DNA from: a virus
DNA: 64,000 bases
Strand: one strand, 5' to 3'
IMG/VR virus record: IMGVR_UViG_3300010222_000002
Coordinates: 1 to 64,000 of that record
In this document: positions 1 to 64,000 of the stretch, one piece after another
Layout of the letters: every line of letters begins with the position of its first letter
How positions within the stretch are numbered: the stretch's first letter is position 1
Program-made: the position numbers and the translations under genes
Notes under the pieces: generated by a model
Databases searched by the model: none
Seen by the model: the letters and a program-made list of their open reading frames with translations, nothing else
What the model was told of the DNA's origin: nothing

Positions 1-77
1 TGGCCGTCTTCGAGGATTCCGTTGTTGTCTTCGTGACCGATACGGCTGATGCTGGGGTACTTCTTGAGTTCCGTCAT
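1..77 (-). CDS. partial CDS (first 25 codons only; the rest lies left of the window), possibly RNA-ligase-like
   Basis: ATG at 75-77 on the minus strand opens MTELKKYPSISRIGHEDNNGILEDG and runs off the window edge. The KYP-x-I N-terminus recalls phage RNA ligases, but 25 aa is too short to decide. Confidence 0.3.
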   Translation of the reverse strand, partial: MTELKKYPSISRIGHEDNNGILEDG

Positions 78-89
78 TTGTAATTTGGA

Positions 90-248
90 CTAATCGTTTT
101 GTTTCGACTCGATAAGGGCGCGTGTCTGGTTCGGGTGTCGCCGAGCCAACTCTAACTGCTGTTCCATAGGTAGTTCTTCAGCACAATTGAGAACCTGTTC
201 GTCTCCGAGGGTCTGACGCATCGTCAACAGCGCCAGACCTTCGGCCAT
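90..248 (-). CDS. small hypothetical protein (52 aa)
   Basis: ATG ORF translated by hand (MAEGLALLTMRQTLGDEQVLNCAEELPMEQQLELARRHPNQTRALIESKQND). It is below the 60-aa track cutoff and co-oriented with its neighbours. Confidence 0.3.
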   Translation of the reverse strand: MAEGLALLTMRQTLGDEQVLNCAEELPMEQQLELARRHPNQTRALIESKQND

Positions 249-353
249 ATTCCTAAATAGTGTGAAAATTGTTCGATTAAAATGGGTCCGAGCAGTCTTT
301 GATTACAATCCACAGTTCACGCTCTTCAGGTGGATGTGGTCAGCCATGACTCA

Positions 354-761
354 TTAGCCGAGTATTGAGTCTTTTGCTTCGGTCCAAGAACCATATCTTT
401 CCCTAAAAACTTCATAAGAAGGGACTCCGTTTTCCCTCCAGTCTTTGTATTCATTTACACTTGGTTCTGTGCCGTTTTCGATAACAAATCTACGAAATGC
501 TTTTTCACAATCTTCTTTTGAGTATTTAGTCGAGTGTTCAGTAGCGTGTTCTGATTGGGTCATTAACTCAAGATTTTCCAATCTATTATCCCAAGGAACG
601 CCATTTCTATGATGAATTATTTTTCCTTTGAGTTCATCCATCGTATGTTTCATCAGAGCGAGTAACCGATGGTGACGAAATATTTTGGTTTTTCCATTTA
701 CTTTTACAGCAAATCGCTCGTGACCTCTTGCTTTGTTGTGCCCGAGTTTCGGTCCAGTCAT
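354..761 (-). CDS. HNH homing endonuclease
   Basis: HHRNGVPWDNRLENLELMTQSEH is an H-N-H core. The C-terminal GTEPSVNEY...YGSWTEAK resembles the helical repeat often attached to homing endonucleases. It lies directly beside polB. Confidence 0.8.
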   Translation of the reverse strand: MTGPKLGHNKARGHERFAVKVNGKTKIFRHHRLLALMKHTMDELKGKIIHHRNGVPWDNRLENLELMTQSEHATEHSTKYSKEDCEKAFRRFVIENGTEPSVNEYKDWRENGVPSYEVFRERYGSWTEAKDSILG

Positions 762-763
762 TA

Positions 764-1180
764 TTACATGAACGCCCCCAGTTCGGCGTTATCTCCGGCA
801 AGAGTTTCTGGTAATTCCTCGTTACGGATGAACGCATTGAGTTCTGCCCCGTGGCTGAGGTCAATTTCACGCCAAGAGCAGTCGCGTTTCTTACTGGGAC
901 CTGAAGATTGGTCAGAGTGCTTTTTGAGATAGACACCATCAAAGACTGTGTACCGTTCTGTGTCGTCGTTGTAGAAGATGAAATCTACATCATCTCCCAT
1001 CTTTACAACCAGCCGTTCTATGAACGACGCCATATCCCTATGAGCGTATTGCTTTGCGACAAGAACGTAGTCGTCATCCATGAACCGGATGCCGTATCCG
1101 ATTGTTCCGAAGGCGTCTTCGAATTGTTTTACTTCACTAAACCCCATTTCTATCAGTTCTCGGCAAGCTTCGTGAATCAT
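764..1180 (-). CDS. hypothetical protein (138 aa)
   Basis: Track ORF 764..1219, trimmed to the ATG at 1178-1180 (MIHEACRELIEMGF...), which begins 3 nt after the polB stop codon. Acidic composition. Confidence 0.55.
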   Translation of the reverse strand: MIHEACRELIEMGFSEVKQFEDAFGTIGYGIRFMDDDYVLVAKQYAHRDMASFIERLVVKMGDDVDFIFYNDDTERYTVFDGVYLKKHSDQSSGPSKKRDCSWREIDLSHGAELNAFIRNEELPETLAGDNAELGAFM

Positions 1181-1182
1181 TG

Positions 1183-4100
1183 TTACATGAAGGCAGACAG
1201 GCCGCTTTGACTCTGGCACTGTCCACGAAGCGCGGCCTCAGTCTCGACCCCGAAGGCGTCCAGAATATCTTCCATCGGATTCTTGAGACACTTTCGTTGC
1301 ATCTCACTGGCGTCTATCTTCAGGTCCACATCGATAAGGTCGCGGTGGGAGTCAAAGGCTATCACATCGACCTGCTCACCGTTGACCGTCTGACGAGGCT
1401 TGACCTTTGCTCTCTTTGGCTTGTCCCCCTTCTCGAATTTCACATCGAGAAGGTGGTTGGCAAACCACGCCGCCCGAGGCGCTTCACCCCGTGGGTGGTC
1501 GCCGGTCGAGGACCATGAGTAATAGTCATCTTGGTCTGATTTATCGGGATCTATCTTTTGCCCGAGGCCCTGCGGAATACCGAGGTAATCCCAGTCCGGG
1601 TCGGCGGGGTCGATTGACGACGATGCTTCGTAGACTGTCTCGACCACTGCGCCCTTATCGGCTCCACGGACTATCTGTTCGAGAACTTCTTCCTGAACCT
1701 CCTTCGTCATTAAGGAGAAGTTCGATTTCACGCACTGGAAGCCGGTCACGTCGAACTTACCCTCACCGCCGTTCACTGTTTCACTGAACTCATCGCCCTC
1801 GTCCCACATTTTGAGGTAGGCATAGTTCTTTTTCTTGTCTTCGCACATGAAGAAACGTTCAGCCCGCATCTCAACTTCAATCTCCCACCGATTGTCCTCA
1901 CGGGGGATGTGGAACTCGTCGCAGAGTTCGGGATAGACCTGACGTTCCAGCTCTTCGCACAGTTTCTCGGCATAGGCCAGCGTGTACTGCTGGTCCCAAT
2001 TGCCCGGAAACTCTACATAATTGCTGTCGGTGTCGCCGTAGACCACCTCTACGCCGTCAACAGCGTTCTCTGAGATGTACCCGGCGGTCCCTTTGATGAC
2101 TCGCTGGCCGGTAAGGGTGACAGCCGCCGCGTCGTGTGGGTTGTAGAGCGGCGAACGTGCCCACCCCGAATAACCGTAAAATGATTGACCTGTCCACGAC
2201 ATGATACCATCACGGCCACACAGCATCGTGTGGTTGTCCTCCACCGTGATGCAATACACTCCTTCGTTGGACCCGGATTCGCGGCGCTCCGACGAGCGGT
2301 TCATGCGGAAGTGGTTGTTTGCTTCGTTCCAACGTACTCGGTAGCCATTCCATGATTCTTCCTCGTGGTAGCGGACGTTCTGCCCGAACTCTACGGCGAG
2401 CCGCATGAAGTCGTCTCGTAGGTCCTCAGACTTCGTAGTGTAACGGTCCTGTCCTTCGGCTCCGTCTCCAGCGATAAGCGTGTTGAACAGGAGCCGCTTC
2501 TGCTCGGGACTGAGGCTCCACACGAACTCTGGAAGGCGCTTGTTCTCGGAGCCGGACCCGCACAGGTCTTCGAGCAGGTCGCCAAGGATGCGGCTGGTGA
2601 ACGACAACTGCATCTGGTCTTCATTGTAGTCCAACCCACACCGTTCGAGAACATCACGCACTGCTGGCCTGTCACCGGCTTCCCGTTGAGCTATTTGGAC
2701 TATCACACTGTATTCTTGCCGACCAACGCAACCTTCCGTAGCGTACCACGCCAGCAGTTCCACGAAGGCGTCACCGTCGTAGAACGTGGGGACGAACTTC
2801 CGGTTGCGAGCCGAGTGGACCTCCGTCGTTCGGTCTTCGCACATCTTCTCGATGACGTGTTGAGCATCGAGGTAGTCATCAGCGGAGATGAAGTACCCAC
2901 CTGTGTTGTCGTCGTACTCAGCCTCTACGTGGTCGGGAATGTTAGACTGGAACGTACGTCCGTGAACCTCTGGATAGACTCGAACTTCACCACCGCCAAT
3001 AATTTCTTCTTCAGCAATGCTGAACCAGTCCATTCCCGTCCCGTGGATGTCCGGGTTAGACCCGACAGCGGTGGGCATCTCATAGCCAGCCGACTTCGTA
3101 AGTTCTCCTGCCTCTACGAACTGGTATTTTTCTTCCTTGACATACCCATCGCGCTGTCTGACGACAGTTCGGTGATTCGGGGTAAGCGTCTGGCTGATGT
3201 TCGTAGTGTCTATCTCGATAAGGTCGCCGTCGTACTCCGGGTAGGAGAACGTTTCAGTCACTTCCTTGAGTTCTACTCGTCCGGTATCAGGGTCCAGCGA
3301 ATAGACTTTATCACCAACCTCCACGTCCTTGATGTTGACTACCCCATCGGCGGTCATCACTTCATGGTCGCCAGTAACACAGTTATATATTGTTTTTGTG
3401 ACATTATACGCCTCGGCGTACTCTTCCCACAGATCAGTGCCGTACTCGGCGGAGTTCCGTTGTTGCTTGAACTCGCGCTTGACTTCGTGGTACTCGTCAA
3501 CAAGCTCGCGGATGATGCCGTCCTTATCGGTACGGAACCGCTGACCGTTCTCGGCTTCTACGTAGTCGAACTTACCGTCGCCGCCGTCACGACGACCAAT
3601 TTCGTCTATCATCGCGTGCCACTCGGTCGTCCCCTGCTCGGCCTCTATCCGGGTGTCAGGCGAGGCGTTGAGCATCCACTGCGTCATTGGGTAGAGGCTG
3701 GCGAGGTCCACGCCGCAGACGTTTTCTTTGACCCCGGAGAACGATGGGAAGACGTATGCTCCTTCGTAGTTCACGCCGTCATCAGCGTTCGCCACGTAGG
3801 GATTATCGTAGGCCGTTATCATGGCGAGATCGTGTTCGTGGCACTTCCGGCGAACAGACATTTCGATGAACTCGTTGTTCTCGTGCGTCCGTCGCCAGTC
3901 CACGCCCACCATGTCCTTCAGCCGCTTCTTGAAGCCGAGGACGTTCTCTTTCTCGTTTATCTCGACGGTAAGCCGAGTGTCTTTGACGTTGTAGTTGATG
4001 AACTTCACCGGGTCCTGATCGTACATCTCAAAGTAGCCCATCTCCTGATGCTCGATTTTCGTGTCATCGAGTACGTCAGCGGCTACGTCGTCCAGCTTGA

Positions 4101-5124
4101 ACGACCGGGGTTGCGTAAACTTGGTGTCGCCCCAGCCGTCCATCAGGTCGTAGAGCGCCCGGCCAGTAATCTCGGGAATAAAGTCGTCGCCGTAGCCGTC
4201 TACTTCGACTTCTCCTTCTCGGGACAGTCGGGCAGGGGAAGCACCCACTGACTTCATCCGCTCGATGATGTGTGGCAGGTCGAAGCCGTCCGTACTGCTG
4301 TCACCCGAGTTCCAGCCAGCGATCAGGTCCGGGTTCTTGCCCTGTACCCACGACCCGAAGGCCACGAGCATCCGGCGCTCGTTGGGTTCGAACTTCAGAG
4401 CATCCGGTTCATGGAGGCCGAGGTCATCCAGCCCGAAGTCTTCATCTTCGTTTGCCATCTTCGCCCGCTGGACCGGCGAGAGGTCGAAGAACGACTCCAT
4501 GCTCTCGCCGTCGAGGTCGAGGAAGGCGGTGTACTCGTCATCGTAGGAATCGTGAACAACGATGCTCAGAATCCGGGCCTCACCGGGATCGGGGAAGCCA
4601 GCGCCCCGGTCGTCAGTCTCTATGTCCAGCGTGAGAACACGGGGGTCCACATCGGTCATCTCGACCGGCTCAAGTTCATCGCGGTCAGCGATGATGTGAT
4701 CGTCGCGGCGAGTTTCCGTTGGAACACGAACGCCGGTTCTGATTTTTTCGTCAACCCGGAACCGTTCGGTGAAGATGGTGTCAGCGCCCCACGTCTTGTC
4801 GAAGTATTTCCGAAGGACGGGAACGGAGTGGGGATACTCCGTGACGACCTTCACGAGGTCGGTGGGATTATCATCGAACCGCTCCGACAGCGGGTCTTCA
4901 TCTACCTCTTCGTACTCGATAAGGTCTTCGTGGTCCGACGGCTGGACGGTATCCCCTTCTTCTGCTCGGGTGAGGAAGTAGGGACTGAAACCAGTGACCG
5001 TAACCGTCCGAGCTTCGTGGTCCCGATTCCTGCCGTACAACCGAACGACAACGGAACTGAAATCGGTGTCTCCGGGGTACATCGTCTCGGTCGTGGTGAT
5101 GTAGAGTTCTTCTGTTTCTGTCAT
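1183..5124 (-). CDS. polB: family B DNA polymerase, interrupted by an intein
   Basis: Exo I LTLDIETDD, NYNVKDT, motif A DLASLYP, motif B KTIYN / SFYGY split by the intein, motif C VYGDTDS. The start is set at ATG 5122-5124 (MTETEELY..., ATGA overlap with the upstream ORF). The basic 29-aa extension to 5211 is not used. Confidence 0.93.
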   Translation of the reverse strand: MTETEELYITTTETMYPGDTDFSSVVVRLYGRNRDHEARTVTVTGFSPYFLTRAEEGDTVQPSDHEDLIEYEEVDEDPLSERFDDNPTDLVKVVTEYPHSVPVLRKYFDKTWGADTIFTERFRVDEKIRTGVRVPTETRRDDHIIADRDELEPVEMTDVDPRVLTLDIETDDRGAGFPDPGEARILSIVVHDSYDDEYTAFLDLDGESMESFFDLSPVQRAKMANEDEDFGLDDLGLHEPDALKFEPNERRMLVAFGSWVQGKNPDLIAGWNSGDSSTDGFDLPHIIERMKSVGASPARLSREGEVEVDGYGDDFIPEITGRALYDLMDGWGDTKFTQPRSFKLDDVAADVLDDTKIEHQEMGYFEMYDQDPVKFINYNVKDTRLTVEINEKENVLGFKKRLKDMVGVDWRRTHENNEFIEMSVRRKCHEHDLAMITAYDNPYVANADDGVNYEGAYVFPSFSGVKENVCGVDLASLYPMTQWMLNASPDTRIEAEQGTTEWHAMIDEIGRRDGGDGKFDYVEAENGQRFRTDKDGIIRELVDEYHEVKREFKQQRNSAEYGTDLWEEYAEAYNVTKTIYNCVTGDHEVMTADGVVNIKDVEVGDKVYSLDPDTGRVELKEVTETFSYPEYDGDLIEIDTTNISQTLTPNHRTVVRQRDGYVKEEKYQFVEAGELTKSAGYEMPTAVGSNPDIHGTGMDWFSIAEEEIIGGGEVRVYPEVHGRTFQSNIPDHVEAEYDDNTGGYFISADDYLDAQHVIEKMCEDRTTEVHSARNRKFVPTFYDGDAFVELLAWYATEGCVGRQEYSVIVQIAQREAGDRPAVRDVLERCGLDYNEDQMQLSFTSRILGDLLEDLCGSGSENKRLPEFVWSLSPEQKRLLFNTLIAGDGAEGQDRYTTKSEDLRDDFMRLAVEFGQNVRYHEEESWNGYRVRWNEANNHFRMNRSSERRESGSNEGVYCITVEDNHTMLCGRDGIMSWTGQSFYGYSGWARSPLYNPHDAAAVTLTGQRVIKGTAGYISENAVDGVEVVYGDTDSNYVEFPGNWDQQYTLAYAEKLCEELERQVYPELCDEFHIPREDNRWEIEVEMRAERFFMCEDKKKNYAYLKMWDEGDEFSETVNGGEGKFDVTGFQCVKSNFSLMTKEVQEEVLEQIVRGADKGAVVETVYEASSSIDPADPDWDYLGIPQGLGQKIDPDKSDQDDYYSWSSTGDHPRGEAPRAAWFANHLLDVKFEKGDKPKRAKVKPRQTVNGEQVDVIAFDSHRDLIDVDLKIDASEMQRKCLKNPMEDILDAFGVETEAALRGQCQSQSGLSAFM
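2185..3381 (-). mobile_element. intein (399 aa) with LAGLIDADG endonuclease domain, inserted in polB motif B
   Basis: It starts with Cys (CVTGDHEVMT). Block B is TLTPNHR. LAGLIDADG motifs are LLAWYATEGC and LIAGDGAEG. Block F is VYCITVEDNHTMLC. It ends ...SWTGQ, followed by Ser+1. Removing it restores K-T-I-Y-N-S-F-Y-G. Confidence 0.85.
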
Positions 5125-5288
5125 TGATGGATTAACTTTGATGATTGCTCCACTTCTTCCGGAGACTTGCTCAGTTCTTTTTCGACGTAGAACTCTGCAA
5201 GGCAGTCCCAATCGCAGAAAATCCCACCGCCGTAAGTGACGTAGGTGCCACGTTCAGCGGTGTCAGATTCACAGTAGACGCAGGTCAT
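5121..5288 (-). CDS. small zinc-finger protein (55 aa, CxxC...FCxxxC)
   Basis: Hand-translated ORF not in the track: MTCVYCESDTAERGTYVTYGGGIFCDWDCLAEFYVEKELSKSPEEVEQSSKLIHQ. Its TGA overlaps the polB ATG (ATGA). Confidence 0.5.
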   Translation of the reverse strand: MTCVYCESDTAERGTYVTYGGGIFCDWDCLAEFYVEKELSKSPEEVEQSSKLIHQ

Positions 5289-5296
5289 GGCGCTTC

Positions 5297-5437
5297 TCAG
5301 TCTTCGTACCAGCCGGGACAGGTGACGCTCACCGTACTGTACGGATCGTGTTGTTCATCACGCTGTTCAGTGCCACACAGAGGACACTCATCTGGCTCTT
5401 CATCTTCGCTCCAGTTGCCGCACTTGTAGATGACCAT
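5297..5437 (-). CDS. small zinc-ribbon-like protein (46 aa)
   Basis: Track ORF trimmed to MVIYKCGNWSEDEEPDECPLCGTEQ..., whose ATG (5435-5437) overlaps the upstream stop as ATGA. Confidence 0.45.
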   Translation of the reverse strand: MVIYKCGNWSEDEEPDECPLCGTEQRDEQHDPYSTVSVTCPGWYED

Positions 5438-5814
5438 CAGTTTGTCACCTCGATAGCCGAGCGTTCCCATGTGCAGAAAGCCTCGCTCTGGAGATCTACA
5501 CAATTCACCGTAGCTTTCTTTCCGCGACCACTGATAGTGTGAAGATAGTTCTTCTCAGAGAACTGACTCGCTTCCATCGTCAGCACTTTCTCTTTACCCA
5601 ACACTACCAACTCTCCGACACCATTCAGTAGACCATCTACTGCCCCGTTTGGAACTGCTACTTTTCCTTCTGCCAGCGAAGTTTTCTTTTTCATCACAAT
5701 TGCCCGCCGACCGAGATTCTTGTTCCGTCCGATGAACCCGATTACTTCTTCGCTACGGATGGGGTGACTGATCGTACTTTTTAGCTTCAGTGCCGGTTTG
5801 ATGCTTGGATACAT
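5437..5814 (-). CDS. hypothetical protein (125 aa)
   Basis: Track ORF in the same operon-like chain; no motif recognised. Confidence 0.5.
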   Translation of the reverse strand: MYPSIKPALKLKSTISHPIRSEEVIGFIGRNKNLGRRAIVMKKKTSLAEGKVAVPNGAVDGLLNGVGELVVLGKEKVLTMEASQFSEKNYLHTISGRGKKATVNCVDLQSEAFCTWERSAIEVTN

Positions 5815-5816
5815 TG

Positions 5817-5981
5817 TTATTGATCCTCGATTGTTTTACGAATTTCTCGAACTTCGTTGCGGCTCTGTTCATCCAGCGCGAGCGGATCTTCTCGTGTCGC
5901 TCCTTCTGCCATTTTCAGCAGGCTGTTGAGCTTCGATTGCTGGCTGTCAGAAAGGGCGTCAGAGGTGGTTTGAATAGACAT
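5817..5981 (-). CDS. small hypothetical protein (54 aa)
   Basis: Hand-translated MSIQTTSDALSDSQQSKLNSLLKMAEGATREDPLALDEQSRNEVREIRKTIEDQ. The ATG is preceded by GGGACACAACC-AACT (box at 5986-5996). Confidence 0.45.
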   Translation of the reverse strand: MSIQTTSDALSDSQQSKLNSLLKMAEGATREDPLALDEQSRNEVREIRKTIEDQ

Positions 5982-6105
5982 AGTTGGTTGTGTCCCGCCA
6001 CCTCAGTCTCGCTGACTGGGGACGGTTTCGGGACACCGGAGAATACTCTCCGTTATAGGACTCAAAGCTCTATGCTTTAATTCTTTTTATCTGCAAGTGT
6101 CGTAC

Positions 6106-6273
6106 CTACCTGTCACCGTCAGTCTGTCGTCTAATTCTTTCTGCTACTGCTTTTCGTCGGTCGCGGGTCATCAGTGGGTCTGATACGTTCACCACGTCAG
6201 TTTCGAGAAGGGTCACGAGTTTTTCGATGGTGTCGGTACGAAGCTCTACGGTCTTTGTCTCAGGCATTGGCAT
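6106..6273 (-). CDS. small hypothetical protein (55 aa), possibly ribbon-helix-helix
   Basis: Hand-translated MPMPETKTVELRTDTIEKLVTLLETDVV...; ATGA overlap with the upstream stop at 6273. Confidence 0.4.
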   Translation of the reverse strand: MPMPETKTVELRTDTIEKLVTLLETDVVNVSDPLMTRDRRKAVAERIRRQTDGDR

Positions 6274-6503
6274 CAGTCGGTTTGTTCTTCAGGTAACGGA
6301 CCGCAGAGAACCATTGCATCCCCTTCTCCAGTAGTAGACTTTTCAGGCGATGGGTCTTGGGGGAGAACATTCGTCAACGGCTGGACGATAGTATCGCCGT
6401 CTTCTCCGTAGGCCATTATCTCAACTTGAGCATCTGGCTTTTTGTCTCGTAGTGCTACTCTTAGGTCACGAACTGTGTATTCGATATATTCTGGTCTTGG
6501 CAT
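6273..6503 (-). CDS. hypothetical protein (76 aa)
   Basis: Track ORF, acidic, co-oriented. Confidence 0.55.
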   Translation of the reverse strand: MPRPEYIEYTVRDLRVALRDKKPDAQVEIMAYGEDGDTIVQPLTNVLPQDPSPEKSTTGEGDAMVLCGPLPEEQTD

Positions 6504-6510
6504 TGGTTAG

Positions 6511-6705
6511 TTAGGGACGCTGGTTGAAGTGTAGGTAGTACCGGGCGATCCCTTCCGGCGCATCAGGGTCTTCGTGAACGTCGTAGATTTTTCTGAGGCG
6601 AACGTCGGTTCCTCGGCCCGTCTTCTCTATCACTGCCTCTACTCCACAGTCACAGACAGGACAGGTATCGTTCTCGGTTAGGTTTCGGAAGCCGTCAGTC
6701 TTCAT
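6511..6705 (-). CDS. small Cys-containing protein (64 aa)
   Basis: Track ORF trimmed to MKTDGFRNLTENDTCPVCDCGVEAV... (ATG 6703-6705, ATGA overlap with the stop of the nuclease gene). Confidence 0.5.
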   Translation of the reverse strand: MKTDGFRNLTENDTCPVCDCGVEAVIEKTGRGTDVRLRKIYDVHEDPDAPEGIARYYLHFNQRP

Positions 6706-7703
6706 AGGCCCTCGGTCGAAGGACAGACATTGTAGAACCAACACATCCCGTCGCCCCAGTGACAGAGGTTCTGCGGTTCGAAGTCGAAGTTTTCGGGGAC
6801 GCCTTGTTCGTCCAGTTCACCGGGCCGCTCCTGCATCCCAAGCACCGCCTTCTTGATGTCGAATCGGCGTTCTTTCACGCCGTATTCCCCGACCACTAAT
6901 TCGTCGTTCTTGGGATAGTAGATTGCCACGGCGTCGATGTCGTAAACGTGTTCGGCCATCCAGCCATAGTATTCGCACTCAAGGAACACTTCGTCCATCA
7001 CATCATCGAGGAACGGAGCGCCCTCGTACTTCACCTTCGGACAGGAGCCGGTCTTGTAGTCGAGAATGGTGACACCCGAGCCGGTCACGCCGGGAACGCT
7101 GGCGCTGTTGAGAATAACGTCAGCTTTACCCATCCACGGGATGTCACCGATAGGAGGCCCATCGGGGTTAACGTAGTCAGGATCGCCCTCATAGCCGTTT
7201 GGTGGCTCTCCGAGCCAAAACTCAGCTTCGACTTCCAGCGGTTCCCACGCCCTCACCGTTGCCTCACTGTCGAGGTCGAGGTCGCGGGTCGGGAGCCGGG
7301 CGGCGGCGAAGTCGTAGGTGCGCTCTGTCTCGTTCCAACGACGTTCCTCAAATTTCCAGAACGATTGTAGATATTCTAACCATTGTGTCTCATTACCAGT
7401 GTTGGGTATTAGTGGTGTGAAACGTTCAGGCTTGTCGCCGTTCTCAGCGATGTATTCTTTCAGGTTTTCGTGGAACTTCTCGAAGATAAGATGGACACGA
7501 GAGCCACGTTCTGTCGCCATCGTACCGGGAGGTCGATGCTCTGCCCAATACTTCAGGTAGAATTTGAACGGACACTGCTTGTACGTCTTGATCCGCGACT
7601 TCGAGACGTAATCGAGTCCGTTTTCTCTTTTTTCGTCTGACGCTTCAAGTTCGGTTCCGGGGTCAATCCCAGCTAAGGTTGTATCAGTGTGTACTTCAGT
7701 CAT
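6702..7703 (-). CDS. PD-(D/E)XK nuclease, Cas4/RecB-like with Cys cluster
   Basis: N-terminal YKQCPFKFYLKYW, an ILDYKTG (D-x-K) motif, and C-terminal CHWGDGMCWFYNVC. This is the Cas4-type arrangement of one N-terminal and three C-terminal cysteines. Confidence 0.75.
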   Translation of the reverse strand: MTEVHTDTTLAGIDPGTELEASDEKRENGLDYVSKSRIKTYKQCPFKFYLKYWAEHRPPGTMATERGSRVHLIFEKFHENLKEYIAENGDKPERFTPLIPNTGNETQWLEYLQSFWKFEERRWNETERTYDFAAARLPTRDLDLDSEATVRAWEPLEVEAEFWLGEPPNGYEGDPDYVNPDGPPIGDIPWMGKADVILNSASVPGVTGSGVTILDYKTGSCPKVKYEGAPFLDDVMDEVFLECEYYGWMAEHVYDIDAVAIYYPKNDELVVGEYGVKERRFDIKKAVLGMQERPGELDEQGVPENFDFEPQNLCHWGDGMCWFYNVCPSTEGL

Positions 7704-7893
7704 TGTCTAAGTCGGACTCCATTTCCTCGACGTGTTCCGTAATGTCCATTGCGTTTTCACCATCGAACTCTACGACCACACGCCCGCTTTCTTTCTTCTT
7801 CATGGCGGCTCTGAAGAGCAACTTTCTGAGGTTTTCCCGACCGAGAGCGTGGAAGATGAAGGCCCATTGTTTGTTTTGTTCGGTTTCGCTCAT
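7696..7893 (-). CDS. hypothetical protein (65 aa)
   Basis: Track ORF; 8-nt overlap with the downstream gene. Confidence 0.5.
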   Translation of the reverse strand: MSETEQNKQWAFIFHALGRENLRKLLFRAAMKKKESGRVVVEFDGENAMDITEHVEEMESDLDND

Positions 7894-8045
7894 CGTTTAT
7901 TCATCACTCTGGATAGCTTTCTCGACCGTTGACTCCGTGGTTCGAAGTCCGGGGTTTCTTCGAGAAGGGCGGCAGTCTCCGAAATCTTTTGTTCGACACG
8001 AACGGCGACGGTTTCGATTTCTTTTTCCAGATCATTGTTCGTCAT
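7890..8045 (-). CDS. small hypothetical protein (51 aa)
   Basis: Hand-translated MTNNDLEKEIETVAVRVEQKISETAALLEETPDFEP...; ATGA overlap with the next gene. Confidence 0.35.
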   Translation of the reverse strand: MTNNDLEKEIETVAVRVEQKISETAALLEETPDFEPRSQRSRKLSRVMNKR

Positions 8046-8247
8046 CGAGCATTTCTCCCAGTTCTTTGAGCATCAGTGGGATGTCGTTCGTTGTGAAGAA
8101 CAACTTCAACTCCCACGTACTCAACTCTTCATCGAGTGCATCTCCTTCGAATTCTTCTTGAATCTCTCCGATTTCATTTTTCAGTTCCCGCGCCTGTTCC
8201 TCGTTCAGTAACCGCTGGAGAACGGTTTCGGTGTCAGTTTCGGTCAT
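8032..8247 (-). CDS. hypothetical acidic protein (71 aa)
   Basis: Track ORF trimmed to MTETDTETVLQRLL... (ATG 8245-8247). Confidence 0.5.
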   Translation of the reverse strand: MTETDTETVLQRLLNEEQARELKNEIGEIQEEFEGDALDEELSTWELKLFFTTNDIPLMLKELGEMLDDEQ

Positions 8248-8545
8248 AGTGGAGTCGTGCGCCGTTTTCCGCGTAGCCTGCAATGTCGATGTAGTTGTCT
8301 TCGTGATAGTGCCCCTCTGAGTTCCGCGCCACCTTCAACAGGATCATCATATTCGCCACGTCTTCTGCGTCTAAGAACTCCTCCGAGAAGCCGACATAGG
8401 CGTTCCACATCTCGGCAATCTTCTCGAAAGTGTCCTCGGGTTTGCCGTGAGCATCTGGACGTTCGTAGACCGCCCTGATCGCGTCTTCGAGAACGTACGT
8501 CGTGTCGTCTTCCGGCTCGCCAACGTCAGTCGTCGGATGGTCCAT
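8234..8545 (-). CDS. hypothetical protein (103 aa), helical; tentatively like small phage nucleotide-pyrophosphohydrolase-associated proteins
   Basis: Track ORF. ...DVANMMILLKVARNSEGHYHEDNYIDIAGYA resembles a conserved small phage protein pattern. This rests on memory only. Confidence 0.5.
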   Translation of the reverse strand: MDHPTTDVGEPEDDTTYVLEDAIRAVYERPDAHGKPEDTFEKIAEMWNAYVGFSEEFLDAEDVANMMILLKVARNSEGHYHEDNYIDIAGYAENGARLHYDRN

Positions 8546-8741
8546 TGATGATTACCTCTTGGTCTATCAGCTTCTCTTCGGGTTGGACGTGTTTCTTCTC
8601 TCCTTCGAGAACCACTTCTTCGATGGCTTCACCTACGTCCATCCGGCCAGTCTGTTGTTTTATCATCTCTTCCTCTTCTTCGCTAAAGTCGATCTCCCAC
8701 GTTCGAGTAGCTGTGACTGTGTATGTTTGTTTTTCTTCCAT
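8526..8741 (-). CDS. hypothetical acidic protein (71 aa)
   Basis: Track ORF. Confidence 0.5.
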   Translation of the reverse strand: MEEKQTYTVTATRTWEIDFSEEEEEMIKQQTGRMDVGEAIEEVVLEGEKKHVQPEEKLIDQEVIINGPSDD

Positions 8742-8743
8742 TT

Positions 8744-9046
8744 TTAGTCGGTTCCGCGAACCACGTTTCCGTAGTTGAGTTTCTTTTCTTCCCTGTCGTC
8801 AGCGAATGACAGACGGAGAGTATCTACCATTGGCGGATCGTTGAATGATTCCACGTTCTCGAACGTTTCAAGAACCGTCTTTCCGCCGACAATCTCGTGT
8901 TCGACGTGGACGGTGAACGGCAAGTTTCACCAGTCGTGTGCTATCGGTTCCTGACGACAGGAGTAGAGAACTCCGTCGATAGTCAGGCTTAGTTTCGGCA
9001 CGATAGCTTCTCTGGTAACAGAGTCGATGTCAAATTGTGGTATCAT
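8744..9046 (-). pseudogene. 101-codon frame interrupted by a single in-frame TGA (39 codons + TGA + 60 codons)
   Basis: Codon-by-codon reading gives MIPQFDIDSVTREAIVPKLSLTIDGVLYSCRQEPIAHDW, TGA at 8927-8929, then NLPFTVHVEHEIVGGKTVLETFENVESFNDPPMVDTLRLSFADDREEKKLNYGNVVRGTD and TAA. The ATG is preceded directly by GAGACACAACC. Confidence 0.4.
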
Positions 9047-9064
9047 GGTTGTGTCTCACACGGG

Positions 9065-9409
9065 TCAGTTGTCCGGCGGTTCGGGCGACCCGACCCGCAT
9101 GATTGTCTCGTCGCCTACGAACTCTTTCGGCGTTACTGCTTTATCGTCTACATATTCATCAGCACCCCCTTTACCGCATTTCAGGCCGTGATAAGGGACT
9201 TCATGGATTGTAAGCCAACCTACTATTTTCGGAGCTTCGCGCCACTTCCGGGCAGTCCAGATGATGACCTGATGTCCGTTCCGGTAAGCGTTTTGAACGG
9301 CTTCGATTACCGGACTGTTCGGCTCTTGCTTGTGGGCTTCGCTCCACTCGTCGGTATCGGGATCGGTCAGCGTCTTGTCGAAGTCAACGGCAAGCAGTTC
9401 ACGTCCCAT
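9065..9409 (-). CDS. HAD-superfamily phosphatase-like protein
   Basis: LAVDFDKTLTD (DxDxT nucleophile motif), IIWTARK, and a C-terminal GGADEYVDDKA acidic motif. Confidence 0.65.
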   Translation of the reverse strand: MGRELLAVDFDKTLTDPDTDEWSEAHKQEPNSPVIEAVQNAYRNGHQVIIWTARKWREAPKIVGWLTIHEVPYHGLKCGKGGADEYVDDKAVTPKEFVGDETIMRVGSPEPPDN

Positions 9410-9807
9410 CAGTCAGTAACCTTGAACCCCGACTGTTCAGATTGGTTGACCAGCACAGAAACTTTGGAGCCATCGCCATCCTCGATGATAATCGGACTGT
9501 CCGAAATTGATGCACCACTATCGATTCTATACTCGATTGGGACTGCTATTTTTCCTTCGTTTCGCCATCGTGAACCGACCATCAACTCCCCGCAATCGAC
9601 ACAGTATTTCTCTTTCTGTCGGAGAGAGTCAAAGACGAGGAACCCTTCTTCAACTCTCGGAGATTCAACTTTTTCTACAGTTGAGTCTGTTTTTGACCAT
9701 TCAGTTTCGCTGTGGTCACATCTACTGTTGACTCTTTCTCCGTAAGTTGATTCTTTATCGACTAACGGTACCCCGCTTCGCCACGGGAGCCACTTATTCC
9801 AGTTCAT
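9409..9807 (-). CDS. hypothetical protein (132 aa)
   Basis: Track ORF trimmed to MNWNKWLPWRSG... (ATG 9805-9807); contains CVDCGE. Confidence 0.5.
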   Translation of the reverse strand: MNWNKWLPWRSGVPLVDKESTYGERVNSRCDHSETEWSKTDSTVEKVESPRVEEGFLVFDSLRQKEKYCVDCGELMVGSRWRNEGKIAVPIEYRIDSGASISDSPIIIEDGDGSKVSVLVNQSEQSGFKVTD

Positions 9808-10114
9808 TTTTGATTTCTCTCTTGGCTGTCTTTCGGTCTTTACCGCTCTGTTCGGCTTCGAGAAGGGCCTGCGCCTCTGCTCCAGAGTAGTCTTCAACGT
9901 GGACTTGCTCTTGAATCTCTCCGACTGTCAGCTTTTCTGGAGCGAACGGCGCGGCTGTCTCTTCTTCCCCACTCTCCCCCTTCTCGATGTCGATTCGCGT
10001 CAGAACACTGATGGTGTTATTGTTGACGCCCATGAAGGCGACAAATTCTCCATCAGGTTCTTCGAACGTTCTGCCGTGGTCATCGACTGTGCGTAGTGTT
10101 TCTTCTTTGAACAT
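9794..10114 (-). CDS. hypothetical protein (106 aa)
   Basis: Track ORF, acidic. Confidence 0.55.
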   Translation of the reverse strand: MFKEETLRTVDDHGRTFEEPDGEFVAFMGVNNNTISVLTRIDIEKGESGEEETAAPFAPEKLTVGEIQEQVHVEDYSGAEAQALLEAEQSGKDRKTAKREIKNELE

Positions 10115-10830
10115 CAGTTGAAGTAATCCTCGTATTCTCCGCTCCGCTCGCCGGTCATCTCTTCGTCACCGCGTTGAATCCGAAGATAGACCCCGTAGAG
10201 TGATTTTTTGACTTCTCTCAGCATCTCGCACTCGATGGAATCCGGGTTTCGTTTTTCTTCTTCGAGTAGCCGTTCATCGACGCACTGATAGAGAGATAAC
10301 GCACCGGATTTGATCTGTTCTATGTCTTCGTGAGTCGTGAGCAGATCCATCATTAGTGCGCTTACTGGAATCTTACCACTCGGTGCATCGATTCTGAGAC
10401 TTCTCGCTATCTCTTGTAGCTCCCTTTCTTCTACATCTTCGAAGTGTTCAGAGTTTAGAATATCCTCAGAGCTATCTGGTTCTTGAACGATTTCCAGAAC
10501 TTCCACATCGGTCTTCATGAACCGATTTCCTTCTTCTGAAAACGGAGTGAAATTCCCTTCTACCTTCACGAGACTACCAGAACCGTGGATGATTTCGGTA
10601 GTGATCTTTTCCATCTTACCGGACAGTTGTTTCTCGAAGTTGCGCCCGGTTTCAGGAGTTGGATCTGCGACAATCTCCATCACGTTCATACCGCACAGTT
10701 GCTCCGGTTCGTAGCCGAAAACTGAGTTAGAGTCACCCGATACTTCTACGAATTGGCCGCCTTCATTAACGACTGTTGTGCAACTCTTTCCTACGACATT
10801 GCCATCAACCGCTTTTAGTTTAGATTCCAT
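10114..10830 (-). CDS. PAS-domain-like protein (238 aa)
   Basis: SNSVFGYEPEQLCGMNVMEIV...IIHGSGSLVKVEGNFTPF matches the usual PAS core pattern. The C-terminal half is helical and acidic. Confidence 0.5.
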   Translation of the reverse strand: MESKLKAVDGNVVGKSCTTVVNEGGQFVEVSGDSNSVFGYEPEQLCGMNVMEIVADPTPETGRNFEKQLSGKMEKITTEIIHGSGSLVKVEGNFTPFSEEGNRFMKTDVEVLEIVQEPDSSEDILNSEHFEDVEERELQEIARSLRIDAPSGKIPVSALMMDLLTTHEDIEQIKSGALSLYQCVDERLLEEEKRNPDSIECEMLREVKKSLYGVYLRIQRGDEEMTGERSGEYEDYFN

Positions 10831-10846
10831 TGTATAGTTTTAGGTT

Positions 10847-11179
10847 TCAGCTTTCGATGCGGCCCGCAGATTTTGCATCAATCACGACTTGTTGCAGATG
10901 TTGACCATCTTTCCCACTACAGATTATCCCACAGATGGGACAAACGGGTTCCTCATCAGCAGTATATCGTGCCGGGACGTTACATTCGGGGCACTTTACT
11001 ACGGAATGGTTTACATTTTTTAGGACTACGTTACCTTTTGAAGTGCTTACTGTTACCGGGATTCCGTGTTTAAGCTTTTCGCCAGTCCACGGGTCGAACC
11101 CTCGGTAGAACACGTGTGGATCGTCATCTACTGATGTTTTTTCGACTCGTTTCCCTTCCCGAGAGTGACTTTCCGGCAT
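10847..11179 (-). CDS. zinc-ribbon protein (110 aa)
   Basis: VKCPECNVPARYTADEEPVCPICG. Confidence 0.55.
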   Translation of the reverse strand: MPESHSREGKRVEKTSVDDDPHVFYRGFDPWTGEKLKHGIPVTVSTSKGNVVLKNVNHSVVKCPECNVPARYTADEEPVCPICGIICSGKDGQHLQQVVIDAKSAGRIES

Positions 11180-11247
11180 TGATAAATTAACGACCGACTA
11201 TACATACCTAACCAACGGGTAGGACTTAAATTCTTCGACTTCGAGTC

Positions 11248-12555
11248 TTATGATTGTTGAAAGTCAGTAGATTCTTCTTGATCGAAATTAACCGGATACA
11301 TCCACGTCATCGCTCGTTCGTCGCTGACGCCGTGAACCGTCGCGGCAGGTTCGGACCACTCGGCCAGCGACTCTTCGAAGTCAGACGGCGGGACGATAGC
11401 TCCCGACATAAGCACCGGGTTCGAGACGATGTTCTCAATGCGGAATTCGTGATAGTGGCCCCGATAAGCGATGTCGAAATTGTGCTGGTGAAGCCACTGA
11501 AGCCATCGTTTCTTCCCTGCCGACGTGCCGATGTGAATGAGACTATGCTGGCCGTGACGAAGGTGAGCGCGATGCTCACAGTCATTCAAGGTTTCTCCCC
11601 GGAGTGGGAAGTTGGTAAAGTTACCACCATCCGACCTAACGAATTTCACGTTGTCGTATCCTCGATCTCGGACACGCCGATCCAGCGTCATAAAGAACGC
11701 CGTGTCAACGTTATCGTCAGGCCCCATTCCGTCACCGCGAAGCTCACCGTGGTTCCCTTTCTGACACACGATCTGAACCGACTCGAATTCCGTCGAAGCT
11801 CGGTCGATGAACTCCATGTAGATGTCCGAAGCGACAGTCAGTTGCTCCGGCAGGGAAAGTTCTGTTTCCCACGGCTGATCGTCATGGATACCGATGCCGT
11901 GAAGGTGATCTCCCCCCATTACAATATGGAGCGTGTCGAATTCCACGCCAGCTTCTTCCTGTCGTTTCTTTAGCGAGAAGACTTTATCAGAGACGTTCCT
12001 GACGCGCTTGATACCGATTTCAGCACTGAAGGTATCGTTTCCGAACTCGTCAGTGTAGTTTGCTCCGATGTGGTCGTCGGAACGGTGGACGACCATATCT
12101 TCGTGGCTCTCTCGAACCGAAAGTCCATCCTCGGGAACGGCGGGAGCGCGACCGTTCAGATCGCGGTCGAGATACTGGATTAGCTCGTGGACTTTCTTTT
12201 TTGCATCCCGAGTGACCGATGCTTTGGATCGAAGCTCTCCTGTTGGTTCGTCGGGGTTGATCGGGTACTCGTTGGCGTCAGGCCGGTAGTAGAAGACCTT
12301 TGCGCCATCTTCTTCACGTTCACCGAGTGGGATTCCATCAACGTTCTGCAAATTGTTGATGTGATCCCGAGCGGTGGAACGACTGATTCCGAGTGAATCA
12401 GAAATCTTGCCGTAACTGGCTCCACCGTTCTGGAGAAGCGTGAATACTTGCTGGCGTTTCTGCGAGTTGATAGTGTGTTGTTTTGTCAAGTGAAATTTGG
12501 TCCCGTGAGGGATGACTACTTCTGGATGTCTTCGTTCCGATTGTAGACCGCGCAA
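11248..12555 (-). CDS. winged-HTH + calcineurin-like metallophosphoesterase (Mre11/SbcD-like fold)
   Basis: The HTH is GASYGKISDSLGISRSTARDHINNL. Phosphoesterase motifs are DDHIG, GGDHLHG, GNHG and GHYHEF. The start is uncertain: the ATG at 12555 overlaps the primase gene by 40 nt and gives a basic N-terminus, and a TTG at 12487-12489 is an alternative. Confidence 0.7.
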   Translation of the reverse strand: MRGLQSERRHPEVVIPHGTKFHLTKQHTINSQKRQQVFTLLQNGGASYGKISDSLGISRSTARDHINNLQNVDGIPLGEREEDGAKVFYYRPDANEYPINPDEPTGELRSKASVTRDAKKKVHELIQYLDRDLNGRAPAVPEDGLSVRESHEDMVVHRSDDHIGANYTDEFGNDTFSAEIGIKRVRNVSDKVFSLKKRQEEAGVEFDTLHIVMGGDHLHGIGIHDDQPWETELSLPEQLTVASDIYMEFIDRASTEFESVQIVCQKGNHGELRGDGMGPDDNVDTAFFMTLDRRVRDRGYDNVKFVRSDGGNFTNFPLRGETLNDCEHRAHLRHGQHSLIHIGTSAGKKRWLQWLHQHNFDIAYRGHYHEFRIENIVSNPVLMSGAIVPPSDFEESLAEWSEPAATVHGVSDERAMTWMYPVNFDQEESTDFQQS

Positions 12556-13721
12556 TCGGAGCCGAGACAGAACACTGATGCTCTCTCGGCTATCTCCTTA
12601 CAGTTGAATTCACTGTACTCCCGTCCGATGATTTCGTCTAACTGTTCGTTAGTAACCTCCTCCCGATAGCCCGGAATCTCTCTGAAGAATTCGTGGATTA
12701 CATCTCGTGGAACACCGATCTCAACGAGCCGACTGAGTATCGACATTTCCATAACGTGAGATGCGTTCCCGAATTCAAAGGCATCATCACTATTTCTGAA
12801 CTCCTCGATACACGGTTTATTCGAAGTTATGAACGGAATGTCTTCGAGTTCGATGTCATCATTCGCCCGTTCTTCGTACTGTTCGACAGCCGTAGGGTCA
12901 AATGTGGAACTGCGGTTATAGCTTTGATTTTTGTTGCTCTTTGCGCTCCTGATTGCCTGTACGACCTTATCACCGGCAGTGGTCGAAGGGACTCGTCGGT
13001 AGCCATCCTGCCATCGAGGTGCCCGAGTCAGGGAGTCGTATTCATCGACGCCAAGATCGGCCATCTCTTCCACGGTGATCTGCACACACCAACGTGTTCT
13101 ATCGTCGTAGGATGCTCCGTGGTGAATGGTGTTCGGATGGCGGGCCAGCCGTCCGAGATCAGAGGCATCAACGTCAACCCACCGGTCGATGCTGACACCG
13201 CCTGCTGTCTCGTTCAGCCACGCCATCACCCGTTTGCCGTAGGACTTCAGCCCGTTCTTGAATTGATGGAACGAACCGTTGTTCGTTGAAATCGATGGGA
13301 AATCAAGATATAGATGAAGACCCTTGTGACCGGAAAGCACGACGCGGAAGTGGTCTCCCTGTCCGGCTTCGAGAATGGCCGCCGCGATCATCCTCGACCG
13401 TGCCAACAATGCGCTCATCTCACGACGCCACGCATCGTAGTCGCCTTTGCCTTCGTCCGGTTGGTATTGGTTGCCCTCTACGTCCAAGTCGATGAAGATG
13501 CAGTCTACCTTCGGAATGTTACCGTCCCGGCTGTGGCCTCTCGGGAACGAATAGACTGAGTAGTAGCCGGGCATCTCACCGTGGATTGCTGTGTTCAATG
13601 CGTCACAGAATTCAGCCCGGTTGTTTCGATACGCCTGAAATTTCTCACTACTGGATGACTGTCGGGGATAGTCAGGAGCGAAGACGCCGCTCGCTTGCCA
13701 CAGCGCCTTCTCGGGATTCAT
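12516..13721 (-). CDS. archaeo-eukaryotic primase (AEP) with C-terminal 4-Cys domain
   Basis: Motif I is IFIDLDVE (DxD), motif II is LSGHKGLHLYL, and then ARHPNTIHHG follows. The C-terminal region PCIEEF...FNCKEI...FCLGSDC carries four cysteines. Confidence 0.8.
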   Translation of the reverse strand: MNPEKALWQASGVFAPDYPRQSSSSEKFQAYRNNRAEFCDALNTAIHGEMPGYYSVYSFPRGHSRDGNIPKVDCIFIDLDVEGNQYQPDEGKGDYDAWRREMSALLARSRMIAAAILEAGQGDHFRVVLSGHKGLHLYLDFPSISTNNGSFHQFKNGLKSYGKRVMAWLNETAGGVSIDRWVDVDASDLGRLARHPNTIHHGASYDDRTRWCVQITVEEMADLGVDEYDSLTRAPRWQDGYRRVPSTTAGDKVVQAIRSAKSNKNQSYNRSSTFDPTAVEQYEERANDDIELEDIPFITSNKPCIEEFRNSDDAFEFGNASHVMEMSILSRLVEIGVPRDVIHEFFREIPGYREEVTNEQLDEIIGREYSEFNCKEIAERASVFCLGSDCAVYNRNEDIQK

Positions 13722-13870
13722 TCGATCTTCTCCCCACAGCGAATACAGTCACCTCCGATCACTTCGACCTCCGCATCACAGCGTGGGCAGTAGGGCGTGT
13801 CGTCCATCGGGTCGTCTTGTGCCACTTCTCCCGGTGCCAGTGTGTTGCTGGCGTCGTATGGATCAGTCAT
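13718..13870 (-). CDS. small zinc-ribbon protein (50 aa)
   Basis: Hand-translated MTDPYDASNTLAPGEVAQDDPMDDTPYCPRCDAEVEVIGGDCIRCGEKIE; ATGA overlap with the primase start. Confidence 0.45.
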   Translation of the reverse strand: MTDPYDASNTLAPGEVAQDDPMDDTPYCPRCDAEVEVIGGDCIRCGEKIE

Positions 13871-15288
13871 TATTCGAGAGTCCCCTGTTGGAACACGGTT
13901 TCTTCCTTCTCTTCCTGTTCCTCGACTTTCTCTTCCAACTCGTTCGCCTCTTCTTCGGTGAGGTTCACGGTGTGGCCCTCGAACGGATGGGTCACGAGCA
14001 AGCCCTCGCCTTCGAGGAACTGCTGTTCGTAATCCATCGCAACCGGCTTCGGATAGTGTTCGTGAACCAACTCTCGCGTGTCTTCGATGATCGTGGGCCA
14101 GTCGAGGTTTACTTCTCGGCTGACCTGATTAGCAAATTCCGAAGCCGCCCACTCGTGGGGGGTCACGGTCTTGTCGGGTCGGACGTACCCCTTCGTCTTC
14201 ATGCTCTTTAGCGCCGACCGAACGTCACTGTTGGTGATGTTCCAGCCTTGGCCGCGCATCTTGGACTGGAGCGTTCCAACGTCGTACTGCTTCCCGAAGT
14301 TGGTCCGAAGAACCTCCAGTAGCTCGAAGTCCTTATCCTGAAGGTTCAGCGCCGACAGGACCATCTTCTCACCGAAGACACGCATCCCAAGCCACGCATC
14401 TGCTGGTGTAACCAGTAGCGTCACGTCGTTGGTAATGCGATTATTACCGTTCCAGAGTTTTTGTGGAACCTCGATCCGGTCGTCGTAGTGGAAGAGCGTG
14501 ACACTCTTCATAAAGTCCGAAAGCCTCGGGAAGTCGCGCCGGGCTTCGGTAAAGTGCTGAGGGAGCGGGTTCTGGTCATCCAGTGCAGGCATCACCGGAT
14601 TAAGGAAACCGCCGGGAGAGTCGTCACCGTAAGCGTGCATCGGGATCGTTGAGACGTACTCCCGAATTTCTTGGGTCCGTTCCTCGTCTATGTTGTACTC
14701 GATAATTCCGGCTTCCTGCTTTGCCTGCCGGGTGTTGACCCGCTCGGTCAATCCGGCGGAGTCATCAATCCCAAGAACGAGCGCCCGGTTTCGGACTTCG
14801 GCGTAGTCATTGATGTCCACCTGCTCATTGTCCGAAGCGAGGAACAGGATCAGACAGTTCGGTGGCATCAACGTTTGTGTCACTGTTTGTCGCTCGCCGC
14901 CGGTCACGTCGTTGTAGGAGTGGCTGATGGGATTGCCGTCGCCGTGACGCTTCCAGATGTCTTCGAGCCAGTCCTTCCCGGCGATGTTGCTGATGTCTTT
15001 GTGCCGGTGGACCGGACAAGAGTTGATCTGATCGGCTTCTTCGTACAGCACGGTTTCGCTCATCGACGTGGGAATCTGGTAGACCCAGTTATCGGGAACG
15101 CAATACTCAGCGGCGTTCACAACTGCGTCTTTTCCGCCGGACGAGAGGCCCGTCATCACGACGAAGCCACCGCCCATAAAGGAGAGAAAGACCACGAGGT
15201 GTGTGTCTCCTTCCCCAGCGAGGCCAAAGTCTTCTCGTAGTTGACTTACTTCATACAGCGTCGGACTCTCGTAGTCGTTAATGGTCAT
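13870..15288 (-). CDS. P-loop NTPase (putative replication ATPase/helicase-like)
   Basis: Walker A-like MTGLSSGGKDAV and Walker B-like CLILFLASDNE. It lies between the primase and a homing endonuclease. Its specific role was not established. Confidence 0.55.
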   Translation of the reverse strand: MTINDYESPTLYEVSQLREDFGLAGEGDTHLVVFLSFMGGGFVVMTGLSSGGKDAVVNAAEYCVPDNWVYQIPTSMSETVLYEEADQINSCPVHRHKDISNIAGKDWLEDIWKRHGDGNPISHSYNDVTGGERQTVTQTLMPPNCLILFLASDNEQVDINDYAEVRNRALVLGIDDSAGLTERVNTRQAKQEAGIIEYNIDEERTQEIREYVSTIPMHAYGDDSPGGFLNPVMPALDDQNPLPQHFTEARRDFPRLSDFMKSVTLFHYDDRIEVPQKLWNGNNRITNDVTLLVTPADAWLGMRVFGEKMVLSALNLQDKDFELLEVLRTNFGKQYDVGTLQSKMRGQGWNITNSDVRSALKSMKTKGYVRPDKTVTPHEWAASEFANQVSREVNLDWPTIIEDTRELVHEHYPKPVAMDYEQQFLEGEGLLVTHPFEGHTVNLTEEEANELEEKVEEQEEKEETVFQQGTLE

Positions 15289-16096
15289 TGTAGGTTGTGT
15301 CGGTTGGGATTTTTCGTTCTAATGCCGGTTCGGTGTCTGGCCCATCGGGGTAGAGCCAACTCCATAGCTTTTCGACTCCATGCTTCTGTCGGACGTAGAT
15401 ATACTGTTTTTCGTCTGTTTCAGTAACGTAACCGCCCGAGGGGAGCCACGAAAGTACCTTCTCAAACCGCTCTTTGTTTACACCTGTAATTTGGAAGGTA
15501 TCATAAGAAGCAAGATGACCGTCTCCGTCATACAGACCACGAACGAACGCGGCCCGAAGTCTGTCTGATTCTAACTCAGGAAGGGCGGGGGAGAACGTCT
15601 TGTCTCTGTCACAACCACAGTCCCGAAGGTCGTCAGCCATCTTTTCGCTGGTAATTGTAATGTCATGCGTGCCGTCTTTCTGCTCCTTAACTCCGTATTC
15701 CGCATCGACTGCTTTCTTGAACGCAACGACGTGTTCCCGGTCAATCAGACAGAGTGATACTATGTGAGAGTTAGAATTTCCACGGACGTAGACTGCCCCA
15801 TCAGCGTACAGCATACCGAGCCAGTACGCTTTTTCGGTATTGTCTATCTCGGAGAAGTAGGACTCATTGACAGGCAACTTTCCGTTTTTCCGTTTGTCAT
15901 CTACCCCCGCAAGCCGCTTTGCTCGCGTCCACGTTCCGAAGTGGTTTTCGAGCGTACTGGTAGAGGGGCCGTCCATCTCACCAAATTCGTCATAAGTTGG
16001 CGGTCTTCCAAGCTTTTCGGTTGCGTTACGAATTGACTGAAGTCTTTCTTCGTCATCATATCCGTAACAGTAGTCTGTTTTTCTTTCGTATGCCAT
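15278..16096 (-). CDS. free-standing LAGLIDADG homing endonuclease (two motifs) with N-terminal helical repeat
   Basis: AYWLGMLYADGAV and FVRGLYDGDGHL. The N-terminal GRPPTYDEF...STLENHFGTWTRAKRLAG repeat also occurs on the HNH protein. The start is set at ATG 16094-16096; the track's GTG start is part of the GTGACACAACC box. Confidence 0.8.
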   Translation of the reverse strand: MAYERKTDYCYGYDDEERLQSIRNATEKLGRPPTYDEFGEMDGPSTSTLENHFGTWTRAKRLAGVDDKRKNGKLPVNESYFSEIDNTEKAYWLGMLYADGAVYVRGNSNSHIVSLCLIDREHVVAFKKAVDAEYGVKEQKDGTHDITITSEKMADDLRDCGCDRDKTFSPALPELESDRLRAAFVRGLYDGDGHLASYDTFQITGVNKERFEKVLSWLPSGGYVTETDEKQYIYVRQKHGVEKLWSWLYPDGPDTEPALERKIPTDTTYNDH

Positions 16097-16216
16097 TGGT
16101 TGTGTCACGCCACTTCACGGGCTGACGCCGGGTCCGTTCCGGGGAGGGAACAGACCCAAAGGCGGCCCGCGAAGCGGAAGAAGGTAGTTAGTTTCCGCGC
16201 TGTTCAGCCTACTACG

Positions 16217-16453
16217 TCAGTCGTCGGCGAAGTCTTCTTTCCGAATATATTCCTCGTGACGACGCATCGCCGCTTCTTCAGCGGCGGCCATCACATCGTC
16301 CTGCCGCGCTTCCAGCCACTCTTCGTAGTCTACGTCGTCGGGGACAGAATGTGTCTCCGAGACGTAGGCTTCGACAGGCTCATACTGTGATAGCTGAACC
16401 TTTCTACTGGCCGAGACTGTCACCTCTTCGAGGGTGTCCGTACGGTCAGTCAT
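16217..16453 (-). CDS. hypothetical acidic protein (78 aa)
   Basis: Track ORF trimmed to MTDRTDTLEE... (ATGA overlap with the upstream stop). Confidence 0.5.
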   Translation of the reverse strand: MTDRTDTLEEVTVSASRKVQLSQYEPVEAYVSETHSVPDDVDYEEWLEARQDDVMAAAEEAAMRRHEEYIRKEDFADD

Positions 16454-16674
16454 CGTTCTTCCTCTGGAACCCAATCTGTCTCTGGCACCTGTGTCAGACG
16501 GTACTCGTCAGACGCTTCCAACGCACATACCGCCGCGTTGAGTAGCGACCGTCGCTTTTCCTCACGGGAGACTTCGCCCATGTTCAGGACGAGACGACCT
16601 CTGTCATCGAACTCTGCGAAGCCGGGGTGGTTCTCGATTACGGCATCTTCTTCGTCGTCGTAGAACAGGGTCAT
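16450..16674 (-). CDS. hypothetical protein (74 aa)
   Basis: Track ORF. Confidence 0.5.
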   Translation of the reverse strand: MTLFYDDEEDAVIENHPGFAEFDDRGRLVLNMGEVSREEKRRSLLNAAVCALEASDEYRLTQVPETDWVPEEER

Positions 16675-16677
16675 CGT

Positions 16678-17814
16678 CTACTCAGCCCGCTGGTTGGCCT
16701 CGTTCGCGGCGGCCTCCCAGTCGATGTCGTCCGGGTTCTCGACTTCATCAGCGGCGAAGTCCTGAATATCGTCACCGGTCGGATCATCGAAGTTGCGAGC
16801 GGCGTAGTCGATCAGGTCTTCGAGCTTGTCCGGTACGTTCTCGGGAAGGGCGGAGCCGCCACTGTTGTCGGGTGAGTCCGTAGTCTCGGTGGACTCCGTG
16901 GACTCGGTGTCCGTGTCAGTGGAACCGGACTCGGCGACAGTCCCACCATCAGTGGCCGCCGCTTCCTGCTGTGAGTCGTCACCCTGCGACTCTCCGATCT
17001 CGTTGTCGATGTTGACGAATTCCCCAGTCTTCACGTCCATGAGGTTCGGGGTAGTGTAGGTCTGCGTCTCACCATCCTCGAAGGTGTTCGTCTCCTCAGT
17101 GACCCACAGTTCGAGGGTACGGCCCTCCAGTTCGGAGCGCAGGTCCGGGTCGTGGGTCGTCATCCACTCGTGGCTGTTGTACTTCGGGTTGTCGTCTTCT
17201 TCGCCACGCGGCGTCGGGTCCATGCCGTTGTCGTCCACAATGGCGTCACCCTCTGCCGACATCTTCTTGGCGAAGGTACGGACCCACGCACTATTCGAGA
17301 GGAGCGTCGAGGCGTCACCAACCTCGATGGTCGGTTCTTCCGTCGTCTCCACGTCAGCGTCCTCGTGGACCGCTATATCGCCCGCTTCCTCGATGACCAC
17401 ACCGACCGGCTGGAAGTAGTACGTACTACTCCCACCAGTAGTAGAGTGACCGACGACGCGTGGGTGTTCGAGAATATCCTGTGCAGACATCTCGTCACTG
17501 TACTCGCCGGTTTCCTCGTCGTAGTTCTCGTAGACGAGGCCATCTTCCGGGTTCAGGTTGAACCAGTGGTCAGCCGAGTAGACGGACCACTTGTTCGGGG
17601 CGTCGTCTCGCTGGAGAACCACGCCGTCGAGGACTTCCGCATCGGTGTAGTTTGTGATGAAACTCGCACCGAACTGCTGGTGGAGGTTCCCGTTCGCTTT
17701 CTTTGGAGTGAACCGGACGGTCGAGTATCGCTTGATGTTCAGTCGAACGTCGTCGTAGTCGCCGTTGTTCGAACCGCCGTTACTACCGCCGTTACTTCCG
17801 TTGTATCGAGACAT
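16678..17814 (-). CDS. hypothetical acidic protein (378 aa); possible ssDNA-binding role is speculative
   Basis: Gly/Asn/Ser-rich N-terminus and a long acidic S/T/D/E tail. It has its own AAGACTC motif and a 70-nt leader ending GTGACACAACC-TAACA-ATG. Confidence 0.6.
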   Translation of the reverse strand: MSRYNGSNGGSNGGSNNGDYDDVRLNIKRYSTVRFTPKKANGNLHQQFGASFITNYTDAEVLDGVVLQRDDAPNKWSVYSADHWFNLNPEDGLVYENYDEETGEYSDEMSAQDILEHPRVVGHSTTGGSSTYYFQPVGVVIEEAGDIAVHEDADVETTEEPTIEVGDASTLLSNSAWVRTFAKKMSAEGDAIVDDNGMDPTPRGEEDDNPKYNSHEWMTTHDPDLRSELEGRTLELWVTEETNTFEDGETQTYTTPNLMDVKTGEFVNIDNEIGESQGDDSQQEAAATDGGTVAESGSTDTDTESTESTETTDSPDNSGGSALPENVPDKLEDLIDYAARNFDDPTGDDIQDFAADEVENPDDIDWEAAANEANQRAE

Positions 17815-17944
17815 TGTTAGGTTGTGTCACGTCTCCGCATCGCCACTTTCGGTGCTGACGTGCTACACCTAAAGTGTTGAGGCGTGCCGCCTTGAGTCTT
17901 ATGGTATGACTCGAAGCAGGCAACTTCTACTCTTCACCTCAAGT

Positions 17945-17985
17945 GGGAATGACGGAATTGAACCGCCACTACGGGCCACCTTCCC
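17945..17985 (-). ncRNA. tRNA-like minihelix (acceptor-like stem + T-arm)
   Basis: The minus strand reads GGGAA-GGTGGCCCGTAGT-GGCGG-TTCAATT-CCGTC-A-TTCCC. This is the same architecture as the elements at 29196-29234 and 32092-32130. No cloverleaf can be drawn. Confidence 0.4.
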
Positions 17986-18099
17986 GAAGCCGAAGATCCA
18001 CTTACTTTACGCGGGCGCGACCGTTAGTGGAAGTCTTGGCAAATTAAACCCCGGTAGGTTGATCGGGGGCCAAGACCGTTCGTCATCAGAGTCCACGAT

Positions 18100-18198
18100 C
18101 TACCTCCAGTTGGTCATCGAGAAGGGGTAGGGTTGGTTCTGCTCGTGGCATCGACAGGAACAGTGTTCACCGCAGGGTCTACAGCGACAGTTAGTCAT
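18100..18198 (-). CDS. possible Cys-rich micropeptide (32 aa)
   Basis: Hand-translated MTNCRCRPCGEHCSCRCHEQNQPYPFSMTNWR. Its ATG overlaps the end of the upstream gene. It may be fortuitous. Confidence 0.2.
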   Translation of the reverse strand: MTNCRCRPCGEHCSCRCHEQNQPYPFSMTNWR

Positions 18199-18715
18199 CT
18201 TCCTCTTCTTCAGCTTCTCCATCATCAGATGTGAACGTCTTTTCTTTGACGCTCACCGATCCGCTTTCGTCGGCATCAGAGTCGGAACCAGAGTCAGAAT
18301 CATCATCTTGGGCCTGCATCCAGCTTACAGTGAGGTTTCCACCTACCACCGAAACCGGAACAGTTTTGCCTTCAATTTCTTCTATTTCGTCCATCCCGAT
18401 CTGGAAAAGATCGAGCATGTGAGTGAAGTGTGACGCCGGGTCGTCCCGACCCTCTGGTAGATCGAAGACCAGTCGTTGCTGGTTGTCGAACGGAACTCCT
18501 TTGACCGGAATAATGATCCGGGGATCGTTGAAGAATTCGCCAGCGTTGTCAACGATGTCAGGCTCACCGAGTGTTGCGGTCAGGTCGGTTTCCTGTAGCG
18601 CCTCGACTTCGGAGATAGCAGTCCGAACGGCTTCCGCACCGTTCGGGACTTCTGGTTCGTTTGTATTATTGAATGGGTTGATACGACTAATCACAGTTAG
18701 GATGTTGAGTGTCAT
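18191..18715 (-). CDS. hypothetical acidic protein (174 aa)
   Basis: Track ORF trimmed to MTLNILTVISRINPF... (ATG 18713-18715), preceded by GGAGACATAACC-TACCG. The longer track version would read through the tRNA-Gln gene. Confidence 0.6.
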   Translation of the reverse strand: MTLNILTVISRINPFNNTNEPEVPNGAEAVRTAISEVEALQETDLTATLGEPDIVDNAGEFFNDPRIIIPVKGVPFDNQQRLVFDLPEGRDDPASHFTHMLDLFQIGMDEIEEIEGKTVPVSVVGGNLTVSWMQAQDDDSDSGSDSDADESGSVSVKEKTFTSDDGEAEEEEDD

Positions 18716-18787
18716 CGGTAGGTTATGTCTCCGCCGTGGCGTCATTGGGGTGAGAAACCAGCCCGCAACGCCAGCTTGGACTGCCCA

Positions 18788-18860
18788 TAGTCCCGACGAG
18801 ATTCGAACTCGCGTCAGAAGGTTCAAAGCCTCCTATGATTGTCCACTACACTACGGGACT
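18788..18860 (-). tRNA. tRNA-Gln (anticodon UUG)
   Basis: Minus strand AGTCCCG-TA-GTGTAGTGGACAATCAT-A-GGAGG-CTTTGAA-CCTTC-TGAC-GCGAG-TTCGAAT-CTCGT-CGGGACT-A. The cloverleaf was drawn by hand. CCA is not encoded. Confidence 0.85.
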
Positions 18861-19134
18861 ACAGCAAGCCGTGGGTGCCGCTAACCTTCTGGTGGCCTAC
18901 CTCGTTCGCCCGAGGTCCACACTTCAACGGAACAGGCTTGAACTGTCTCGCTGTCGTGCATTACTCTCGTAGGGTTCGGACAAACGGTATTGTAGCGACC
19001 ACGCACCCAGTTCTATGATTTGTCATTCGGGTAATGGGGATTTTTACGTCTCTCGCTGGGCGTTGACCACACCTTCTTCTCAGTCGAGGACGAACGGGAA
19101 GTCCCGAGGGTTTCAGCCAGCGGGCCTTCTCGAA

Positions 19135-19210
19135 GGCCGGGAGCGGGACTTAGCACCCACGTCTCAGGCATCACAAGCCTGCAATCTTATCTATATTAGA
19201 CCATCCCGGA
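19135..19210 (-). tRNA. degenerate tRNA-like gene, His-like (GUG) anticodon loop; possibly a pseudo-tRNA
   Basis: Anticodon arm CAGGC-TTGTGAT-GCCTG and acceptor TCCGGGA/TCCCGGC. However, pair 1:72 is a mismatch, there is an extra nucleotide before the anticodon stem, and the T-loop is non-canonical and 8 nt long (GTGGG-TGCTAAGT-CCCGC). Confidence 0.35.
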
Positions 19211-19212
19211 AG

Positions 19213-19283
19213 TGAGAACGGGTGGATTTGAACCACCGTTCTGGCGTCCCAAACGCCAAATGATACCACTACACTACGTTCCC
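19213..19283 (-). tRNA. tRNA-Pro (anticodon UGG)
   Basis: GGGAACG...TGGCG-TTTGGGA-CGCCA...GGTGG-TTCAAAT-CCACC-CGTTCTC-A on the minus strand. Confidence 0.85.
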
Positions 19284-19501
19284 TCAAGTAATGTCTCCTT
19301 TTCTTTGATATGGGGTATCTCGGAGCAAGGCTCCCCTTCTCGATGGCTGATCCCCTTTATTCCCACACTGGGAGCGACCCAGTGCAGGGAAGGCCGTCAA
19401 GCGCGGCCTTTTCTAACAGCCCTCACTTTTCCTAAAACTGGCATCTCAGCCAGTTTGCCCCATTTCGTCAATGCGGTTGGCTGAATTTGGCTGTCAGTTG
19501 A

Positions 19502-19575
19502 AGCTGGAATCAGGACTCGAACCTGAGACTTCCATCTTACGAAGATGGGCCTCTGCCAAGCTGAGGTATTCCAGC
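19502..19575 (-). tRNA. tRNA-Thr (anticodon CGU)
   Basis: GCTGGAA-TA-CCTCAGCTTGGCAGAGG-C-CCATC-TTCGTAA-GATGG-AAGTC-TCAGG-TTCGAGT-CCTGA-TTCCAGC-T on the minus strand. Confidence 0.9.
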
Positions 19576-19957
19576 AAAACGAGGGTGGGCCTCGCCTAAC
19601 TTCCGGCCCGCAATATGGGCCTCGGTGCCGTCATCCCGAGCGGCACGCCTATCGGTTCGCCCGACAGGATTCTGAGCTACACCAGCCTGAAAACGGGGCG
19701 ACCAGCCCCGTGAATCCCAACCGAAAGTGGGCGGGACACAACCTCCCGAGGTGAAACCCTCGGACCTGACGATACAGCCCACTCTCGGATAAATGTTGAG
19801 AGTGACCGGGAAAAGGCCCCGGCTGTTAGGTCTGTATCGGGTCAGCGGCCCGTAGGGATTCCGACCCCGGAATGGAGATCAGCGAGCGGCGGTAGCCTGT
19901 CTCGCCCATCTCCCTACTACACTTGACAACGCCCATTGTCTTAAAGATGGCGATTTC
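19576..19957. ncRNA. ORF-free, hairpin-dense region upstream of the tRNA cluster (probable tRNA-operon leader or ncRNA)
   Basis: A chain of perfect 5-7 bp stems: GTGCCG/CGGCAC, GGGGC/GCCCC, CCGAGG/CCTCGG, CCGGG/CCCGG, CTCTC/GAGAG, GGAGAT/ATCTCC, GGGTC/GACCC. An AAGACTC motif in minus orientation lies at 19958-19965. Confidence 0.4.
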
Positions 19958-20050
19958 GAGTCTTGTGTTGGCATCCAAGAAATCGTTCCGGTTACTGCTA
20001 TGACAAAGAGTTAAGTGCGACAAAAACAATTCTTACTTGTGAGGAAGAAG

Positions 20051-20638
20051 ATGGCTGAGAGCGACCCGAATACCCGGAAAAAACATAAGAATAAAGAGAA
20101 AACTGTAAAGTGTCCGGTCGAAGGTTGTGAGAAAGAAGTCTTATCACGCGGCCTCCATCTACACGTCAGTAGGTCTTCGGGGGGCGGTCACGGTACCCAA
20201 GGTGAGATACCAGATGATATTGATTTAGAAGACGCAGAAGAAGTTGGAAAACGGGAGGTGGAGATGGAATATCCCGAATCCAGAAGCTCCGAGCAAGTAG
20301 CTCGATTATGTCCATATTGTGAACGCCCGTTCCGTGGTAAGCACGGAGTGATGATCCATCTCGGGCAGACTGCTGGACGGAAAAACCATCCAGAAGATGC
20401 TTCTGAACGCCACGATCTTGATGATTTTGCCATTGTTGAGGTTGACGAGAACGAAAATATTATAGAAATTATTGATGAAGAGTCTTCACTCCCTGCTACT
20501 GAACGGAGACAAGAGGGTGAAGACTCTGGACCTGCATCTCTCGAACGCGAGAAGGTCGAAGAATATATCGACGGTCTTCGTGAGCAGGGTCTTGAGAAAG
20601 AAGCCGAGAAAGCTGAGAAAATGCTACTCGGTGAGTGA
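20051..20638 (+). CDS. C2H2 zinc-finger protein (putative DNA-binding regulator)
   Basis: Two C2H2 units, CPVEGCEKEVLSRGLHLHV and CPYCERPFRGKHGVMIHLGQ. The start is set at ATG 20051; the track start at 20015 is GTG. Confidence 0.55.
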   Translation: MAESDPNTRKKHKNKEKTVKCPVEGCEKEVLSRGLHLHVSRSSGGGHGTQGEIPDDIDLEDAEEVGKREVEMEYPESRSSEQVARLCPYCERPFRGKHGVMIHLGQTAGRKNHPEDASERHDLDDFAIVEVDENENIIEIIDEESSLPATERRQEGEDSGPASLEREKVEEYIDGLREQGLEKEAEKAEKMLLGE

Positions 20639-21178
20639 CCACTCTTCGGCAAAGTATTCCTGAGTGTATTTTGGTTCGTTCCCGACAGTCCGACTGTCGC
20701 GGAGATCGTCTTTGATCCCAACAAGCTCGTAGAAACTTTCTTTTTCGAGATGCTTGCCGTCCTCAATAGCCGGAACTATCTCTGACAGCATCACTTCTGC
20801 TCGAACATATTTACTCACGAGGTAGTCTATCATCGGTTCGAGGAACCGGCGAACATCTTCTGCCCCTTTGATGGTGATTTTGACGTTGCTCGAATCAATA
20901 TTTGCACCGTGAGACTCTTCGAAGATACTGTATTTCACACCCCGCTCTTCGCAGTAGGCCATCATCTTCCCGAGGAGGGGGTCGTCATCTACGGGACGAC
21001 GAATGTTCACCATCGGATGAAGTGTATAGTCTAACCGGTAGTCAGTGTCTTTGACGACTTTCAGGGTGACTGCCCCTATTGCATCGATCACACCGGCCAA
21101 GTGAGCGATCTGCGTGTCTTCCATGACCGATGCTTGAGAATCATTGGCAGTAACTTCTTCGGCTTCCATAGCTACCAA
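20624..21178 (-). CDS. single-motif LAGLIDADG homing endonuclease
   Basis: IAHLAGVIDAIGAV is followed by the usual beta-rich core and a helical tail (KGAEDVRRFLEPMIDYL...KHLEKESFYELVGIKDDL). Confidence 0.65.
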   Translation of the reverse strand: MVAMEAEEVTANDSQASVMEDTQIAHLAGVIDAIGAVTLKVVKDTDYRLDYTLHPMVNIRRPVDDDPLLGKMMAYCEERGVKYSIFEESHGANIDSSNVKITIKGAEDVRRFLEPMIDYLVSKYVRAEVMLSEIVPAIEDGKHLEKESFYELVGIKDDLRDSRTVGNEPKYTQEYFAEEWSLTE

Positions 21179-21179
21179 A

Positions 21180-21604
21180 GACTCTCTTCGCCAGCTTTAA
21201 GTTAATACCGATCTTCTGTTCAGAGAAGTACGCCCCATAACGGAAGCCGCTATCCTTCGGGTAGTGGTGTGCCTGCTGTGTCGTCAGGTCGAGGGACGAT
21301 ACGACGGAACCGGGGGAGAGGTCAATGGCCGTGGGTAAAGACTTGAAACAGAAGTTTTAAGTCAATTCGCGTTGATATACAAGTGAGGACAAGTTCTTTC
21401 TCGGTACATAGATCACTACTTTTAGTTTCTACTTTGACTACAACTCCACACCCTTCTCGATGTTAAACATTCTAATCTAAACGGTAAGATCTACTGTTTA
21501 GCTTCGAGAAGGGCGGAGGTTTTCGACGTTAAAGAGTTTGAGTAGAACTATTTAAGTAGTAATTGTATGTTCCGGGTTTAGCTTGTCTGTTATCTAAACT
21601 ACAA
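21180..21604. promoter_or_regulatory. divergent intergenic control region with inverted CCCTTCTCGA pair
   Basis: CCCTTCTCGA at 21451-21460 (+) and 21504-21513 (-) flanks TAATCTAAACGGTAAG. It shares sequence modules with 40640-40690 and 42765-42860. Confidence 0.5.
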
Positions 21605-22120
21605 ATGGAATATCCAGATGAGAGAGAACCGCCCAATGTAATCACGAGCGACACTGAGAACGCAACAACAATCCAACCCGACGAGGCACCGCCTCATAAG
21701 CAAGCTAAGTTTAGGCGATTTAGAGCATACAATACTGGGACATGGAACGGTCCAAAGCGAGAGAACAAAGAAGTAACGCGGCGTCAAGATAACCTACATC
21801 GATTCGATTCGATTGCATCATCGTTGTCCCTCAAGAGCCATCAGAAGGAGCGTGGTCGGAATATCCTCGATGGGATGAACGTTCGGGAAGTTGGTATCCG
21901 CGTCGATGCGATCATCTTTGCGCTCTGTGTACTGGTCGCTAATGCTGATGTCGAGGACGGGAATCGGTACTGGGTCGAGGACGGGACCCGGTACTGGCCG
22001 CAACCAAGTTCACAGCGAGAAGGGGGTGGGAGGTTCGTCAAGATTGCCGACTCACTTGATCTGGACTGGAAGCGGCAGATGTCGGCCATCAAGAAGATCC
22101 AATCCGAGGTCGATATTTGA
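21605..22120 (+). CDS. hypothetical protein (171 aa); weak resemblance to a TFB/TFIIB cyclin repeat
   Basis: The start is set at ATG 21605 (MEYPDE...). SLSLKSHQKERGRNILDGM...VDAIIFALCVLVAN and RFVKIADSLDLDWKRQMSAIKKI resemble a cyclin-fold repeat. This is tentative. Confidence 0.45.
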   Translation: MEYPDEREPPNVITSDTENATTIQPDEAPPHKQAKFRRFRAYNTGTWNGPKRENKEVTRRQDNLHRFDSIASSLSLKSHQKERGRNILDGMNVREVGIRVDAIIFALCVLVANADVEDGNRYWVEDGTRYWPQPSSQREGGGRFVKIADSLDLDWKRQMSAIKKIQSEVDI

Positions 22121-22599
22121 TGATAACTATTCTCCGTGATACCAGAGAGCAGAAGCCGTGGGAGTTTACCCAACACGATGTCGAGACTCGGGATGTGACT
22201 ATCGCTACTGGGGACTATACTCTCGCTGAATTCTGCGATCACGATGAAGAGAACGACACGTACTATCCCCGCTACGCTTTCGAGAGAAAGAGCGGTGACG
22301 ACTTTATTTCCAGCATCACTCGGGAGATGGACCGATTTCGGCGGGAAATTAAGAGAGCGTCCAACTGGGAATCGCCGTTACAGGTAGTGATCGAGGAACC
22401 GAAGGCCCCGTCTCGATACCAAGATAGCTATTTCTTGGACTTCTACGACGTTGATCGGTCCCAAGTCTTCAGTACGGTAGACACACTGGAGAGCCATTAC
22501 AACGTTTCGTTCAACTTTGCCGGGAATCGTGATCGGGCGCAACGGATGGTTCACGATATGCTTCTGACCCGACTTCGTTCAGACCTTATGTCTGACTGA
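22120..22599 (+). CDS. ERCC4 (XPF/Mus81-type) nuclease domain protein
   Basis: ILRDTREQKPWEF, IATGDYTL and AFERKSGDDFISSI form the ERCC4 signature (D..RE, GDY, ERK..DL). The ATG at 22120 overlaps the upstream TGA. Confidence 0.7.
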   Translation: MITILRDTREQKPWEFTQHDVETRDVTIATGDYTLAEFCDHDEENDTYYPRYAFERKSGDDFISSITREMDRFRREIKRASNWESPLQVVIEEPKAPSRYQDSYFLDFYDVDRSQVFSTVDTLESHYNVSFNFAGNRDRAQRMVHDMLLTRLRSDLMSD

Positions 22600-22621
22600 T
22601 CTTCACTCGGGAGATTTACAA

Positions 22622-23764
22622 TTACCAATTATTTTCGGCTTGTTCTTTCCGTTTATTTGATGCGGATTTTGTGTATCGTTTTGTTGTCTCCAGTTTCTTG
22701 TGACGGAGTTGGACTCGGGCTTCGTTCAGGTCTACTCGGTCTGCCCACATTGTTGCCGCCCCCCTCCTTATCGAGTACCACGTCAGTTGTCTATTTCGTG
22801 GTTTGATGTCGGTCAGATCGAGAAGGGTATCGAGCAGGCTGTTAAGTGACCACGATTCGTAGCCGTTGCCGTATTTTGTTAACCAGATAGATTCACTATC
22901 ATCGTATTTTTCATACCCTCGTCGCTCTTCAAGCCACCGTTCTAATGCTCTAACGGAGCGAGACGAGAGAACGCACTCCCATGTGTCATCGCTTTTTGAT
23001 GCTTCATCCTTCGGGACGACTACCTCTTGGTTATCCAATTGAAGCCAGTGGGTGTTCGCCCGTTTGATCTCGATGGGGCGGAGTCCAAGGTCGATGCTTA
23101 TAGCGATAAGGGAAGGGAATTTCCATGAGTTTGCGTCGGCGAAGTCATCTGGCCCGATGTCAGTTTTCTTTTTCCCCAACCGCTGTGCAAGAGTCGCTTT
23201 GAGTCTGTCTCGTTCGTCGGGGTTGACTGTCCGGTAGCTCTTCATTGACCCGTACTCGATAGCGGCGTTGTAGAGCGAGTTCATCTCGTCGCGCTTGAAG
23301 TAATGCTGTCGCTTGCTCGCTCCTTGCTGTTCGAGTTGGCCGATTTTTGAGTATTCCCAGTCGTACCGTTTGCCACCCGTATCGCTGAACCACCTAAAGA
23401 GCCGTTTGATGGCTTTGATATAGTCGCGCACTTCTCGATCTTTGAGCGTTGTTTCTGATACCAGCTTGTCTATCAGTGATTCGGCATCGCCGGGAGTGAA
23501 CGTTTTCGTAAACTCATCGGCTTGTTGCCATTTCCAGCGATAGGCTTTTTCAATTTTGTAGTGGGTAGTTTTGACTGTACTTTGAGCGTAGCCGTCTCCC
23601 TTGAAGGGATTTTTCCCTTTCTGATGAAGCCAAATGAGGAAGTCCTCTTTGTACCCTTCATATTCGTCAGTGTAGATTGGTGCAAACCGTTCGAGTGCTT
23701 CTCTGTTGTGTTTGCTGACGGGGGGTAATTGAATGGTTGTGTCGTCGGTATCGGTGTCGAACAT
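22622..23764 (-). CDS. int: tyrosine recombinase / integrase
   Basis: Box I is LGLRPIEI. Box II is WYSIRRGAATMW...LRHKKLETTKRYT, which carries the catalytic Tyr. The N-terminal region is SAM-like. The leader ends GGGAAACCACC-ATG. Confidence 0.8.
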   Translation of the reverse strand: MFDTDTDDTTIQLPPVSKHNREALERFAPIYTDEYEGYKEDFLIWLHQKGKNPFKGDGYAQSTVKTTHYKIEKAYRWKWQQADEFTKTFTPGDAESLIDKLVSETTLKDREVRDYIKAIKRLFRWFSDTGGKRYDWEYSKIGQLEQQGASKRQHYFKRDEMNSLYNAAIEYGSMKSYRTVNPDERDRLKATLAQRLGKKKTDIGPDDFADANSWKFPSLIAISIDLGLRPIEIKRANTHWLQLDNQEVVVPKDEASKSDDTWECVLSSRSVRALERWLEERRGYEKYDDSESIWLTKYGNGYESWSLNSLLDTLLDLTDIKPRNRQLTWYSIRRGAATMWADRVDLNEARVQLRHKKLETTKRYTKSASNKRKEQAENNW

Positions 23765-23876
23765 GGTGGTTTCCCACCGAAGCAGTGAACGGTGTAATGT
23801 TACCCAAGACCCTGTGAGTCTTTATTTCGTGGATAGCTGTACCGGAAAATGCGGAAACCGCCGCGTAGCGGCGTTA

Positions 23877-23901
23877 GTGCGCTGGCCGAGATTTGAACTC
23901 G
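23877..23901. repeat. 25-nt direct repeat, copy 1 (tRNA T-arm + 3-prime acceptor sequence on the minus strand)
   Basis: gtgcgctggccgagatttgaactcg is identical to 24043-24067. Here it forms the 3-prime arm of a long imperfect hairpin with 23950-23966 (ctcaaatctcggtggcac). Confidence 0.8.
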
Positions 23902-24042
23902 CCGAGGACGGTCCGGGCGTGCGGCGCTGCGCGCCGTTCCGGGCCTGCGACTCGTCTGCTCAAATCTCGGTGGCACGACATCCTCGCGCGAGAAGTGAGC
24001 GACACGCACAGCGGTCGCTCACGGAAATGCGCTCGGAAGAAG

Positions 24043-24067
24043 GTGCGCTGGCCGAGATTTGAACTCG
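24043..24067. repeat. 25-nt direct repeat, copy 2
   Basis: Identical to 23877-23901. Confidence 0.8.
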
Positions 24068-24089
24068 GGTTAGGACCGTGGCAGGGTCC
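24044..24089 (-). other. tRNA-Gly(GCC)-like 3-prime fragment (anticodon arm to acceptor end); candidate attP core
   Basis: The minus strand reads GGACC-CTGCCAC-GGTCC-TAAC-CCGAG-TTCAAAT-CTCGG-CCAGCGC-A. No matching 5-prime acceptor strand or D-arm lies upstream. It is about 280 nt from the integrase start. Confidence 0.5.
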
Positions 24090-24247
24090 TGTGATACCAC
24101 ACGCCGCTTCGCGGCGTTTTCCGGCAACACTTTCTGGTAAAGATCGTTTCTGACTTCGGTGTTTGGGTAATATTACACGAGTGTAATAAAACCCTCTGTT
24201 AGGTACCACGATGAGGCTGACAAGAGTCTGTGATAACCTTACATCCC

Positions 24248-24490
24248 TTAATCCATTCCGAGTAAGGAGAATCCAACTACGGTCACGATCAGTCCGATCA
24301 GAGTGACCGGAGCTTTCGCTTCGTTGGGTGATTCGGTAGTTTCGTGATCGAACTCTTCGCACTCAACGTCTTCACCTTCGATAGACATATCTACACATTC
24401 TTTATCTGTGTGTTCTGTCGTCGCTGGCATTACAGCTCCGTAACTCAAGAGTAGTAGGCCAACGAACAGCAGAAGAATTGCTCTACCCAT
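24248..24490 (-). CDS. small membrane/secreted protein (80 aa)
   Basis: N-terminal hydrophobic signal-like segment (AILLLFVGLLLLSYGAV), an acidic Cys-containing middle, and a C-terminal TM segment (VTLIGLIVTVVGFSLLG). Confidence 0.55.
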   Translation of the reverse strand: MGRAILLLFVGLLLLSYGAVMPATTEHTDKECVDMSIEGEDVECEEFDHETTESPNEAKAPVTLIGLIVTVVGFSLLGMD

Positions 24491-24581
24491 TTTGTTTCTG
24501 ATGGTTCTTTCTGCTCAAACAAGTTAAAGATTAGGTAGAATTATTCACCTGCCAAACGTTCTATCTCTACGACGATATAAA

Positions 24582-24752
24582 CTATCTTCGTGAGAAGGAG
24601 TCAACAGGGTGTTCGTGGTCTTCCATCTCCTGCACGTTTGAGACGACAAAGCCACAATCACACTCTGCCGGGAAGTATTTCGCTACACCGGGGTCGTTCC
24701 ACGGTGCATCTGAGTCACTGATACTGACGCCGGGTGGTAGATTGTTTCCCAT
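24582..24752 (-). CDS. small hypothetical protein (56 aa), N-terminal paralogue of 24973-25410
   Basis: Hand-translated MGNNLPPGVSISDSDAPWNDPGVAKYF.... It shares the motif (L/Y)PPG-x-S...D-x-x-APWN-x-P with the 145-aa protein upstream. Confidence 0.4.
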   Translation of the reverse strand: MGNNLPPGVSISDSDAPWNDPGVAKYFPAECDCGFVVSNVQEMEDHEHPVDSFSRR

Positions 24753-24757
24753 CTTGC

Positions 24758-24976
24758 TCACCTCTCCCCATTTGTGGGTTTAAACCACGTTGTAGATTCA
24801 ACAGTTAGTACGTTCTCGATAGCCGCGCCACACTCGTTGCAGGCTCGTAGTTCCAACAACCCGTTACCAACCTCGTCAGGTTCGGTTACTGTTGTCACGC
24901 TATCTGCACCACCTAACTGCACAAATTCTGTTTCTGTTCCACAGTTTGGGCAGTGTATCCTGTTAGTTTCACTCAT
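24758..24976 (-). CDS. zinc-ribbon protein (72 aa)
   Basis: Trimmed to MSETNRIHCPNCGTE...ACNECG (ATGA overlap). Confidence 0.5.
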   Translation of the reverse strand: MSETNRIHCPNCGTETEFVQLGGADSVTTVTEPDEVGNGLLELRACNECGAAIENVLTVESTTWFKPTNGER

Positions 24977-33518: not shown

Positions 33519-36358
33519 TAGTTGCCACCACCGATAAGGTCGCGGAGTTCGTCAGACGACTTTTCACTGGGGTCAATGCCCCGGTCGTGGAACCCGAGGT
33601 ACATCTGTGCCTTCTTGCTGTCGCGGTCCGAAGGCATCATGTCGTAGATGTCACTGCTGTCGTCCCAGTTCGGGGTGTCATCCATCATCCGGTATCGGGT
33701 CGTAGACATGTTGAGCGTATTCCATCTACATGGATTACGGAAACCAAACTTGTCACGGGTTAGCTTCAGCCCGATAAGGTCCCGTTGGGTGTAACCGGAG
33801 TTATCTTTGAGGTCATCGAAGGCCTGCTCTGCCCGGTTCAGAACAATGGGACCGGCGACAGCCATCAGGGTGTCGTCCTTCTCGTCGTCGGGAACTTCAC
33901 CCACGTCGTCGCCACGGTAGCCACCATCGTAGCCGTCGAGGTGTTTCGCCCAACTGAACTGGTCACGAACATCTTCGAGGTAGTAGTTCCGAAGCTGTTC
34001 GTACTCGTCACCGAGGAGCTTCACGACCTCTTTGCCAGTCTGACCGGAGGGCCGGTAGATCAGCACAACCATCCTGTCGTCATCAATAAGTTCGCCGGGT
34101 GTCATCGCACCGCCTTCAGTGGCGATGAGCGCCGACTCCGACCACTCGATGAACTCTGCGTAGGTCATTACGTCGTCGTAGTCAGCGAGGGCTTCGTACT
34201 CTTTCTTGATGACCGAAGCGATGGCGGCGTACTTCGAGAAGTCGTAGTGGTCACTGATGTTTTCGGTGTCCTGTTCGCTGGTAAACAAGACCAACTTTTC
34301 GTGACCACCGAATCGACCGCCATTCTCCAGTCGTTCTTGGGCGTCTTCGATAGAGAGCCGAAGGTCGATGGAAGAGTTATCGTGGTCAGTTCGAATCTTT
34401 AGCGCCCGGTCCAGCACCTTATCGGGTTTGCCGCTATCTGAGGAACCCTTGTTGACGTTCGACTCGTGGATTGAGTCAGGAACATCGTAGTCATGGTCCT
34501 GTTCATCGGTGTCGGTCAGCGGGACGCTCTTCAGCACTTTGAAGCCGAAGAGTTTGTTCCACTCATCGTACTTTGACGCGCTTTTGACGACGATGACCTC
34601 GGGGTTGTCGTAGGTGTTCTCGATGACTTGGAAACGTTGGGTGAACTTCCCGCCGGTCGAAGCCGCCATGTAGACTTCACCAGAATCGTTGGCGGCGAGG
34701 ATGTTACCGAGATGTTTCTCGTTTCGCTGGGACTTCTTTGAGGACCGACCGGCTCCGTTGTGACAATGCCCGATCTTTTTGAACAGACTGAACATCTGCC
34801 GCACCGTCTCGTCGTCGTAGTCGGGGAACTCGTCTCGGTCATTGATGAATTTCTTGAACTCTCGCTCTCGTTCGAGAACACGGCGATTGCCGTGATAGTT
34901 TACCATCTTCTTGAAGAGAATCCAGTCCGGCTCGTTGCCCCGGATGGCATCAGCCGGGTGGTCGGCGTCTTTCATCCTTTCCGCGATGCCAGAAGCCTGT
35001 TTCAGTTCCTCACTCTGCACTACATCTTGGACGTAGTAGAAGAAGTCGTAGGCTTCTTCGTTTTTCTTCAGCCGGTCACGGTCCCCGGTCGGCTGAGGCA
35101 ACACGATGTCATCTTCGTGAAGTTCACAGATTTTCTGCTCCTTCTGACCTGTCTCGTAGACGTAGGAGCCGTCGCTGTAGTGACCTCGGTTCGGACCCAT
35201 TACAATCCGACCCTGCTCGTCGTCAATCTGAATGACGACGTTCCAGAAAGAGGTAATAGAGGCCCGAGTGTTCCTGTCAATCCGCATGGAAACGAGGAAC
35301 GTATCGGGGTCATCAGCACTGTAGCTGGTGTCGATAACGTCAGGGCCAGCGACGACACTGAACTCGCCGGGTCGTTCGACCACAACCGGCGGGTCACCGT
35401 AGTCCTCTACGAAGTTCGTGAACTCGTATTCCTCTTCGACCGGGGTCGAACCGGCGTCGTGTTCCCGGTACAGGATGGGAACCCGAAGCTTTTCGGCGTA
35501 CTTCTCGACCCAGTTCTGAAGCTCTGAGAGGTCGAAGCCTTCACGAATCGGAATCTCGAATCGAGTTCCGTACTCACCATCAGGAATCGGCTCACCGATA
35601 GCCGTCGCCCCACCCCGGTACGAATAGGCTTCGTAGCCGGGGTGGTTGCCGGGTCGTGGGCTTCGAGTGTAGACCTTCGCCGCCCCATCTGCGCCGTGAG
35701 CCTTCTCGACGGAGTTCGACCCGATGCCGAAGTTACCGCCAGTCTCGCCGTCAACACCGGAGCCACTACTGAACGGGGACTTGAACGCCTCCCAAAACTC
35801 TTCGGGAAGCATCCCGATGCCATTGTCTTGGGTGATGACTTCACGTTCATCTCGGTACACGTCCCATACGATTGTCGGGTCGTAGCCGAGGCTTCGGGCC
35901 GCTTCCAATACCTCGTCAATCGGACGAGGCATTTCCATTGATACTGTGTTACCGTCCACGTCGTCGGGGTCTTCGACCGTCTCACCAGTCTCGGAGTCCA
36001 CGAAGAGAGTCTGTGTCAGCCAGCCATCGCGGTATTCGTCACTCAGCGAGACGATCATCTTACAGCGTCGGATGCAGGCCGTTTCGTGGTTCTGAAGCCA
36101 CTCCCGAGGCCATGCTTCGTCGCTCTGGTAGATTTCCTCGGAGACGAACTCGCCACCGCCACTGATGTCCGTCTTCAGTGCCTTATCTCCGGCGTACTGA
36201 ACGAGGGGATGGTCGTCGCTGGCCGCATCGAAGTCTCGAACCTTCGCGTTGCCAGTGTTGTCGATGACCGGGGCCTGACTCCAATCATCCTGCTCCGCGA
36301 CTGGAGTGTTGTCGTTATCTGTACTGTCGGTCGTCGTCAGTTGGGTGTTCTCGCTCAT
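33518..36358 (-). CDS. GHKL-superfamily ATPase domain protein (946 aa)
   Basis: N-box-like EWLQNHETA, G1 box DNGIGM and G2 box GNFGIGSNS in the N-terminal third (Hsp90/MutL/MORC-type order). About 650 further residues have no recognised motif. Confidence 0.65.
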   Translation of the reverse strand: MSENTQLTTTDSTDNDNTPVAEQDDWSQAPVIDNTGNAKVRDFDAASDDHPLVQYAGDKALKTDISGGGEFVSEEIYQSDEAWPREWLQNHETACIRRCKMIVSLSDEYRDGWLTQTLFVDSETGETVEDPDDVDGNTVSMEMPRPIDEVLEAARSLGYDPTIVWDVYRDEREVITQDNGIGMLPEEFWEAFKSPFSSGSGVDGETGGNFGIGSNSVEKAHGADGAAKVYTRSPRPGNHPGYEAYSYRGGATAIGEPIPDGEYGTRFEIPIREGFDLSELQNWVEKYAEKLRVPILYREHDAGSTPVEEEYEFTNFVEDYGDPPVVVERPGEFSVVAGPDVIDTSYSADDPDTFLVSMRIDRNTRASITSFWNVVIQIDDEQGRIVMGPNRGHYSDGSYVYETGQKEQKICELHEDDIVLPQPTGDRDRLKKNEEAYDFFYYVQDVVQSEELKQASGIAERMKDADHPADAIRGNEPDWILFKKMVNYHGNRRVLEREREFKKFINDRDEFPDYDDETVRQMFSLFKKIGHCHNGAGRSSKKSQRNEKHLGNILAANDSGEVYMAASTGGKFTQRFQVIENTYDNPEVIVVKSASKYDEWNKLFGFKVLKSVPLTDTDEQDHDYDVPDSIHESNVNKGSSDSGKPDKVLDRALKIRTDHDNSSIDLRLSIEDAQERLENGGRFGGHEKLVLFTSEQDTENISDHYDFSKYAAIASVIKKEYEALADYDDVMTYAEFIEWSESALIATEGGAMTPGELIDDDRMVVLIYRPSGQTGKEVVKLLGDEYEQLRNYYLEDVRDQFSWAKHLDGYDGGYRGDDVGEVPDDEKDDTLMAVAGPIVLNRAEQAFDDLKDNSGYTQRDLIGLKLTRDKFGFRNPCRWNTLNMSTTRYRMMDDTPNWDDSSDIYDMMPSDRDSKKAQMYLGFHDRGIDPSEKSSDELRDLIGGGN

Positions 36359-36360
36359 GA

Positions 36361-36579
36361 TTAATAACAGTCTCCGCAGTAGTGATCGGTCCGATACGCC
36401 GCCGAAATTGGTTTCTGATACGTGTTTTCAATAGCCTGTTCGTCGGTCATCTTCAAGCCACAGTCGTAGCAGAAACGGACTGTGACTTCATATGGATTGC
36501 ATCCACAATGCTTACAGACCGAACCGTTTAGCGGTCTGTTGCATCGAGGACAGTCTTCTGCTTTCTCAAGTGGGTTCAT
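36361..36579 (-). CDS. zinc-finger protein (72 aa)
   Basis: CPRCN...CKHCGC...FCYDCG...YCGDC. Preceded by a leader of about 140 nt ending GGGACACAACC-TTCCG-ATG. Confidence 0.55.
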   Translation of the reverse strand: MNPLEKAEDCPRCNRPLNGSVCKHCGCNPYEVTVRFCYDCGLKMTDEQAIENTYQKPISAAYRTDHYCGDCY

Positions 36580-36736
36580 CGGAAGGTTGTGTCCCGTTCT
36601 GCACCGAAGCCGTGGGCATCATCCGACACCGCACCGGTGTCTTCGAGGGTCGAGGCGGCTATCTCTCAACCGAGGGAGTCAGACTTCCCTTTCGCCCATT
36701 CAAAGAATCAAAGCCTGCTGAGTTAAGTCTTCTGCA

Positions 36737-36913
36737 TCAGACTACCACTGGTGGGGTGTCGAAGGTCGTCCAAACCTCCGACTGTTGGGCCTCGATAAGG
36801 GCGGCGTTGTGGTCGAGTCGGACCTTGAAGGGGTCGCCCTCGGAAACGACCCGACCTTCTCGGACCGGACAACTGGGTTGCTTCACGTAGACGAAGGTTC
36901 CTTCAGTTATCAT
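36737..36913 (-). CDS. small hypothetical protein (58 aa)
   Basis: Trimmed to MITEGTFVYV... (ATGA overlap). Confidence 0.4.
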   Translation of the reverse strand: MITEGTFVYVKQPSCPVREGRVVSEGDPFKVRLDHNAALIEAQQSEVWTTFDTPPVVV

Positions 36914-37173
36914 CAGTTGTAGAGTTCCGCTTTGTTTTCGATCCACTCTGCCGCTTCATTGAGGTCAGCCGACTCCAGAAGGAGGCGACCGCCCACTTCG
37001 TATCCGGTTTGACTGTCTCGAACGTATATCGAAGCGCCATCTCGGTACACTTCAACTCCCTGATGGTCGAACTGTTCTACCATTCCATCTTTCATCGCAC
37101 CGAGAAGGCCGATAAGTCTCTCGTGTGGGTTCGGTTCAGCTATCGCTACCGTTTTCTTTGGCGTCTTTCTCAT
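36913..37173 (-). CDS. hypothetical protein (86 aa)
   Basis: Track ORF. Confidence 0.5.
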   Translation of the reverse strand: MRKTPKKTVAIAEPNPHERLIGLLGAMKDGMVEQFDHQGVEVYRDGASIYVRDSQTGYEVGGRLLLESADLNEAAEWIENKAELYN

Positions 37174-37185
37174 TGTTAGATCGAA

Positions 37186-37350
37186 TCAGTCTTCGCTGTC
37201 TTCGTATTGGTCGTGAGTCTCTTCAGTGTCGGGACTGGGGATTGTATAGTCCGGGTTAACCGCCTCAGTTACCGCATCTCGCTGATTGCTATCAGTTTGA
37301 TGCTCCCAATTGTCGTCGTTGTATTGGTGGCTTCGGGGGTCGTCAGTCAT
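37186..37350 (-). CDS. small acidic protein (54 aa)
   Basis: Trimmed to MTDDPRSHQYNDDNW.... Confidence 0.4.
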   Translation of the reverse strand: MTDDPRSHQYNDDNWEHQTDSNQRDAVTEAVNPDYTIPSPDTEETHDQYEDSED

Positions 37351-37552
37351 TGTTTCGGAGAATCCGCTTCGCTTCACTCACTGAACAGTCGAACCGCTCC
37401 ACTACTTCTAACACCGCCCTGTCAGATGGTTCTTCACTCATCTGACTCACCACCGGTGAGCATTTTCCCGTATTTCGTTTTCTCCCTCTTCGACTCCCGT
37501 TTCGCCTCTTTGACCTCTTCTTTTGTCTCGTCGTCCAGAGCGTCTTCGAGGT

Positions 37553-37741
37553 TCATTCTTCCTCACCCCAAGCTGGAGCCATCTCAGGCTTCGGATCGGG
37601 GTGGTCTACCGCCGGGTCTTCGCCGCTGAAGTCGAAGTCCGGCGAAGAGAGTGCCGGGTCGATCTCGAACTCGGGATCTTCTTCGTCTCGGTCATCTGCC
37701 GGTGCCACTCCGTAACTTTGGAGTTCGCTTTCAGTTTGCAT
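37553..37741 (-). CDS. small acidic protein (62 aa)
   Basis: Track ORF; the leader carries GAGACATAAC 13 nt before the ATG, and an AAGACT/AGTCTT pair lies at 37881-37910. Confidence 0.5.
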   Translation of the reverse strand: MQTESELQSYGVAPADDRDEEDPEFEIDPALSSPDFDFSGEDPAVDHPDPKPEMAPAWGEEE

Positions 37742-37916
37742 CGTCGTTCCTCTCAGTTATGTCTCGGGAAGGGGCGGCGAGTCGTAGGCCGAAGCCCCCT
37801 TCTTGACTTCGACCCGAAAGCTCGGTTTTGCTCATGGAGCAACGGGGTCGTCAACCCTACCGAACAAAACGCAGTTGGTTAAGACTTAATTCATGCCGTC
37901 TTGAGTCTTTTGGCTG

Positions 37917-39011
37917 TTAGCTCTGTACTGCTTCTACCGCCTCCTCCGGGGACTGGCCCTTCGACTCGACGCGGAACCGAACCGCATCAGCTTCCATACC
38001 CTCGAAGCCATAGGCTTCGATAACCTCCTCGACGTTTGGCTCTTCGTCGCCGTCGCCACCATCGTTCTGAAGAGCGTTCCGACGCTCTTTTAGTCGGGTC
38101 ATGGCACCCTTCCGGGTGTTTTCGGAGTCGCTTTCGACCCGAAGCATGGTCTGGATAGCTCGAAGGTTGGTGATGTTTGTCACCGAAAGCTCTTTGGGAC
38201 CCTGACCCCGAAGATCGCTCACGTTTACTTCGGTGACTCTCTCCGGGTTAGCGGCGAGGTTGAAAACCTCGTCGTCACCAGAGTCAGCTTCGCTGTCGTC
38301 CCCAGCGACCTCTTCGGGGTCCGTTCCGCCGTCATTCTCGAAGACTTCAGGGTGGCTCGAAGCCACCAGTCCGTCTTCTTCGGTCCAGTGCGACGGTTCG
38401 TCAGGGACCTGCTGGAGGATTTCGAGAGCTTCGAGGACTTCGTTGCCCTTTTCGACGGCGATGGGAAGTCGCTCGCCGTCAACCACCAGAAGCTTTGGTC
38501 CACCGTAGGTGGTGTCGAAGCCGACTTCCGAGGGGTCAATGCCCATCTCTTCGAGGCTTTCACGCTCTCCGCCGTCCAGACCTTCCCACTGCACCGAAGG
38601 GAGGTCGTTGAAGTAGAGAGCGTAACTGAAGTCCACTGAGTTGTGAAGGCCATCATCGTCGTGGCTCTCAGGAACCGTCCCATCGACCAGCCCGATGCTG
38701 TGGTCGGCGTCTCTTTGCATCTTCCCGGCGGTGGACTTTGCCAGCGAAGCCACCATTTGAAGCCTCTGCTGGGGATGAGCATCGCTGTACTCGCCGAGAA
38801 GCCTCGAAGCATCTTCGAGAGTGTCGTCGCTGTAAATCTTCAGCGGTTCGAGATCGAGAGCTTCCAGCATCTCGCCGAGAAGTGACTTCCAGTCTCCGAG
38901 GGAGAGGTAGATTTCAGGGACTTCACTTGAAGTGAACTCCGGCGTCTCTTCGGTGTCTTCGGTGGTCTGTTCCTCGTCGTCGGCTGTCTCGACTGCGAAA
39001 TCGAAACTCAT
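37917..39011 (-). CDS. hypothetical acidic protein (364 aa)
   Basis: Track ORF trimmed to ATG 39009-39011 (MSFDFAVETADDEEQ...); the track start is GTG. It shares a 32-nt exact repeat with 31135-32046. Confidence 0.6.
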   Translation of the reverse strand: MSFDFAVETADDEEQTTEDTEETPEFTSSEVPEIYLSLGDWKSLLGEMLEALDLEPLKIYSDDTLEDASRLLGEYSDAHPQQRLQMVASLAKSTAGKMQRDADHSIGLVDGTVPESHDDDGLHNSVDFSYALYFNDLPSVQWEGLDGGERESLEEMGIDPSEVGFDTTYGGPKLLVVDGERLPIAVEKGNEVLEALEILQQVPDEPSHWTEEDGLVASSHPEVFENDGGTDPEEVAGDDSEADSGDDEVFNLAANPERVTEVNVSDLRGQGPKELSVTNITNLRAIQTMLRVESDSENTRKGAMTRLKERRNALQNDGGDGDEEPNVEEVIEAYGFEGMEADAVRFRVESKGQSPEEAVEAVQS

Positions 39012-40145
39012 TGGTTCTAAATTGTCACCCACTTCGTAGAGTGACCTCACGTTCCTTGTTGTTTTCCGGAAGGAAAAGTCGGGGTCGGGGGCCGGAGGCT
39101 CTTATAAATTCCACCTTCGACCCTAACCGACTCAGCAATCTCTCGGCTTTGCCAGTTGCGTGACTTCATCGCCGTAAGGACTGTTCTTTTTCTCTTGAAG
39201 AACTCTCGCTCTCGCTTTGCTTCACAAGATTGAGTCTTCAGAAAGGTAATTCCTCCCTGAAGTGAGTCCCGTTGCGCCAGTTGTTTGAGGGTTCCACGTA
39301 ATTCGCTTCGCCCCGTCTCCAGTAACTCCACACTGAACCGGACACCGACCCCTCTCGGGACCTTTGTTCAGGCTTCAACGTCCTGTTTTCCGTGGCAGTC
39401 TTTGGCTCCGTCACGGTGTCATCGTGACCCTTCTGAGTCGTTCGGTCTTCGTGAGCTTTCAAGAGGTCGAAGGGTGTGAACCTCCTGAATCACTATTTCG
39501 GGTCCCCTTTCACTGCGAAAGGCTCCTACCGTCTCGCTTTTCGGTGGAAAAGAGACTGGCGGCACCCTGCCGTAGCCCAAGAATCTTAGCGTGAGCTTCG
39601 AGTCTTAGACCACGAAGGTCCGTAATGGGGCGTTCACTTCTGCCGAAGTGCAATCCCTCGATACCTCGACCCTGACATGGGTCTTCAATACTAACGTGAG
39701 TCTTCTGCCTTCGCCCCTTAGTCGCCAAAGGCTCACTTCTCTGCCCTTCTACCGTTCAGGGCGCAAAGTCACCGTCGGGTTTCCTCACGCGGCGTTTTCC
39801 GAAGACCGCGACATGAACTTACAAACACGAAGGGTTTCGGGACGAACTCGGCGAAGGGCATCGGGGTAATTCCCCGCTTCGCCTTTAGATATTCGGCGGC
39901 TCCTGACACGCCCTCGGTCATTCCGAAGTACACTGGAACCGTCCCGCTTGTTTCAAGCCCGGTCAAAGGCTACCATTTGCCCCCTTCGCCGGGGTAATGC
40001 CCCTTTGAAGGAGATTGCATCGTGCAAAGGCCCTGAAAGGCCCTTCGTCCCTCTTATTCTTATAAAAGAACAGGGGAGAACCCCCCGAGACACACCGACA
40101 CTGCCCCGCGTGTGTGCCCGGAGAGTTTCGCTTGCCTGCGAGACG
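39012..40145 (-). ncRNA. long ORF-free, hairpin-rich region; candidate long leader or ncRNA locus read on the minus strand
   Basis: There is no ATG ORF of 60 aa or more; the track ORFs here start at GTG/TTG and are basic. Three AAGACTC motifs in minus orientation lie at 39232, 39600 and 39698. A duplicated promoter module at 40145-40200 predicts a start near 40141-40147. Confidence 0.4.
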
Positions 40146-40469
40146 TGTATCTGACGAGAGCCGGGTAACATATATATCTGTCGATAATCCGCGAGAGGGA
40201 GATATTAGCAGTAGACTACCGTGAGACTGTCGAAATCGGCACTTGGTATATATCATCAACAATCGTGTAGGATTTGGGAAAGTCGGCACTATTTGCTGAT
40301 ACCACAAGCAAATCTGACCCTCATATCAGCATCGACGGCGGTAGCTCCTTAACGGCGGGATTTCGGCAGTATCGGGGTTTTCTCTTTATACCAGAGAAAC
40401 TAATATTACCGGATAATAAACCGACGAATATCCAGTCTGCACGCGCCCATTTTCTTTTCTGAAAACGAC

Positions 40470-40830
40470 CTTCTTTCGATCTTTGTTCCCTTCGTATTCC
40501 GTTTCGATACGGGCGAGGTTCGTTCCCTTACGTTGTTCCCGTTCGTTGTTCTAATACGCAGTTCCCTTTCGTAGTTCTATACATAGTTCTAACTTGTAGT
40601 TCTATATGTAGTTCTAATTCGTGGTTCTAACTACTCTTACTTACTCACCCCCTTCTCGAAGCTAAACAGTCTAATCTTAACAGTTAGTAAGAATAGTAGA
40701 ATTAGAACAGTAGAATTAGAATAGTAGAGTAGGATCGTAGGAGCCATTCACAGGCGAAGATCGCTATTCGGGGATGCGGTATCTCTTAGATTGTATTCTA
40801 ACGAACGGAATTGGGGTTAGAATCGGTTTT
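40470..40830. repeat. iteron-like array with inverted arms; candidate replication origin or operator cluster
   Basis: The left arm has GTTCCC x5, then GTTCTA at 40548, 40574, 40586, 40599, 40611 and 40624 (12-13 bp period). The centre is CCCTTCTCGAAGCTAAACAGTCTAATCTTAACAGTTAG. The right arm has AGTAGAATTAGAA(C/T) x2 plus degenerate copies. GTTCTAATTC (40611-40620) is the inverted match of GAATTAGAAC (40699-40708). Confidence 0.55.
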
Positions 40831-40969
40831 TCTATGGTCGGCAGTGGTTGCCATCGTTTGAATGACTCAAAACGCGAGAGAAGCGTCTTAGCCGGTTTCG
40901 GGATATAGACGTAGTTATCACTAAATCGACATATTATACGCGAAAAAAAGACGGAACCGTGAAACGCCG

Positions 40970-41650
40970 TTACGCTTCGATAGCTTCTTTCACACTACCG
41001 TACAGACCTTTCTCGTAGTTCTCTTTCGCGGTCCGAGCGGTTTCGGCGTTAACCCCGAAAGCCTGCTGAATGTCGGCGACAGTCAGACTGTCGTCATCAC
41101 CGTTTGAAGTGGTTTGGTTGGTGTTTTCGCACTTTGCACACTTTGCCCCCTTCCCGGCGTATGCTATCTGACAGCCTTCACAGACTCCGTGTTTACCCTG
41201 CTTGTGCTGAAGTTTCACCACACCTATCTGAAGGTCTTTGAACCCTTTGTGGTTCCGAATTTTTTCTTCCGCCATGATCGCCTTGGGGTAATCGTAGAAG
41301 CCTTTCGGGTTGGGGTCGTCAAATGCGGGCTGATTCCACCCTTCGGACTCCGACGTTTCAGGCTGGCCTTCGTCGCCTTTTGAATGAACGTGGCAGTCTT
41401 CTATGTCTTCGCAGATGCCACATTTCTCACCGTTCGCTTTCAGGTGGCCTTCTTGAGTGTCTTCGCCGTCAGTCTCTTCTTCTTCCATCAAGTCCGAGAC
41501 TATCTCTTCCGGCGTTTCTTCTTTCTCCCCCTCTTCGACGTATTCGTTCATGAGGGCTTCGAGGTACGCCTCAGGTTCGACACCGAATTTCGCACTTAGT
41601 TTCTCGAACGTTTCAACCATTTTCTCTTCCGCTTCGGTCTTCTGCGACAT
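40970..41650 (-). CDS. hypothetical acidic Cys-containing protein (226 aa), probably leaderless
   Basis: Track ORF. TTTATATAA lies 25-33 nt upstream of the ATG on the coding strand. Confidence 0.6.
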   Translation of the reverse strand: MSQKTEAEEKMVETFEKLSAKFGVEPEAYLEALMNEYVEEGEKEETPEEIVSDLMEEEETDGEDTQEGHLKANGEKCGICEDIEDCHVHSKGDEGQPETSESEGWNQPAFDDPNPKGFYDYPKAIMAEEKIRNHKGFKDLQIGVVKLQHKQGKHGVCEGCQIAYAGKGAKCAKCENTNQTTSNGDDDSLTVADIQQAFGVNAETARTAKENYEKGLYGSVKEAIEA

Positions 41651-41674
41651 TGCGTATCTGAATTCGGACAGGTG

Positions 41675-41683
41675 TTATATAAA
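41675..41683 (-). promoter_or_regulatory. TATA-box-like element for the 40970-41650 gene
   Basis: ttatataaa lies 25-33 nt from ATG 41650, the spacing typical for leaderless haloarchaeal transcripts. It is part of a module duplicated at 40145-40200. Confidence 0.5.
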
Positions 41684-41779
41684 CCTGTCGATAGGGTTGC
41701 GCGGGAGAGACAACGCGCATTATGCGCTTGCTCTCCGTGACGCCCTATGAAGACCGGTTATCCATACGGGTTGTGGGGG

Positions 41780-42400
41780 AGGCATACCCGGTGATTCCGG
41801 TGTTAGGTGAGCCTGAAGTGCGAGTTCTGCCCGAGCAAACCCGCTGATACCGGTGATCTTGATTATATGTCGGGCGAGGTTTGAGACTGAAAACCGTGTA
41901 GAGAGTTACCTGAAGTCCCCGTTTTCAGACTTAAGGTAGACTGCCCACAACGGGGGTCATAAACTGAGAGTGAAAGGGGGGTGAAACCGGCCAAATGTGC
42001 CGCTTTCAGGGTGATATGAAGTGAATATGAAGTCTTGAACACCGGTGATGGGCCATTTCACCGGTAAAATCGCAAAAATCACAAATCTGATGTAAATGCT
42101 CCAGATATGAAGTCTGGTGAAGGACCCCGATCCGGCGTTTCAAAGGCTCTCGAAAGGCAGACAAAGGCAGAAGCGTATCTGTGGGTTGGGCGCGGTGACA
42201 TTCTACGAACGGTGTTGTGTCCGTTACGTAATGCAATGTGGGTGATATGGGCGAGTTGGGGCGTGAAGTCAGTGAAATCGGGGAGTTAATACACCAGTTT
42301 GGGTGTGCGAGAGCGAAATTGGTAACCCCACACGCACTGTAGGGTGTTCTGAGTCAGATTTCGGGGGTAGTGGTGAAGTCGGCGAAACGGGGTGTGGGGT
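41780..42400 (+). repeat. array of short same-strand repeats (TGAAGT(C) x7, ACCGGTGAT-like x4, ATATGAAGT x3)
   Basis: TGAAGT(C/G) at 41814, 41911, 42017, 42028, 42108, 42264 and 42374. CCGGTGAT-like at about 41788, 41849 and 42042, plus CCGGTAAA at 42061. No ORF is present. The array lies at the switch between the two gene modules. Confidence 0.6.
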
Positions 42401-42478
42401 CGCTCACAGAGGGAATTCAGTTTGAAAATTTGCCGATTTTGGCCCATCTTTAAGGGATTCGAACAGCACGGACGATAT

Positions 42479-42640
42479 ATGAACGAACGGATTGAAGCTA
42501 AACTTCGAGAAGCGGGGGAGCAACTACGCGAAGAACACGATGACGCGATCATAGCCGACGTGATCGGTGAAGTCGAGCAGTTGGACAGTGAAGCGAGCGA
42601 TGCCACGGCAAAAATACTCCGCACGATGGTCAGAGAATAG
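42479..42640 (+). CDS. small acidic protein (53 aa), probably leaderless
   Basis: Track ORF trimmed to ATG 42479 (MNERIEAKLREAGEQL...). TTTAAG lies at 42449-42454, 30 nt upstream. Confidence 0.45.
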   Translation: MNERIEAKLREAGEQLREEHDDAIIADVIGEVEQLDSEASDATAKILRTMVRE

Positions 42641-42909
42641 CCACCCCCATTTATACCCCACCCCCGTGTATATAAACCCTTGTCCTTTCATTGTAGTGAG
42701 GGAGCTGGCTGACGTATAGTCACCAGTTGACCTTGTGGCCCGTTTCGGGACATTGTTTCAAGTCCTACTATTTAGTTTAGATAGGACATTTTGACTTTAC
42801 GTTTTAATCTAAACAGTTAGAGTGAACTATTCGACACCACTCCACCCCCTTCTCGAAGATTTCCAGTAAATCATATGAGTAACTTTCAAGCGTAATTTAA
42901 ATACAAAAT

Positions 42910-43716
42910 ATGGCCGCAAGAGAAGTAAGTGGAGCCGATGACGAAGAGTTAGTAGAAATAGAGCGGGAGTATTACGACACCCCAATGTACGAGGAGTTCG
43001 GGGTTCCGTTCAAAGTCGCATACTGCTTGAACCCTATTGCGAAGCAACCCGATCACTACGATGGCGGTCAGCGATACTGCAAACGGCGAGCGACACGAAA
43101 AGAGGAATTCGAGGGTCATCGGAATGATCCTGAGTCGTTCGCGCTGAATTGCTATTACCACGGTGGAGATGTCGAGAAGTACGGCCACGAGAGCAAGGAA
43201 CATTTAGAAGACCCGCGAACTGTCAACATTACACACGGTGCGTATGCTGACGATAAATCTCTAAAAATGGACTTCACAGATGACGAGCAGGAGTTGTATG
43301 ACTCCATTATGAACGATTGGCCGGAAATCTATGACTGGCCGTCTGAAGACGAAGACCCGGCTCGGTATCGAATTCTTCGCCGAGTAGCAGTGAATGAAGT
43401 CCGTGCGATGCGAGAGGAAGAGTACCTTGATAACCACGAGGTTCATGAGGAACCCATCTACGACGATCAAGGTGTGCAGATTGGCACAAAGGAAGTCGAG
43501 AACCCGCTTGCTCGGGAGTACCGACTTCTGATGTCTGAAGTGACAGACCAGATGAAGGAACTTGGTCTGACACCCAAGGAACAGCAAAAGATGGATTCGC
43601 TGGCGTCGGAGGTAGATAAGAACGACGCGATTTCGGAAATTGCGAGTGACGCACTTCACGGTGAAGACGACGACTACAATCCCTCGCAATTTGAAGAGGG
43701 TGATGTCTCAGAATGA
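42910..43716 (+). CDS. putative terminase small subunit (tentative)
   Basis: It is the first long gene of the plus-strand module. The helical C-terminal part with MKELGLTPKEQQKMDSL resembles P27-type small terminases. The assignment rests on position and this weak motif only. Confidence 0.4.
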   Translation: MAAREVSGADDEELVEIEREYYDTPMYEEFGVPFKVAYCLNPIAKQPDHYDGGQRYCKRRATRKEEFEGHRNDPESFALNCYYHGGDVEKYGHESKEHLEDPRTVNITHGAYADDKSLKMDFTDDEQELYDSIMNDWPEIYDWPSEDEDPARYRILRRVAVNEVRAMREEEYLDNHEVHEEPIYDDQGVQIGTKEVENPLAREYRLLMSEVTDQMKELGLTPKEQQKMDSLASEVDKNDAISEIASDALHGEDDDYNPSQFEEGDVSE

Positions 43717-43975
43717 ACACCAACCGATAACAACTCCGTTTTCGTCCAGATACGAATTAGTCACAAACGCTTCTGTCCACACGTTCGACAGCGAGAAGGC
43801 CGTGATGGACGAAAATATGCTAACGCATCTCAGGGGTCGCTTTGGGAAACCAATTATCGGTTGTGTTGGCGGATTACATTATCAATTCATACCCGAGCGA
43901 GCGATTCCAGCAGGCGCGGTTGCCGTGCCGGAGAGAAAACATAGCGAACCGAAGGCGCTCTTGATTCAACGATGA
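43703..43975 (+). CDS. hypothetical protein (90 aa)
   Basis: Track ORF trimmed to ATG 43703 (MSQNEHQPITT...). Confidence 0.45.
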   Translation: MSQNEHQPITTPFSSRYELVTNASVHTFDSEKAVMDENMLTHLRGRFGKPIIGCVGGLHYQFIPERAIPAGAVAVPERKHSEPKALLIQR

Positions 43976-44076
43976 CTATTAAAAACCAAGATTACGAAGT
44001 CGATGAAGACGGGAAGCTCGTGAAAACCGAGTCCGAGGACGTTGACTTCGAGAAAGATCTAAGTTTTGATGGTTGA
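43972..44076 (+). CDS. possible micro-ORF (34 aa)
   Basis: MTIKNQDYEVDEDGKLVKTESEDVDFEKDLSFDG; ATGA overlap with the upstream stop. Confidence 0.25.
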   Translation: MTIKNQDYEVDEDGKLVKTESEDVDFEKDLSFDG

Positions 44077-44182
44077 CCAAACGAATTCTGTCAAATTCAG
44101 TTTTGAGGACGGCTTTATCGAAGGCTATCTTACAGGCTTGTTTCTTGGTTACAAAGCCGAGAAACCAGAAGACTTAGAGTAA
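44069..44182 (+). CDS. possible micro-ORF (37 aa)
   Basis: MVDQTNSVKFSFEDGFIEGYLTGLFLGYKAEKPEDLE; overlaps the previous micro-ORF by 8 nt. Confidence 0.25.
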   Translation: MVDQTNSVKFSFEDGFIEGYLTGLFLGYKAEKPEDLE

Positions 44183-44370
44183 ATGGACCAGCCGAAACGG
44201 GGGTAGCGGTTTCGGTTGCTCCGGCTGGTGAGATGGAAGAAAAACCCGGTGATTGCTTTGCCCCCACCTTCTCGATGACAACGACGGAACTCCAACAGGG
44301 TTGCTGGAAAAGTGGACAGACGATGCTTGAATCTATGCAGATGCAGACGACTTAGAACTTTTAAACTAAC

Positions 44371-44832
44371 ATGATTCCAAATGCGACAAAGAAAAAGCTC
44401 TTCGATGGTGCTATCGACCTTGGAAACGACACAATCAAGGTTGCTCTGCTGAAGGAGAGTACGGAGTATAGCCCCGATCCCGACAATCACGAGTTCGTTT
44501 CTAACGTTCTGGACGGCGGAACGACCGGCACAGAATTCGATGACACGAATTACAGCCGGAAGACGCTCGCAAATCAGGCCACATCGCAGGATAACACTGA
44601 CGATGAGGGTGTTTTCGATGCTGATGACCTCACTTGGTCAAGTCTCGGCGGTTCACAGACTGTTGAGGCTGTTCTGGTCTACAAACAGGTCGGCGGAGAC
44701 GATACGACACCCGGTGATGACCCGATTATTCGGATCATTGACGACAGTGAAGCGTCTGATCTGCCAAAAGCGACAAACGGCGACGACTTCACGATTTCGT
44801 GGAATTCTGAAGGCATCGTCAACCTCGCGTAA
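44371..44832 (+). CDS. hypothetical protein (153 aa)
   Basis: Track ORF. TTTTAAAC lies about 12-19 nt upstream of the ATG. Confidence 0.6.
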   Translation: MIPNATKKKLFDGAIDLGNDTIKVALLKESTEYSPDPDNHEFVSNVLDGGTTGTEFDDTNYSRKTLANQATSQDNTDDEGVFDADDLTWSSLGGSQTVEAVLVYKQVGGDDTTPGDDPIIRIIDDSEASDLPKATNGDDFTISWNSEGIVNLA

Positions 44833-45203
44833 TGCCATTCTACCTTGTTCAGAAGGGGAATGGTCTTGGAACGGGTCGTATCGTTGCTCGTGGAAGCGAT
44901 CACAACATTTGGGAGACTCAGAACTCCATTCACGTTCCGTGGAAAGAACTTTCACCGGCAGATGCGTATCAAGAAGGGGTTCAGATTAAGCCCGGAACGG
45001 CCACAGATCAGTTAGCGGGCGAGATCGAATCCGAGATGCAAGAATTGGGGGTTGACCCGTTCTCGGAGACGGCTGATACTGGAGATACTTATTCGGAGTT
45101 ACTTCGTGGAGTCACAATGTCGTACCCTCACGGGCACGCAAAGCACAGATGCCCATTCAGGATTGATTATCCGCTGATTTGCGTCCGAAAAGATAGATAC
45201 TAA
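44832..45203 (+). CDS. hypothetical protein (123 aa)
   Basis: Track ORF; TAATG junction. Confidence 0.55.
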   Translation: MPFYLVQKGNGLGTGRIVARGSDHNIWETQNSIHVPWKELSPADAYQEGVQIKPGTATDQLAGEIESEMQELGVDPFSETADTGDTYSELLRGVTMSYPHGHAKHRCPFRIDYPLICVRKDRY

Positions 45204-45907
45204 TGGAATACTACAGAGAAGACGCTCCGTCCACCCACGAAGAGAAAAACGTGTTGTATGACCGAAAAGATGAGTTTGTGCATCTTGGTTACAACACTGA
45301 GGGATACTTCTATCTGCCCAGTAGGACGCTATCAAAGTATCTAAAAGTGGACAACGCCCGTGCTGATGGCTGGCCTGTTCTGAGGGGCCAAACGTCACCG
45401 GGTAAGCGTACTTCTGTGTTAGCTATTCCAGAAGACACCCTTCACCTGCACATCAAATTCGACAACACCGAATACGACGCTAACGAATTTAGTGATGCGA
45501 TGCTTCGCGGTATCCGAGGTCGAGGCTTCGACGCTCGGAATTGCGAGGAAGGTGCAGGGAACGATCTCGTAATTGATGGCAAGAAAGTGGTTGGCTGGAC
45601 CAACTGGACCGGTGGTGACGAAAACCGGTCGTTCTTTAGTGCTTTTCTTACTTTAGAACCCAACCCAGCGATGTACCGCTATTTCGACTTGCCAAATCAA
45701 AAATTCGAGGATAAACAGGCCAACGACGTTGATGACCGCATTGGTGGGCTTCGACAATTCGATGATGTGGATATGACCAACCTATCGGTCAGTATCCAGT
45801 CTGCGATTGCTGAAACTGTTGGTGGTCTTCAGGCTAATCAGTTTGACTTCGAGACCTTAGAATACGAATTGTTGATGCAATCAGACTCCGAAATATTCAA
45901 CGAGTGA
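45203..45907 (+). CDS. lipoate/biotin protein ligase (BPL_LplA_LipB)-like protein (tentative)
   Basis: GNDLVIDGKKVVGWTNW resembles the NDL-x-x-x-GKK-x-x-G catalytic-lysine motif of LplA/BirA-type ligases. The rest is only loosely similar. Confidence 0.4.
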   Translation: MEYYREDAPSTHEEKNVLYDRKDEFVHLGYNTEGYFYLPSRTLSKYLKVDNARADGWPVLRGQTSPGKRTSVLAIPEDTLHLHIKFDNTEYDANEFSDAMLRGIRGRGFDARNCEEGAGNDLVIDGKKVVGWTNWTGGDENRSFFSAFLTLEPNPAMYRYFDLPNQKFEDKQANDVDDRIGGLRQFDDVDMTNLSVSIQSAIAETVGGLQANQFDFETLEYELLMQSDSEIFNE

Positions 45908-47241
45908 AGGTCTTTGTTACTGGCGATTCTGGACCGAGCGGGTTCGGAGTTGCAACGAAAATGTTGGTCCGTCAGTTGATCGAAGCTGACGATTTCGAGG
46001 TTACGTATCGTACTCATCGGTGGCCGATGAGCCGAAACGGGAACATCCTCGACGGTGAAATGGCCTTCCCTGACCGACGATTCCGAGAATACCTGATGCG
46101 GAATAATTACATCAATGAGAATTATCTCGTGGATGAAATCACAGGTGTCCCCGAGTCGGACAGGGGAATAGAAGAGCTTGCTACGAACCAAACTTGTGAT
46201 CCGCAGAATTGTCTTGTTCGAGAATTCGGGGGACAGGAAGATGTTTGGATTACAATAGGCGGTGCCAGTTTTGCTGAACAAGCCCCCGACGAACCGTACA
46301 CTATCGTCTCTTCTGACTGGAACCTGACGGAGACACCGAAGACGTGGAAGTATTACGTCGATATGGTAGACGAATTTTGGGTTCCGTCAGAATGGACAAA
46401 AGAATCTATTCGAGAAGGGGTGGGAGATGAAACGGCGGAAGAGGTCAAGGTGATGCCCTACGGCATCAATATGAATTATAAGCCGACGCAGTACGACTGT
46501 AAGCTCTGTCCAGCACAGCACACTCAAGGAAAGGTTGCTTCGCTTGGACAATGCTTGCGTGATGATTCGTTTACATTCCTTCTGACTTCGCGGATGTATC
46601 ATATTAAAGGGTTCTATCGGACCCTGAGTGCGTTTATTCGGGAGTTTGAGCCAGAAGAAGACGTGCGGTTTTTCGTGAAAACAACCGCAAATAATCATCA
46701 CAAAATTGACCCGAGAGCATCGATCAAACAGATCGCGGCTCAAAGTGGTTGTCCTATCGATGAAATTCCCGAGATTGGGATTAGAACTGATCCGGTGCAG
46801 ACGCAAACGATGTATGACCTGATGGGACAGGCTGATGCGTTCTGTCAAATTTCTCGGGGCGAGTGTTTTGGTATTGCACAACTGGAAGCCGCATATTGTG
46901 GCACACCAGTCATCGCTACGAATTATTCTGCACAGGCCGAAGTGTTGGATTTCGATAATGACGGCTTCATTCCGGTCGATGAATACGACGTAGCAAAGGC
47001 AAGACCAGAAAGCAACGCCGTCATCTACGAAACACCAAATACGTACCCGAAGTCGGCGGAGTGGGCCGTTCCCGAGTTTGAAGCGATTCAGGAACGGATG
47101 CGAGAAGTCTACGAAGCAGACAAAGCTGAACGCGAGAATTGGGGTAAACAAGCTCGGCAGTACGTCATTGATAATTATCAGTGGGAAGATCACATCCAAC
47201 CCCGGCTCGACGCGATCAAGACGGGTGGGAGTGATGAATAA
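45904..47241 (+). CDS. glycosyltransferase, GT-B fold (GT4-like)
   Basis: N-terminal KVFVTGDSGPSGFG, and C-terminal SRGECFGIAQLEAAYCGTPVIATNYSAQAEVL (E-x7-E region). The GTG start overlaps the upstream TGA. Confidence 0.75.
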   Translation: MKVFVTGDSGPSGFGVATKMLVRQLIEADDFEVTYRTHRWPMSRNGNILDGEMAFPDRRFREYLMRNNYINENYLVDEITGVPESDRGIEELATNQTCDPQNCLVREFGGQEDVWITIGGASFAEQAPDEPYTIVSSDWNLTETPKTWKYYVDMVDEFWVPSEWTKESIREGVGDETAEEVKVMPYGINMNYKPTQYDCKLCPAQHTQGKVASLGQCLRDDSFTFLLTSRMYHIKGFYRTLSAFIREFEPEEDVRFFVKTTANNHHKIDPRASIKQIAAQSGCPIDEIPEIGIRTDPVQTQTMYDLMGQADAFCQISRGECFGIAQLEAAYCGTPVIATNYSAQAEVLDFDNDGFIPVDEYDVAKARPESNAVIYETPNTYPKSAEWAVPEFEAIQERMREVYEADKAERENWGKQARQYVIDNYQWEDHIQPRLDAIKTGGSDE

Positions 47242-48142
47242 ACTGGCCGTTATCATCCTTGACGCGCTGGACACGCAGTTTCTTCGGAATCAGGGGATGG
47301 CGAATATCCTTGAGAGATACAACGAGAACGGAGATATTTTTGGATGTTCTTCGTTCCCCCATACTGCGGTTTCTAACCCGAGAATTTGGGGTGGATACGA
47401 AAACCACGAGATGTTTTGGGTCGATGACGATGATGACGAGTGGGCTGACCCCGCAAACGAATTCGATAGAGGGGCCGCAGAAACGAAAGGCGATTTCCGG
47501 CTATGGGAACGGTCTGATTACGATACGTCTTTCGTATGGGACATAGCAGATGATGCTGGACTCAACGCTTCGGCACTTCAAATCCCAATTACCCTTCCAC
47601 CGTATTCCTTTAACGCAGAAGAAAAGTTAGACGATGCGTGGTTCCCGAACACACAAGAGCTAATTCAGGAACACACTGAGAAGAAGCCTGAAATTATCGA
47701 GCAACACGCTAAACGCGGAGACGATCTAATTTGCACATCTATCCAAGTGCCGGACAAATGGATTCACGGTCTTGCAGAGGGTAAAGTGACTAATTCGTTT
47801 GTCAAAAATCAGGCACAGTTTCTCGATCAGAGAATAGACGAAATGTTAGATTTCCTCGAATCTGAAGGCTATGGCTGGATGATTTTCGGGGATCACGGAA
47901 ATCCAGATAAGGGCACAATGCCGATGGCGGGTGCAAAACAAGTAATTACCCGACACCGCTCAGAATCAATTATTTTCTCTAATCTCGCAGAGTTCCCGAG
48001 TTACAGTGGGGAAATGTACGAGTTTATCTGTGATTTCCACGACCTTGATCCTGATACCGACCCATACGAATCGACTGACGCCCATCGAGAAGGGGGGGCG
48101 GATGAAGTAACGCAACGGCTCGAAGACTTGGGGTACAGATAG
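47234..48142 (+). CDS. alkaline-phosphatase-superfamily enzyme (type I phosphodiesterase / nucleotide pyrophosphatase-like)
   Basis: Trimmed to MNKLAVIILDALD. SSFPHTAVSNPRIWGG is a candidate Thr-nucleophile region, and MIFGDHGN is the metal-binding DHG motif. Confidence 0.6.
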   Translation: MNKLAVIILDALDTQFLRNQGMANILERYNENGDIFGCSSFPHTAVSNPRIWGGYENHEMFWVDDDDDEWADPANEFDRGAAETKGDFRLWERSDYDTSFVWDIADDAGLNASALQIPITLPPYSFNAEEKLDDAWFPNTQELIQEHTEKKPEIIEQHAKRGDDLICTSIQVPDKWIHGLAEGKVTNSFVKNQAQFLDQRIDEMLDFLESEGYGWMIFGDHGNPDKGTMPMAGAKQVITRHRSESIIFSNLAEFPSYSGEMYEFICDFHDLDPDTDPYESTDAHREGGADEVTQRLEDLGYR

Positions 48143-48143
48143 A

Positions 48144-50240
48144 ATGGTTTCTTACAATCTTTGGATGGCAGACGCATCCGGGGTTTTTGAAGTAGACCCG
48201 GACAATAGTTCTTCTGTTCCCTGTGTCGTTTCCAGTTTTACAGATCCAAATGCTACTCCGAGCCACGTAAGCGACATTTCCAAGGATGAAAGCGGATCGC
48301 TGTGGATTTCATACGATAACGCTCCATCTACATTTGTTGTTCAGCCCAGTGACGGTTCAGTAACCTCTCAGTATGCAACTGGGTCGATGACAGCGACAAC
48401 GATTTACCCATCTGAAACTGCATTTGACACGTTCCACCCCGGAAATTCTGTTTTTGTTAAAAAAAGAGATTCGACTTTTTCTTCAACAGGTTCAGAATTC
48501 GAGATTTCTGTCGATGACGGATTAGGTAGGTCTTCTGATGGTCTTATTTGGGTAGCTGACAGCTACGAGCTTAAAGGCTATCCGTCTGATTATTCGGGTA
48601 TTATTCAGAAAAATTTTGACCATGCCGCTTCTACTCATGGCGGAATAACTGTTGACTCCGACAGTTGTATATGGGGAGCAGATTTCAATAAATCTGGCAG
48701 TGGGTTTGTTTACAAGTATGACCGATCTGGCTCGATCCACCAAAGCTTCACAGCAAGCCACGGATACCCCTATGGGTTAGCTACAACTGAAGGACCACAC
48801 GGTTCAGCAAATACGACAATAAGCGTTTCACTGTCAGCAGGAACAACGGTCGGACAGAAGCCGGTCCCATCAATCACTCAAAATGGCACGTTTTCGATGC
48901 CAGTGGAAACGGGTTCTGTTCAAGAACCCGCGCCGAATATTGGTATTTTTGTCGAGGTCGCCACACCTGAAGGGCAGGCCACAGTTCAAGAGCCAACGGC
49001 TGATATTTCACAGCCTCCAAGTGTTGGATTCGTCCAGCATACGATTGCGGTTCAGGAACCGTCGATTTCGGCCTTTGCGAACATCGAGACTTCAATTTCG
49101 GCAAAAGGTCTTGGACTCGAAGAAACAGATCCATCGGTTACTGCACCGCCGCAAGTTTCGGTTGGGTTTGAAAGCGTAAGTGCGACCGAATCTGAACCGA
49201 GTGTTGGTGCGCCTCCAAAAGTGGGACCAGCAGAAGAAACTATCACTGTTCAGCAACCCACCTCAACGGTAACTGCTCCCGGTACTGTTTCTGCTGGTGG
49301 AAAAACAGTAACAGTAAGTGGCCTAACCGCGACAGTTTCCGCGCCGAGTTCTATTTCGCCGAACGCTGATACAATTACAAGCGTACAGCCGTCAAGTGAT
49401 ATTTCAGCAGGACCGTTGGTTACTGTACGCGCTGATAAGGTTGTTACGTCTGAACCAACACCGACAACGGTTGCTCTCGGGACGTTTGTTCCGAATCCCG
49501 GTGTCGTGAACGCGAAAGAACCGTCGATCACCGCCAAGGCACCGCCGGTCACGGAGTTAGCTGTTGAAGTACTTACAAGCTCTGAGCCGAATACAGCATA
49601 TTCAGCACCGGGAACTGTTACGCCGAAGGCTGGTGTACTTTCTACTCAGGAGCCTGTAACCGATATTTCATCGAAGTTCGGGATTATGATTCCGAAAGAG
49701 CCGCTGAAGCTACAGAATACAGATATTGTAGCTCAGGCACCCGGAACAATTGTTCTCGGTGAGGATACTGTTACAACCAACGAACCAGATCCGAAGATAG
49801 ACGCCATAATTAGTCTGAGTGTCAACTCTGAAACGCTCACCGCGTTTGCCCCGACCGCGAGCCTGACGGCTCCGGGTTCGGTAAATGTAGCCAACAAGAG
49901 CCTGAGTATCACAGAACCGACACCGAGTACATCTGCACCCGGAGTTGTTTCAGATGACAGCGAGACGCTTGCCCTTCTCGATGTTGAGCCGTCAGTCTTG
50001 GCACCATCGAGTCTGAATGTTTCAACTGGTGTATTGAATCTTGAAGAACTAAACCTTTCAGCGACGAAACCGCTCAATCTGAGTGTAGATACGCTCACAC
50101 TGCTTGTCCAAGAACCCGGCGTTGAAATCGGGACATTTGTTTCATTCGGACTGTCGATTGGTAAATCCACTTCGTATGGGAGAGCTGGTGACGTGAGCTA
50201 CGGTGAAACTGGAGACATCGAATACGAAAACAATGACTAA
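48144..50240 (+). CDS. beta-propeller-like N-terminal domain + about 18-19 tandem 22-residue repeats (putative fibre/adhesin)
   Basis: The N-terminal domain has G-x-L/I-W-I/V-x-D blades (ESGSLWISYD, SDGLIWVADS, DSCIWGADF). From about aa 260 to 669 there are repeats of the form x-E-P-x5-A-P-G-x-V-x6-L/V-x-T. Confidence 0.7.
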   Translation: MVSYNLWMADASGVFEVDPDNSSSVPCVVSSFTDPNATPSHVSDISKDESGSLWISYDNAPSTFVVQPSDGSVTSQYATGSMTATTIYPSETAFDTFHPGNSVFVKKRDSTFSSTGSEFEISVDDGLGRSSDGLIWVADSYELKGYPSDYSGIIQKNFDHAASTHGGITVDSDSCIWGADFNKSGSGFVYKYDRSGSIHQSFTASHGYPYGLATTEGPHGSANTTISVSLSAGTTVGQKPVPSITQNGTFSMPVETGSVQEPAPNIGIFVEVATPEGQATVQEPTADISQPPSVGFVQHTIAVQEPSISAFANIETSISAKGLGLEETDPSVTAPPQVSVGFESVSATESEPSVGAPPKVGPAEETITVQQPTSTVTAPGTVSAGGKTVTVSGLTATVSAPSSISPNADTITSVQPSSDISAGPLVTVRADKVVTSEPTPTTVALGTFVPNPGVVNAKEPSITAKAPPVTELAVEVLTSSEPNTAYSAPGTVTPKAGVLSTQEPVTDISSKFGIMIPKEPLKLQNTDIVAQAPGTIVLGEDTVTTNEPDPKIDAIISLSVNSETLTAFAPTASLTAPGSVNVANKSLSITEPTPSTSAPGVVSDDSETLALLDVEPSVLAPSSLNVSTGVLNLEELNLSATKPLNLSVDTLTLLVQEPGVEIGTFVSFGLSIGKSTSYGRAGDVSYGETGDIEYENND

Positions 50241-50529
50241 ATTCCACGCTAAAGCAGATAGCACCGTTAACAGAACGGCAAATCTGCCACTTGATCTATC
50301 TAATGCTGATTCAGTGAAGGCACACTTCGAAGGTGATGGGATTCAGACTATCACCGCTTCGATTTCTGACCAGTCATCCGGAAAGATTACGCTTCCAATG
50401 CAAAACCTGACGCTGGAAACTGGAATGGTCTACAAGGTCGAATACGAGATCTCGTTCAGTGATGGTACTGTTGACACGCTTCCGCGACAGAGCTACGATC
50501 TCCTCGAAGTGAAAGACGACCTCGCATAA
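50233..50529 (+). CDS. hypothetical protein (98 aa)
   Basis: Trimmed to ATG 50233 (MTKFHAKADST...); beta-rich. Confidence 0.5.
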   Translation: MTKFHAKADSTVNRTANLPLDLSNADSVKAHFEGDGIQTITASISDQSSGKITLPMQNLTLETGMVYKVEYEISFSDGTVDTLPRQSYDLLEVKDDLA

Positions 50530-50535
50530 TTTCTA

Positions 50536-52278
50536 ATGGAAAAACTCGCTTCAGCTATCGCAGAAAACGATACACGCGACACAGAAGCCCTTCTCGAACG
50601 CTGGCGCGGGTCGCCTGAGAAAATCTCTCAGGACGTATTCCGAACACGGAATATGGAGACTGGCGAGATGGAAGACTTGGAACTCTTCTATCCCTATCAG
50701 CCAAAACTTCTTCACGCTTATTTCTACGGCGATGCTACAATCGTCAACGTCTACAAAGGAAGGCGAATTGGTGTTTCCTTCATCTTTTGTGTTGCGCTGG
50801 CGATAGATGCTTTTACAACGCCTGATGCGAATTTTGCAATCGTCTCACGGACAAAGGGACAGTCGGAAGAACGGATTCAGGACATTCGGACGCTCTTGAA
50901 GGATGCAAAATTTGTTGATGAACCTGTCGAGGACTGGCTGAAGAAAGATAACAACGGAAAGCTGATTTTTCCGAATGACGCGACTATCCGGGCTTTTTCG
51001 GGTGATCCGAAGTCAGCCCGTGGGATGGACTCGGCGAAGACCGTCTTTGTAGACGAAATGGCGTGGCTTGAAGACCAGAAAGCGACGATGGCGGCGTTCA
51101 TGCCGTTCATTAACCTTGGGAGCCACCGTCAGATGTTGCAGGTTTCGACGCCGAGAGCCAGTAATGACACGTTCCTCGAAACGAACGAGCGTGGGTCAGA
51201 AAATGGTAAGAATGGCGTCATCTCGGTGAAACAACCGAGTTTCAAAAATCCCGAAAACATCGACATCAACAAGCCGCTCTACAATCAGGATGTTGAGCCG
51301 GTCCGACCTGATATGGACATCGAGTCCGTGGAAGTAGAACGGGCACAAGACCCGCAAGGATTCGCACAAGAGTATCTGTGCAGACCAATTTCCGATGAAT
51401 ACCGCTTCTTGACGAAAGAAGGAATCCGAGATGCAATGCAGAAGGGCGCGGCTGATATTACCGAGAGTGGTGATTTAGTCGGGAAATACGTCGGCTGGTC
51501 GCCTGCTACACACGCTCGGGAAGGGGGGGAGATGGTAATGGGTGTAGACATCGGAATCGATTCAGACGATACTGCAATCGCAGTGTTTGAACACGCTGGC
51601 AGTCACAGATACCTTAGATTCCACACGATACTTGATCCACAGGACTTCGCGGCAGTTGGGATCAACAGTCACCGTACTGGCGACCCGTCAAAAGTGGCTC
51701 GATACATTGCGTCAGTGGATCGAAATATGGGCGTGGATCGAGTCTTCTTAGACAAAACTGGCCCCGGAAAGGGATTCCAGAAAGAAGTCGAGCAACGACT
51801 TGGAAACAAAGCAACTGGGTTCAACTTTACTGACAAGGACGAGATTGAGCGGATGATGGGCGACTTCAACTTCGCCCTGCACAACGATCTGCTCACATTG
51901 GTTCCCGATGATACAATCGAGAACCAGCTTGAGGCGGTCGTCAAGGAACAACGGCACGAAACTTCCAAGCCACGGTTTTCGGGGAAGAAACACGCGCCGA
52001 ACGGAAAAGACGACCTTGCAATGGCCCTCGTTCTCGGTGCTTATCCACCGAATTTCGACGCTGAACGCGAGACGACACCACATCAGCGGAAGAACGTTTC
52101 CGGCCACGTCGATGAGCCTGTAGAAGAGATAGAAGGCTCAGGGCGTCAGGTCGTAGATTCGATGATACAGTACAGCGGTTCGCGGTTCGATGACGATTCA
52201 CGTACTGACTCGACTAATCCATTCATATCACCCAATACGGGTCCAGATAGGCGATACAACCGACGACACTCAAGATAA
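50536..52278 (+). CDS. terL: terminase large subunit
   Basis: Deviant Walker A is YKGRRIGVS and Walker B is TVFVDEMAW. The C-terminal RNase-H-like nuclease has MGVDIGIDSDDTAIAV and GKDDLAMAL. It is followed by the portal gene. Confidence 0.85.
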   Translation: MEKLASAIAENDTRDTEALLERWRGSPEKISQDVFRTRNMETGEMEDLELFYPYQPKLLHAYFYGDATIVNVYKGRRIGVSFIFCVALAIDAFTTPDANFAIVSRTKGQSEERIQDIRTLLKDAKFVDEPVEDWLKKDNNGKLIFPNDATIRAFSGDPKSARGMDSAKTVFVDEMAWLEDQKATMAAFMPFINLGSHRQMLQVSTPRASNDTFLETNERGSENGKNGVISVKQPSFKNPENIDINKPLYNQDVEPVRPDMDIESVEVERAQDPQGFAQEYLCRPISDEYRFLTKEGIRDAMQKGAADITESGDLVGKYVGWSPATHAREGGEMVMGVDIGIDSDDTAIAVFEHAGSHRYLRFHTILDPQDFAAVGINSHRTGDPSKVARYIASVDRNMGVDRVFLDKTGPGKGFQKEVEQRLGNKATGFNFTDKDEIERMMGDFNFALHNDLLTLVPDDTIENQLEAVVKEQRHETSKPRFSGKKHAPNGKDDLAMALVLGAYPPNFDAERETTPHQRKNVSGHVDEPVEEIEGSGRQVVDSMIQYSGSRFDDDSRTDSTNPFISPNTGPDRRYNRRHSR

Positions 52279-53786
52279 TGGCTGAACAAAAACGAAATTT
52301 CGTAGAACCTGATGTTCCTGAAGAGGATGCAGATTTCTATACTGAATCCCCAAAAGGAGTAATTCGGAGTACCAGTGGCGGTTCTTCATCTGTTGGTGGA
52401 GATCGGGCCGCTAATGCTCCAGAAGAGACGATTCAGGAGCATAGAGACATTGCATATACGGACCCTCACGTTAAGGAAGCTGTCTTAACCCTTCTCGATT
52501 GGGTCGTCGGAGATGGATTCAACATTGCCCCACGAACGTTCGAGTCAGCGATGGAATCTGGAGTGGCAGGAGACGCCGCTAATACGGCGTCACCAGATTC
52601 TTCTGCTTCCGAGGGGAGTGATACAAAAATCCAGAAACTTCGTCGCCTGCTCAAAAACTCGGACTTCTGGACGGTCTTCACGGACTGGGTGAAGTACGCG
52701 GCCATCGACGGCCATGCGTTTATGGAGTTGGTTGTCGAAGACGAACAATTCAAGCCAAAACTCCTTCCGACGAAGAAAATGAAGCGGAAGGAAGACGAGT
52801 TTGGGAACATCGAGTTCTACAAGCTCGAAACTCCAGAAGGGGGTGGCAGTGGTGGTGGCGCTACAGGCGATACCGATATTCAGTACGAACCGCACGAGGT
52901 CGCAGAGTTAACATTTTTCAAACAACCGACTGAAGACTTCGGACGGTCGCTGATCGAACCTGTCGCAGAGCAAGCTGATATGCTCCGCGATATGGAGATC
53001 GACTACGCCCGCTTTATTGCAACAAAAGCGTACCCGCCTATCCTCTGGAAGCTCGGTGACGAGGACAATAACTGGACTGAAGACCAGATTTCGGCGTGGA
53101 TGGACAACGTGGAAAGCATCGAACCTGATACGATGCTTGCCGCACCCCATGACGTTGATACTGATGTTGTGGGAACTACTTCCACATCAAGTACAGCCGG
53201 GGCAATGCGCCTTGAGGATACTTTTGAACACTTCGAAGATAGGGTCGTCACTGGTCTTGGTGTTCCTCGCGTTCTAATGAATATGGACGGAGGGGGTCAG
53301 GGAGAAGCAACTGCTCTGATGCCATCGTTCAAACGCCGAGTAAGCAGGCTTCAGGCCCGAGTGAAAACGGCTGTCGAACAACAGATTCTCAAAAGCCTAC
53401 TCGTTAAGAGCGGTGGGCTGGAAGAATTCTCCGACATCCTTCCCGAATTCCAATTTGGTGAACACAGTTCGGCAGAGAAAAGGTTAGAATTGGATAAACT
53501 TCTGAACCTCTTCAATAACGGCCTGCTCACACCTGAAGCGTTTGCAGAACGCGCTGGCCTCGATCCAGATGAAGTACCCGACTTCTGGAACAACGGTGAA
53601 CATCTCGCAAATCTACGCGCACTTTCTCAGACTGGCGATGATATTCAGAATCCAGATGGCGGAAGACCAACTGATACCGGGGGTGGGTCTGAATCTGCTG
53701 GCGGTGAGGTGACTTCTCGACAAGACCCCGGTGAGGATTCATCTTCTGGTCGGAATAAGAAATCTGTCACCGAAGAAGAGTCGTAA
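52278..53786 (+). CDS. portal protein
   Basis: 502 aa, directly after terL (TAATG junction), with an acidic Gly-rich C-terminal tail. Assigned from position and size. Confidence 0.7.
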   Translation: MAEQKRNFVEPDVPEEDADFYTESPKGVIRSTSGGSSSVGGDRAANAPEETIQEHRDIAYTDPHVKEAVLTLLDWVVGDGFNIAPRTFESAMESGVAGDAANTASPDSSASEGSDTKIQKLRRLLKNSDFWTVFTDWVKYAAIDGHAFMELVVEDEQFKPKLLPTKKMKRKEDEFGNIEFYKLETPEGGGSGGGATGDTDIQYEPHEVAELTFFKQPTEDFGRSLIEPVAEQADMLRDMEIDYARFIATKAYPPILWKLGDEDNNWTEDQISAWMDNVESIEPDTMLAAPHDVDTDVVGTTSTSSTAGAMRLEDTFEHFEDRVVTGLGVPRVLMNMDGGGQGEATALMPSFKRRVSRLQARVKTAVEQQILKSLLVKSGGLEEFSDILPEFQFGEHSSAEKRLELDKLLNLFNNGLLTPEAFAERAGLDPDEVPDFWNNGEHLANLRALSQTGDDIQNPDGGRPTDTGGGSESAGGEVTSRQDPGEDSSSGRNKKSVTEEES

Positions 53787-53792
53787 TTATGT

Positions 53793-54062
53793 ATGAATGA
53801 TAACGAAAAAGGTCAATTAAGAGACATTCACGATGAGGTAAAGGGTTCTCACGCTCAGTTAGGTCGAATCGCTGAACGGACGCGGAATATCGAAAATAAT
53901 CTCGATAACATCTACGAATCCGTTGAGAGCAACGAGTCAGACATCAACAAGCTACAGGATAACGTAAAGCGGAACACGACCATAATTAACGCGGTGACTG
54001 TTGGGTTGAGTGGTGTTGTCCTGTGGATTTCAGATAAAATAGCACGCTTCAATCCATTCTAA
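53793..54062 (+). CDS. small coiled-coil protein with C-terminal TM segment (89 aa)
   Basis: Track ORF; TIINAVTVGLSGVVLWISDKI is hydrophobic. Confidence 0.5.
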   Translation: MNDNEKGQLRDIHDEVKGSHAQLGRIAERTRNIENNLDNIYESVESNESDINKLQDNVKRNTTIINAVTVGLSGVVLWISDKIARFNPF

Positions 54063-54065
54063 CCT

Positions 54066-54776
54066 ATGTCACTTGAAATAGATGAAGAGTTCACGTTCGC
54101 GGCGCGTAGCCCGAACGATGACATCGACTTTAGTCATTCGGAATTTACCGAACGTCTTGGTACTGGTTTCAACGAGTACGGAGTTCGGGAAAATTATGAC
54201 GATGACGGGAACCTCGAAAGCGTTGACGTGATTTTTGGGGCAATGGAAGCCGGAGATCCCGAAGACAGGAACGGTGTTCGCATCACCGATGAATTCCTGA
54301 AGAAGGTTTCCTCAAAGAATTACTCTCCCAATCCGCCCCATCTAAAGGACCACAATACGAAAGATACGTTCTCCCGAATCGGAGAGGTTCGAGATACGTG
54401 GTTCTCCCAACGACTGGGTAAGTTGATGTTGATGACTCGGACTCCGAACATCGGGGGGTCAGAGAACCATCAGGAGGCAATTGCGCGATATACACATGAG
54501 CCACCCGAGATCCGCGATGGTTCGCTTGGCTTCGGACAACAGTACGAAGCTGAGATGAACGATCACGGTGAGCCGGAAATGGTGGACGGCAAATTCCGCG
54601 AGTTTTCGACTGTGAATTTCCCCGCTGGATATGATGAAGGTGGGGTTCGCAGTGCGTTCGCGGAAGCAATCGAAGAATCCGATACCAAATTCGATGACTC
54701 AGAAGACGGCGGAAATTCTGGAGAGAATTTGGCGACGGAAGACTTTGCGGTGAAGACAGACACAATTCAATTCTAA
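54066..54776 (+). CDS. putative prohead protease (HK97 type)
   Basis: Lies between portal and capsid genes. GAMEAGDPEDRNGVRITDEF...HLKDHNTKDTFSRIGEV resembles S78/U35 prohead proteases. Confidence 0.5.
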   Translation: MSLEIDEEFTFAARSPNDDIDFSHSEFTERLGTGFNEYGVRENYDDDGNLESVDVIFGAMEAGDPEDRNGVRITDEFLKKVSSKNYSPNPPHLKDHNTKDTFSRIGEVRDTWFSQRLGKLMLMTRTPNIGGSENHQEAIARYTHEPPEIRDGSLGFGQQYEAEMNDHGEPEMVDGKFREFSTVNFPAGYDEGGVRSAFAEAIEESDTKFDDSEDGGNSGENLATEDFAVKTDTIQF

Positions 54777-54777
54777 T

Positions 54778-55227
54778 ATGAACCTTAGTTTCAACAGGGT
54801 CAACTACGACGGCGAACTGGAAGACTTCTCGGAAGAAGAACTCCGAGAACTTGTTTCCGAGTTCGAGACTGCACAGGAATCCAACGTCGCCGAATTCGAG
54901 AAGGCGGCAGAGGCTACTGACGAAATTTCTGAGAGTGAAATCGAGGAATTCGAGGACGCTCGTGAATCTCTTATCGATGAGATTACCGAGTCTCCGGCCT
55001 TCGATGAAGTCCCGCTGACTGAAGACAAGCTTCAGGACGAGGACTTCTCGGAGCTTCAGGACTGGAAAGAATTCGCTTCCAATGCCACCGACGCCGACGA
55101 CGAGGACGGAGACGACGAGGAAGCGGAATTCGATGATATGGGCAAGGAGTCCCCGAAGCCCGACGAGGACGACGAGTATGACTTCGTTGATGAGGAACTG
55201 GACGAGATTCGGGGCCTCGAAGTCTGA
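54778..55227 (+). CDS. very acidic protein (149 aa), possible scaffold
   Basis: Position plus helical, extremely D/E-rich composition. Confidence 0.4.
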   Translation: MNLSFNRVNYDGELEDFSEEELRELVSEFETAQESNVAEFEKAAEATDEISESEIEEFEDARESLIDEITESPAFDEVPLTEDKLQDEDFSELQDWKEFASNATDADDEDGDDEEAEFDDMGKESPKPDEDDEYDFVDEELDEIRGLEV

Positions 55228-55243
55228 AAGTTTTTAATTTCAA

Positions 55244-55798
55244 ATGACTGATTTCAACATTGCGACTGGCGAGGAACAGCCTCTTAACCGTACTGGCATC
55301 GATAACGTTCAGATCACTGGCGAGAATCAGGGCGTTCCTGTTGGTATCGACAACAGCGTTAGCCCGCCTCAGCTTGTGAAAGCTGATGCCGCCGCTGATG
55401 CGAACGACGCTGGTAACGCTCCGATTCAGGCTATCGGAGTCCTCTTCCCGCGTGAGGTTATGCCGAGTGACCTCTCGAACGTCACTACCCACCCGTGGGA
55501 TGACGTAGAGGAACAGATCTACACTGAGGAACGAACGCTTGCGGGCGACCGTGCGACGGTGGTTCGTTCCGGCATCGAAATGGTCAATGACGACGATGAC
55601 ACCAACTTCGATCCCGCAGAGCCGGTGTATCTCGACGTTGGTGGTGGCTTCACACAAACGAAGCCTTCCACGTCCGGCCAAGCTGTGCAGGTTCTCGGAG
55701 TCGCCTGCACCACGATGGACGATGGCGTTAATCCCAACAACGTGACGAAAGATCGCCTCTTCCTCGAAATCGACGCCGACTACGAGGTTGTCGCGTAA
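55244..55798 (+). CDS. hypothetical head-module protein (184 aa), possible decoration/scaffold protein
   Basis: Lies immediately upstream of the capsid gene; assigned from position only. Confidence 0.45.
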   Translation: MTDFNIATGEEQPLNRTGIDNVQITGENQGVPVGIDNSVSPPQLVKADAAADANDAGNAPIQAIGVLFPREVMPSDLSNVTTHPWDDVEEQIYTEERTLAGDRATVVRSGIEMVNDDDDTNFDPAEPVYLDVGGGFTQTKPSTSGQAVQVLGVACTTMDDGVNPNNVTKDRLFLEIDADYEVVA

Positions 55799-55835
55799 AA
55801 AGACTCTAAGCAACTAATTTAACTCTTAACTAACA

Positions 55836-56801
55836 ATGGCACGCCGACACGAACTCCATACTGCTGACGGTAAGTCGATTGAAGATCTTCTTGAAATCGC
55901 ACGCCGTCTTTTTGACCGGTACAACGAGGCCGAGCGTCCGTTCCGCTCGATGTTCGCTGAGACGGTCACGGAACAGACCTTCTACCAAGAGGCTGAACAA
56001 GACGACATCTACTGGGACGAGATCTCCGAGGGCGAACAGCCGCGCTCGATGCGGGCTGAAGACGACGACGGAAAGTGGATGACGATTCGTTCCAAGACGT
56101 ACAGCAAGTCGCTTGGAATGTCGCAGAAGTACATCCGGAACACTCCCTCGGACCAGATCGTTCGGAAGCTTCGTCGGATGCTGGAAGGTGCGAAGAACAC
56201 CGAGGAACAGCTCATCTACGACGTTCTTCAGAACGGCATCATTGACGGTTCCGGTGCTTGGTACGACATTCGGGACTACGGTGAATACTCGTTCTCGAAC
56301 AACCACAACCACGTCTTTAACGACACGGACTCGCTGTTCGATGACGACGGCACCGACGACACGGACTACGAGGCTCACGAACACATCGAGGAGGGGAAAC
56401 GTCACCTCACCCATCACGGGATGGAGGGTCCGTTCGTTGCACTCGTCTCTAATTCCTTCAAGCGCAGTCTCCGCGACGAAATCTCGTGGGACGCGCAGTA
56501 CCAGATCCCAATGGCGACCGGGATGCGGTCGAGCGACGTTCAAGACCTCGACATCGTTATCGACGGCGTTTCCCTCGTGGAGTCGCCGTGGATGGCTGGC
56601 GACAAGTTCTACGTCACTCAGGCGTCAAACGATTCGCCCATCAAATTCCTCGAAGACCGCCCCGTTCAGGTTACGCGACCCAACGGTGCAGTCGTGCGTT
56701 CCCCCGGCGACCTTCTCGGTGCGAACGCGGAGGCCGACTACGGTTGTCGGATGGCAGACCCGCTCGCCGCTGTCGAAGTCACTGCGACCAGCGTGAAGTA
56801 A
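55836..56801 (+). CDS. major capsid protein (HK97-fold expected)
   Basis: 321 aa in the canonical position after protease/scaffold. An AAGACTC motif lies 30-36 nt upstream of the ATG, and an oligo-T terminator lies directly downstream. Confidence 0.6.
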   Translation: MARRHELHTADGKSIEDLLEIARRLFDRYNEAERPFRSMFAETVTEQTFYQEAEQDDIYWDEISEGEQPRSMRAEDDDGKWMTIRSKTYSKSLGMSQKYIRNTPSDQIVRKLRRMLEGAKNTEEQLIYDVLQNGIIDGSGAWYDIRDYGEYSFSNNHNHVFNDTDSLFDDDGTDDTDYEAHEHIEEGKRHLTHHGMEGPFVALVSNSFKRSLRDEISWDAQYQIPMATGMRSSDVQDLDIVIDGVSLVESPWMAGDKFYVTQASNDSPIKFLEDRPVQVTRPNGAVVRSPGDLLGANAEADYGCRMADPLAAVEVTATSVK

Positions 56802-56802
56802 A

Positions 56803-56829
56803 GGCCCACTGAGGCCGTCTTATTTTTTT
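56803..56829 (+). terminator. short hairpin + T7 tract after the capsid gene
   Basis: GGCC-cactga-GGCC is followed by gtcttaTTTTTTT (T-run at 56823-56829). Archaeal termination typically occurs at oligo-T. Confidence 0.5.
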
Positions 56830-57294
56830 ATGGTCACATCTGAACCCGAACTCAAGCAAGACGTGCGCCAAATGACTGGCTACACGTCATTGATGGCTCT
56901 CTCCGAAGACGGCCTCGATACCGCGTATCGGAGGGCAAAGCGACACATTCGCGTGCGAAAATCACTCGATTCCGATTTCGAGTGGTTTGACAGCGAGAAC
57001 CCCGCAGGGGAAGAAGCCCTCTTCTGGAATACGTGTCTGTTCGTAAAGGTCCAAGTTGGCGACCTTGATTCACAGGCGCTTCAGGTCGGAGCCATCGACT
57101 CGAAAGCACTGCTCGCTAAGGAAGACGATAAAGTGACGGAATGGTATCGTAACGCCGAAACAGCACTGGAATCACTCAAGTCGGATACGATATTCCAGTC
57201 TACATCTCCATCCCGCAAAGAGCGCACTTACGAACCCGGTTCGTTCACAGATCAGGAATCTGGCGGCTCTTCAGTTGACTCCAGTGACCTATGA
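56830..57294 (+). CDS. head-tail connector/adaptor candidate (154 aa)
   Basis: Position after the capsid gene. Confidence 0.45.
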   Translation: MVTSEPELKQDVRQMTGYTSLMALSEDGLDTAYRRAKRHIRVRKSLDSDFEWFDSENPAGEEALFWNTCLFVKVQVGDLDSQALQVGAIDSKALLAKEDDKVTEWYRNAETALESLKSDTIFQSTSPSRKERTYEPGSFTDQESGGSSVDSSDL

Positions 57295-57659
57295 CCTACC
57301 ACCAACAGTTTACGGCTAAAATCGCACGACTTGGCCGCGAAGCTAAGGTGAAGACCCGAAAGGTTACAGGAGAAAACGAGTTTGGGAACGAGACAGACGG
57401 GTACGTGACAGATCGGATTGTCTTGGCACTGCGTTCTTATCCAAACAGGAACACCGAAGTCGAATCAAGTTTCGGTGATAGGATACGCGACCGGCCTGTA
57501 TTTTTCGTACCGAAGTCTCCTGCCCTTCCCGAAGCCCCCCAGCCAGAAGAAGTTCTGGTGTATGCGGGGCAAAGTTACGAAGTGAAAGCTCATACCGAAT
57601 ATGATACGCATATCGAATTTATGGGCGAAAAAGTGGAACACGAAAGCGAGGGGGCATAG
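57291..57659 (+). CDS. head-tail joining protein candidate (122 aa)
   Basis: Position; ATGA overlap. Confidence 0.45.
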   Translation: MTYHQQFTAKIARLGREAKVKTRKVTGENEFGNETDGYVTDRIVLALRSYPNRNTEVESSFGDRIRDRPVFFVPKSPALPEAPQPEEVLVYAGQSYEVKAHTEYDTHIEFMGEKVEHESEGA

Positions 57660-58265
57660 ATGGGTAATATTGATATAAAAATCGACCTTCGGAAAGAGGA
57701 TTTGGTTCAACAGGCTCTTCGAGACGGACTTCGAGAAGGGTTAGAAGAATCCGGTAACTGGATGCTCGATGAGGGTGAAGATAAGGCAAAAGATGCAATC
57801 ATCGGTGCTGGTCGTATTTGGCGTCGATCTCTAAAAGAAGGATTCCACACTGAAGAAAACGAGTTTAGCCGGACAAGTCGCTGGAACGGTCAGATACGGA
57901 ACGAAGCTCCACACGCTCGAATCGTCCAAAATGGACTGAAACCCGGTAACTCTCCGTCTGTGCAAGATATTCTCCCGTGGGTTGATGACAAACTGACTCC
58001 GAACGAACGAGCGCGAGTCAAAGCAGAGAACACCGACCTCAGTGATTGGGAGAGTGATGAATTGATTGCGTTGGCCGAAAGATACGGAAAACCAACCCTC
58101 ATCACAGCGTTTGCTGTGAAGGGAAAACTGGAGAACAAAGGCTATCCCGGCATCGATTTCTTGGAAATAGCAGAGACATATCTGGAACAGATTTCCCGAG
58201 CCGTAGTAAAGCAGAAGATCGAGAAGAAGATGAACCAGCATTTGCGGGCCGCTGGTCTACAGTAA
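57660..58265 (+). CDS. head/tail completion protein candidate (201 aa)
   Basis: Position. Confidence 0.45.
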   Translation: MGNIDIKIDLRKEDLVQQALRDGLREGLEESGNWMLDEGEDKAKDAIIGAGRIWRRSLKEGFHTEENEFSRTSRWNGQIRNEAPHARIVQNGLKPGNSPSVQDILPWVDDKLTPNERARVKAENTDLSDWESDELIALAERYGKPTLITAFAVKGKLENKGYPGIDFLEIAETYLEQISRAVVKQKIEKKMNQHLRAAGLQ

Positions 58266-58271
58266 TCTCTT

Positions 58272-58802
58272 ATGGATGAAAAAAGTCTCATTACGACCAT
58301 TCAGAATCATCTGGATTCTGCACTCAGCGTTCCGACAAAGACATCGGGACTGGAAGACGAGCGCCCCGTTCCAGTAGTCCTGATAGAAGATTGGGACACC
58401 AAGGACAAGAATCTCCACAATTCTTCGTTTGCCAATGAAGTTGTCGGAGACTTTGATGACGACGGCAAAGACGAGTACGAACGGTATCTAAACTTTGACT
58501 TTAGAACCAGAGTCGAATTTCTGGTACGCCACACTGATGAAGTCGATGTGGCAAGTCTGAAAGATTCTGTCAAACGGGAGCTTCGGCTCATCAGAGAGAA
58601 CCCGCTTCAATTCCACAACGACTTGAAGAAACTGCGACTTGGGGCGGGGGGGAATCCGACGTTCCAGTTTACTGAACCAAGAGAAGCTGAATTGATGCTT
58701 TCTGCACGATTCCACGGGGATCACACGATGACGCTTACCCCCGACGATATGCAGGCCGATACGCTGGAAACGGTGAATGATGACTTCACCTTCAACCCAT
58801 AG
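58272..58802 (+). CDS. tail completion protein candidate (176 aa)
   Basis: Lies immediately upstream of the sheath gene. Confidence 0.45.
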   Translation: MDEKSLITTIQNHLDSALSVPTKTSGLEDERPVPVVLIEDWDTKDKNLHNSSFANEVVGDFDDDGKDEYERYLNFDFRTRVEFLVRHTDEVDVASLKDSVKRELRLIRENPLQFHNDLKKLRLGAGGNPTFQFTEPREAELMLSARFHGDHTMTLTPDDMQADTLETVNDDFTFNP

Positions 58803-58818
58803 TTATCACTAATATCAT

Positions 58819-60114
58819 ATGACTACTTACGGAGACAAGCAAGAACCCGGAATTGTTACGGACCTTACTTCGTCGGCGGCAGTGCCGACAAGTGGTGAGG
58901 CACCGACGGACCTCGGTATCGTTGGTCAGGCCGACCTCGATAATGCATCGAATGCGGCTGACACCAGTAAAGTCTATCAGGTAACTCGCGCTACGAAGGC
59001 AGTCGAATGGTTTGGTCCTCGGGAGTCGAGTATGCTGACGCAGGCCATTATCGACGCACTCACGGAGGGCGCGTTCCCGGTCTATGCGGTCGCAACTTCC
59101 GAGACAGAAGTGACTGCCGAAGACCACAGCGGCGCTTCGTCAACGCTGGTCGAGACTAATAATAAACCGATCCGAGAAGACACTGACAGGATCAGTGTCA
59201 ACCTCGACGGTACCGACCTAACTATCAACAAGGTCTACGACGACGTTAGCACCTATGCTCCCGCTTCGGGAGAGTGTTACGTTAATCCTGTCGTTGGTGA
59301 AATCGAAATTCCGAGTACTCCCAGTACCACTCTCGAATTCGATTACGAGTATTTTGACTACACTGGTGGCGTTGACACGATGGCAACAAAAGTCGGTGAC
59401 GTTATCGACTTCCTGACCCCGCTCACCGAAAATTCGACTGCCGTGGATAAGGTCAACACCAAGGTCGCCAATATGGAGCAAGACTACGATCTTGCTCTCG
59501 CTGTTGGTGGCGCTGGCATCAACGTCGATCCGACAAACTTCAGTCAGTCCTACGACGACAGCCGGACGCAGGTTGTCTACCCGACCCGCTTCGAGGACAA
59601 TACGTCTGCTGTCGCCGCGTATATGGGCTTCAAGGCCGCGCTTGGTCTGACAGAGACTCCAATCAATCGGCGTCTCACTACCAACAAGAGCCTGTCAGTG
59701 AGCCTGAACCGTGCAGAACGGGGTAGTCTCATCGATGAACAGGTCGTCCCGCTGGCCGACGAGTCTCGGGGTGTTCGTATCGTGGACGATCCCACGACTG
59801 TCAGTGATTCTAACACTGACGAACAAAACCTCACGTTCGGCTTCAACCGCCTCGTTGCCGACTACATCATCGAGACGACGCGAGATAATCAGAAACCCTT
59901 CATCGGTCGTCTGAACAGTTCAGTTGTTCGCGGCACACTGGAGAGTATGATTAATCAACAGCTTGGTGAACTTCAGACTTCCAATGCTGTCATCTCGTAC
60001 GATGTGAACGTCTTCAAAGAGAGCGCGACAGCCGCAGGGGTCGAAATGTCCGTCGATCTCGTTGAGCCGCTTCGGTTCATCGAGAACACCGTCACTGTTG
60101 GTAACGGCGGATAA
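58819..60114 (+). CDS. contractile tail sheath protein
   Basis: 431 aa. The N-terminus EPGIVTDLTSSAAVPTSGEAPTDLGIVGQAD...VTRATKAVEWFG follows the usual sheath pattern (PGV-x-x-x...G-x-x-G...F-G). It is followed by tube, chaperones and tape measure. Confidence 0.75.
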   Translation: MTTYGDKQEPGIVTDLTSSAAVPTSGEAPTDLGIVGQADLDNASNAADTSKVYQVTRATKAVEWFGPRESSMLTQAIIDALTEGAFPVYAVATSETEVTAEDHSGASSTLVETNNKPIREDTDRISVNLDGTDLTINKVYDDVSTYAPASGECYVNPVVGEIEIPSTPSTTLEFDYEYFDYTGGVDTMATKVGDVIDFLTPLTENSTAVDKVNTKVANMEQDYDLALAVGGAGINVDPTNFSQSYDDSRTQVVYPTRFEDNTSAVAAYMGFKAALGLTETPINRRLTTNKSLSVSLNRAERGSLIDEQVVPLADESRGVRIVDDPTTVSDSNTDEQNLTFGFNRLVADYIIETTRDNQKPFIGRLNSSVVRGTLESMINQQLGELQTSNAVISYDVNVFKESATAAGVEMSVDLVEPLRFIENTVTVGNGG

Positions 60115-60141
60115 GACTCAACTCTCTCACTTTAATTCAAT

Positions 60142-60654
60142 ATGTCACGAAATGGCACTCCAGATCGTATCGAATCCGCCGCAAACATCACTCTCGTCGT
60201 TATGCGGGGCGCTGAACAGCAGATTAGTAATGCCGAAGGGAGTCTCGATGACGCTGATTTCAGTGCTGGCGACATTGAAATCCCCATTTCACGCCTCGAC
60301 ACCACAAAGGAAATCGAGATTTCCGAGATTCGAGAGTCGTCGCTGAAGGCCAGCGGCTACTCGATCACCTCGATTTCTTATTCGGGGAAGATGACATTCA
60401 AAGGGTCGCGCTACACGAAAAACAGTCCTGACAGCGACGATTCGGCTGAACCGATTACAAACTTCCTCTACTACGATAACGGCGTTCCGCGCCCGTGTTC
60501 GATTAATATCAACCACGACCTGAACGGGGAAACTGACGAGTATCTTCACGTTCTCGCGTCCTCGGAGAGTTACGAGGTTCGCAACGAGAGCGAAACCGAA
60601 ACTGCGTTCGATTGGGTGGCAATGGACCGCGCTTCGGACCAGCCGGATAACTAA
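60142..60654 (+). CDS. tail tube protein
   Basis: 170 aa, directly after the sheath. An AAGACTCA motif lies 29 nt upstream of the ATG. Confidence 0.6.
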   Translation: MSRNGTPDRIESAANITLVVMRGAEQQISNAEGSLDDADFSAGDIEIPISRLDTTKEIEISEIRESSLKASGYSITSISYSGKMTFKGSRYTKNSPDSDDSAEPITNFLYYDNGVPRPCSININHDLNGETDEYLHVLASSESYEVRNESETETAFDWVAMDRASDQPDN

Positions 60655-60713
60655 GATCCACACTCCGCCCTTCTCGAAGATTTCTTGCGATTTTCACCGA
60701 GACAAACTAACTT

Positions 60714-61214
60714 ATGACGGAAACTACTCAAGAAGCAGACGTAGAAGCACAGGACGACAACGGCCCGAATATTAGCCGACTTCGTGAAATGGCTATTCGC
60801 GGCGATCAATTCCGTGATAGCATCGACTTCACGTACTACGACATGGAAGGCGAGCTTGTCGTCAGGCCGCTTACTGACGAAGAGTTCCTTCCGATTGCCG
60901 CGTTCCTTGAAAAGCGTCTTGATCTGGACCCCGAAGAGGCACAAGAGGCGCTGGAAGAGGGCAAGGACGAAGAAAATGGTACTATCGACCCGAGCCAATT
61001 CGATGAAGACTTCGTGGAGATTATGCACGAAGCCGCTATCCTCGGCATCGATACCGATGATGGTATCGCTGAGGGTGAAGATGAAGAGGGAGTCGAAGAG
61101 ATCGTCAAAATGCTTCAGGGTGGCAAGTCCCTCGTGATCGCAGAGCGGGTGTTGGAACTCTCTTCTGACGCGGAGAGCGCCGAGTCCTTTCGCAGAGACG
61201 GGGGCGGCGAGTAG
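60714..61214 (+). CDS. tail assembly chaperone candidate (acidic, 166 aa)
   Basis: Lies between the tube and tape measure genes; very acidic. Confidence 0.5.
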   Translation: MTETTQEADVEAQDDNGPNISRLREMAIRGDQFRDSIDFTYYDMEGELVVRPLTDEEFLPIAAFLEKRLDLDPEEAQEALEEGKDEENGTIDPSQFDEDFVEIMHEAAILGIDTDDGIAEGEDEEGVEEIVKMLQGGKSLVIAERVLELSSDAESAESFRRDGGGE

Positions 61215-61275
61215 CTTCAAGAATCGAGTTGAAAAATACTCAAACGGCATCACGGACCTTCCCGGTGTCGATCAT

Positions 61276-61503
61276 ATGGGCGACCTGACCCCATTCCAAA
61301 ATCAGGTTCTCGACGCCGCTGAACAGAAGGAACACGAAGAACAACAGCGGATGCAGGAAGAAGCTCGTCAGGGGAACAGTCCGACACGGAACGCTCGTTC
61401 GAATAACACACCGTCTGGTGGTGCAGATATTCAACAAGAAGAGAGCGTTCGCTACATCAATAAAAATCTGAATCCAGAACACGAAGTCCACGAATCTGAA
61501 TAA
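61276..61503 (+). CDS. second chaperone-region ORF (75 aa); its frame is open from 61138
   Basis: The reading frame is open 138 nt upstream of its ATG and overlaps the end of 60714-61214 by 77 nt in the +1 frame. Confidence 0.4.
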   Translation: MGDLTPFQNQVLDAAEQKEHEEQQRMQEEARQGNSPTRNARSNNTPSGGADIQQEESVRYINKNLNPEHEVHESE

Positions 61504-63398
61504 TGGCTGTAGAACTTGACATTGAGCTTCAAGCGTCGGATGTTATAGGCGAAATTGGCGCTATTGCGAAAGCTCTGAAAGGCTTGGAGATGACCGCCGA
61601 TGATACTGAAATTGATTTCGATGTCGATGTAAAGAATATTCGACAAGAAATCAACAAGCTCCGTGATGCACTCGATGGTATTGATACTGACCTAAGCCGA
61701 CTTTCGAATGACCTCGAAAGAGCGGCTGAAGCGTGGAACAATGCTGAAGCGACAATTAGTACGCCGACTCCAGATGGTAACACTGGAAGTGGGGACAGCA
61801 CTGGTGGCGATCCTCCGGTTCAGATAGAGTCTGGATTCGAGAAGGTCGCCCGTAAAGTTGCTGATGGAGACGATTCTGGTCTTGGTCGAAATGATACTCT
61901 GAAACGTCTCTTTGGCCGCCCCGGTGGAGTTGCGATGGGACTTGGAGATATGGGTGATCTCCACAAACTGCGTTCGAGCTTATCATCGAACCTCGGCCAA
62001 CACGACGGTGATTTCGGTCGTAAATCTCTTGCAGAGATGATTGGCGCTCGAAGTCGCTTCGGGATGGAACCCATTTCGAGGATTCGACAACGGCGTGTTT
62101 CGGGACTTGACTTTGAAGGAGATGATGGGGCAAGTGCCGTAGATTTAGTAACCGATAGTAGTAGCAAAGATAACAGGCCTTTCCGACATCTTCCAAAAGA
62201 TGTATTCAGAGAAGCCACCGATAGTGTAGACGATTTCGGTAATGCCAATACAAGACTCAAAAAGAAGCTGAAGAGTCTAAGGCCGACGATGGGGAAGTAT
62301 ATGCAACTTCTCGCCGCTATTATCCCCCTCGCTATTACTCTTGGTGTCCAACTTCTCGGAGTCGCCGCCGCACTTGGTAGTATTGCAGTTGCCGGTGCTG
62401 GCGTGATCGGTCTTGGGCTTCTTGGACACGGAGAAAATATGGCCGAATCCTTCGCTGAAGCGAAGAAGCAGGTTCGAGACTTGAAGAAAGACCTGTTCGA
62501 GACGTTCCAGCCTTCAATGCAACAGTTGGCCCCGCTTCAGGCACAACTCTTCGATCAGGCTCCCGATATGCTTCAGCCAGTTAATGAAGCACTCGAAGGA
62601 CTGGGGGTTCACGAAGACACACTAATGGAATTGGGTCACGCTTTGGCGGGCGGATTCGCTGAGGCTATCAACATCATCAACAGCAACGCTGAAGCCATCA
62701 ACACTCTTGTCTTGGATATTGGCGGAATGATCGGCTCCGGCCTTCTCGAACTCTTCGAGTGGCTGATCCAGAACGCCGCCGCTAATAAGCAATTCATCAG
62801 AGAGCTTGGAAGTCAGTTTGTCAAACTTGGCGTAATAATCTTCAATCTCTCAACTGCTATTTCAAGAGTTGTTGTCGGGTTGGGGCCACTGCTCGATGTT
62901 CTGGTCTTGGTTAGTAAAATCCTGAACAATGATATTGTTGCGGGACTTCTTACCACGATTGGCTATCTCTTCACGTTAGCTAAAATGACGATGCTCGTGA
63001 AGAGCTTAGGAGCCAGTATCAAAGCACTGACTGTCTGGATGTCAGGATACACCGCAACTACTTGGGGTGCTGTGGCGGCAACACTGGCTCTCGCTTCAGC
63101 ATTAAGCTTGGGACTGGCTGGAGTAGCAGGCGGTGCAGGAATCATTGGTTCAGGGATTCCCGGCGGTAATCCAACTTCTTCTGCACCTACAGGAAGCGGA
63201 GTTGGACCCGGAGGTTCAGCAGGTGGTGGAATGGTGGTTAACGATAACCGATCCTATACCATCAACTCCGGCGGGGAGCAGGACTATGCTTCACAGAAGC
63301 GTCTCGAAGAAGAGATCGATAGAAGTCACGAAGACAGACAAGCGCAGAGCGAACCAACAGTCGAAACGTCTTCAGTTGAATCAACGATGGGCATATAA
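61503..63398 (+). CDS. tail tape measure protein
   Basis: 631 aa with a coiled-coil N-terminus, long hydrophobic/Gly-Ala-rich central segments and a Gly-rich C-terminus, in the canonical position. Confidence 0.7.
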   Translation: MAVELDIELQASDVIGEIGAIAKALKGLEMTADDTEIDFDVDVKNIRQEINKLRDALDGIDTDLSRLSNDLERAAEAWNNAEATISTPTPDGNTGSGDSTGGDPPVQIESGFEKVARKVADGDDSGLGRNDTLKRLFGRPGGVAMGLGDMGDLHKLRSSLSSNLGQHDGDFGRKSLAEMIGARSRFGMEPISRIRQRRVSGLDFEGDDGASAVDLVTDSSSKDNRPFRHLPKDVFREATDSVDDFGNANTRLKKKLKSLRPTMGKYMQLLAAIIPLAITLGVQLLGVAAALGSIAVAGAGVIGLGLLGHGENMAESFAEAKKQVRDLKKDLFETFQPSMQQLAPLQAQLFDQAPDMLQPVNEALEGLGVHEDTLMELGHALAGGFAEAINIINSNAEAINTLVLDIGGMIGSGLLELFEWLIQNAAANKQFIRELGSQFVKLGVIIFNLSTAISRVVVGLGPLLDVLVLVSKILNNDIVAGLLTTIGYLFTLAKMTMLVKSLGASIKALTVWMSGYTATTWGAVAATLALASALSLGLAGVAGGAGIIGSGIPGGNPTSSAPTGSGVGPGGSAGGGMVVNDNRSYTINSGGEQDYASQKRLEEEIDRSHEDRQAQSEPTVETSSVESTMGI

Positions 63399-63931
63399 TG
63401 ACTCACAACACCGTATTCGACAAGAGTTCAGATTTCCCTGAAAATCCTAACGAGCAACTGGGATTTGAAATCGATCCGGGTGATAAGCATTGGTCTTTTA
63501 TTCCAGAATTTTATCCAAGTGATTTTACCCAAATGAAAAAGCGGAAATTGCGTAGGTATGGTGGCGGATGTGAAGGTGAAAGTGTTAGTCTGAAGCAGGT
63601 CAAAAACCGTGAAATCCACATTAAGGGACTCATGCTTCGGAGCGAGCTTGCTACCTTCCAAGAGATAATGGATTACAACCAAAAGGTCGATCTTTTATCT
63701 CCAGTTAATCCTGATGGTGGAATGGAATGTTTCATCAAAAGTGCTGAATTAGGAAATCAGAAAGGATACGACCCACAAACGCAACAACGCATCTTCGAGT
63801 ATAGAATCGATCTTATCTCAACTGGCAGGGACGAAACTGACCACGAACAGAACGCTATTGTCACTGCTATTGTTGGCGGCAACGAAGTCCTCGGGACGAC
63901 TGACGACACTTTCATCTCACCCCTACAATGA
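63398..63931 (+). CDS. tail/baseplate protein candidate (177 aa)
   Basis: Lies immediately after the tape measure gene (ATGA overlap). Confidence 0.45.
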   Translation: MTHNTVFDKSSDFPENPNEQLGFEIDPGDKHWSFIPEFYPSDFTQMKKRKLRRYGGGCEGESVSLKQVKNREIHIKGLMLRSELATFQEIMDYNQKVDLLSPVNPDGGMECFIKSAELGNQKGYDPQTQQRIFEYRIDLISTGRDETDHEQNAIVTAIVGGNEVLGTTDDTFISPLQ

Positions 63932-64000
63932 CAGACTGTTCTCACGACTGGACGGTTAAGATCTACTACCAGACTCTATCGGGCGAAGAACATCTTGAAA
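63928..64000 (+). CDS. partial CDS (N-terminus; continues right of the window)
   Basis: The ATG at 63928 overlaps the upstream TGA. MTDCSHDWTVKIYYQTLSGEEHLE... runs to the window edge. Confidence 0.4.
   Translation, partial: MTDCSHDWTVKIYYQTLSGEEHLE

Follow-up and report, generated by a model that had tools for sequence, protein, structure and literature searches.

A short DNA word repeated in and between the genes of a Hafunaviridae-like haloarchaeal virus: a candidate genome-wide recognition signal

The repressor gp71 of the Cluster A mycobacteriophage L5 has asymmetric sites of ~13 bp, which occur in >20 copies in a temperate genome of ~50 kb (PMC9283540, PMC6550527). The HIP1 word of cyanobacteria, GCGATCGC, is hyper-abundant, occurs in all usable frames and is maintained by selection (PMC5861425, PMC4390886). 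[quoted passage not shown]

The DNA analyzed here is a 64-kb stretch (the window) of a Hafunaviridae-like haloarchaeal myovirus. An exact search identified 20 copies of the decamer CCCTTCTCGA, 11 on the plus strand and 9 on the minus strand, whereas dinucleotide-preserving shuffles contained a mean of 0.38 copies and a maximum of 3. Analytic Markov models of orders 1 to 5 predicted 0.30, 0.34, 0.47, 0.71 and 1.55 copies. These counts (20 copies vs 0.3-1.5 expected) bear out the earlier note on this DNA, which described the decamer as over-represented on both strands, in genes and between them; the higher-order Markov background that it raised as a possible explanation leaves the counts unaccounted for. 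All 19 coordinates that it gave for perfect copies were correct; a twentieth copy, at 46410-46419 on the minus strand, was not on its list. The 9/10 matches that it listed also exist, although most of their coordinates were displaced by 1-4 nt; the matches begin at 1445, 19124, 26429, 31220, 35700, 44266, 54896, 61837 and 62740.

The base after the decamer is A (n=11) or T (n=9) and never G or C, giving a word of 10-11 bases, CCCTTCTCGA[A/T]. The missing G is explained by the complete lack of CTCGAG, of which 36 occurrences were expected in the genome and none was observed; the missing C is of marginal significance (about 0.012). CTAG and GTCGAC are likewise absent from the genome, and GATC and CATG are depleted. 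Allowing at most one mismatch, the 11-mer CCCTTCTCGAW has 36 matches vs 3.8 expected. The word is asymmetric, and its copies are evenly distributed (spacing CV of 0.71-0.73 for 8-mer cores). It has no strand polarity overall and no switch between genome halves, and its orientation relative to transcription is unbiased (about 11 sense and 8 antisense). Outside the hubs described below, the copies share only 10-11 nt, and the flanking sequences of the genic copies are unrelated to each other. This does not fit a mobile element, MITE or tandem repeat, for which conserved flanks, terminal repeats or target duplications would be expected.

Thirteen of the 20 copies lie inside genes, whereas a null built on protein sequence and codon usage, which ignores codon context, predicts 0.71 (P~1e-12). 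Seven of them are in the sense orientation and encode x-L-L-D/E: 6203-6212 (minus; T-L-L-E, ORF 6106-6273), 7960-7969 (minus; A-L-L-E, ORF 7890-8045), 9858-9867 (minus; A-L-L-E, ORF 9794-10114), 22818-22827 (minus; T-L-L-D, integrase gene 22622-23764), 49972-49981 (plus; A-L-L-D, ORF 48144-50240), 50588-50597 (plus; A-L-L-E, near the start of the large terminase gene 50536-52278) and 52489-52498 (plus; T-L-L-D, ORF 52278-53786). Three are antisense in an (F/I)-E-K-G frame, at 1427-1436 (plus; F-E-K-G, polB), 9978-9987 (plus; I-E-K-G, ORF 9794-10114) and 27722-27731 (plus; I-E-K-G, ORF 27685-27873), and three are antisense in an R-E-G frame, at 46410-46419 (minus; ORF 45904-47241), 48085-48094 (minus; ORF 47225-48142) and 57731-57740 (minus; ORF 57660-58265). 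The frames are thus as the earlier note had claimed.

The word is carried by 13 of the 25 coding positions that permit it; 9 of 17 LL[DE] tripeptides are written CTTCTCGAW, and 5 of 10 REG and 3 of 7 EKG tripeptides are written as the complement of the word. None of these tripeptides is enriched in the window proteins. A protein motif, which had already been discounted, and codon or dipeptide bias, which had been put forward as a way to refute the signal, are both ruled out by the 13 copies vs 0.71 expected, by the unenriched tripeptides and by the use of three frames on two strands. It is the DNA itself that is under selection: the choice among synonymous codons places the word at about half of the protein-permitted positions.

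Two 9/10 copies are also in the sense orientation. At 62740-62749 (plus), GCCTTCTCGA encodes G-L-L-E, and its mismatch is forced by the Gly codon. At 1445-1454 (minus), ACCTTCTCGA encodes H-L-L-D in polB, and its single mismatch is forced by the His codon; the same HLLD is encoded by other codons in L138, L141 and HSTV-2 (L142) (alignment column 1301). This copy forms an inverted pair with the 1427 copy across an 8-nt spacer. Both this pair and the 21451/21504 pair exist as described, although the 1427/1445 pair could have arisen by chance, since the 49 sites with at most one mismatch should yield about one pair this close.

The remaining 7 of the 20 copies lie outside called ORFs and tRNAs; only 0.04-0.09 copies were expected in these 8,991 non-coding bases, and the density of the word there is three times that in coding DNA. 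One copy (18117-18126, minus) is in no called ORF, between an ORF end at 17814 and an ORF start at 18191, and another (19334-19343, plus) is between tRNA-Pro (19212-19283) and tRNA-Thr (19502-19575). The copy at 42847-42856 (plus) is 54 nt upstream of the small terminase subunit gene (42910-43716, plus; phrog_9231, E 1e-58), and the copy at 60668-60677 (plus) occupies a 59-nt gap between ORFs 60142-60654 and 60714-61214; AGATTTC follows the word at both. Two further copies, 21451-21460 (plus) and 21504-21513 (minus), face each other in a 63-bp near-palindromic hub (21451-21513) between a divergent HNH gene (20624-21169, minus) and an ORF at 21605-22120 (plus), and a TATA-like box (TGTTAAACA and AGCTAAACA, respectively) comes after each copy on that copy's strand. 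The last copy (40650-40659, plus) is in a repeat-rich non-coding hub (40528-40740), preceded by four 25-nt direct repeats (GTAGTTCTA units) at 40528-40628. It is followed by AGCTAAACAGT, with 21 nt identical to the 21504 copy, and inverted TAGAATTAGAAC units, read by eye, lie beyond it at roughly 40690-40730. The extended consensus proposed for intergenic copies is approximate only, as the word is preceded by CTCCACA, CTCCG, CTCACC, CTCCACC and CTCCG.

The exact decamer was absent from the relatives examined. Such absence had been named as grounds for refutation, but it does not count against the signal, because every relative has an analogous word of its own. HSTV-2 and HCTV-6 have GCCTCATCGG, HF2 and Serpecor1 have CCTCGATG, and metagenomic relatives have CCCTCATCG, CCTTATCG or CCTCAATG. 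HF2 carries 78 copies of its word despite lytic growth on its laboratory host, and Serpecor1 has 29 copies of the HF2 word in 22.5 kb. Outlier words in HSTV-2, HCTV-6, HF2, Serpecor1 and at least eight metagenomic relatives reached -log10P values of 7.6-27, whereas a Druskaviridae control and more distant loci had no such outlier word (-log10P of only 4-7). The lineage words are mostly built on CCT-YM-TCG or CCTC-R-ATG, and they differ even between viruses whose large terminase subunits are ~75% identical. Between HF2 and Serpecor1, a single genome pair, 26 of 50 sites were conserved against a background of 35% (p=0.012), and single sites turn over while copy number stays. These related words, including those of the isolates HF2 and HSTV-2, point to a previously undescribed genome-wide recognition signal; in line with the earlier note, we found no description of such a word in the literature searched.

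The identity of the word tracks the virus lineage and not the host: HSTV-2, a virus of Halorubrum, and HCTV-6, a virus of Haloarcula, have one word in common, and four candidate-host MAG contigs with the same tRNA-Gly end, 32 kb in all and a small sample from a putative host, contained no copy of CCCTTCTCGA. Each lineage's word also recurs at corresponding sites: just before the small-terminase (late operon) gene, beside a TATA-like box, and at the center of repeat-rich divergent promoter hubs. In eight of nine genomes, the lineage's own word (exact or with one mismatch) is 20-55 nt upstream of the small-terminase start codon and is followed by an AT-rich box, and the word is central in the divergent hub of the window, HSTV-2 and HF2. 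The HF2 hub is an experimentally mapped bidirectional promoter region (PMC8707807). Taking a BRE-TATA-like arrangement to be an element that abuts the 5' side of a TATA box some 25-30 nt away from a transcript or gene start, the sequence layout fits five of the seven intergenic window copies as well as the small-terminase-upstream copies in relatives.

Tentatively, and with less than even confidence, we favor the reading that CCCTTCTCGA(A/T) is this virus's version of a lineage-specific, genome-wide binding word for a virus-encoded DNA-binding protein that acts at an operator or as a roadblock. Dense binding sites for a DNA-binding or transcription factor, one of several ideas in the earlier note, would remain the best reading of the sequence. 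Recognition would be of double-stranded DNA, irrespective of orientation, and the most probable reader is a virus-encoded, sequence-specific protein that may bind as a monomer, because the word is asymmetric. At the hubs, the bound protein would form an operator at the BRE/TATA position, and dispersed copies would serve as extra binding or roadblock sites, placing the whole genome under one regulator. The outcome might be silencing of both strands in a temperate state, or temporal control; judged from gene content, the virus family is temperate, as an integrase gene adjoins an attP-like tRNA end (PMC8651126). The function would be comparable to the operator/stoperator system of Cluster A mycobacteriophages, and lineages with different words would then differ in regulatory (immunity) specificity.

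Like Cluster A stoperators, the word has many asymmetric sites, both at promoters and scattered over the rest of a temperate genome, and it changes in sequence from lineage to lineage. However, stoperators keep to short intergenic gaps and all follow the direction of transcription, whereas the window word is mostly intragenic (13 of 20, via synonymous codons) and has no orientation bias. These differences count against the operator reading, as does the HF2 hub copy, which sits downstream of one mapped start site (PMC8707807) rather than at the BRE, and the retention of 78 copies by HF2 while growing lytically. That half of the synonymous opportunities are filled suggests that the benefit grows with the number of copies, as is usual for Chi, uptake or packaging signals but less so for operators. 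Stoperators have the repressor gp71, whereas no repressor was found for the window word, and the archaeal host would use BRE/TATA promoters. None of the ~50 window proteins scanned against Pfam and PHROG had a repressor-like match; Pfam, PHROG and blastp searches with window proteins yielded no immunity repressor candidate; and the annotated HTH and winged-helix proteins of HCTV-6 and HF2 have no homologue in the window. The HF2 IRs come from the same virus family, and the five TATA-followed window copies resemble IR-type promoters, sharing up to 21 nt (21504 and 40650). The IR motifs are reported only from intergenic DNA (PMC8707807), whereas only 7 of 20 window copies are intergenic, and the HF2 word CCTCGATG differs in sequence from the IR motifs quoted for HF2 (PMC8707807).

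Like Chi and DUS/USS, the window word is short, lineage-specific, mostly intragenic, present at about one per 1-5 kb and kept by selection or drive. DUS/USS are tied to the host genome and the host's competence machinery, and the lack of copies in the 32 kb of candidate-host DNA does not favor the host uptake signal suggested earlier. An unlikely role for the word is that of a Chi-like signal, with a virus-encoded nuclease or helicase as its reader, which would attenuate degradation or stimulate recombination-dependent replication at breaks, such that more copies would give better protection. This would agree with the even coverage, the apparent selection on copy number, the turnover of individual sites while their number is kept, and an asymmetry and lineage specificity like those of Chi among bacteria. 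The annotations of relatives include Cas4, an Mre11-like phosphoesterase and a Rad3 helicase; in the window, as candidates for an enzyme of the RecBCD/AddAB helicase-nuclease type, only stand-alone PD-(D/E)XK and ERCC4 nucleases were seen. Chi is polar with replication, whereas the window word is without polarity overall or per genome half, so the classical polar Chi raised earlier is not favored; nor does this explanation account for the conserved placement beside TATA-like boxes and in promoter hubs, and no Chi-type system is known in archaea. Slightly less probable is a packaging self-mark recognized by the small terminase, favoring viral over host DNA, with the terminase-upstream copy as the primary pac-like site. 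The region by the terminase gene is the classical place of pac/cos recognition sites (lambda, P22, SPP1), and the own word is directly upstream of the small-terminase gene in eight of nine genomes; this subunit is universal in the family and bears a Cys/His cluster, and selection on copy number would resemble that on uptake sequences. However, the 306-bp terminal repeats of HF2-type genomes imply one specific end-forming site (PMC8707807). Dispersed pac sites have no known precedent, and small-terminase identity does not track word class, L007 being no closer to L010 or L005 than to the window.

It is improbable that the copies are preferred start sites for a virus-encoded PriS-PriL primase using the pyrimidine-rich strand CCCTTCTC as template. 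The family has its own fused primase: window 12516-13721 matches phrog_9660 and, weakly, a primase PHROG, and its HCTV-6 homologue is annotated as DNA primase. Both strands are covered evenly, the 40650 hub lies between iteron-like repeats, and the 21451/21504 inverted pair could launch bidirectional synthesis, yet known primase recognition sites are about 3 nt rather than 8-11, the 1-3 kb spacing mismatches short archaeal Okazaki fragments, and the terminase-upstream copy is left unaccounted for. We give still less credence to a DNA modification target, with over-representation linked to methylation. Asymmetric 7-8-mers resemble type IIG/IIL sites, and HF2 and HCTV-6 carry large N6-methylase or type IIG genes. 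HIP1 is a methyltransferase-associated precedent (PMC4390886, PMC5861425), and it has in common with the window word an abundance within and between ORFs, lineage variation and conserved sites (tested for HF2 vs Serpecor1). However, HIP1 is palindromic and chromosomal and has cognate methyltransferases, whereas the window word is asymmetric and viral, and scans of window proteins detected no methyltransferase domain. This earlier suggestion is further weakened by Serpecor1, which is reportedly without a methylase gene (PMC7230728) yet keeps the HF2 word, and by HSTV-2, which has the same word as HCTV-6 without its type IIG gene. Finally, a functionless compositional by-product, in which codon-context bias and strong palindrome avoidance funnel sequence into few permitted words, is very improbable. 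The avoided and depleted palindromes, the blindness of the codon-usage null to codon context and the control genome that still reached a -log10P of ~7 would fit such a process, but the Markov model of order 5 captures avoidance of words of up to 6 nt and expects only 1.55 copies. Three frames on two strands also converge on one duplex word, enrichment is highest in non-coding DNA, each lineage has its own word at orthologous positions, and HF2-Serpecor1 sites are conserved above background.

More generally, the binding word and its reader might constitute a "self-identity barcode" in Hafunaviridae-type viruses, a doubtful but possible extension in which a reader co-evolves with a word of 8-12 nt that fills every permissive synonymous and non-coding position. 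Viral regulation, packaging, replication or protection would then discriminate the virus's own DNA from that of the host and of co-infecting relatives, and switching of the word (TC, CA or TA at its center) would make incompatibility groups. Foreign words in exchanged modules, such as the CCTTATCG copies in the window, would record past recombination. These CCTTATCG copies are limited to the polB and HSP90-like modules.

An exact search of the window found 20 copies of the decamer CCCTTCTCGA, with 11 on the plus strand and nine on the minus strand. All 19 positions listed in the earlier note, which had drawn attention to this word, were correct, and one further copy (46410-46419, minus strand) had been overlooked. 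No 10-mer is commoner in the window than CCCTTCTCGA, whose substrings or superstrings make up the frequent 8-, 9-, 11- and 12-mers. Dinucleotide-preserving shuffles of the window contained a mean of 0.38 copies and a maximum of three, and the higher-order background that might have accounted for the word did not do so, as Markov models of orders 1 to 5 predicted analytically 0.30 to 1.55 copies versus the 20 observed. The base 3' of the decamer is A or T in every copy; G does not occur there because CTCGAG is wholly avoided in the genome (0 versus 36 expected). With at most one mismatch, the 11-mer form CCCTTCTCGAW has 36 sites in the window versus 3.8 expected. Besides CTCGAG, the palindromes CTAG (0 versus 107 expected) and GTCGAC (0 versus 23) are missing from the whole window, and GATC, CATG and TTCGAA are at roughly half of expectation or below; this depletion looks like the restriction-site avoidance reported in HF1-group viruses.

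Based on our own heuristic calls (93 ORFs, 86% coding), 13 copies are coding and occupy three frames, namely sense x-L-L-D/E (seven copies), antisense (F/I)-E-K-G (three copies) and antisense R-E-G (three copies), and the other seven lie outside ORFs and tRNAs; this agrees with the earlier claim that the word occurs in genes and between them and is not a protein motif. Within-gene shuffling of synonymous codons yielded 0.4, 0.9 and 0.1 copies in these three frames, respectively. We also calculated an exact expectation by summing the probability of the word at each coding position, given the protein sequence and the codon usage of the genome. Under this null, which ignores codon context, 0.71 coding copies were expected versus the 13 observed (P about 1e-12), and no rival 10-mer approached CCCTTCTCGA; codon bias, which had been named as a possible refutation, fails to explain the word.

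The word is present at 13 of the 25 coding positions at which the protein permits it. LL[DE] tripeptides are written CTTCTCGA(A/T) in nine of 17 cases (0.6 expected), REG tripeptides are written CGAGAAGGG in five of 10, and EKG tripeptides are written GAGAAGGGG in three of seven; none of these tripeptides is in excess over the prediction from amino-acid composition. Several 9/10 copies match the word as far as the neighbouring codon permits, most clearly those at 1445 (His codon) and 62740 (Gly codon). The conserved polB peptide HLLD is encoded by CAC CTT CTC GAT in the window only, and other codons are used in HSTV-2 and in the related loci L138 and L141. Non-coding DNA (8,991 bases) holds seven copies versus 0.04-0.09 expected, a density of 0.78 per kb versus 0.24 per kb in coding DNA. 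Because both coding and non-coding DNA are enriched, the signal acts on duplex DNA and not on proteins; there is selection at the DNA level, independent of orientation, for many copies of the word.

The decamer copies are evenly spread through the window (coefficient of variation of spacing, 0.97), and spacing is slightly more even than random for the 8-mer core (0.71) and for the HSTV-2 word (0.73; p~0.016 for both). Such spacing, from uniform to slightly more regular than random, shows that the word is not confined to clusters at an origin or at promoters, and a mobile element was ruled out because the flanks of the copies are not conserved.

The motif had been expected to stand or fall with its presence in related genomes. 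The exact decamer is almost absent from them; what held is that the same statistics pick out, for every Hafunaviridae-like genome, an extreme word of its own. HSTV-2 (Halorubrum host) has 22 copies of GCCTCATCGG(GT), with 14 coding versus 0.95 expected, and 12 of its 47 CCTCATCG cores are non-coding; HCTV-6 (Haloarcula host) has the same word, with 14 copies in 46.7 kb. The HF2 word, CCTCGATG, occurs 78 times, with 73 coding copies versus 14.3 expected (P 1e-27), and Serpecor1 has 29 copies of it in 22.5 kb. Metagenomic contigs have CCCTCATCG(A), CCTTATCG(A/G), CCTCATCGG(T), CCTCAATG or GCTCATCGC at 8-22 copies per 12-45 kb, with -log10P of 7.6-14.6 where computed. The controls, namely HVTV-1 (Druskaviridae; 50 kb), three unrelated polB-bearing viral contigs, and the more distant polB loci L147, L149 and L151, reached only 4-7. 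The core CTTCTCG, which L151 seemed to have in common with the window, was not counted because in L151 it lies mostly in one antisense frame (E-K), has variable flanks, and has a -log10P of 5.6. Lineage-specific words are a family-wide habit.

Most of these words have the skeleton CCT-YM-TCG-R or CCTC-R-ATG, from which GCTCATCGC (contig L182) deviates at one base. Whichever way the gene runs, their usual phase is xxC-NNN-NNN-Gxx, which encodes Leu-Leu/Ile one way and Asp/Glu-Glu/Lys the other way, and they are therefore cheap for an acidic proteome to carry. When HF2 and Serpecor1 were aligned (22.5 kb, 82% identity), 13 of 24 HF2 sites and 13 of 26 Serpecor1 sites were kept versus 35% for all 8-mers (pooled p=0.012), and about half of the sites are private to one virus or the other; sites come and go individually, but their total is kept up. 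Near-identical relatives for a site-by-site comparison of the window's word were not found in IMG/VR, in metagenomes or by exact-protein look-up, and the degenerate pattern CTCCN{1,3}CCCTTCTCGA, scanned against viral_contigs, had only one-off chance hits, all on unrelated contigs.

The words are placed at repeat-rich, promoter-type hubs; in the window, promoters were assigned by sequence inspection only. The small-terminase gene (42910-43716; phrog_9231) is preceded at a distance of 54 nt by the copy at 42847. In eight of nine genomes, the orthologous start codon is preceded at 20-55 nt by the word of that lineage, with at most one mismatch. These words are on the coding strand, and an AT-rich, TATA-like sequence comes within 1-4 nt after them. 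This site is conserved in position with co-variation in sequence. The inverted pair at 21451 (plus) and 21504 (minus), already recognized in the earlier note, forms a 63-bp near-palindrome separating divergent genes, with TGTTAAACA or AGCTAAACA 3' of each copy on the strand of that copy. In the orthologous HSTV-2 hub, the HSTV-2 word is central between flanking repeats, and in HF2 a copy of the HF2 word with one mismatch falls inside a region for which experiments have mapped bidirectional promoters and 12-bp repeats (PMC8707807). The copy at 40650 lies within an iteron-like array (40528-40740), between four 25-nt direct repeats of GTAGTTCTA units and the inverted TAGAATTAGAAC units that mirror them; this array is a candidate origin or complex promoter region. 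For five of the seven non-coding copies in the window, the word is at a BRE-like position relative to a TATA-like box by sequence inspection only; genic copies have no TATA-like box.

Our first-ranked reading, which we hold tentatively, is that the word is bound by a virus-encoded monomeric protein, for which it would be an operator at the hubs and a binding site throughout the genome; we infer both this candidate reader and its effect. A 27-nt exact match to the 3' end of the viral tRNA-Gly(GCC) (GAGTTCAAATCTCGGCCAGCGCAC) in Haloarculaceae or Halovenus MAGs makes these possible hosts; within the window this end is duplicated about 160 nt apart (23877-23900 and 24041-24064) and adjoins the integrase, and the duplication is probably attP. 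The flanking DNA of the candidate-host MAGs (32 kb only, 61-68% GC) contained no decamers and one 8-mer core. This word-poor DNA, and the word common to HSTV-2 and HCTV-6 despite different hosts, weakly favour a virus-specified reader. Pfam and PHROG scans of about 50 window proteins found no reader protein, and blastp queries with HTH and zinc-finger proteins annotated in HF2 and HCTV-6 gave no candidate.

Chi, DUS/USS, HIP1 and stoperators are known selected hyper-abundant words of the same general kind. Stoperators are oriented with transcription and intergenic, whereas the window's word has neither feature; because both of these defining features failed, the word is not a member of the stoperator family. 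A Chi-like signal is the best placed of the alternatives and is nevertheless doubtful; the possibility of strand bias raised earlier was not borne out, and the copies have no strand polarity. Self-marking by the small terminase, whose gene has the word upstream, is a little less probable, and a matrix of small-terminase identities showed no clear association with word class. We consider it unlikely that the copies are priming sites of a viral PriS-PriL primase, and more unlikely still that the word is a modification target, as HIP1; Serpecor1, which has the HF2 word, was reported without a methylase gene (PMC7230728). A compositional by-product, the subject of the background and codon calculations, is very improbable.

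Palindrome avoidance has been described in papers on relatives of HF1/HF2, as have promoter repeats that are reported to be confined to intergenic DNA (PMC7230728, PMC8707807). The only link to short motifs such as GATC made in the family-wide survey is that of methyltransferases (PMC8651126). No description of the present words was found in the literature searched, and queries with the word sequences matched primer lists only. Compared with known hyper-abundant words, these are new in being asymmetric and carried by archaeal viruses, in filling about half of synonymous opportunities, and in differing between relatives with ~75% identical terminases. If the first-ranked reading is true, a whole archaeal virus family, including the long-studied HF1/HF2 and HSTV-2, conceals a signal spread over the whole genome, by which codon choice is shaped at about half of permissive positions; this signal also varies among close relatives and is a mark of the principal promoter hubs. 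Synonymous sites in these viral genomes would then not be neutral, metagenomic contigs and exchanged modules could be assigned to word lineages from sequence only, and the words would offer a concrete starting point for finding out how haloarchaeal viruses regulate or mark their DNA.

A second word, CCTTATCG, occurs 16 times in the window versus 2.6 expected, always inside genes (no non-coding copies) and only in the left arm (110-36793), with clusters at 1332-4917 and 32577-36793. Five copies are in polB and five are at 32.5-36.8 kb, in and around a 946-aa gene (33518-36358); among window proteins, the products of these two genes have the greatest similarity to proteins of CCTTATCG-type contigs, and one polB site is at the orthologous codon in the related loci L139 and L143. 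These copies are probably remnants of module exchange from a lineage using CCTTATCG. The contig with L007 and L139 has 66% identity to the window in the small terminase, 70% in polB and 49% in the large terminase, and the differing small- and large-terminase values indicate that the two subunits have different histories.

The gene content of the window is that of a tailed haloarchaeal virus, with an intein-bearing family B DNA polymerase, a tyrosine integrase, a T4-type large terminase, a small terminase, an HK97-like capsid protein and five tRNAs. Gene order is colinear with HSTV-2, and genes are transcribed leftwards at 1-40.3 kb and rightwards at 42.9-64 kb. The large terminase has 50-53% identity to Hafunaviridae isolates such as HRTV-11, HSTV-2 and HF1/HF2, and 74-77% identity to a few metagenomic contigs, the best value being 77% for IMG/VR and 74% for metagenomes. 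Within polB (1183-5124), a Hint/intein insertion spans residues about 577-980, and its presence varies among related polB genes. The replication module also contains homing-type endonuclease genes, namely an ORF (15278-16108) with homing-endonuclease-associated HNH_repeat and LAGLIDADG-like domains and an ORF (20624-21169) with an HNH endonuclease PHROG match. Directly upstream of the large terminase, an ORF of 698 aa (48144-50240) has unusually low GC3 (0.40) and no Pfam or PHROG match. A GC-rich, visibly self-complementary 1.2-kb region (39050-40300), with a single weakly scoring ORF (39769-39933; 54 aa, score 3.5) and no Rfam match, corresponds in position to the long non-coding stretch at 65632-67146 in HSTV-2. 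At gathering thresholds, Rfam returned tRNAs only. Two 67-nt repeats (29199-29265 and 32095-32161, minus strand), which are 79% identical and received no ARAGORN or Rfam call, resemble tRNA 3' halves (TGGAGGGGAATCGAACCCCTC...), and palindromic units of the form AAGACTT...AAGTCTT occur at 29236, 32132, 36703 and 37881.

Follow-up and report, generated by a model that had tools for sequence, protein, structure and literature searches.

A short C/A-rich sequence, GGGACAYAACC, stands immediately before the start codon in about a dozen early genes of a tailed virus of haloarchaea, and the question it raises is what reads it. In the window, i.e. the whole 64,000-nt stretch of DNA analysed, there are five exact matches against 0.05 expected, and 11 copies of the 9-nt core GACAYAACC against 0.98 expected, a number reached by none of 100 shuffles. 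Ten of the 11 core copies lie on the minus strand and one on the plus strand; nine of the ten are followed within 0-5 nt by an ATG that opens an ORF, 39-472 aa long. The box is genuine and conserved. The preliminary description had assigned it to at least 13 genes, of which about 11-12 sites are solid; those at 23765 (GGGAAACCACC) and 39015-39033 resemble the box only weakly and are not counted. For the others its coordinates and spacers are correct:

5986..5999, minus strand: box GGCGGGACACAACC, 4 nt before ATG 5981 of a 54-aa ORF, the first gene of the PolB-containing unit
9047..9057, minus strand: box GAGACACAACC, adjoining ATG 9046 (0 nt) of a 39-aa ORF, in an 18-nt intercistronic gap
15293..15311, minus strand: box AAUCCCAACC-GACACAACC, 4 nt before ATG 15288 (472 aa), within the 3' end of the upstream gene
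16098..16120, minus strand: box with upstream block, CCGUGAAGUGGCGU-GACACAACC, 1 nt before ATG 16096 (272 aa)
17820..17857, minus strand: box with upstream block, CCGAAAGUGGCG...GACACAACC, 5 nt before ATG 17814 (378 aa)
18721..18731, minus strand: box GAGACAUAACC, 5 nt before ATG 18715 (174 aa), ~55 nt downstream of tRNA-Gln
27129..27140, minus strand: variant box GGGAACAUAACU, 1 nt before ATG 27127 (83 aa)
29154..29168, minus strand: box GGUGGGACACAACC(U), 1 nt before ATG 29152 (443 aa)
31009..31019, minus strand: box GGGACAUAACC, 4 nt before ATG 31004 (41 aa)
32047..32061, minus strand: variant box GGUGGGACAAAACC with C-to-A, adjoining ATG 32046 (0 nt; 303 aa)
36579..36596, minus strand: box CGGGACACAACCUUCCGA, extending into ATG 36579 (72 aa; spacer of 5 nt when the box is taken from 36585), the first gene of the HSP90-like unit
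37755..37765, minus strand: variant box GAGACAUAACU, 13 nt before ATG 37741 (62 aa)

Two exact core copies had escaped the preliminary description. One, at 23735, lies within the integrase ORF with no ATG after it; the other, at 19733-19743 on the plus strand, is the only exact copy in reverse orientation in the window and reads GGUUGUGUCCCGCC on the early-gene strand.

The distance from box to AUG is usually 0-5 nt, rarely up to 16 nt, and the box is predicted to be unpaired (0.73 vs 0.46 for the rest of the leader), which holds at 19 of 20 sites. It is often lengthened to GGCGG-GACACAACC-UUCCGA, and several sites retain one half of this longer sequence, left (GGCGGGACAC..) or right (CACAACCUUCC). 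Only ~12 of the 30 genes that follow a gap in the window carry a box, and the plus-strand late genes lack it, as had been noted. The ATG of genes without a box is also preceded by an A/C-rich context, e.g. (T)AACA or ACC.

The box was found before ATGs in every related genome fetched, down to 38-43% protein identity, and its core is invariant in every relative examined. In the cultured Mincapvirus HSTV-2 it precedes independently annotated CDS starts; the site before CDS58 is orthologous to that at 9047, as are L004 17815 and L005 18200, and the layout at 18721 recurs as tRNA-Gln, box variant, and ATG. In the orthologs of the 29154 site (L001 9971 and L002 9637) the box is retained, and the spacer and flanks are changed. 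Enrichment of the box was also looked for in HF2, with none seen.

The box could be read in DNA, as an operator, initiator, or roadblock site, with its reverse copy serving a divergent promoter region, and that copy does lie in a divergent intergenic region packed with inverted repeats, including CACTCTC..GAGAGTG and GATACAG..CTGTATC. Such a role is very improbable in view of the extreme strand bias relative to the genes, the adjoining ATG, and the boxes located in an intercistronic gap and within coding sequence. Nor is there a TATA-like element at the distance expected for transcription starts at the box or ATG, an A/T-rich hexamer at -45..-18 being absent at 12 of 14 box sites; the earlier view that the box is no part of a promoter is thereby upheld. 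Promoter repeats resembling the HF2 IR, situated 87-168 nt upstream, place the box within transcribed leaders.

Some of these leaders also contain ribozyme-like elements:

27146..27210, minus strand: type II hammerhead ribozyme, leader of the 27127 gene (RF02276, 28.3 bits against a gathering score of 37; E = 3.7e-4 on 181 nt)
31027..31091, minus strand: type II hammerhead-like element, leader of the 31004 gene (RF02276, 33.6 bits against a gathering score of 37; E = 1.7e-5 on 201 nt)

The first has a complete core (GAAA, UC cleavage site, and CUGACGA), while in the second A9 is absent or U, and loop I pairs with the 3' tail as a pseudoknot. The boxes at 27129 and 31009 lie directly 3' of them, an altered form precedes 36585, and hammerheads stand ahead of several boxes in L001 and L002. 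The 'HHphage' hammerhead of HF1/HF2 and its saltern variants (Perreault et al. 2011, PMC3088659) are likewise of type II and lie a few nucleotides ahead of the gene that opens an early transcription unit; that of HF2 has the tail GACCAGACACC and stops 13 nt short of the helicase ATG. Here, in contrast, the box is outside the ribozyme, 3' of the pseudoknot tail, and is present without a hammerhead too, while HF2, which bears HHphage, has no box enrichment. The occurrence of several boxes after hammerheads or IR-like promoter repeats, together with the resemblance of the reverse copy to a degenerate hammerhead module, might make the box a passive remnant of duplicated leader cassettes with no function of its own. 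We regard this as hardly credible, since the box is kept amid diverged surroundings even in the genomes of 38-43% protein identity, its distance to the AUG is constrained, and the 9047 and 15293 boxes have neither hammerhead nor IR.

What, then, recognizes the box in the mRNA? The preliminary description proposed a translation-initiation signal, distinct from a Shine-Dalgarno sequence. The latter point stands, as pairing with two haloarchaeal rRNA operons (16S-23S-5S, two genera) gives a longest run of 7 including G.U, the level of shuffled boxes. Of the former, the location in RNA and the association with start codons hold, but direct reading by the translation machinery is unsupported. In full, that proposal would make the box a cis-acting initiation or enhancer element, a C/A-rich unstructured landing site on leadered SD-less mRNAs, the reverse copy being unrelated or secondary. 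The tight placement before the AUG, the predicted single-strandedness, and the A/C-rich context of non-box genes agree with it, and an invariant core across distant lineages would suit a conserved host partner. Haloarchaea also translate SD-less 5' UTRs by a mechanism given as unknown (Kramer et al. 2014, cited in PMC8707807). We nevertheless find it doubtful. Complementarity to the rRNA of the two genera is at chance, and HF2 infects the same host genus without the box, so the host does not require it. Moreover, a cis element leaves unexplained the unique conserved reverse copy, the tiling of a 23-nt complement by box variants, and the lineage-specific extra complementarity described below.

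The box has its exact complement in a single element, small and unannotated, that resembles an RNA gene and lies near the virus tRNA genes; its strand, ends, and expression are predicted from sequence:

19787..19796, minus strand: TATA-like element ACATTTATCC, a putative promoter for the unit of anti-box RNA and tRNAs, lying within the inverted repeat CACTCTC..GAGAGTG
19690..19777, minus strand: candidate small RNA ('anti-box RNA'), ~80-95 nt
19745-19764, minus strand: hairpin 1 of the anti-box RNA
19730-19743, minus strand: its seed, or anti-box, GGUUGUGUCCCGCC
19712-19739, minus strand: its middle hairpin
~19694-19711, minus strand: its hairpin 2, followed by UUUU at 19690-19693
18787..19575, minus strand: tRNA cluster (Thr, Pro, His, Gln), downstream of the anti-box RNA

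The order TATA-like element, hairpin 1, anti-box, middle hairpin, hairpin 2 with U-run, and tRNA genes is conserved, and the layout is kept in synteny in L001, L002, L005, L006, L007, L011, L036, L226, L227, L241-L245, and HSTV-2. There is exactly one reverse copy in the window and one, syntenic, in each relative covering the region; in the window it lies in a divergent intergenic region adjoining tRNA genes, and an ATG never follows it. In six cultured Mincapviruses the element is 96.7-100% identical and unannotated. A (C/T)TTA(T/A) element is found 48-61 nt upstream of the anti-box in eight of nine genomes, and in L001, L002, L005, L006, and L007 a tRNA gene begins 2-6 nt past the U-run. The hairpin stems covary across lineages (e.g. 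CCGAGG/CCUCGG, GAGGGC/GCCCUC, GGGGC/GCCCC, and GGACGGG/CCCGUCC), with two G.U pairs possible on the anti-box strand only. Folding z-scores do not favour that strand (-1.6 to -2.9, and -2.0 to -3.7 for the opposite one), and its advantage in raw energy is compositional. The divergent gene has a proximal IR-like promoter of its own, so its mRNA excludes the reverse copy. The 18-nt form of the anti-box had no match in the haloarchaeal genomes among 185,579 species representatives.

Between two covarying hairpins the anti-box RNA carries (C)CUCGG(G/A)A-GGUUGUGUC-CCGCC, the exact complement of the extended box, and the box variants of HSTV-2 and the window tile distinct sub-windows of its 23-nt complement GGCGGGACACAACCUUCCGAGGG. 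At 36 of 43 sites the predicted contiguous duplex ends no more than 5 nt from the AUG. It spans 14 nt at 5986..5999, 15 nt at 29154..29168, and 18 nt at 36579..36596, the last being the top RNAduplex match across the minus-strand transcript space. Complementarity extends beyond the box as well: AAUCCCAACCG of the 15293 site perfectly complements CGGUUGGGAUU in the tail of the window sRNA, and the upstream block at 16098 complements its segment CCGCCCACUUUCGG, orthologous leaders following their own sRNA. Between the 17820 leader and the cognate tail the Watson-Crick match is 11 nt long, and it reaches at most 8 nt with the tails of other genomes. The block shared by the 16098 and 17820 leaders (..GAAAGTGGCG), which the preliminary description had rightly pointed out, is accounted for by the putative sRNA too, whose next segment it complements. 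Over 64 leaders and 16 sRNAs, extra complementarity to the tail of the own genome's sRNA exceeds that to non-cognate tails (permutation p = 0.001), with 11 perfect cognate matches of at least 9 nt against 2.07 expected; by RNAduplex energy the sites of the window do no better with the cognate sRNA. Lineage-specific matched changes occur in L241 (CCGAAGUGACGCGG with CCGCGUCACUUCGG) and also in L242, L007, and HSTV-2. Extended matches behave like base pairing with wobble (in HSTV-2, for instance, UUAAUGGCGG with CCGCCGUUAG), which is a further argument against a DNA-level site.

Since the core is invariant everywhere, it offers no box/anti-box covariation to score. Core substitutions are mostly C-to-U, compatible with wobble; A-to-G was not seen, while two G-to-A and one C-to-A were, which leaves the wobble argument equivocal. 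The plus-strand reading of the element bears a weak likeness to a degenerate hammerhead-plus-box leader (18 bits), so the complementarity could stem from an inverted duplication, and the matched flanks could come from copying instead of selection for pairing.

An invariant motif overlapping the initiation regions of many early genes is also what an RNA operator for a viral RNA-binding protein would give, be it a translational regulator like T4 RegA, repressing or activating, or an endoribonuclease with site specificity, and the related viruses encode many small CxxC/zinc-finger proteins of unknown function (PMC7230728). A protein would be expected to demand a fixed core, yet several sites keep the left or right half only; nor does a protein explain why a conserved reverse copy lies within an RNA-gene-like unit, and no candidate protein was identified. 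This makes a protein operator distinctly unlikely.

As its sole perfect partner is a conserved viral reverse element resembling a small-RNA gene, the box is better read as an antisense-RNA target; this target overlaps the initiation region and is compatible with the translation-signal reading. On balance, the box is probably where an antisense sRNA encoded by the virus binds in trans to influence translation starts, which suggests that one viral RNA controls many genes at once. Such an sRNA would be made from the early-gene strand, from ~19777 to 19690 (minus) in the window, near the tRNA genes, and would bind (G)GGACAYAACC on early and middle mRNAs. Because the box is predicted to be unpaired and lies 0-5 nt before the AUG, the duplex of 9-20 bp would mask the loading region of the small ribosomal subunit. 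A single RNA would in this way co-regulate most leftward transcription units at their first cistron. The enrichment, position, and conservation of the box, its complementarity with the lineage-specific additions, and the gene-like build of the element are demonstrated; transcription from that strand, pairing in vivo, and the sign of the effect are predictions. Repression by occlusion is the most likely outcome by analogy, and activation or guided processing may occur instead.

A halovirus precedent for such an RNA is Tant of the Halobacterium phage phiH, which pairs with an early lytic transcript, the duplex being cleaved by a host RNase that attacks its ends (Stolt and Zillig 1993, as related in PMC8707807). 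Tant, as a cis-antisense RNA, is transcribed from the strand opposite its only target, which it overlaps by 151 nt. The element described here has a locus of its own and would be a trans-acting RNA, pairing with short sites on many different mRNAs. As in Shine-Dalgarno pairing, a short motif lies a few nucleotides upstream of start codons, the sites match varied sub-windows of one longer complementary RNA, and the frozen core would follow from the reliance of many sites on one partner. The partner is, however, a virus-encoded RNA and no part of an rRNA operon, and neither the late genes nor HF2, a related virus, have the box.

In bacteria, trans-acting sRNAs of the GcvB type use a G/U-rich seed to pair with C/A-rich elements at or upstream of the ribosome-binding sites of many mRNAs, and such an unstructured C/A-rich sequence can be a translational enhancer and an sRNA target at once. 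The resemblance lies in a single candidate small RNA with a predicted single-stranded G/U-rich seed (GGUUGUGU), many mRNAs with a C/A-rich target beside the start codon that may double as an enhancer, and predicted duplexes of 9-20 bp in variable register. Unlike GcvB, the anti-box RNA would belong to an archaeal virus, not a bacterial chromosome, shares no sequence or structural homology with it, is predicted from sequence, and has targets without a Shine-Dalgarno sequence. The likeness drawn here is based on GcvB as reportedly described by Sharma et al. in 2007.

The c4 RNA of phages P1/P7 and the CI RNA of P4 are, like the candidate, small phage-encoded RNAs with short repeated sites on phage transcripts. 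They pair with these transcripts and keep lytic or early functions down. The lineage studied here is also temperate-capable, given its integrase gene and the provirus-like contig L243. The c4 and CI RNAs address a single operon at one or two sites, partly via transcription termination, whereas here the start codons of a dozen separate genes would be involved, in an archaeal host and with no homology. RNase P carries out the maturation of both c4 and CI. Since a tRNA gene lies 2-6 nt after the element in five genomes, this enzyme could also set the 3' terminus of the anti-box RNA.

The window belongs to a contig of 73 kb (GenBank WGS set LMAX01) from a haloarchaeal tailed virus. It encodes an intein-bearing family B DNA polymerase (a 1342-aa ORF at 1183-5211, minus strand, with the Hint/intein-like insert at residues ~606-995), a large terminase, and an integrase, and its HSP90-like protein of 946 aa shares ~40% identity with its counterparts in the Mincapviruses HSTV-2, HRTV-7, HRTV-11, and HCTV-6. 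DNA near-identical to the window was not found in the phage collection. The early and middle genes are read leftward (minus strand, 1-41650) and the late genes rightward from 42900, with a small divergent module and a tRNA cluster located at ~18.8-22.6 kb.

The sequence GGGACAYAACC, referred to here as the box, precedes the start codons of many minus-strand early genes. The 11-mer occurs five times in the window against 0.05 copies expected, and its 9-nt core GACAYAACC 11 times against 0.98 expected, a number reached in none of 100 shuffles, so that the observation of the preliminary description is borne out. Ten of the core copies lie on the minus strand, nine of them followed by an ATG after 0-5 nt, and each box-following ATG opens an ORF of 39-472 aa. 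The coordinates and spacers reported for the sites were all correct, but two entries, 23765 and 39015, are merely weak resemblances, and two exact core copies had been overlooked, one at 23735 within the integrase ORF and the other at 19733-19743 on the plus strand. The plus-strand late genes of the window do lack the box, as had been stated, and it is present in ~12 of the 30 post-gap genes. At most gene starts of either strand, box-less genes still have an A/C-rich stretch immediately ahead of the ATG, e.g., TAACA-ATG or ACC-ATG, due in part to overlapping stop codons of the upstream gene.

An identical core was found before ATGs on the early-gene strand in all the relatives fetched by means of two proteins (contigs L001, L002/L004, L005, L006, L007, L225-L227, and L241-L245), even at 38-43% protein identity. 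In HSTV-2 (KC117376), a cultured Mincapvirus, the box directly precedes the independently annotated starts of CDS 102, 90, 83, 80, 58, and 47, and its variants those of CDS 89, 67, 93, 98, and 69. The spacer between box and AUG is 0-5 nt long in 31 of 43 sites from 11 genomes. Between orthologous leaders the box persists even where its flanks, or the spacer itself, have changed; the 443-aa gene, for example, has a spacer of 1 nt in the window vs 12 nt in L001. No enrichment of the box is seen in HF2, a Haloferacalesvirus infecting the same host genus. The box thus represents a sequence element that is under strong selection and specific to the lineage. One relative, L243, carries cellular genes (for UbiA, enoyl-CoA hydratase, cupin, and phosphoribosyltransferase, 1-5700) immediately left of the integrase. 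L243 looks like an integrated provirus, and the lineage is thus probably temperate.

The box is not part of an archaeal core promoter, which consists of BRE/TATA at ~-26 to -35 and an initiator at +1. For a leaderless or short-leader transcript an A/T-rich TATA element would be expected ~25-30 nt ahead of the start, but in 12 of 14 sites the interval -45..-18 contains no hexamer in which 5/6 or more positions are A/T. Promoter-like IR repeats TAAGACTTAAC..AAGTCTTAGG are found 87-168 nt upstream of five box-bearing ATGs, which would place the box within the transcribed leader, in agreement with the earlier view that it is no promoter component.

IR-like repeats upstream of box-bearing ATGs
~29235-29265, minus strand, TAAGACTTAAC..AAGTCTTAGG repeat
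32137-32161, minus strand, repeat of the same kind
36725-36731, minus strand, repeat of the same kind
37887-37909, minus strand, repeat of the same kind
17901, minus strand, repeat of the same kind

Compared by eye, these repeats resemble IR2 and IR3 of HF2. The class I intergenic repeat promoters of HF1/HF2 have conserved alpha/BRE/TATA/gamma motifs (..TAAGACTCAAAT..TTTAAGTCTTAGG..) and a mapped start site (PMC8707807).

With the Shine-Dalgarno sequence the box shares its distance from the start codon, but differs from it in complementarity to the 16S 3' end. When compared with the 16S 3' tail and with whole rRNA operons of Halarchaeum and Natrinema (plasmids), the longest run was 7, including G.U pairs, against a mean of 7.7 for shuffled boxes. 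Complementarity to these two haloarchaeal operons therefore does not exceed chance, and the rejection of a Shine-Dalgarno function in the preliminary description holds also for rRNA pairing elsewhere in the operons.

Two of the box sites are directly preceded by elements resembling type II hammerhead ribozymes (RF02276; CUGANGA, GAAA, a UH cleavage site, and three stems; Rfam gathering score 37 bits), both with a pseudoknot between loop I and the 3' tail.

Type II hammerhead-like elements
27146-27210, minus strand, 28.3 bits (below the gathering score of 37), complete core
31027-31091, minus strand, 33.6 bits (below the gathering score of 37), A9 missing

The orthologous leaders of L001 and L002 have canonical hammerhead cores. 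A parallel to these elements ahead of some boxes is the hammerhead of HF1/HF2, which ends 13 nt before the helicase ATG (PMC3088659). The box itself is not a part of the ribozyme, as it lies 3' of the pseudoknot tail and occurs also at 9047 and 15293 with no ribozyme nearby. The leader of the gene at 36579 contains a further type II hammerhead (~36606-36697, minus strand), undetected by Rfam, whose catalytic core is split by a 22-nt hairpin (CGAAGACACCGGUGCGGUGUCG) inserted between U4 and G5; its L002 ortholog (~760-826) is canonical (CUGACGAU). Core insertions have been reported for saltern hammerheads, but not of such a size (PMC3088659). Other leader elements include a T-arm-like hairpin at 29202-29218 (minus strand) and at the matching place in the 32047 leader (GGGGTTCGATTCCCC / AGGGTTCGATTCCCT), flanked by covarying GUGAG/CUCAC and GGAUG/CAUCC. 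This tRNA-like minihelix, located close to the predicted 5' end in both leaders, gives a weak tmRNA match, and a similar element precedes HSTV-2 CDS 94.

The plus-strand core copy at 19733-19743 is followed by no ATG for 308 nt, and an IR-like promoter lies near the start of the divergent gene at 20051, as is also the case for HSTV-2 CDS 71. Read on the early-gene strand, this copy is GGUUGUGUCCCGCC, i.e., the complement of the box (anti-box, or seed). Each of the relatives covering the region has exactly one anti-box locus, in the same place and with a common layout.

Layout of the anti-box element, in 5' to 3' order
Part 1, a (C/T)TTA(T/A) element 48-61 nt upstream
Part 2, hairpin 1
Part 3, the invariant (C)CUCGG(G/A)A-GGUUGUGUC-CCGCC
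Part 4, a middle hairpin, using UCCC of the seed
Part 5, hairpin 2, followed by 3-5 U in most genomes (absent from the contigs L011 and L036)

The element (window ~19777-19690, minus strand) looks, from its sequence, like a small RNA gene, that of a putative anti-box RNA. Features that a separate transcription unit, encoded away from its targets, would have are the TATA-like element 48-61 nt upstream, the hairpin with a U-run, and the single copy per genome. The hairpin stems differ wholly between lineages with their pairing retained; they were compared by hand, as the MAFFT alignment of the sRNAs is too poor in the hairpins for formal counting of pairs. In the six cultured Mincapviruses the region is 96.7-100% identical and bears no annotation. 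A tRNA gene of the same strand begins 2-6 nt past the element in five genomes, while in HSTV-2 the tRNA lies 245 nt further on, so that the unit stands alone there. The strand was tentatively assigned from the U-run and the promoter-like element, from the orientation of the tRNA genes, from two G.U pairs which form on the anti-box strand only, and from the lack of a promoter on the other strand. Raw folding energy is 3.8-8 kcal/mol better for the anti-box strand, but was discarded as strand evidence because z-scores from dinucleotide shuffling are, if anything, better for the opposite one. A cis-antisense RNA of the phiH Tant type was likewise rejected, as the targets (5986-37765) lie on the putative RNA's own strand, with the anti-box at 19733-19743. 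Read on the plus strand, the element bears a weak likeness (18 bits) to a leader with hammerhead plus box. Relatives do not conserve its CUGACGA. The anti-box gene may have arisen via inversion of a leader module.

Several minor observations concern the same locus. L005 (7262-7293) and L226 (4134-4166) have two tandem anti-box seeds, 14-15 nt apart, within one element. In the window, the anti-box U-run is immediately followed (~19576-19684, minus strand) by a tRNA-like 5' half (GCTGGTGTAGCTCAGAATCC), ~100 nt of GC-rich structured sequence, and another U-run before tRNA-Thr; no tRNA was detectable in this segment with introns allowed, and it gave a weak LAGLIDADG-2 RNA match. A scan of GTDB genomes with the anti-box gave nine chance bacterial matches and no copy in a haloarchaeal provirus or host, 12 of 13 metagenome matches to an 18-mer were due to chance, and an IMG/VR scan with CCTCGGAA-N9-CCGCCG gave chance matches among the matches listed. 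HF2 has the same succession between promoter IR2 and tRNA-Arg (18413-18508), i.e., a hairpin, a single-stranded stretch, a hairpin with UUUUU, and the tRNA, and the HF2 leader UUGGUGUCC complements, over 9-11 nt and as a single case, GGACACCAA (26350-26361) abutting the HrrHF2_295 ATG. As an out-group system HF2 was nevertheless set aside, since it has no box enrichment and its match count equals the chance expectation.

The complementarity of the anti-box to the 11-mer box is exact, and, depending on the site, the duplex continues leftward (GGCGG or GGUGG), rightward (UUCCGA or UUCC), or in both directions. Over the 43 sites of 11 genomes the contiguous duplexes are 9-20 bp long (median 11), and in 36 of these sites they end no more than 5 nt from the AUG. 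The box is predicted to be unpaired within the leader (0.73 vs 0.46, 19 of 20 sites). RNAduplex, run on the minus-strand RNA of the window with a 21-nt seed, placed box sites among the best five matches four times; a longer seed had proved too noisy, with GC-rich hairpin arms dominating. Degenerate sites retain different halves of the 23-nt complement GGCGGGACACAACCUUCCGAGGG, e.g., CACAACCUUCC before HSTV-2 CDS 93 and 98. Such tiling of variants is typical of pairing to one RNA, as in the case of Shine-Dalgarno variants, and not of a protein site. A second leader motif noted in the preliminary description (..GAAAGUGGCG) turned out to be complementary to the segment that follows in the putative sRNA (CGCCCACUUUC).

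Past the seed, the sRNA sequence (the tail) varies by lineage, and the leaders match their own version.

Lineage-matched leader and sRNA segments
L241, leader CCGAAGUGACGCGG vs tail CCGCGUCACUUCGG, perfect over 14 nt; elsewhere CGAAGUGGCGG vs CCGCCACUUCG
L242, GACGGCG vs CGUCGUC
L007, GUCCUACCG vs CGGUAGGAC
HSTV-2, GCCCUACCGGAACU vs AGUUCCGGUAGGGC
Window and L244, UCCCAACCG vs CGGUUGGGA

Among 64 leaders and 16 sRNAs, Watson-Crick runs are longer in cognate pairs, in which both partners come from the same genome, than in non-cognate ones (6.03 vs 5.39; label permutation p = 0.001), and perfect matches of at least 9 nt number 11 in cognate pairs vs 2.07 expected. An energy-based version of the test points in the same direction, the window's own sites having no cognate advantage. 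The same flank matches could also result if sRNA segments had been copied into leaders. Lineages with a variant core were sought for covariation of box and anti-box, but relatives down to 38-43% identity all keep GACACAACC, and classical covariation cannot be shown because the core never varies between them. Substitutions in the core across sites (~8 C-to-U, 2 G-to-A, 1 C-to-A, 0 A-to-G) are equivocal, the C-to-U majority being compatible with wobble pairing, yet A-to-G being absent. The box might otherwise be a protein operator, a DNA site, or a relic of repeated modules; each of these explanations is less consistent with the data, as each fits more poorly with the reverse copy of the box, the tiling of its variants, and the lineage-specific complementarity.

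In the best-supported reading, the anti-box RNA would pair with the unstructured box and cover the 10-20 nt that directly precede the first cistron's AUG in most leftward units, thereby controlling ribosome access. Repression would be the effect expected by default, by analogy with bacterial sRNAs and the phage c4/CI RNAs, and would fit early-gene shut-off, or silencing during a provirus or carrier state. An integrase is encoded in this lineage, and L243 looks integrated. An attractive alternative is activation, or guided cleavage where the duplex ends, which would yield near-leaderless mRNAs. Leaderless mRNA is the form best translated by haloarchaea, and the anti-box RNA might act as a guide for cleavage or as a stop to trimming, rather than as a plain repressor, although this is rather unlikely. 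The duplex reaching up to the AUG would then mark the leader for cutting by a haloarchaeal RNase at the duplex ends, or would halt 5'-to-3' trimming after hammerhead or tRNA processing, and by either route leadered or internal cistrons would give leaderless mRNAs. RNase cutting at duplex ends has been described for phiH (PMC8707807). As to the original proposal that the box is a cis-acting translation signal, it may coexist with control of ribosome access by the anti-box RNA.

Neither the box nor the anti-box RNA was described in the literature searched. Antisense control is known in phages and phiH; to our knowledge, no trans-acting small RNA addressing the start regions of multiple targets has been described for an archaeal virus, gene regulation beyond promoters in these viruses is almost unexplored, and translation start on leadered, SD-less mRNAs of haloarchaea is an open question. 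The predicted regulon would mean that a clade of haloarchaeal myoviruses, comprising the cultured Mincapviruses HSTV-2, HRTV-2, HRTV-7, HRTV-11, HCTV-6, and HCTV-15 and many uncultured relatives including the window, uses one small RNA to address most early and middle operons at their start regions. It would be an RNA regulon comparable to that of bacterial GcvB or phage c4/CI, and we know of no viral regulon of this kind in archaea. Should the RNA act as a guide, it would be an RNA-based master regulator switching a dozen operons on, or off in the provirus or carrier state, and the first multi-target trans-acting sRNA regulon to be described for any archaeal virus. The idea is directly testable, since cultured virus-host pairs carry both the motif and the RNA, each of them short and invariant, and if true it would provide a way into how translation starts at archaeal 5' UTRs. 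If it fails, the box is still a strongly conserved, unexplained pre-start signal.

The box can also be used to improve the annotation of start codons in genomes of this clade, as several CDS starts of HSTV-2 look mis-set relative to the box-ATG pair. Three exact boxes, each followed by an ATG, are located inside its annotated CDS 94, 96, and 101 (KC117376, 61082, 62221, and ~64017, minus strand), whose annotated starts may lie too far upstream, or which may contain internal starts.

Follow-up and report, generated by a model that had tools for sequence, protein, structure and literature searches.

Outside rRNA and self-splicing introns, structured RNAs that reach about 1 kb are very rare, and new biology has followed from each new class of large RNA (RNase P, group II introns, OLE, GOLLD, ROOL, HEARO/omega RNAs). 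Two of these frame the present work. GOLLD and ROOL occur in bacteria and their phages, are often encoded by a phage or prophage, and have no known function; at 0.6-0.8 kb they are very large, with multiple domains, pseudoknots and many covarying helices, and they form homo-oligomeric cages. OLE RNA, from extremophilic Firmicutes, is a large conserved RNA that lies directly 5' of the gene for a dedicated partner protein and works as an RNP with OapA/B/C.

Here we analysed a 64,000-nt stretch of viral DNA (the window), positions 1 to 64,000 of the IMG/VR record IMGVR_UViG_3300010222_000002. On its minus strand, 40148->39012 is best explained as encoding one structured, multi-domain non-coding RNA of ~1.1 kb, and we think it probable both that this is so and that the RNA belongs to a family not described so far. 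The entire element (39012..40148) measures ~1,137 nt from the predicted transcription start to the base preceding the next ATG, and is present in one copy in the window. With a large covarying multi-domain fold of 1.1 kb, a pseudoknot and a viral genome context, it has the features of the ornate RNAs, and its resemblance to GOLLD and ROOL is one of kind, not of homology. As with OLE RNA, it is paired with a specific protein gene, in this case in three viral clades.

Results

A sequence-only reading of the window had found no credible gene between 39012 and 40969, and our analysis agrees. The ORFs of this interval mostly start with GTG or TTG, overlap one another and are Arg/Lys-rich, and inside the element no ORF exceeds 114 aa and none has a Pfam match. 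Nor do the 16 homologous sequences of 39012-40148 show a coding signal. They contain 8-26 stops in every frame, and their indels are not multiples of three (856, 1803 and 1077 with lengths of 0, 1 and 2 modulo three). No 3-base periodicity of variability was found across these sequences, and no small ORF is conserved among them, since any ORF stop is common to at most 8 of the 16.

Homologues of the RNA were found in 16 distinct viral contigs (60-78% RNA identity to the window), as well as in the HSTV-2 group and in L198. Altogether, the RNA is conserved in about 20 haloarchaeal viruses from three clades of tailed viruses. The carriers are haloarchaeal myoviruses, namely Mincapvirus and at least two uncultured sister clades, and the cultured ones include HSTV-2 (host Halorubrum sodomense), HRTV-2, HRTV-7, HRTV-11 and HCTV-6/-15. 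All fetched homologues of the adjacent 364-aa gene have a gene-free gap of 1.5-2.3 kb upstream, of which the proximal 1.0-1.1 kb aligns with the window. A blastn search of 38900-41000 and of the consensus core against cultured phages gave no match; only a profile HMM reached the RNA of HSTV-2 (nhmmer, E 1.5e-51). Motif scans of GTDB genomes and JGI metagenome contigs for cellular or proviral copies returned only chance matches, all bacterial or unrelated, and in 14-15-mer scans of IMG/VR chance matches swamped the results. The HF1/HF2 group was considered as a further carrier and rejected, as neither nhmmer nor the covariance model R1 (see below) finds homology there and the first protein of HF2 is unrelated. 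HF2 has a comparable 1.66-kb ORF-free left end ahead of its first gene.

Comparative alignment gave strong evidence of covariation. In 16 sequences, the 249 predicted pairs are 91.3% paired, compared to 80.1% in shuffled alignments and 40-50% in slid controls. Compensatory double changes are present in 132 of the 249 pairs versus 80 shuffled and 41-65 slid, a value reached by 0 of 500 shuffles, although the 16-19 sequences available come from related viruses, so that shuffle statistics overstate independence. The slid controls mitigate this, as does an outgroup test: in HSTV-2 and HRTV-11, which are 56% identical to the window and were left out of structure derivation, 73-78% of the pairs are kept versus 35-41% when slid. 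An earlier alignment of 10 sequences had yielded 196 pairs, 108 of them compensatory. Furthermore, conservation peaks exactly at the covarying base pairs, and the fold of the single sequence has z = -3.4. By shuffles, slid controls, outgroup test and single-sequence z, the feature exceeds chance by a wide margin.

The same alignment identifies the strand. G:U cells outnumber A:C cells by 386 to 98, and therefore the RNA is read from the minus strand; invariant G.U pairs are present, and RNAalifold gives -434.9 kcal/mol for the minus strand versus -382.0 for the reverse complement. The sequence-only reading had proposed one or several minus-strand ncRNAs, or else an extraordinarily long leader. 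From covariation, strand asymmetry and the absence of a coding signal, we conclude that the RNA is indeed minus-strand, structured and non-coding. However, it is one large RNA, not several, because a pseudoknot and long-range helices extend over about 600 nt. The stretch 40148->39012 folds as one unit with ~250 covariation-supported pairs, three long-range closing helices and one pseudoknot, and its covarying helices join positions 190-610 nt apart (40042/39432, 40025/39830 and 39812/39451).

The 5' part of the RNA (40043..40143; this and all following features are on the minus strand) is less conserved. It contains a CACAC/GUGUG hairpin (40117-40090) and a C-rich/G-rich hairpin (40077-40043) with a conserved UUUAUAAG/UUUAUUAA loop; in this part, helix 2 is 81% paired with 3 compensatory pairs and helix 3 is 73% paired with 8. 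The 5' hairpin loop resembles a TATA box, and together with its T-rich tail the hairpin received a terminator-like score. Conservation is poor over the 5' 100 nt, and the conserved UUUAUUAA loop there could be a second TATA box instead.

Long-range helix 4 (40042-40036/39432-39426) encloses the 5' and central domains (39426..40042); its 7 pairs are 92% paired, with 2 compensatory and several conserved G.U pairs. The 5' domain (39825..40042) comprises helices 5-15, with a closing helix (40025-40020/39830-39825), variable arms and a conserved core, GGGACGGUU...AGCCGCCGAAUAUCUAAAGGCG...AGUUCGUCCCGAAACCCUUCGUGUUUGU, whose motifs are common to HSTV-2 and HRTV-11. The local stems that had first drawn attention to the locus proved real, since GGCCCTGAAAGGCCC (40026-40042) belongs to covarying helices 4/5, and the recurring CGGGGTAAT(T/G)CCCC blocks, at 39862-39876 and near 39989, belong to a set of several repeated hairpins with G-rich/C-rich stems and (A/C)(G/A)UU(C/A) loops. 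The minus-oriented AAGACTC motifs that had also been remarked upon are present at 39232, 39600 and 39698, but they carry no meaningful signal. AAGACTC is not enriched in the whole window (18 copies versus 14.2 expected, a count reached by 18 of 100 shuffles), and the copy at 39600 simply sits in a conserved helix.

The central domain (39437..39812) is closed by the 13-bp long-range helix 16 (39812-39800/39451-39437), which is 100% paired in the 16 sequences and has 5 compensatory pairs. Besides a variable insertion at about 39790-39666, this domain contains covarying hairpins at 39659-39627, 39614-39571, 39562-39525, 39522-39506 and 39487-39460. Helices 17-27 are also supported by the covariation analysis; in one example CACUUC-GGCA-GAAGUG alternates with CAGGAC..GUCCUG and CAGCCC..GGGCUG. 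Pseudoknot PK1 joins UGUCA (39904..39908), inside GUGUCA, to UGACA (39417..39421). It is 90.9% paired, 4 of its 5 pairs show compensatory changes, and its covariation score was reached by 0 of 500 shuffles. The corresponding strands are GUGGUA/UACCAC in HSTV-2, GUGCCA/UGGCAC in L198 and GUGUUA/UAACAC in L191.

The most conserved block (39320..39416; helices 28-33) consists of a hairpin (39416-39390), then GCCACGGAAAAC, and a long hairpin (39385-39320) whose cap is the invariant CCGAGAGG, with a GAGA tetraloop at 39356-39353 that is conserved in all clades. Covariance model R1, built on this block, scores 95-144 bits on members from all three clades and 14.5 bits on the best non-member. Within the long hairpin lies a K-turn-like internal loop (39327..39379), in which a C-stem (39385-39380/39326-39320) is followed by the bulge GUU (39379-39377) and by GAA (39376-39374) opposite GGA (39329-39327). 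GAA and GGA are invariant or nearly so, and the GA/AG positions are kept in nearly all 19 sequences; the 3-nt bulge varies (GUU, GAA, GUA or GCU), and the C-stem covaries in L198. This loop, which is conserved in all three clades, fits the published K-turn consensus at the level of sequence, and would be a candidate binding site for L7Ae.

Toward the 3' end, a multi-branched domain (39144..39279; helices 35-40) is closed by 39279-39276/39147-39144 and contains the conserved motifs AACUGGCG.AACGGG, GGCGAUGAAGUCACGCAAC and AAGCCGAGAGAUUGC, which recur in the HSTV-2 clade. The 3'-terminal hairpins (39035..39131; helices 41-44), located at 39131-39084, 39083-39065 and 39051-39035, are 88-99% paired with compensatory changes. 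In L118, a different hairpin takes the place of the last one.

A putative archaeal-type promoter lies at 40164..40184, composed of TCGACAG and ATATATAT, with a TATA box at about 40170-40177. Its sequence, TCGACAGATATATATGTTACC (40184->40164), is unique in the window, and nearly all relatives, HSTV-2 and L198 among them, have conserved the pattern ATCG(A/C)CAG(A/G)T(A/T)TA(T/A)(A/G)T at the corresponding position. The predicted start region (40144..40153), CAGAUACACG, is about 22-27 nt past the TATA box, and an ATACAGG-like sequence is conserved there in relatives. As had been noted earlier, the module has a twin, ATCGACAGGTTTATATAAC at about 41678-41696 (-), just 5' of the ATG at 41650 of a 226-aa gene; CAGATAC is at an equal distance from the TATA box in the twin, and the resulting leader would be only about 7 nt, making this gene nearly leaderless. 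Promoter, start site and the transcript itself are predicted from these motifs. The RNA is positioned directly 3' of the conserved promoter-like motif and directly 5' of a ~360-aa orphan gene, at the head of a long leftward block.

The stretch 40185-40969 is a different thing from the RNA. Part of the promoter motif recurs there in a shorter upstream copy, together with an iteron array (40477-40731) and the oligo-T terminator of the upstream gene. This T7 run (T7-T11 in most relatives) follows the upstream gene and suggests that the RNA belongs to a separate transcription unit. A second ORF-poor stretch, 41700-42390, has few homologues. When the rest of the window was searched for targets of antisense pairing by the RNA, only chance-level matches of <=15 nt resulted.

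The constant, co-conserved downstream neighbour is the gene for an acidic orphan protein of 364 aa (37917..39011). This protein has 33 homologues, and all fetched loci have the RNA upstream. A ~360-aa gene follows the RNA in all loci of the three clades, with two small acidic ORFs inserted between them in L118. The HSTV-2 protein gp102 is a remote homologue that was missed by tblastn and found only by hhalign (99.1%, E 6e-19), and L198 has a 352-aa ORF at the corresponding place, matched by position alone. Pfam and NCBIfam contain no family for the 364-aa protein, and its PHROG is of unknown function; neither a PDB sequence search nor Foldseek against PDB and BFVD suggested a function or, in PDB, a matching fold, and no RNA-binding domain was recognisable in domain and fold searches. 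Identity to the window is 34-80% for the protein and 60-78% for the RNA, and in L191/L192 the RNA is 70% identical versus 36-37% for the protein. Judged by sequence identity, then, the RNA is better conserved than the adjacent protein gene. That it outlasts its protein neighbour in evolution points to strong selection on the RNA itself.

We considered whether the folded RNA stays on the early polycistronic mRNA as a giant cis-acting leader, which might make RNA polymerase termination-resistant over the ~40-kb leftward block in a put/nut-like manner, or might control stability or translation of the first gene. The placement is suitable: in 15 of 16 loci and in constant orientation, the RNA comes right after the promoter and right before the first ORF, its last conserved hairpin ends 24 nt upstream of the ATG, and almost every large ORF from there down to window position 1 is on its strand. 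No T5 run separates the promoter at 40184-40164 from the ATG at 39011, and T5 runs are absent inside the RNA except in the 5'-leader loop of 3 sequences, so the RNA and the gene would be co-transcribed. An oligo-T scan found no terminator between the RNA and the downstream ORF, and there is no rRNA-like 5'/3' processing stem, as duplex energies were no better than those of shuffles. Because no terminator or recognisable processing site precedes this ORF, the RNA may never occur free of the mRNA. However, the element is 10-20 times larger than known cis-regulatory RNAs. Most mRNAs of haloarchaea lack a leader, and the leader predicted at the twin promoter measures ~7 nt. A typical leader is shorter than 300 nt and keeps a fixed relation to the start codon; this element is 1,137 nt long, and in L118 it is followed by two other genes and its last hairpin is replaced. 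Since these two genes intervene, the RNA is not tied to the start codon and a simple leader is less likely. In addition, conservation of the RNA far exceeds that of the gene under its supposed control, and a globular multi-domain fold with a pseudoknot and a K-turn exceeds the needs of a switch. We regard a leader as the main rival explanation, though an improbable one.

A search of the whole window with Rfam 15 (4,227 models, gathering threshold), a set that presumably includes GOLLD, ROOL, OLE, HEARO, group I/II introns, archaeal RNase P, SRP RNA, rRNAs and C/D sRNAs, returned only 3 tRNAs, and no family matched the element. A permissive scan of 38900-41100 gave two chance-level matches (Tombus_5, 18.4 bits versus a gathering threshold of 43, E 1.3; a miRNA, E 9.7), and the same scan of 7 relatives gave nothing on the element. 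Neither full-text literature searches nor papers on these viruses revealed a comparable large RNA from any archaeal virus.

These searches bear on the idea of a large ribozyme or self-assembling particle, either catalytic or a homo-oligomeric cage of the GOLLD/ROOL type, that works without a dedicated protein. The size of the RNA, its multi-domain architecture closed by long-range helices and its pseudoknot are hallmarks of large ribozymes and ornate RNAs; it has invariant unpaired blocks such as GCCACGGAAAAC.GGACG, AACUGGCG.AACGG and CCGAAUAUCUAAAGGCG, and like GOLLD and ROOL it is virus-encoded. Yet it has no similarity to group I/II introns, RNase P, GOLLD, ROOL or other Rfam models, it has no exon context and no sign of cleavage sites, and its strict linkage to one protein gene favours a protein partner. 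This makes a protein-free ribozyme or cage distinctly unlikely.

That several independent small RNAs, sRNAs or C/D-box-like guides, lie side by side would agree with the many local hairpins, the one promoter-like UUUAUUAA sequence in the 5' part and a GAUGA...CUGA-like sequence. It is very hard to reconcile with helices that covary across 190-610 nt and with PK1, which pairs 39908 with 39417; moreover, internal oligo-T terminators are absent and Rfam gives no C/D-box match on the element. Even less probable, in our view, is an element that acts as DNA through its inverted repeats, be it an origin of replication, a packaging site or an array for protein binding, despite the adjoining iteron array and a small terminase gene about 3 kb away. 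Pairing is strand-asymmetric, with 386 G:T versus 98 A:C cells and some G.U pairs invariant, and folding of the reverse complement is less favourable by 53 kcal/mol, whereas symmetry would be expected of cruciforms in DNA; nor would pairings over long range or a pseudoknot be meaningful in a DNA duplex; and the iterons differ completely among relatives, in which the element is conserved. Finally, it is barely credible that the element is a coding sequence in decay or a group of small ORFs that are translated: in HSTV-2, HRTV-2, HCTV-6/-15 and HRTV-11, GenBank records place between one and four small hypothetical proteins on the homologous stretch, and base composition is like that of the adjacent minus-strand genes, but the stops in every frame, the non-triplet indels, the missing codon periodicity, the lack of Pfam matches and of any ORF common to more than half of the sequences, the basic peptides predicted in an otherwise acidic proteome, and conservation that is maximal exactly at covarying pairs all argue against it.

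Discussion

Taken as a single structured non-coding RNA, the element would be the earliest product from the promoter at 40164-40184, and transcription would run through it into the genes downstream because there is no oligo-U signal. Our best guess for its role is an early-expressed RNA scaffold or RNP, an idea suggested by synteny and by the sequence-level K-turn match. The consensus K-turn would recruit the host K-turn protein L7Ae, and the ~360-aa protein, which is invariably linked to the RNA, is the obvious candidate for a viral partner, by analogy with OLE RNA and its adjacently encoded protein. The RNA could be cut free or could work while attached to the mRNA, and conceivable jobs of such a particle include take-over of host machinery, aid in replication or packaging, and catalysis. 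A bolder proposal, which we think unlikely but worth stating, is that the globular RNA of 1.1 kb is the machine itself, whether alone or with L7Ae and the ~360-aa protein: a new large ribozyme or self-assembling particle made at the start of infection and needed by the whole lineage. If true, the archaeal virosphere would have its first giant 'ornate' RNA.

Because cultured virus-host pairs carry the RNA, it is experimentally accessible at once and offers a way to ask how archaeal viruses take over their hosts. The haloarchaeal host cytoplasm contains molar salt, and an RNA that folds under such conditions is an attractive cryo-EM target, either by itself or as an RNP. In addition, the GenBank 'hypothetical proteins' that overlap the RNA in cultured viruses should be corrected.

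Comparison with known systems places the RNA more precisely. phi29 pRNA is also a virus-encoded structured RNA and acts as an RNA within a protein machine, but it is 120-174 nt long, its ring sits on the portal, and it is not homologous to the RNA described here, which lies in the early region rather than at an end of the genome. Group II introns and other large ribozymes are similar in size, long-range closing helices, a GNRA tetraloop and tertiary pairings between domains. However, our element has no domain V/VI or other Rfam intron match, no flanking exons and no reverse-transcriptase ORF, and it is intergenic, between a promoter and an ATG. The put RNA of HK022 and nut/boxB of lambda are alike in site, past an early promoter and before a very long co-directional block, and in being folded nascent RNAs; they are about 35-70 nt long versus about 1,100 nt here, with no sequence similarity, and to our knowledge no put/nut-type antitermination mechanism has been described in archaea.

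Archaeal K-turn RNPs (rRNA, C/D and H/ACA sRNAs and RNase P RNA, all bound by L7Ae) have the same C-stem, 3-nt bulge, tandem G.A/A.G and third A.G, a likeness at the level of sequence, while the remainder of our RNA resembles none of them. GOLLD and ROOL, whose Rfam models are not matched here, often adjoin tRNA genes, whereas the tRNAs of the window (18787-19575 and 24042-24117) are about 15-20 kb away. In contrast to them, our RNA has an archaeal host and is strictly linked to one protein gene. In this last respect the closest parallel is OLE RNA, with which it also shares an origin in organisms of extreme environments. The two differ in that our RNA is Rfam-negative and viral rather than cellular, and in that the partner of OLE RNA is a membrane protein, whereas the candidate partner here is a soluble acidic protein of unknown fold, its partnership with the RNA being suggested by synteny. 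In both systems, a large conserved RNA lies directly 5' of a gene for one particular protein.

Absence of coding sequence

The sequence-only reading had proposed that the minus strand at 39012-40145 specifies one or several noncoding RNAs or a very long leader. As that reading held, we found no credible gene between 39012 and 40969; in this haloarchaeal tailed virus with an acidic proteome, the region contains only short, overlapping, Arg/Lys-rich ORFs that mostly start at GTG or TTG. The stems and repeated blocks that it quoted are present where it had placed them, as are its AAGACTC motifs, which show no enrichment (18 copies in the window versus 14.2 expected). The 16 homologous element sequences that we aligned contain 8-26 stop codons per frame, share any given ORF end in at most 8 of the 16, and have indel lengths of 0, 1 and 2 (mod 3) in the proportion 856/1803/1077, with no 3-base period in variability. 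The element is noncoding, and the stops in each frame and the missing period also argue against decayed coding sequence.

A single folded RNA

RNAalifold analysis of 10 sequences gave 196 pairs, 108 with compensatory changes. The consensus of all 16 sequences has 249 pairs in 44 helices, and 132 of these pairs, compared with 80 in shuffled alignments and 41-65 when the pairing partners were shifted (slid control), are changed on both sides, which answers the call for a covariation check. Pairing was seen in 91.3% of paired cells, versus 80.1% (shuffled) and 40-50% (slid), and none of 500 shuffles attained any of five measures. The cultured haloarchaeal viruses HSTV-2 and HRTV-11, only 56% identical to the window, were left out of the structure derivation; they retain 73-78% of the pairs, versus 35-41% in the slid control, with 26-27 pairs changed on both sides. 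The window sequence alone yields a folding z of -3.4, and the alignment folds at -434.9 kcal/mol in the forward direction versus -382.0 kcal/mol for the reverse complement. Because G:U (386) exceeds A:C (98) in paired cells and several G.U pairs are invariant, a structure at the DNA level or of the plus strand is excluded. The compensatory pairs, this G:U excess and the lack of coding signal bear out a structured noncoding RNA of the minus strand.

The option of several RNAs fails, since long-range helices and a pseudoknot tie the element (40148->39012) into one molecule, an RNA of the minus strand. Two such helices join 40042-40036 to 39432-39426 and 40025-40020 to 39830-39825, and a third, of 13 bp (39812-39800/39451-39437), is 100% paired with five compensatory positions. 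A search for non-nested covariation revealed the pseudoknot, 39908-39904 (UGUCA) with 39421-39417 (UGACA), which is 90.9% paired and compensatory in four of its five pairs; its strands read GUGGUA/UACCAC in HSTV-2, GUGCCA/UGGCAC in L198 (a third clade beside the window and HSTV-2 groups), GUGUUA/UAACAC in contig L191, and GGACUA/UAGU(GA)CC in contigs L118 and L193. A long hairpin (39385-39320, minus strand) is closed at its tip by CCGAGAGG (GAGA tetraloop), which is invariant, and holds an internal loop of the K-turn consensus type, made up of a C-stem, a 3-nt bulge that varies, and GAA facing GGA. This loop is kept in all clades, and its C-stem covaries in L198. The recurring CGGGGTAAT(T/G)CCCC blocks noticed earlier are real: they are instances of a hairpin type with (A/C)(G/A)UU(C/A) loops; the window's clade has this type at three to four fixed positions, and the HSTV-2 clade lacks it.

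Distribution among haloarchaeal viruses

The 364-aa protein encoded directly 3' of the element (37917-39011, minus strand) has 33 homologues in metagenomes (34-100% identity). In every contig fetched, a gene-free gap of 1.5-2.3 kb lies upstream of the homologue, and the proximal 1.0-1.1 kb of each gap aligns with 40150-39012. IMG/VR motif scans added L003, L129, L130 and L198; the same approach, applied to GTDB genomes and JGI metagenome contigs, produced chance matches only. The RNAs are 60-78% identical to the window, while identity of the adjacent protein falls to 34-37% (70% versus 36-37% in L191/L192). In L118, a pair of small acidic ORFs (88 and 109 aa; 3392-3990) separates the RNA from the 364-aa homologue, and the last hairpin of the RNA is replaced.

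An HMM of the 16-sequence alignment matches HSTV-2 (NC_020159 65144-66121, minus strand; E 1.5e-51) directly upstream of gene 102 and over an annotated 47-aa 'gene 103'. By hhalign, HSTV-2 gp102 is distantly homologous to the 364-aa protein (99.1%, E 6e-19), a relationship that tblastn did not pick up; in L198 a 352-aa ORF follows the RNA. The element is also present in HRTV-2, HRTV-7, HCTV-6, HCTV-15 and HRTV-11 (90-100% identity), where its span carries annotations for three or four small hypothetical proteins. HSTV-2 gene 103 (NC_020159 65488-65631) and HRTV-11 gp105-gp108 (MZ334518), small 'hypothetical protein' genes within the homologous RNA, are probably spurious calls. HSTV-2, HRTV-7, HRTV-2, HRTV-11 and HCTV-6/-15 also carry counterparts, ~40% identical, of the window's 946-aa HSP90-like protein. 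With a covariance model built on the central block, members from each of the three clades reach 95-144 bits, and nothing else scores above 14.5 bits; the model finds a single copy in the window. HF2 (NC_003345) has 1.66 kb without ORFs (307-1969), from the terminal repeat to the first gene, in its immediate-early region; this left end has no detectable homology to the element.

Gene layout and putative transcription signals

Leftward of ~41650, as far as position 1, almost every large ORF lies on the minus strand, and terminase and structural genes run rightward from 42910; the element thus heads a long leftward block. The window also codes for an integrase, a PD-(D/E)XK nuclease, a family-B DNA polymerase split by a Hint/intein domain (1183-5211, minus strand), a separate ORF with an HNH-associated repeat and a LAGLIDADG homing endonuclease domain (15278-16108, minus strand), and five minus-strand tRNA genes (Gln, His, Pro, Thr, Gly; 18787-19575 and 24042-24117), three confirmed by Rfam. 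Sequences resembling type II hammerhead ribozymes occur at 31027-31091 (minus strand) and in related viruses L125 (6485-6551) and L117 (5973-6037), in the early gene block of all three; they score 32.9-36.5 bits, just under the Rfam gathering score of 37, and a predicted type II hammerhead is annotated in the HF2 early region (RefSeq record). Upstream of the small terminase gene, a second ORF-poor stretch (41700-42390), shared in part with L003 only, separates the divergent blocks. Its plus strand is G-rich, with repeated (G/A)ATATGAAGTC motifs at ~42014-42034 and 42104-42116, and the stretch may represent a pac site or a further RNA.

The promoter module proposed at the head of the element, TCGACAGATATATATGTTACC (40184->40164), is unique in the window, and its twin ATCGACAGGTTTATATAAC lies just upstream of the ATG of a 226-aa gene at 41650, as described. 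Both minus-strand modules (41670-41698 and 40164-40184) consist of ATCGACAG, TATA and, at the same distance, a CAGATAC initiator. The predicted leader is ~7 nt for the 226-aa gene and 1,137 nt from the element's module to the next ATG. A shorter copy, TTTCGACAGTCTCACGG (~40210-40235), is kept in contig L001. Upstream of the element, nearly all relatives, HSTV-2 and L198 among them, have ATCG(A/C)CAG(A/G)T(A/T)TA(T/A)(A/G)T, which would be the transcription signal; TCGACAG may be a factor-binding site common to early promoters.

Between the twin promoters is an iteron array (40477-40731) comprising at least four direct repeats of 25-26 nt (40529-40630), each with two GTTC(C/T) cores, weaker copies from 40477, and three inverted-orientation 14-nt repeats around an AT-rich centre (40690-40731). 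The array may be a replication origin or bind a regulator; at this position, relatives have different repeats (GAATTGGAATTGGCG). The ATG of the 364-aa gene directly follows TTAGAACCA (39012-39020), with similar sequence in L193, L118 and L122, and the TTAGAAC upstream of this start is the same core as that of the window's iterons, which may reflect coincidence or a shared binding site.

A T7 run (40943-40949; T7-T11 in most relatives) follows the upstream gene, and the element itself has no stretch of five T or longer, save for a 5'-leader loop in three sequences; therefore, the element would begin a transcription unit. Because no T5 run interrupts it, the predicted transcript probably reads through into the 364-aa gene. 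We found no 5'/3' processing stem for the element. The main rival to the scaffold or RNP reading given below is a giant cis-acting leader.

Proposed role and comparison with known RNAs

The element defines a new family of structured RNA in haloarchaeal myoviruses, a single molecule of ~1.1 kb. The Rfam check that had been suggested gave no family match to the element, in the window or its relatives, and no such RNA is mentioned in the literature searched, papers on these viruses included. In the reading that we consider most likely, an early promoter would give rise to the element as its first transcript, and the folded RNA would serve as scaffold or RNP, with its K-turn bound by host L7Ae. 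The linked orphan protein, for which we found no family, function or known fold, is a candidate viral partner; no antisense targets of the element were found within the window. Belonging to none of the known classes GOLLD, ROOL, OLE RNA or phage put/nut RNAs, the element resembles the ornate RNAs GOLLD and ROOL in being large, complex and carried by viruses, OLE RNA (which has its partner gene adjacent) in gene arrangement, and put/nut RNAs in position.
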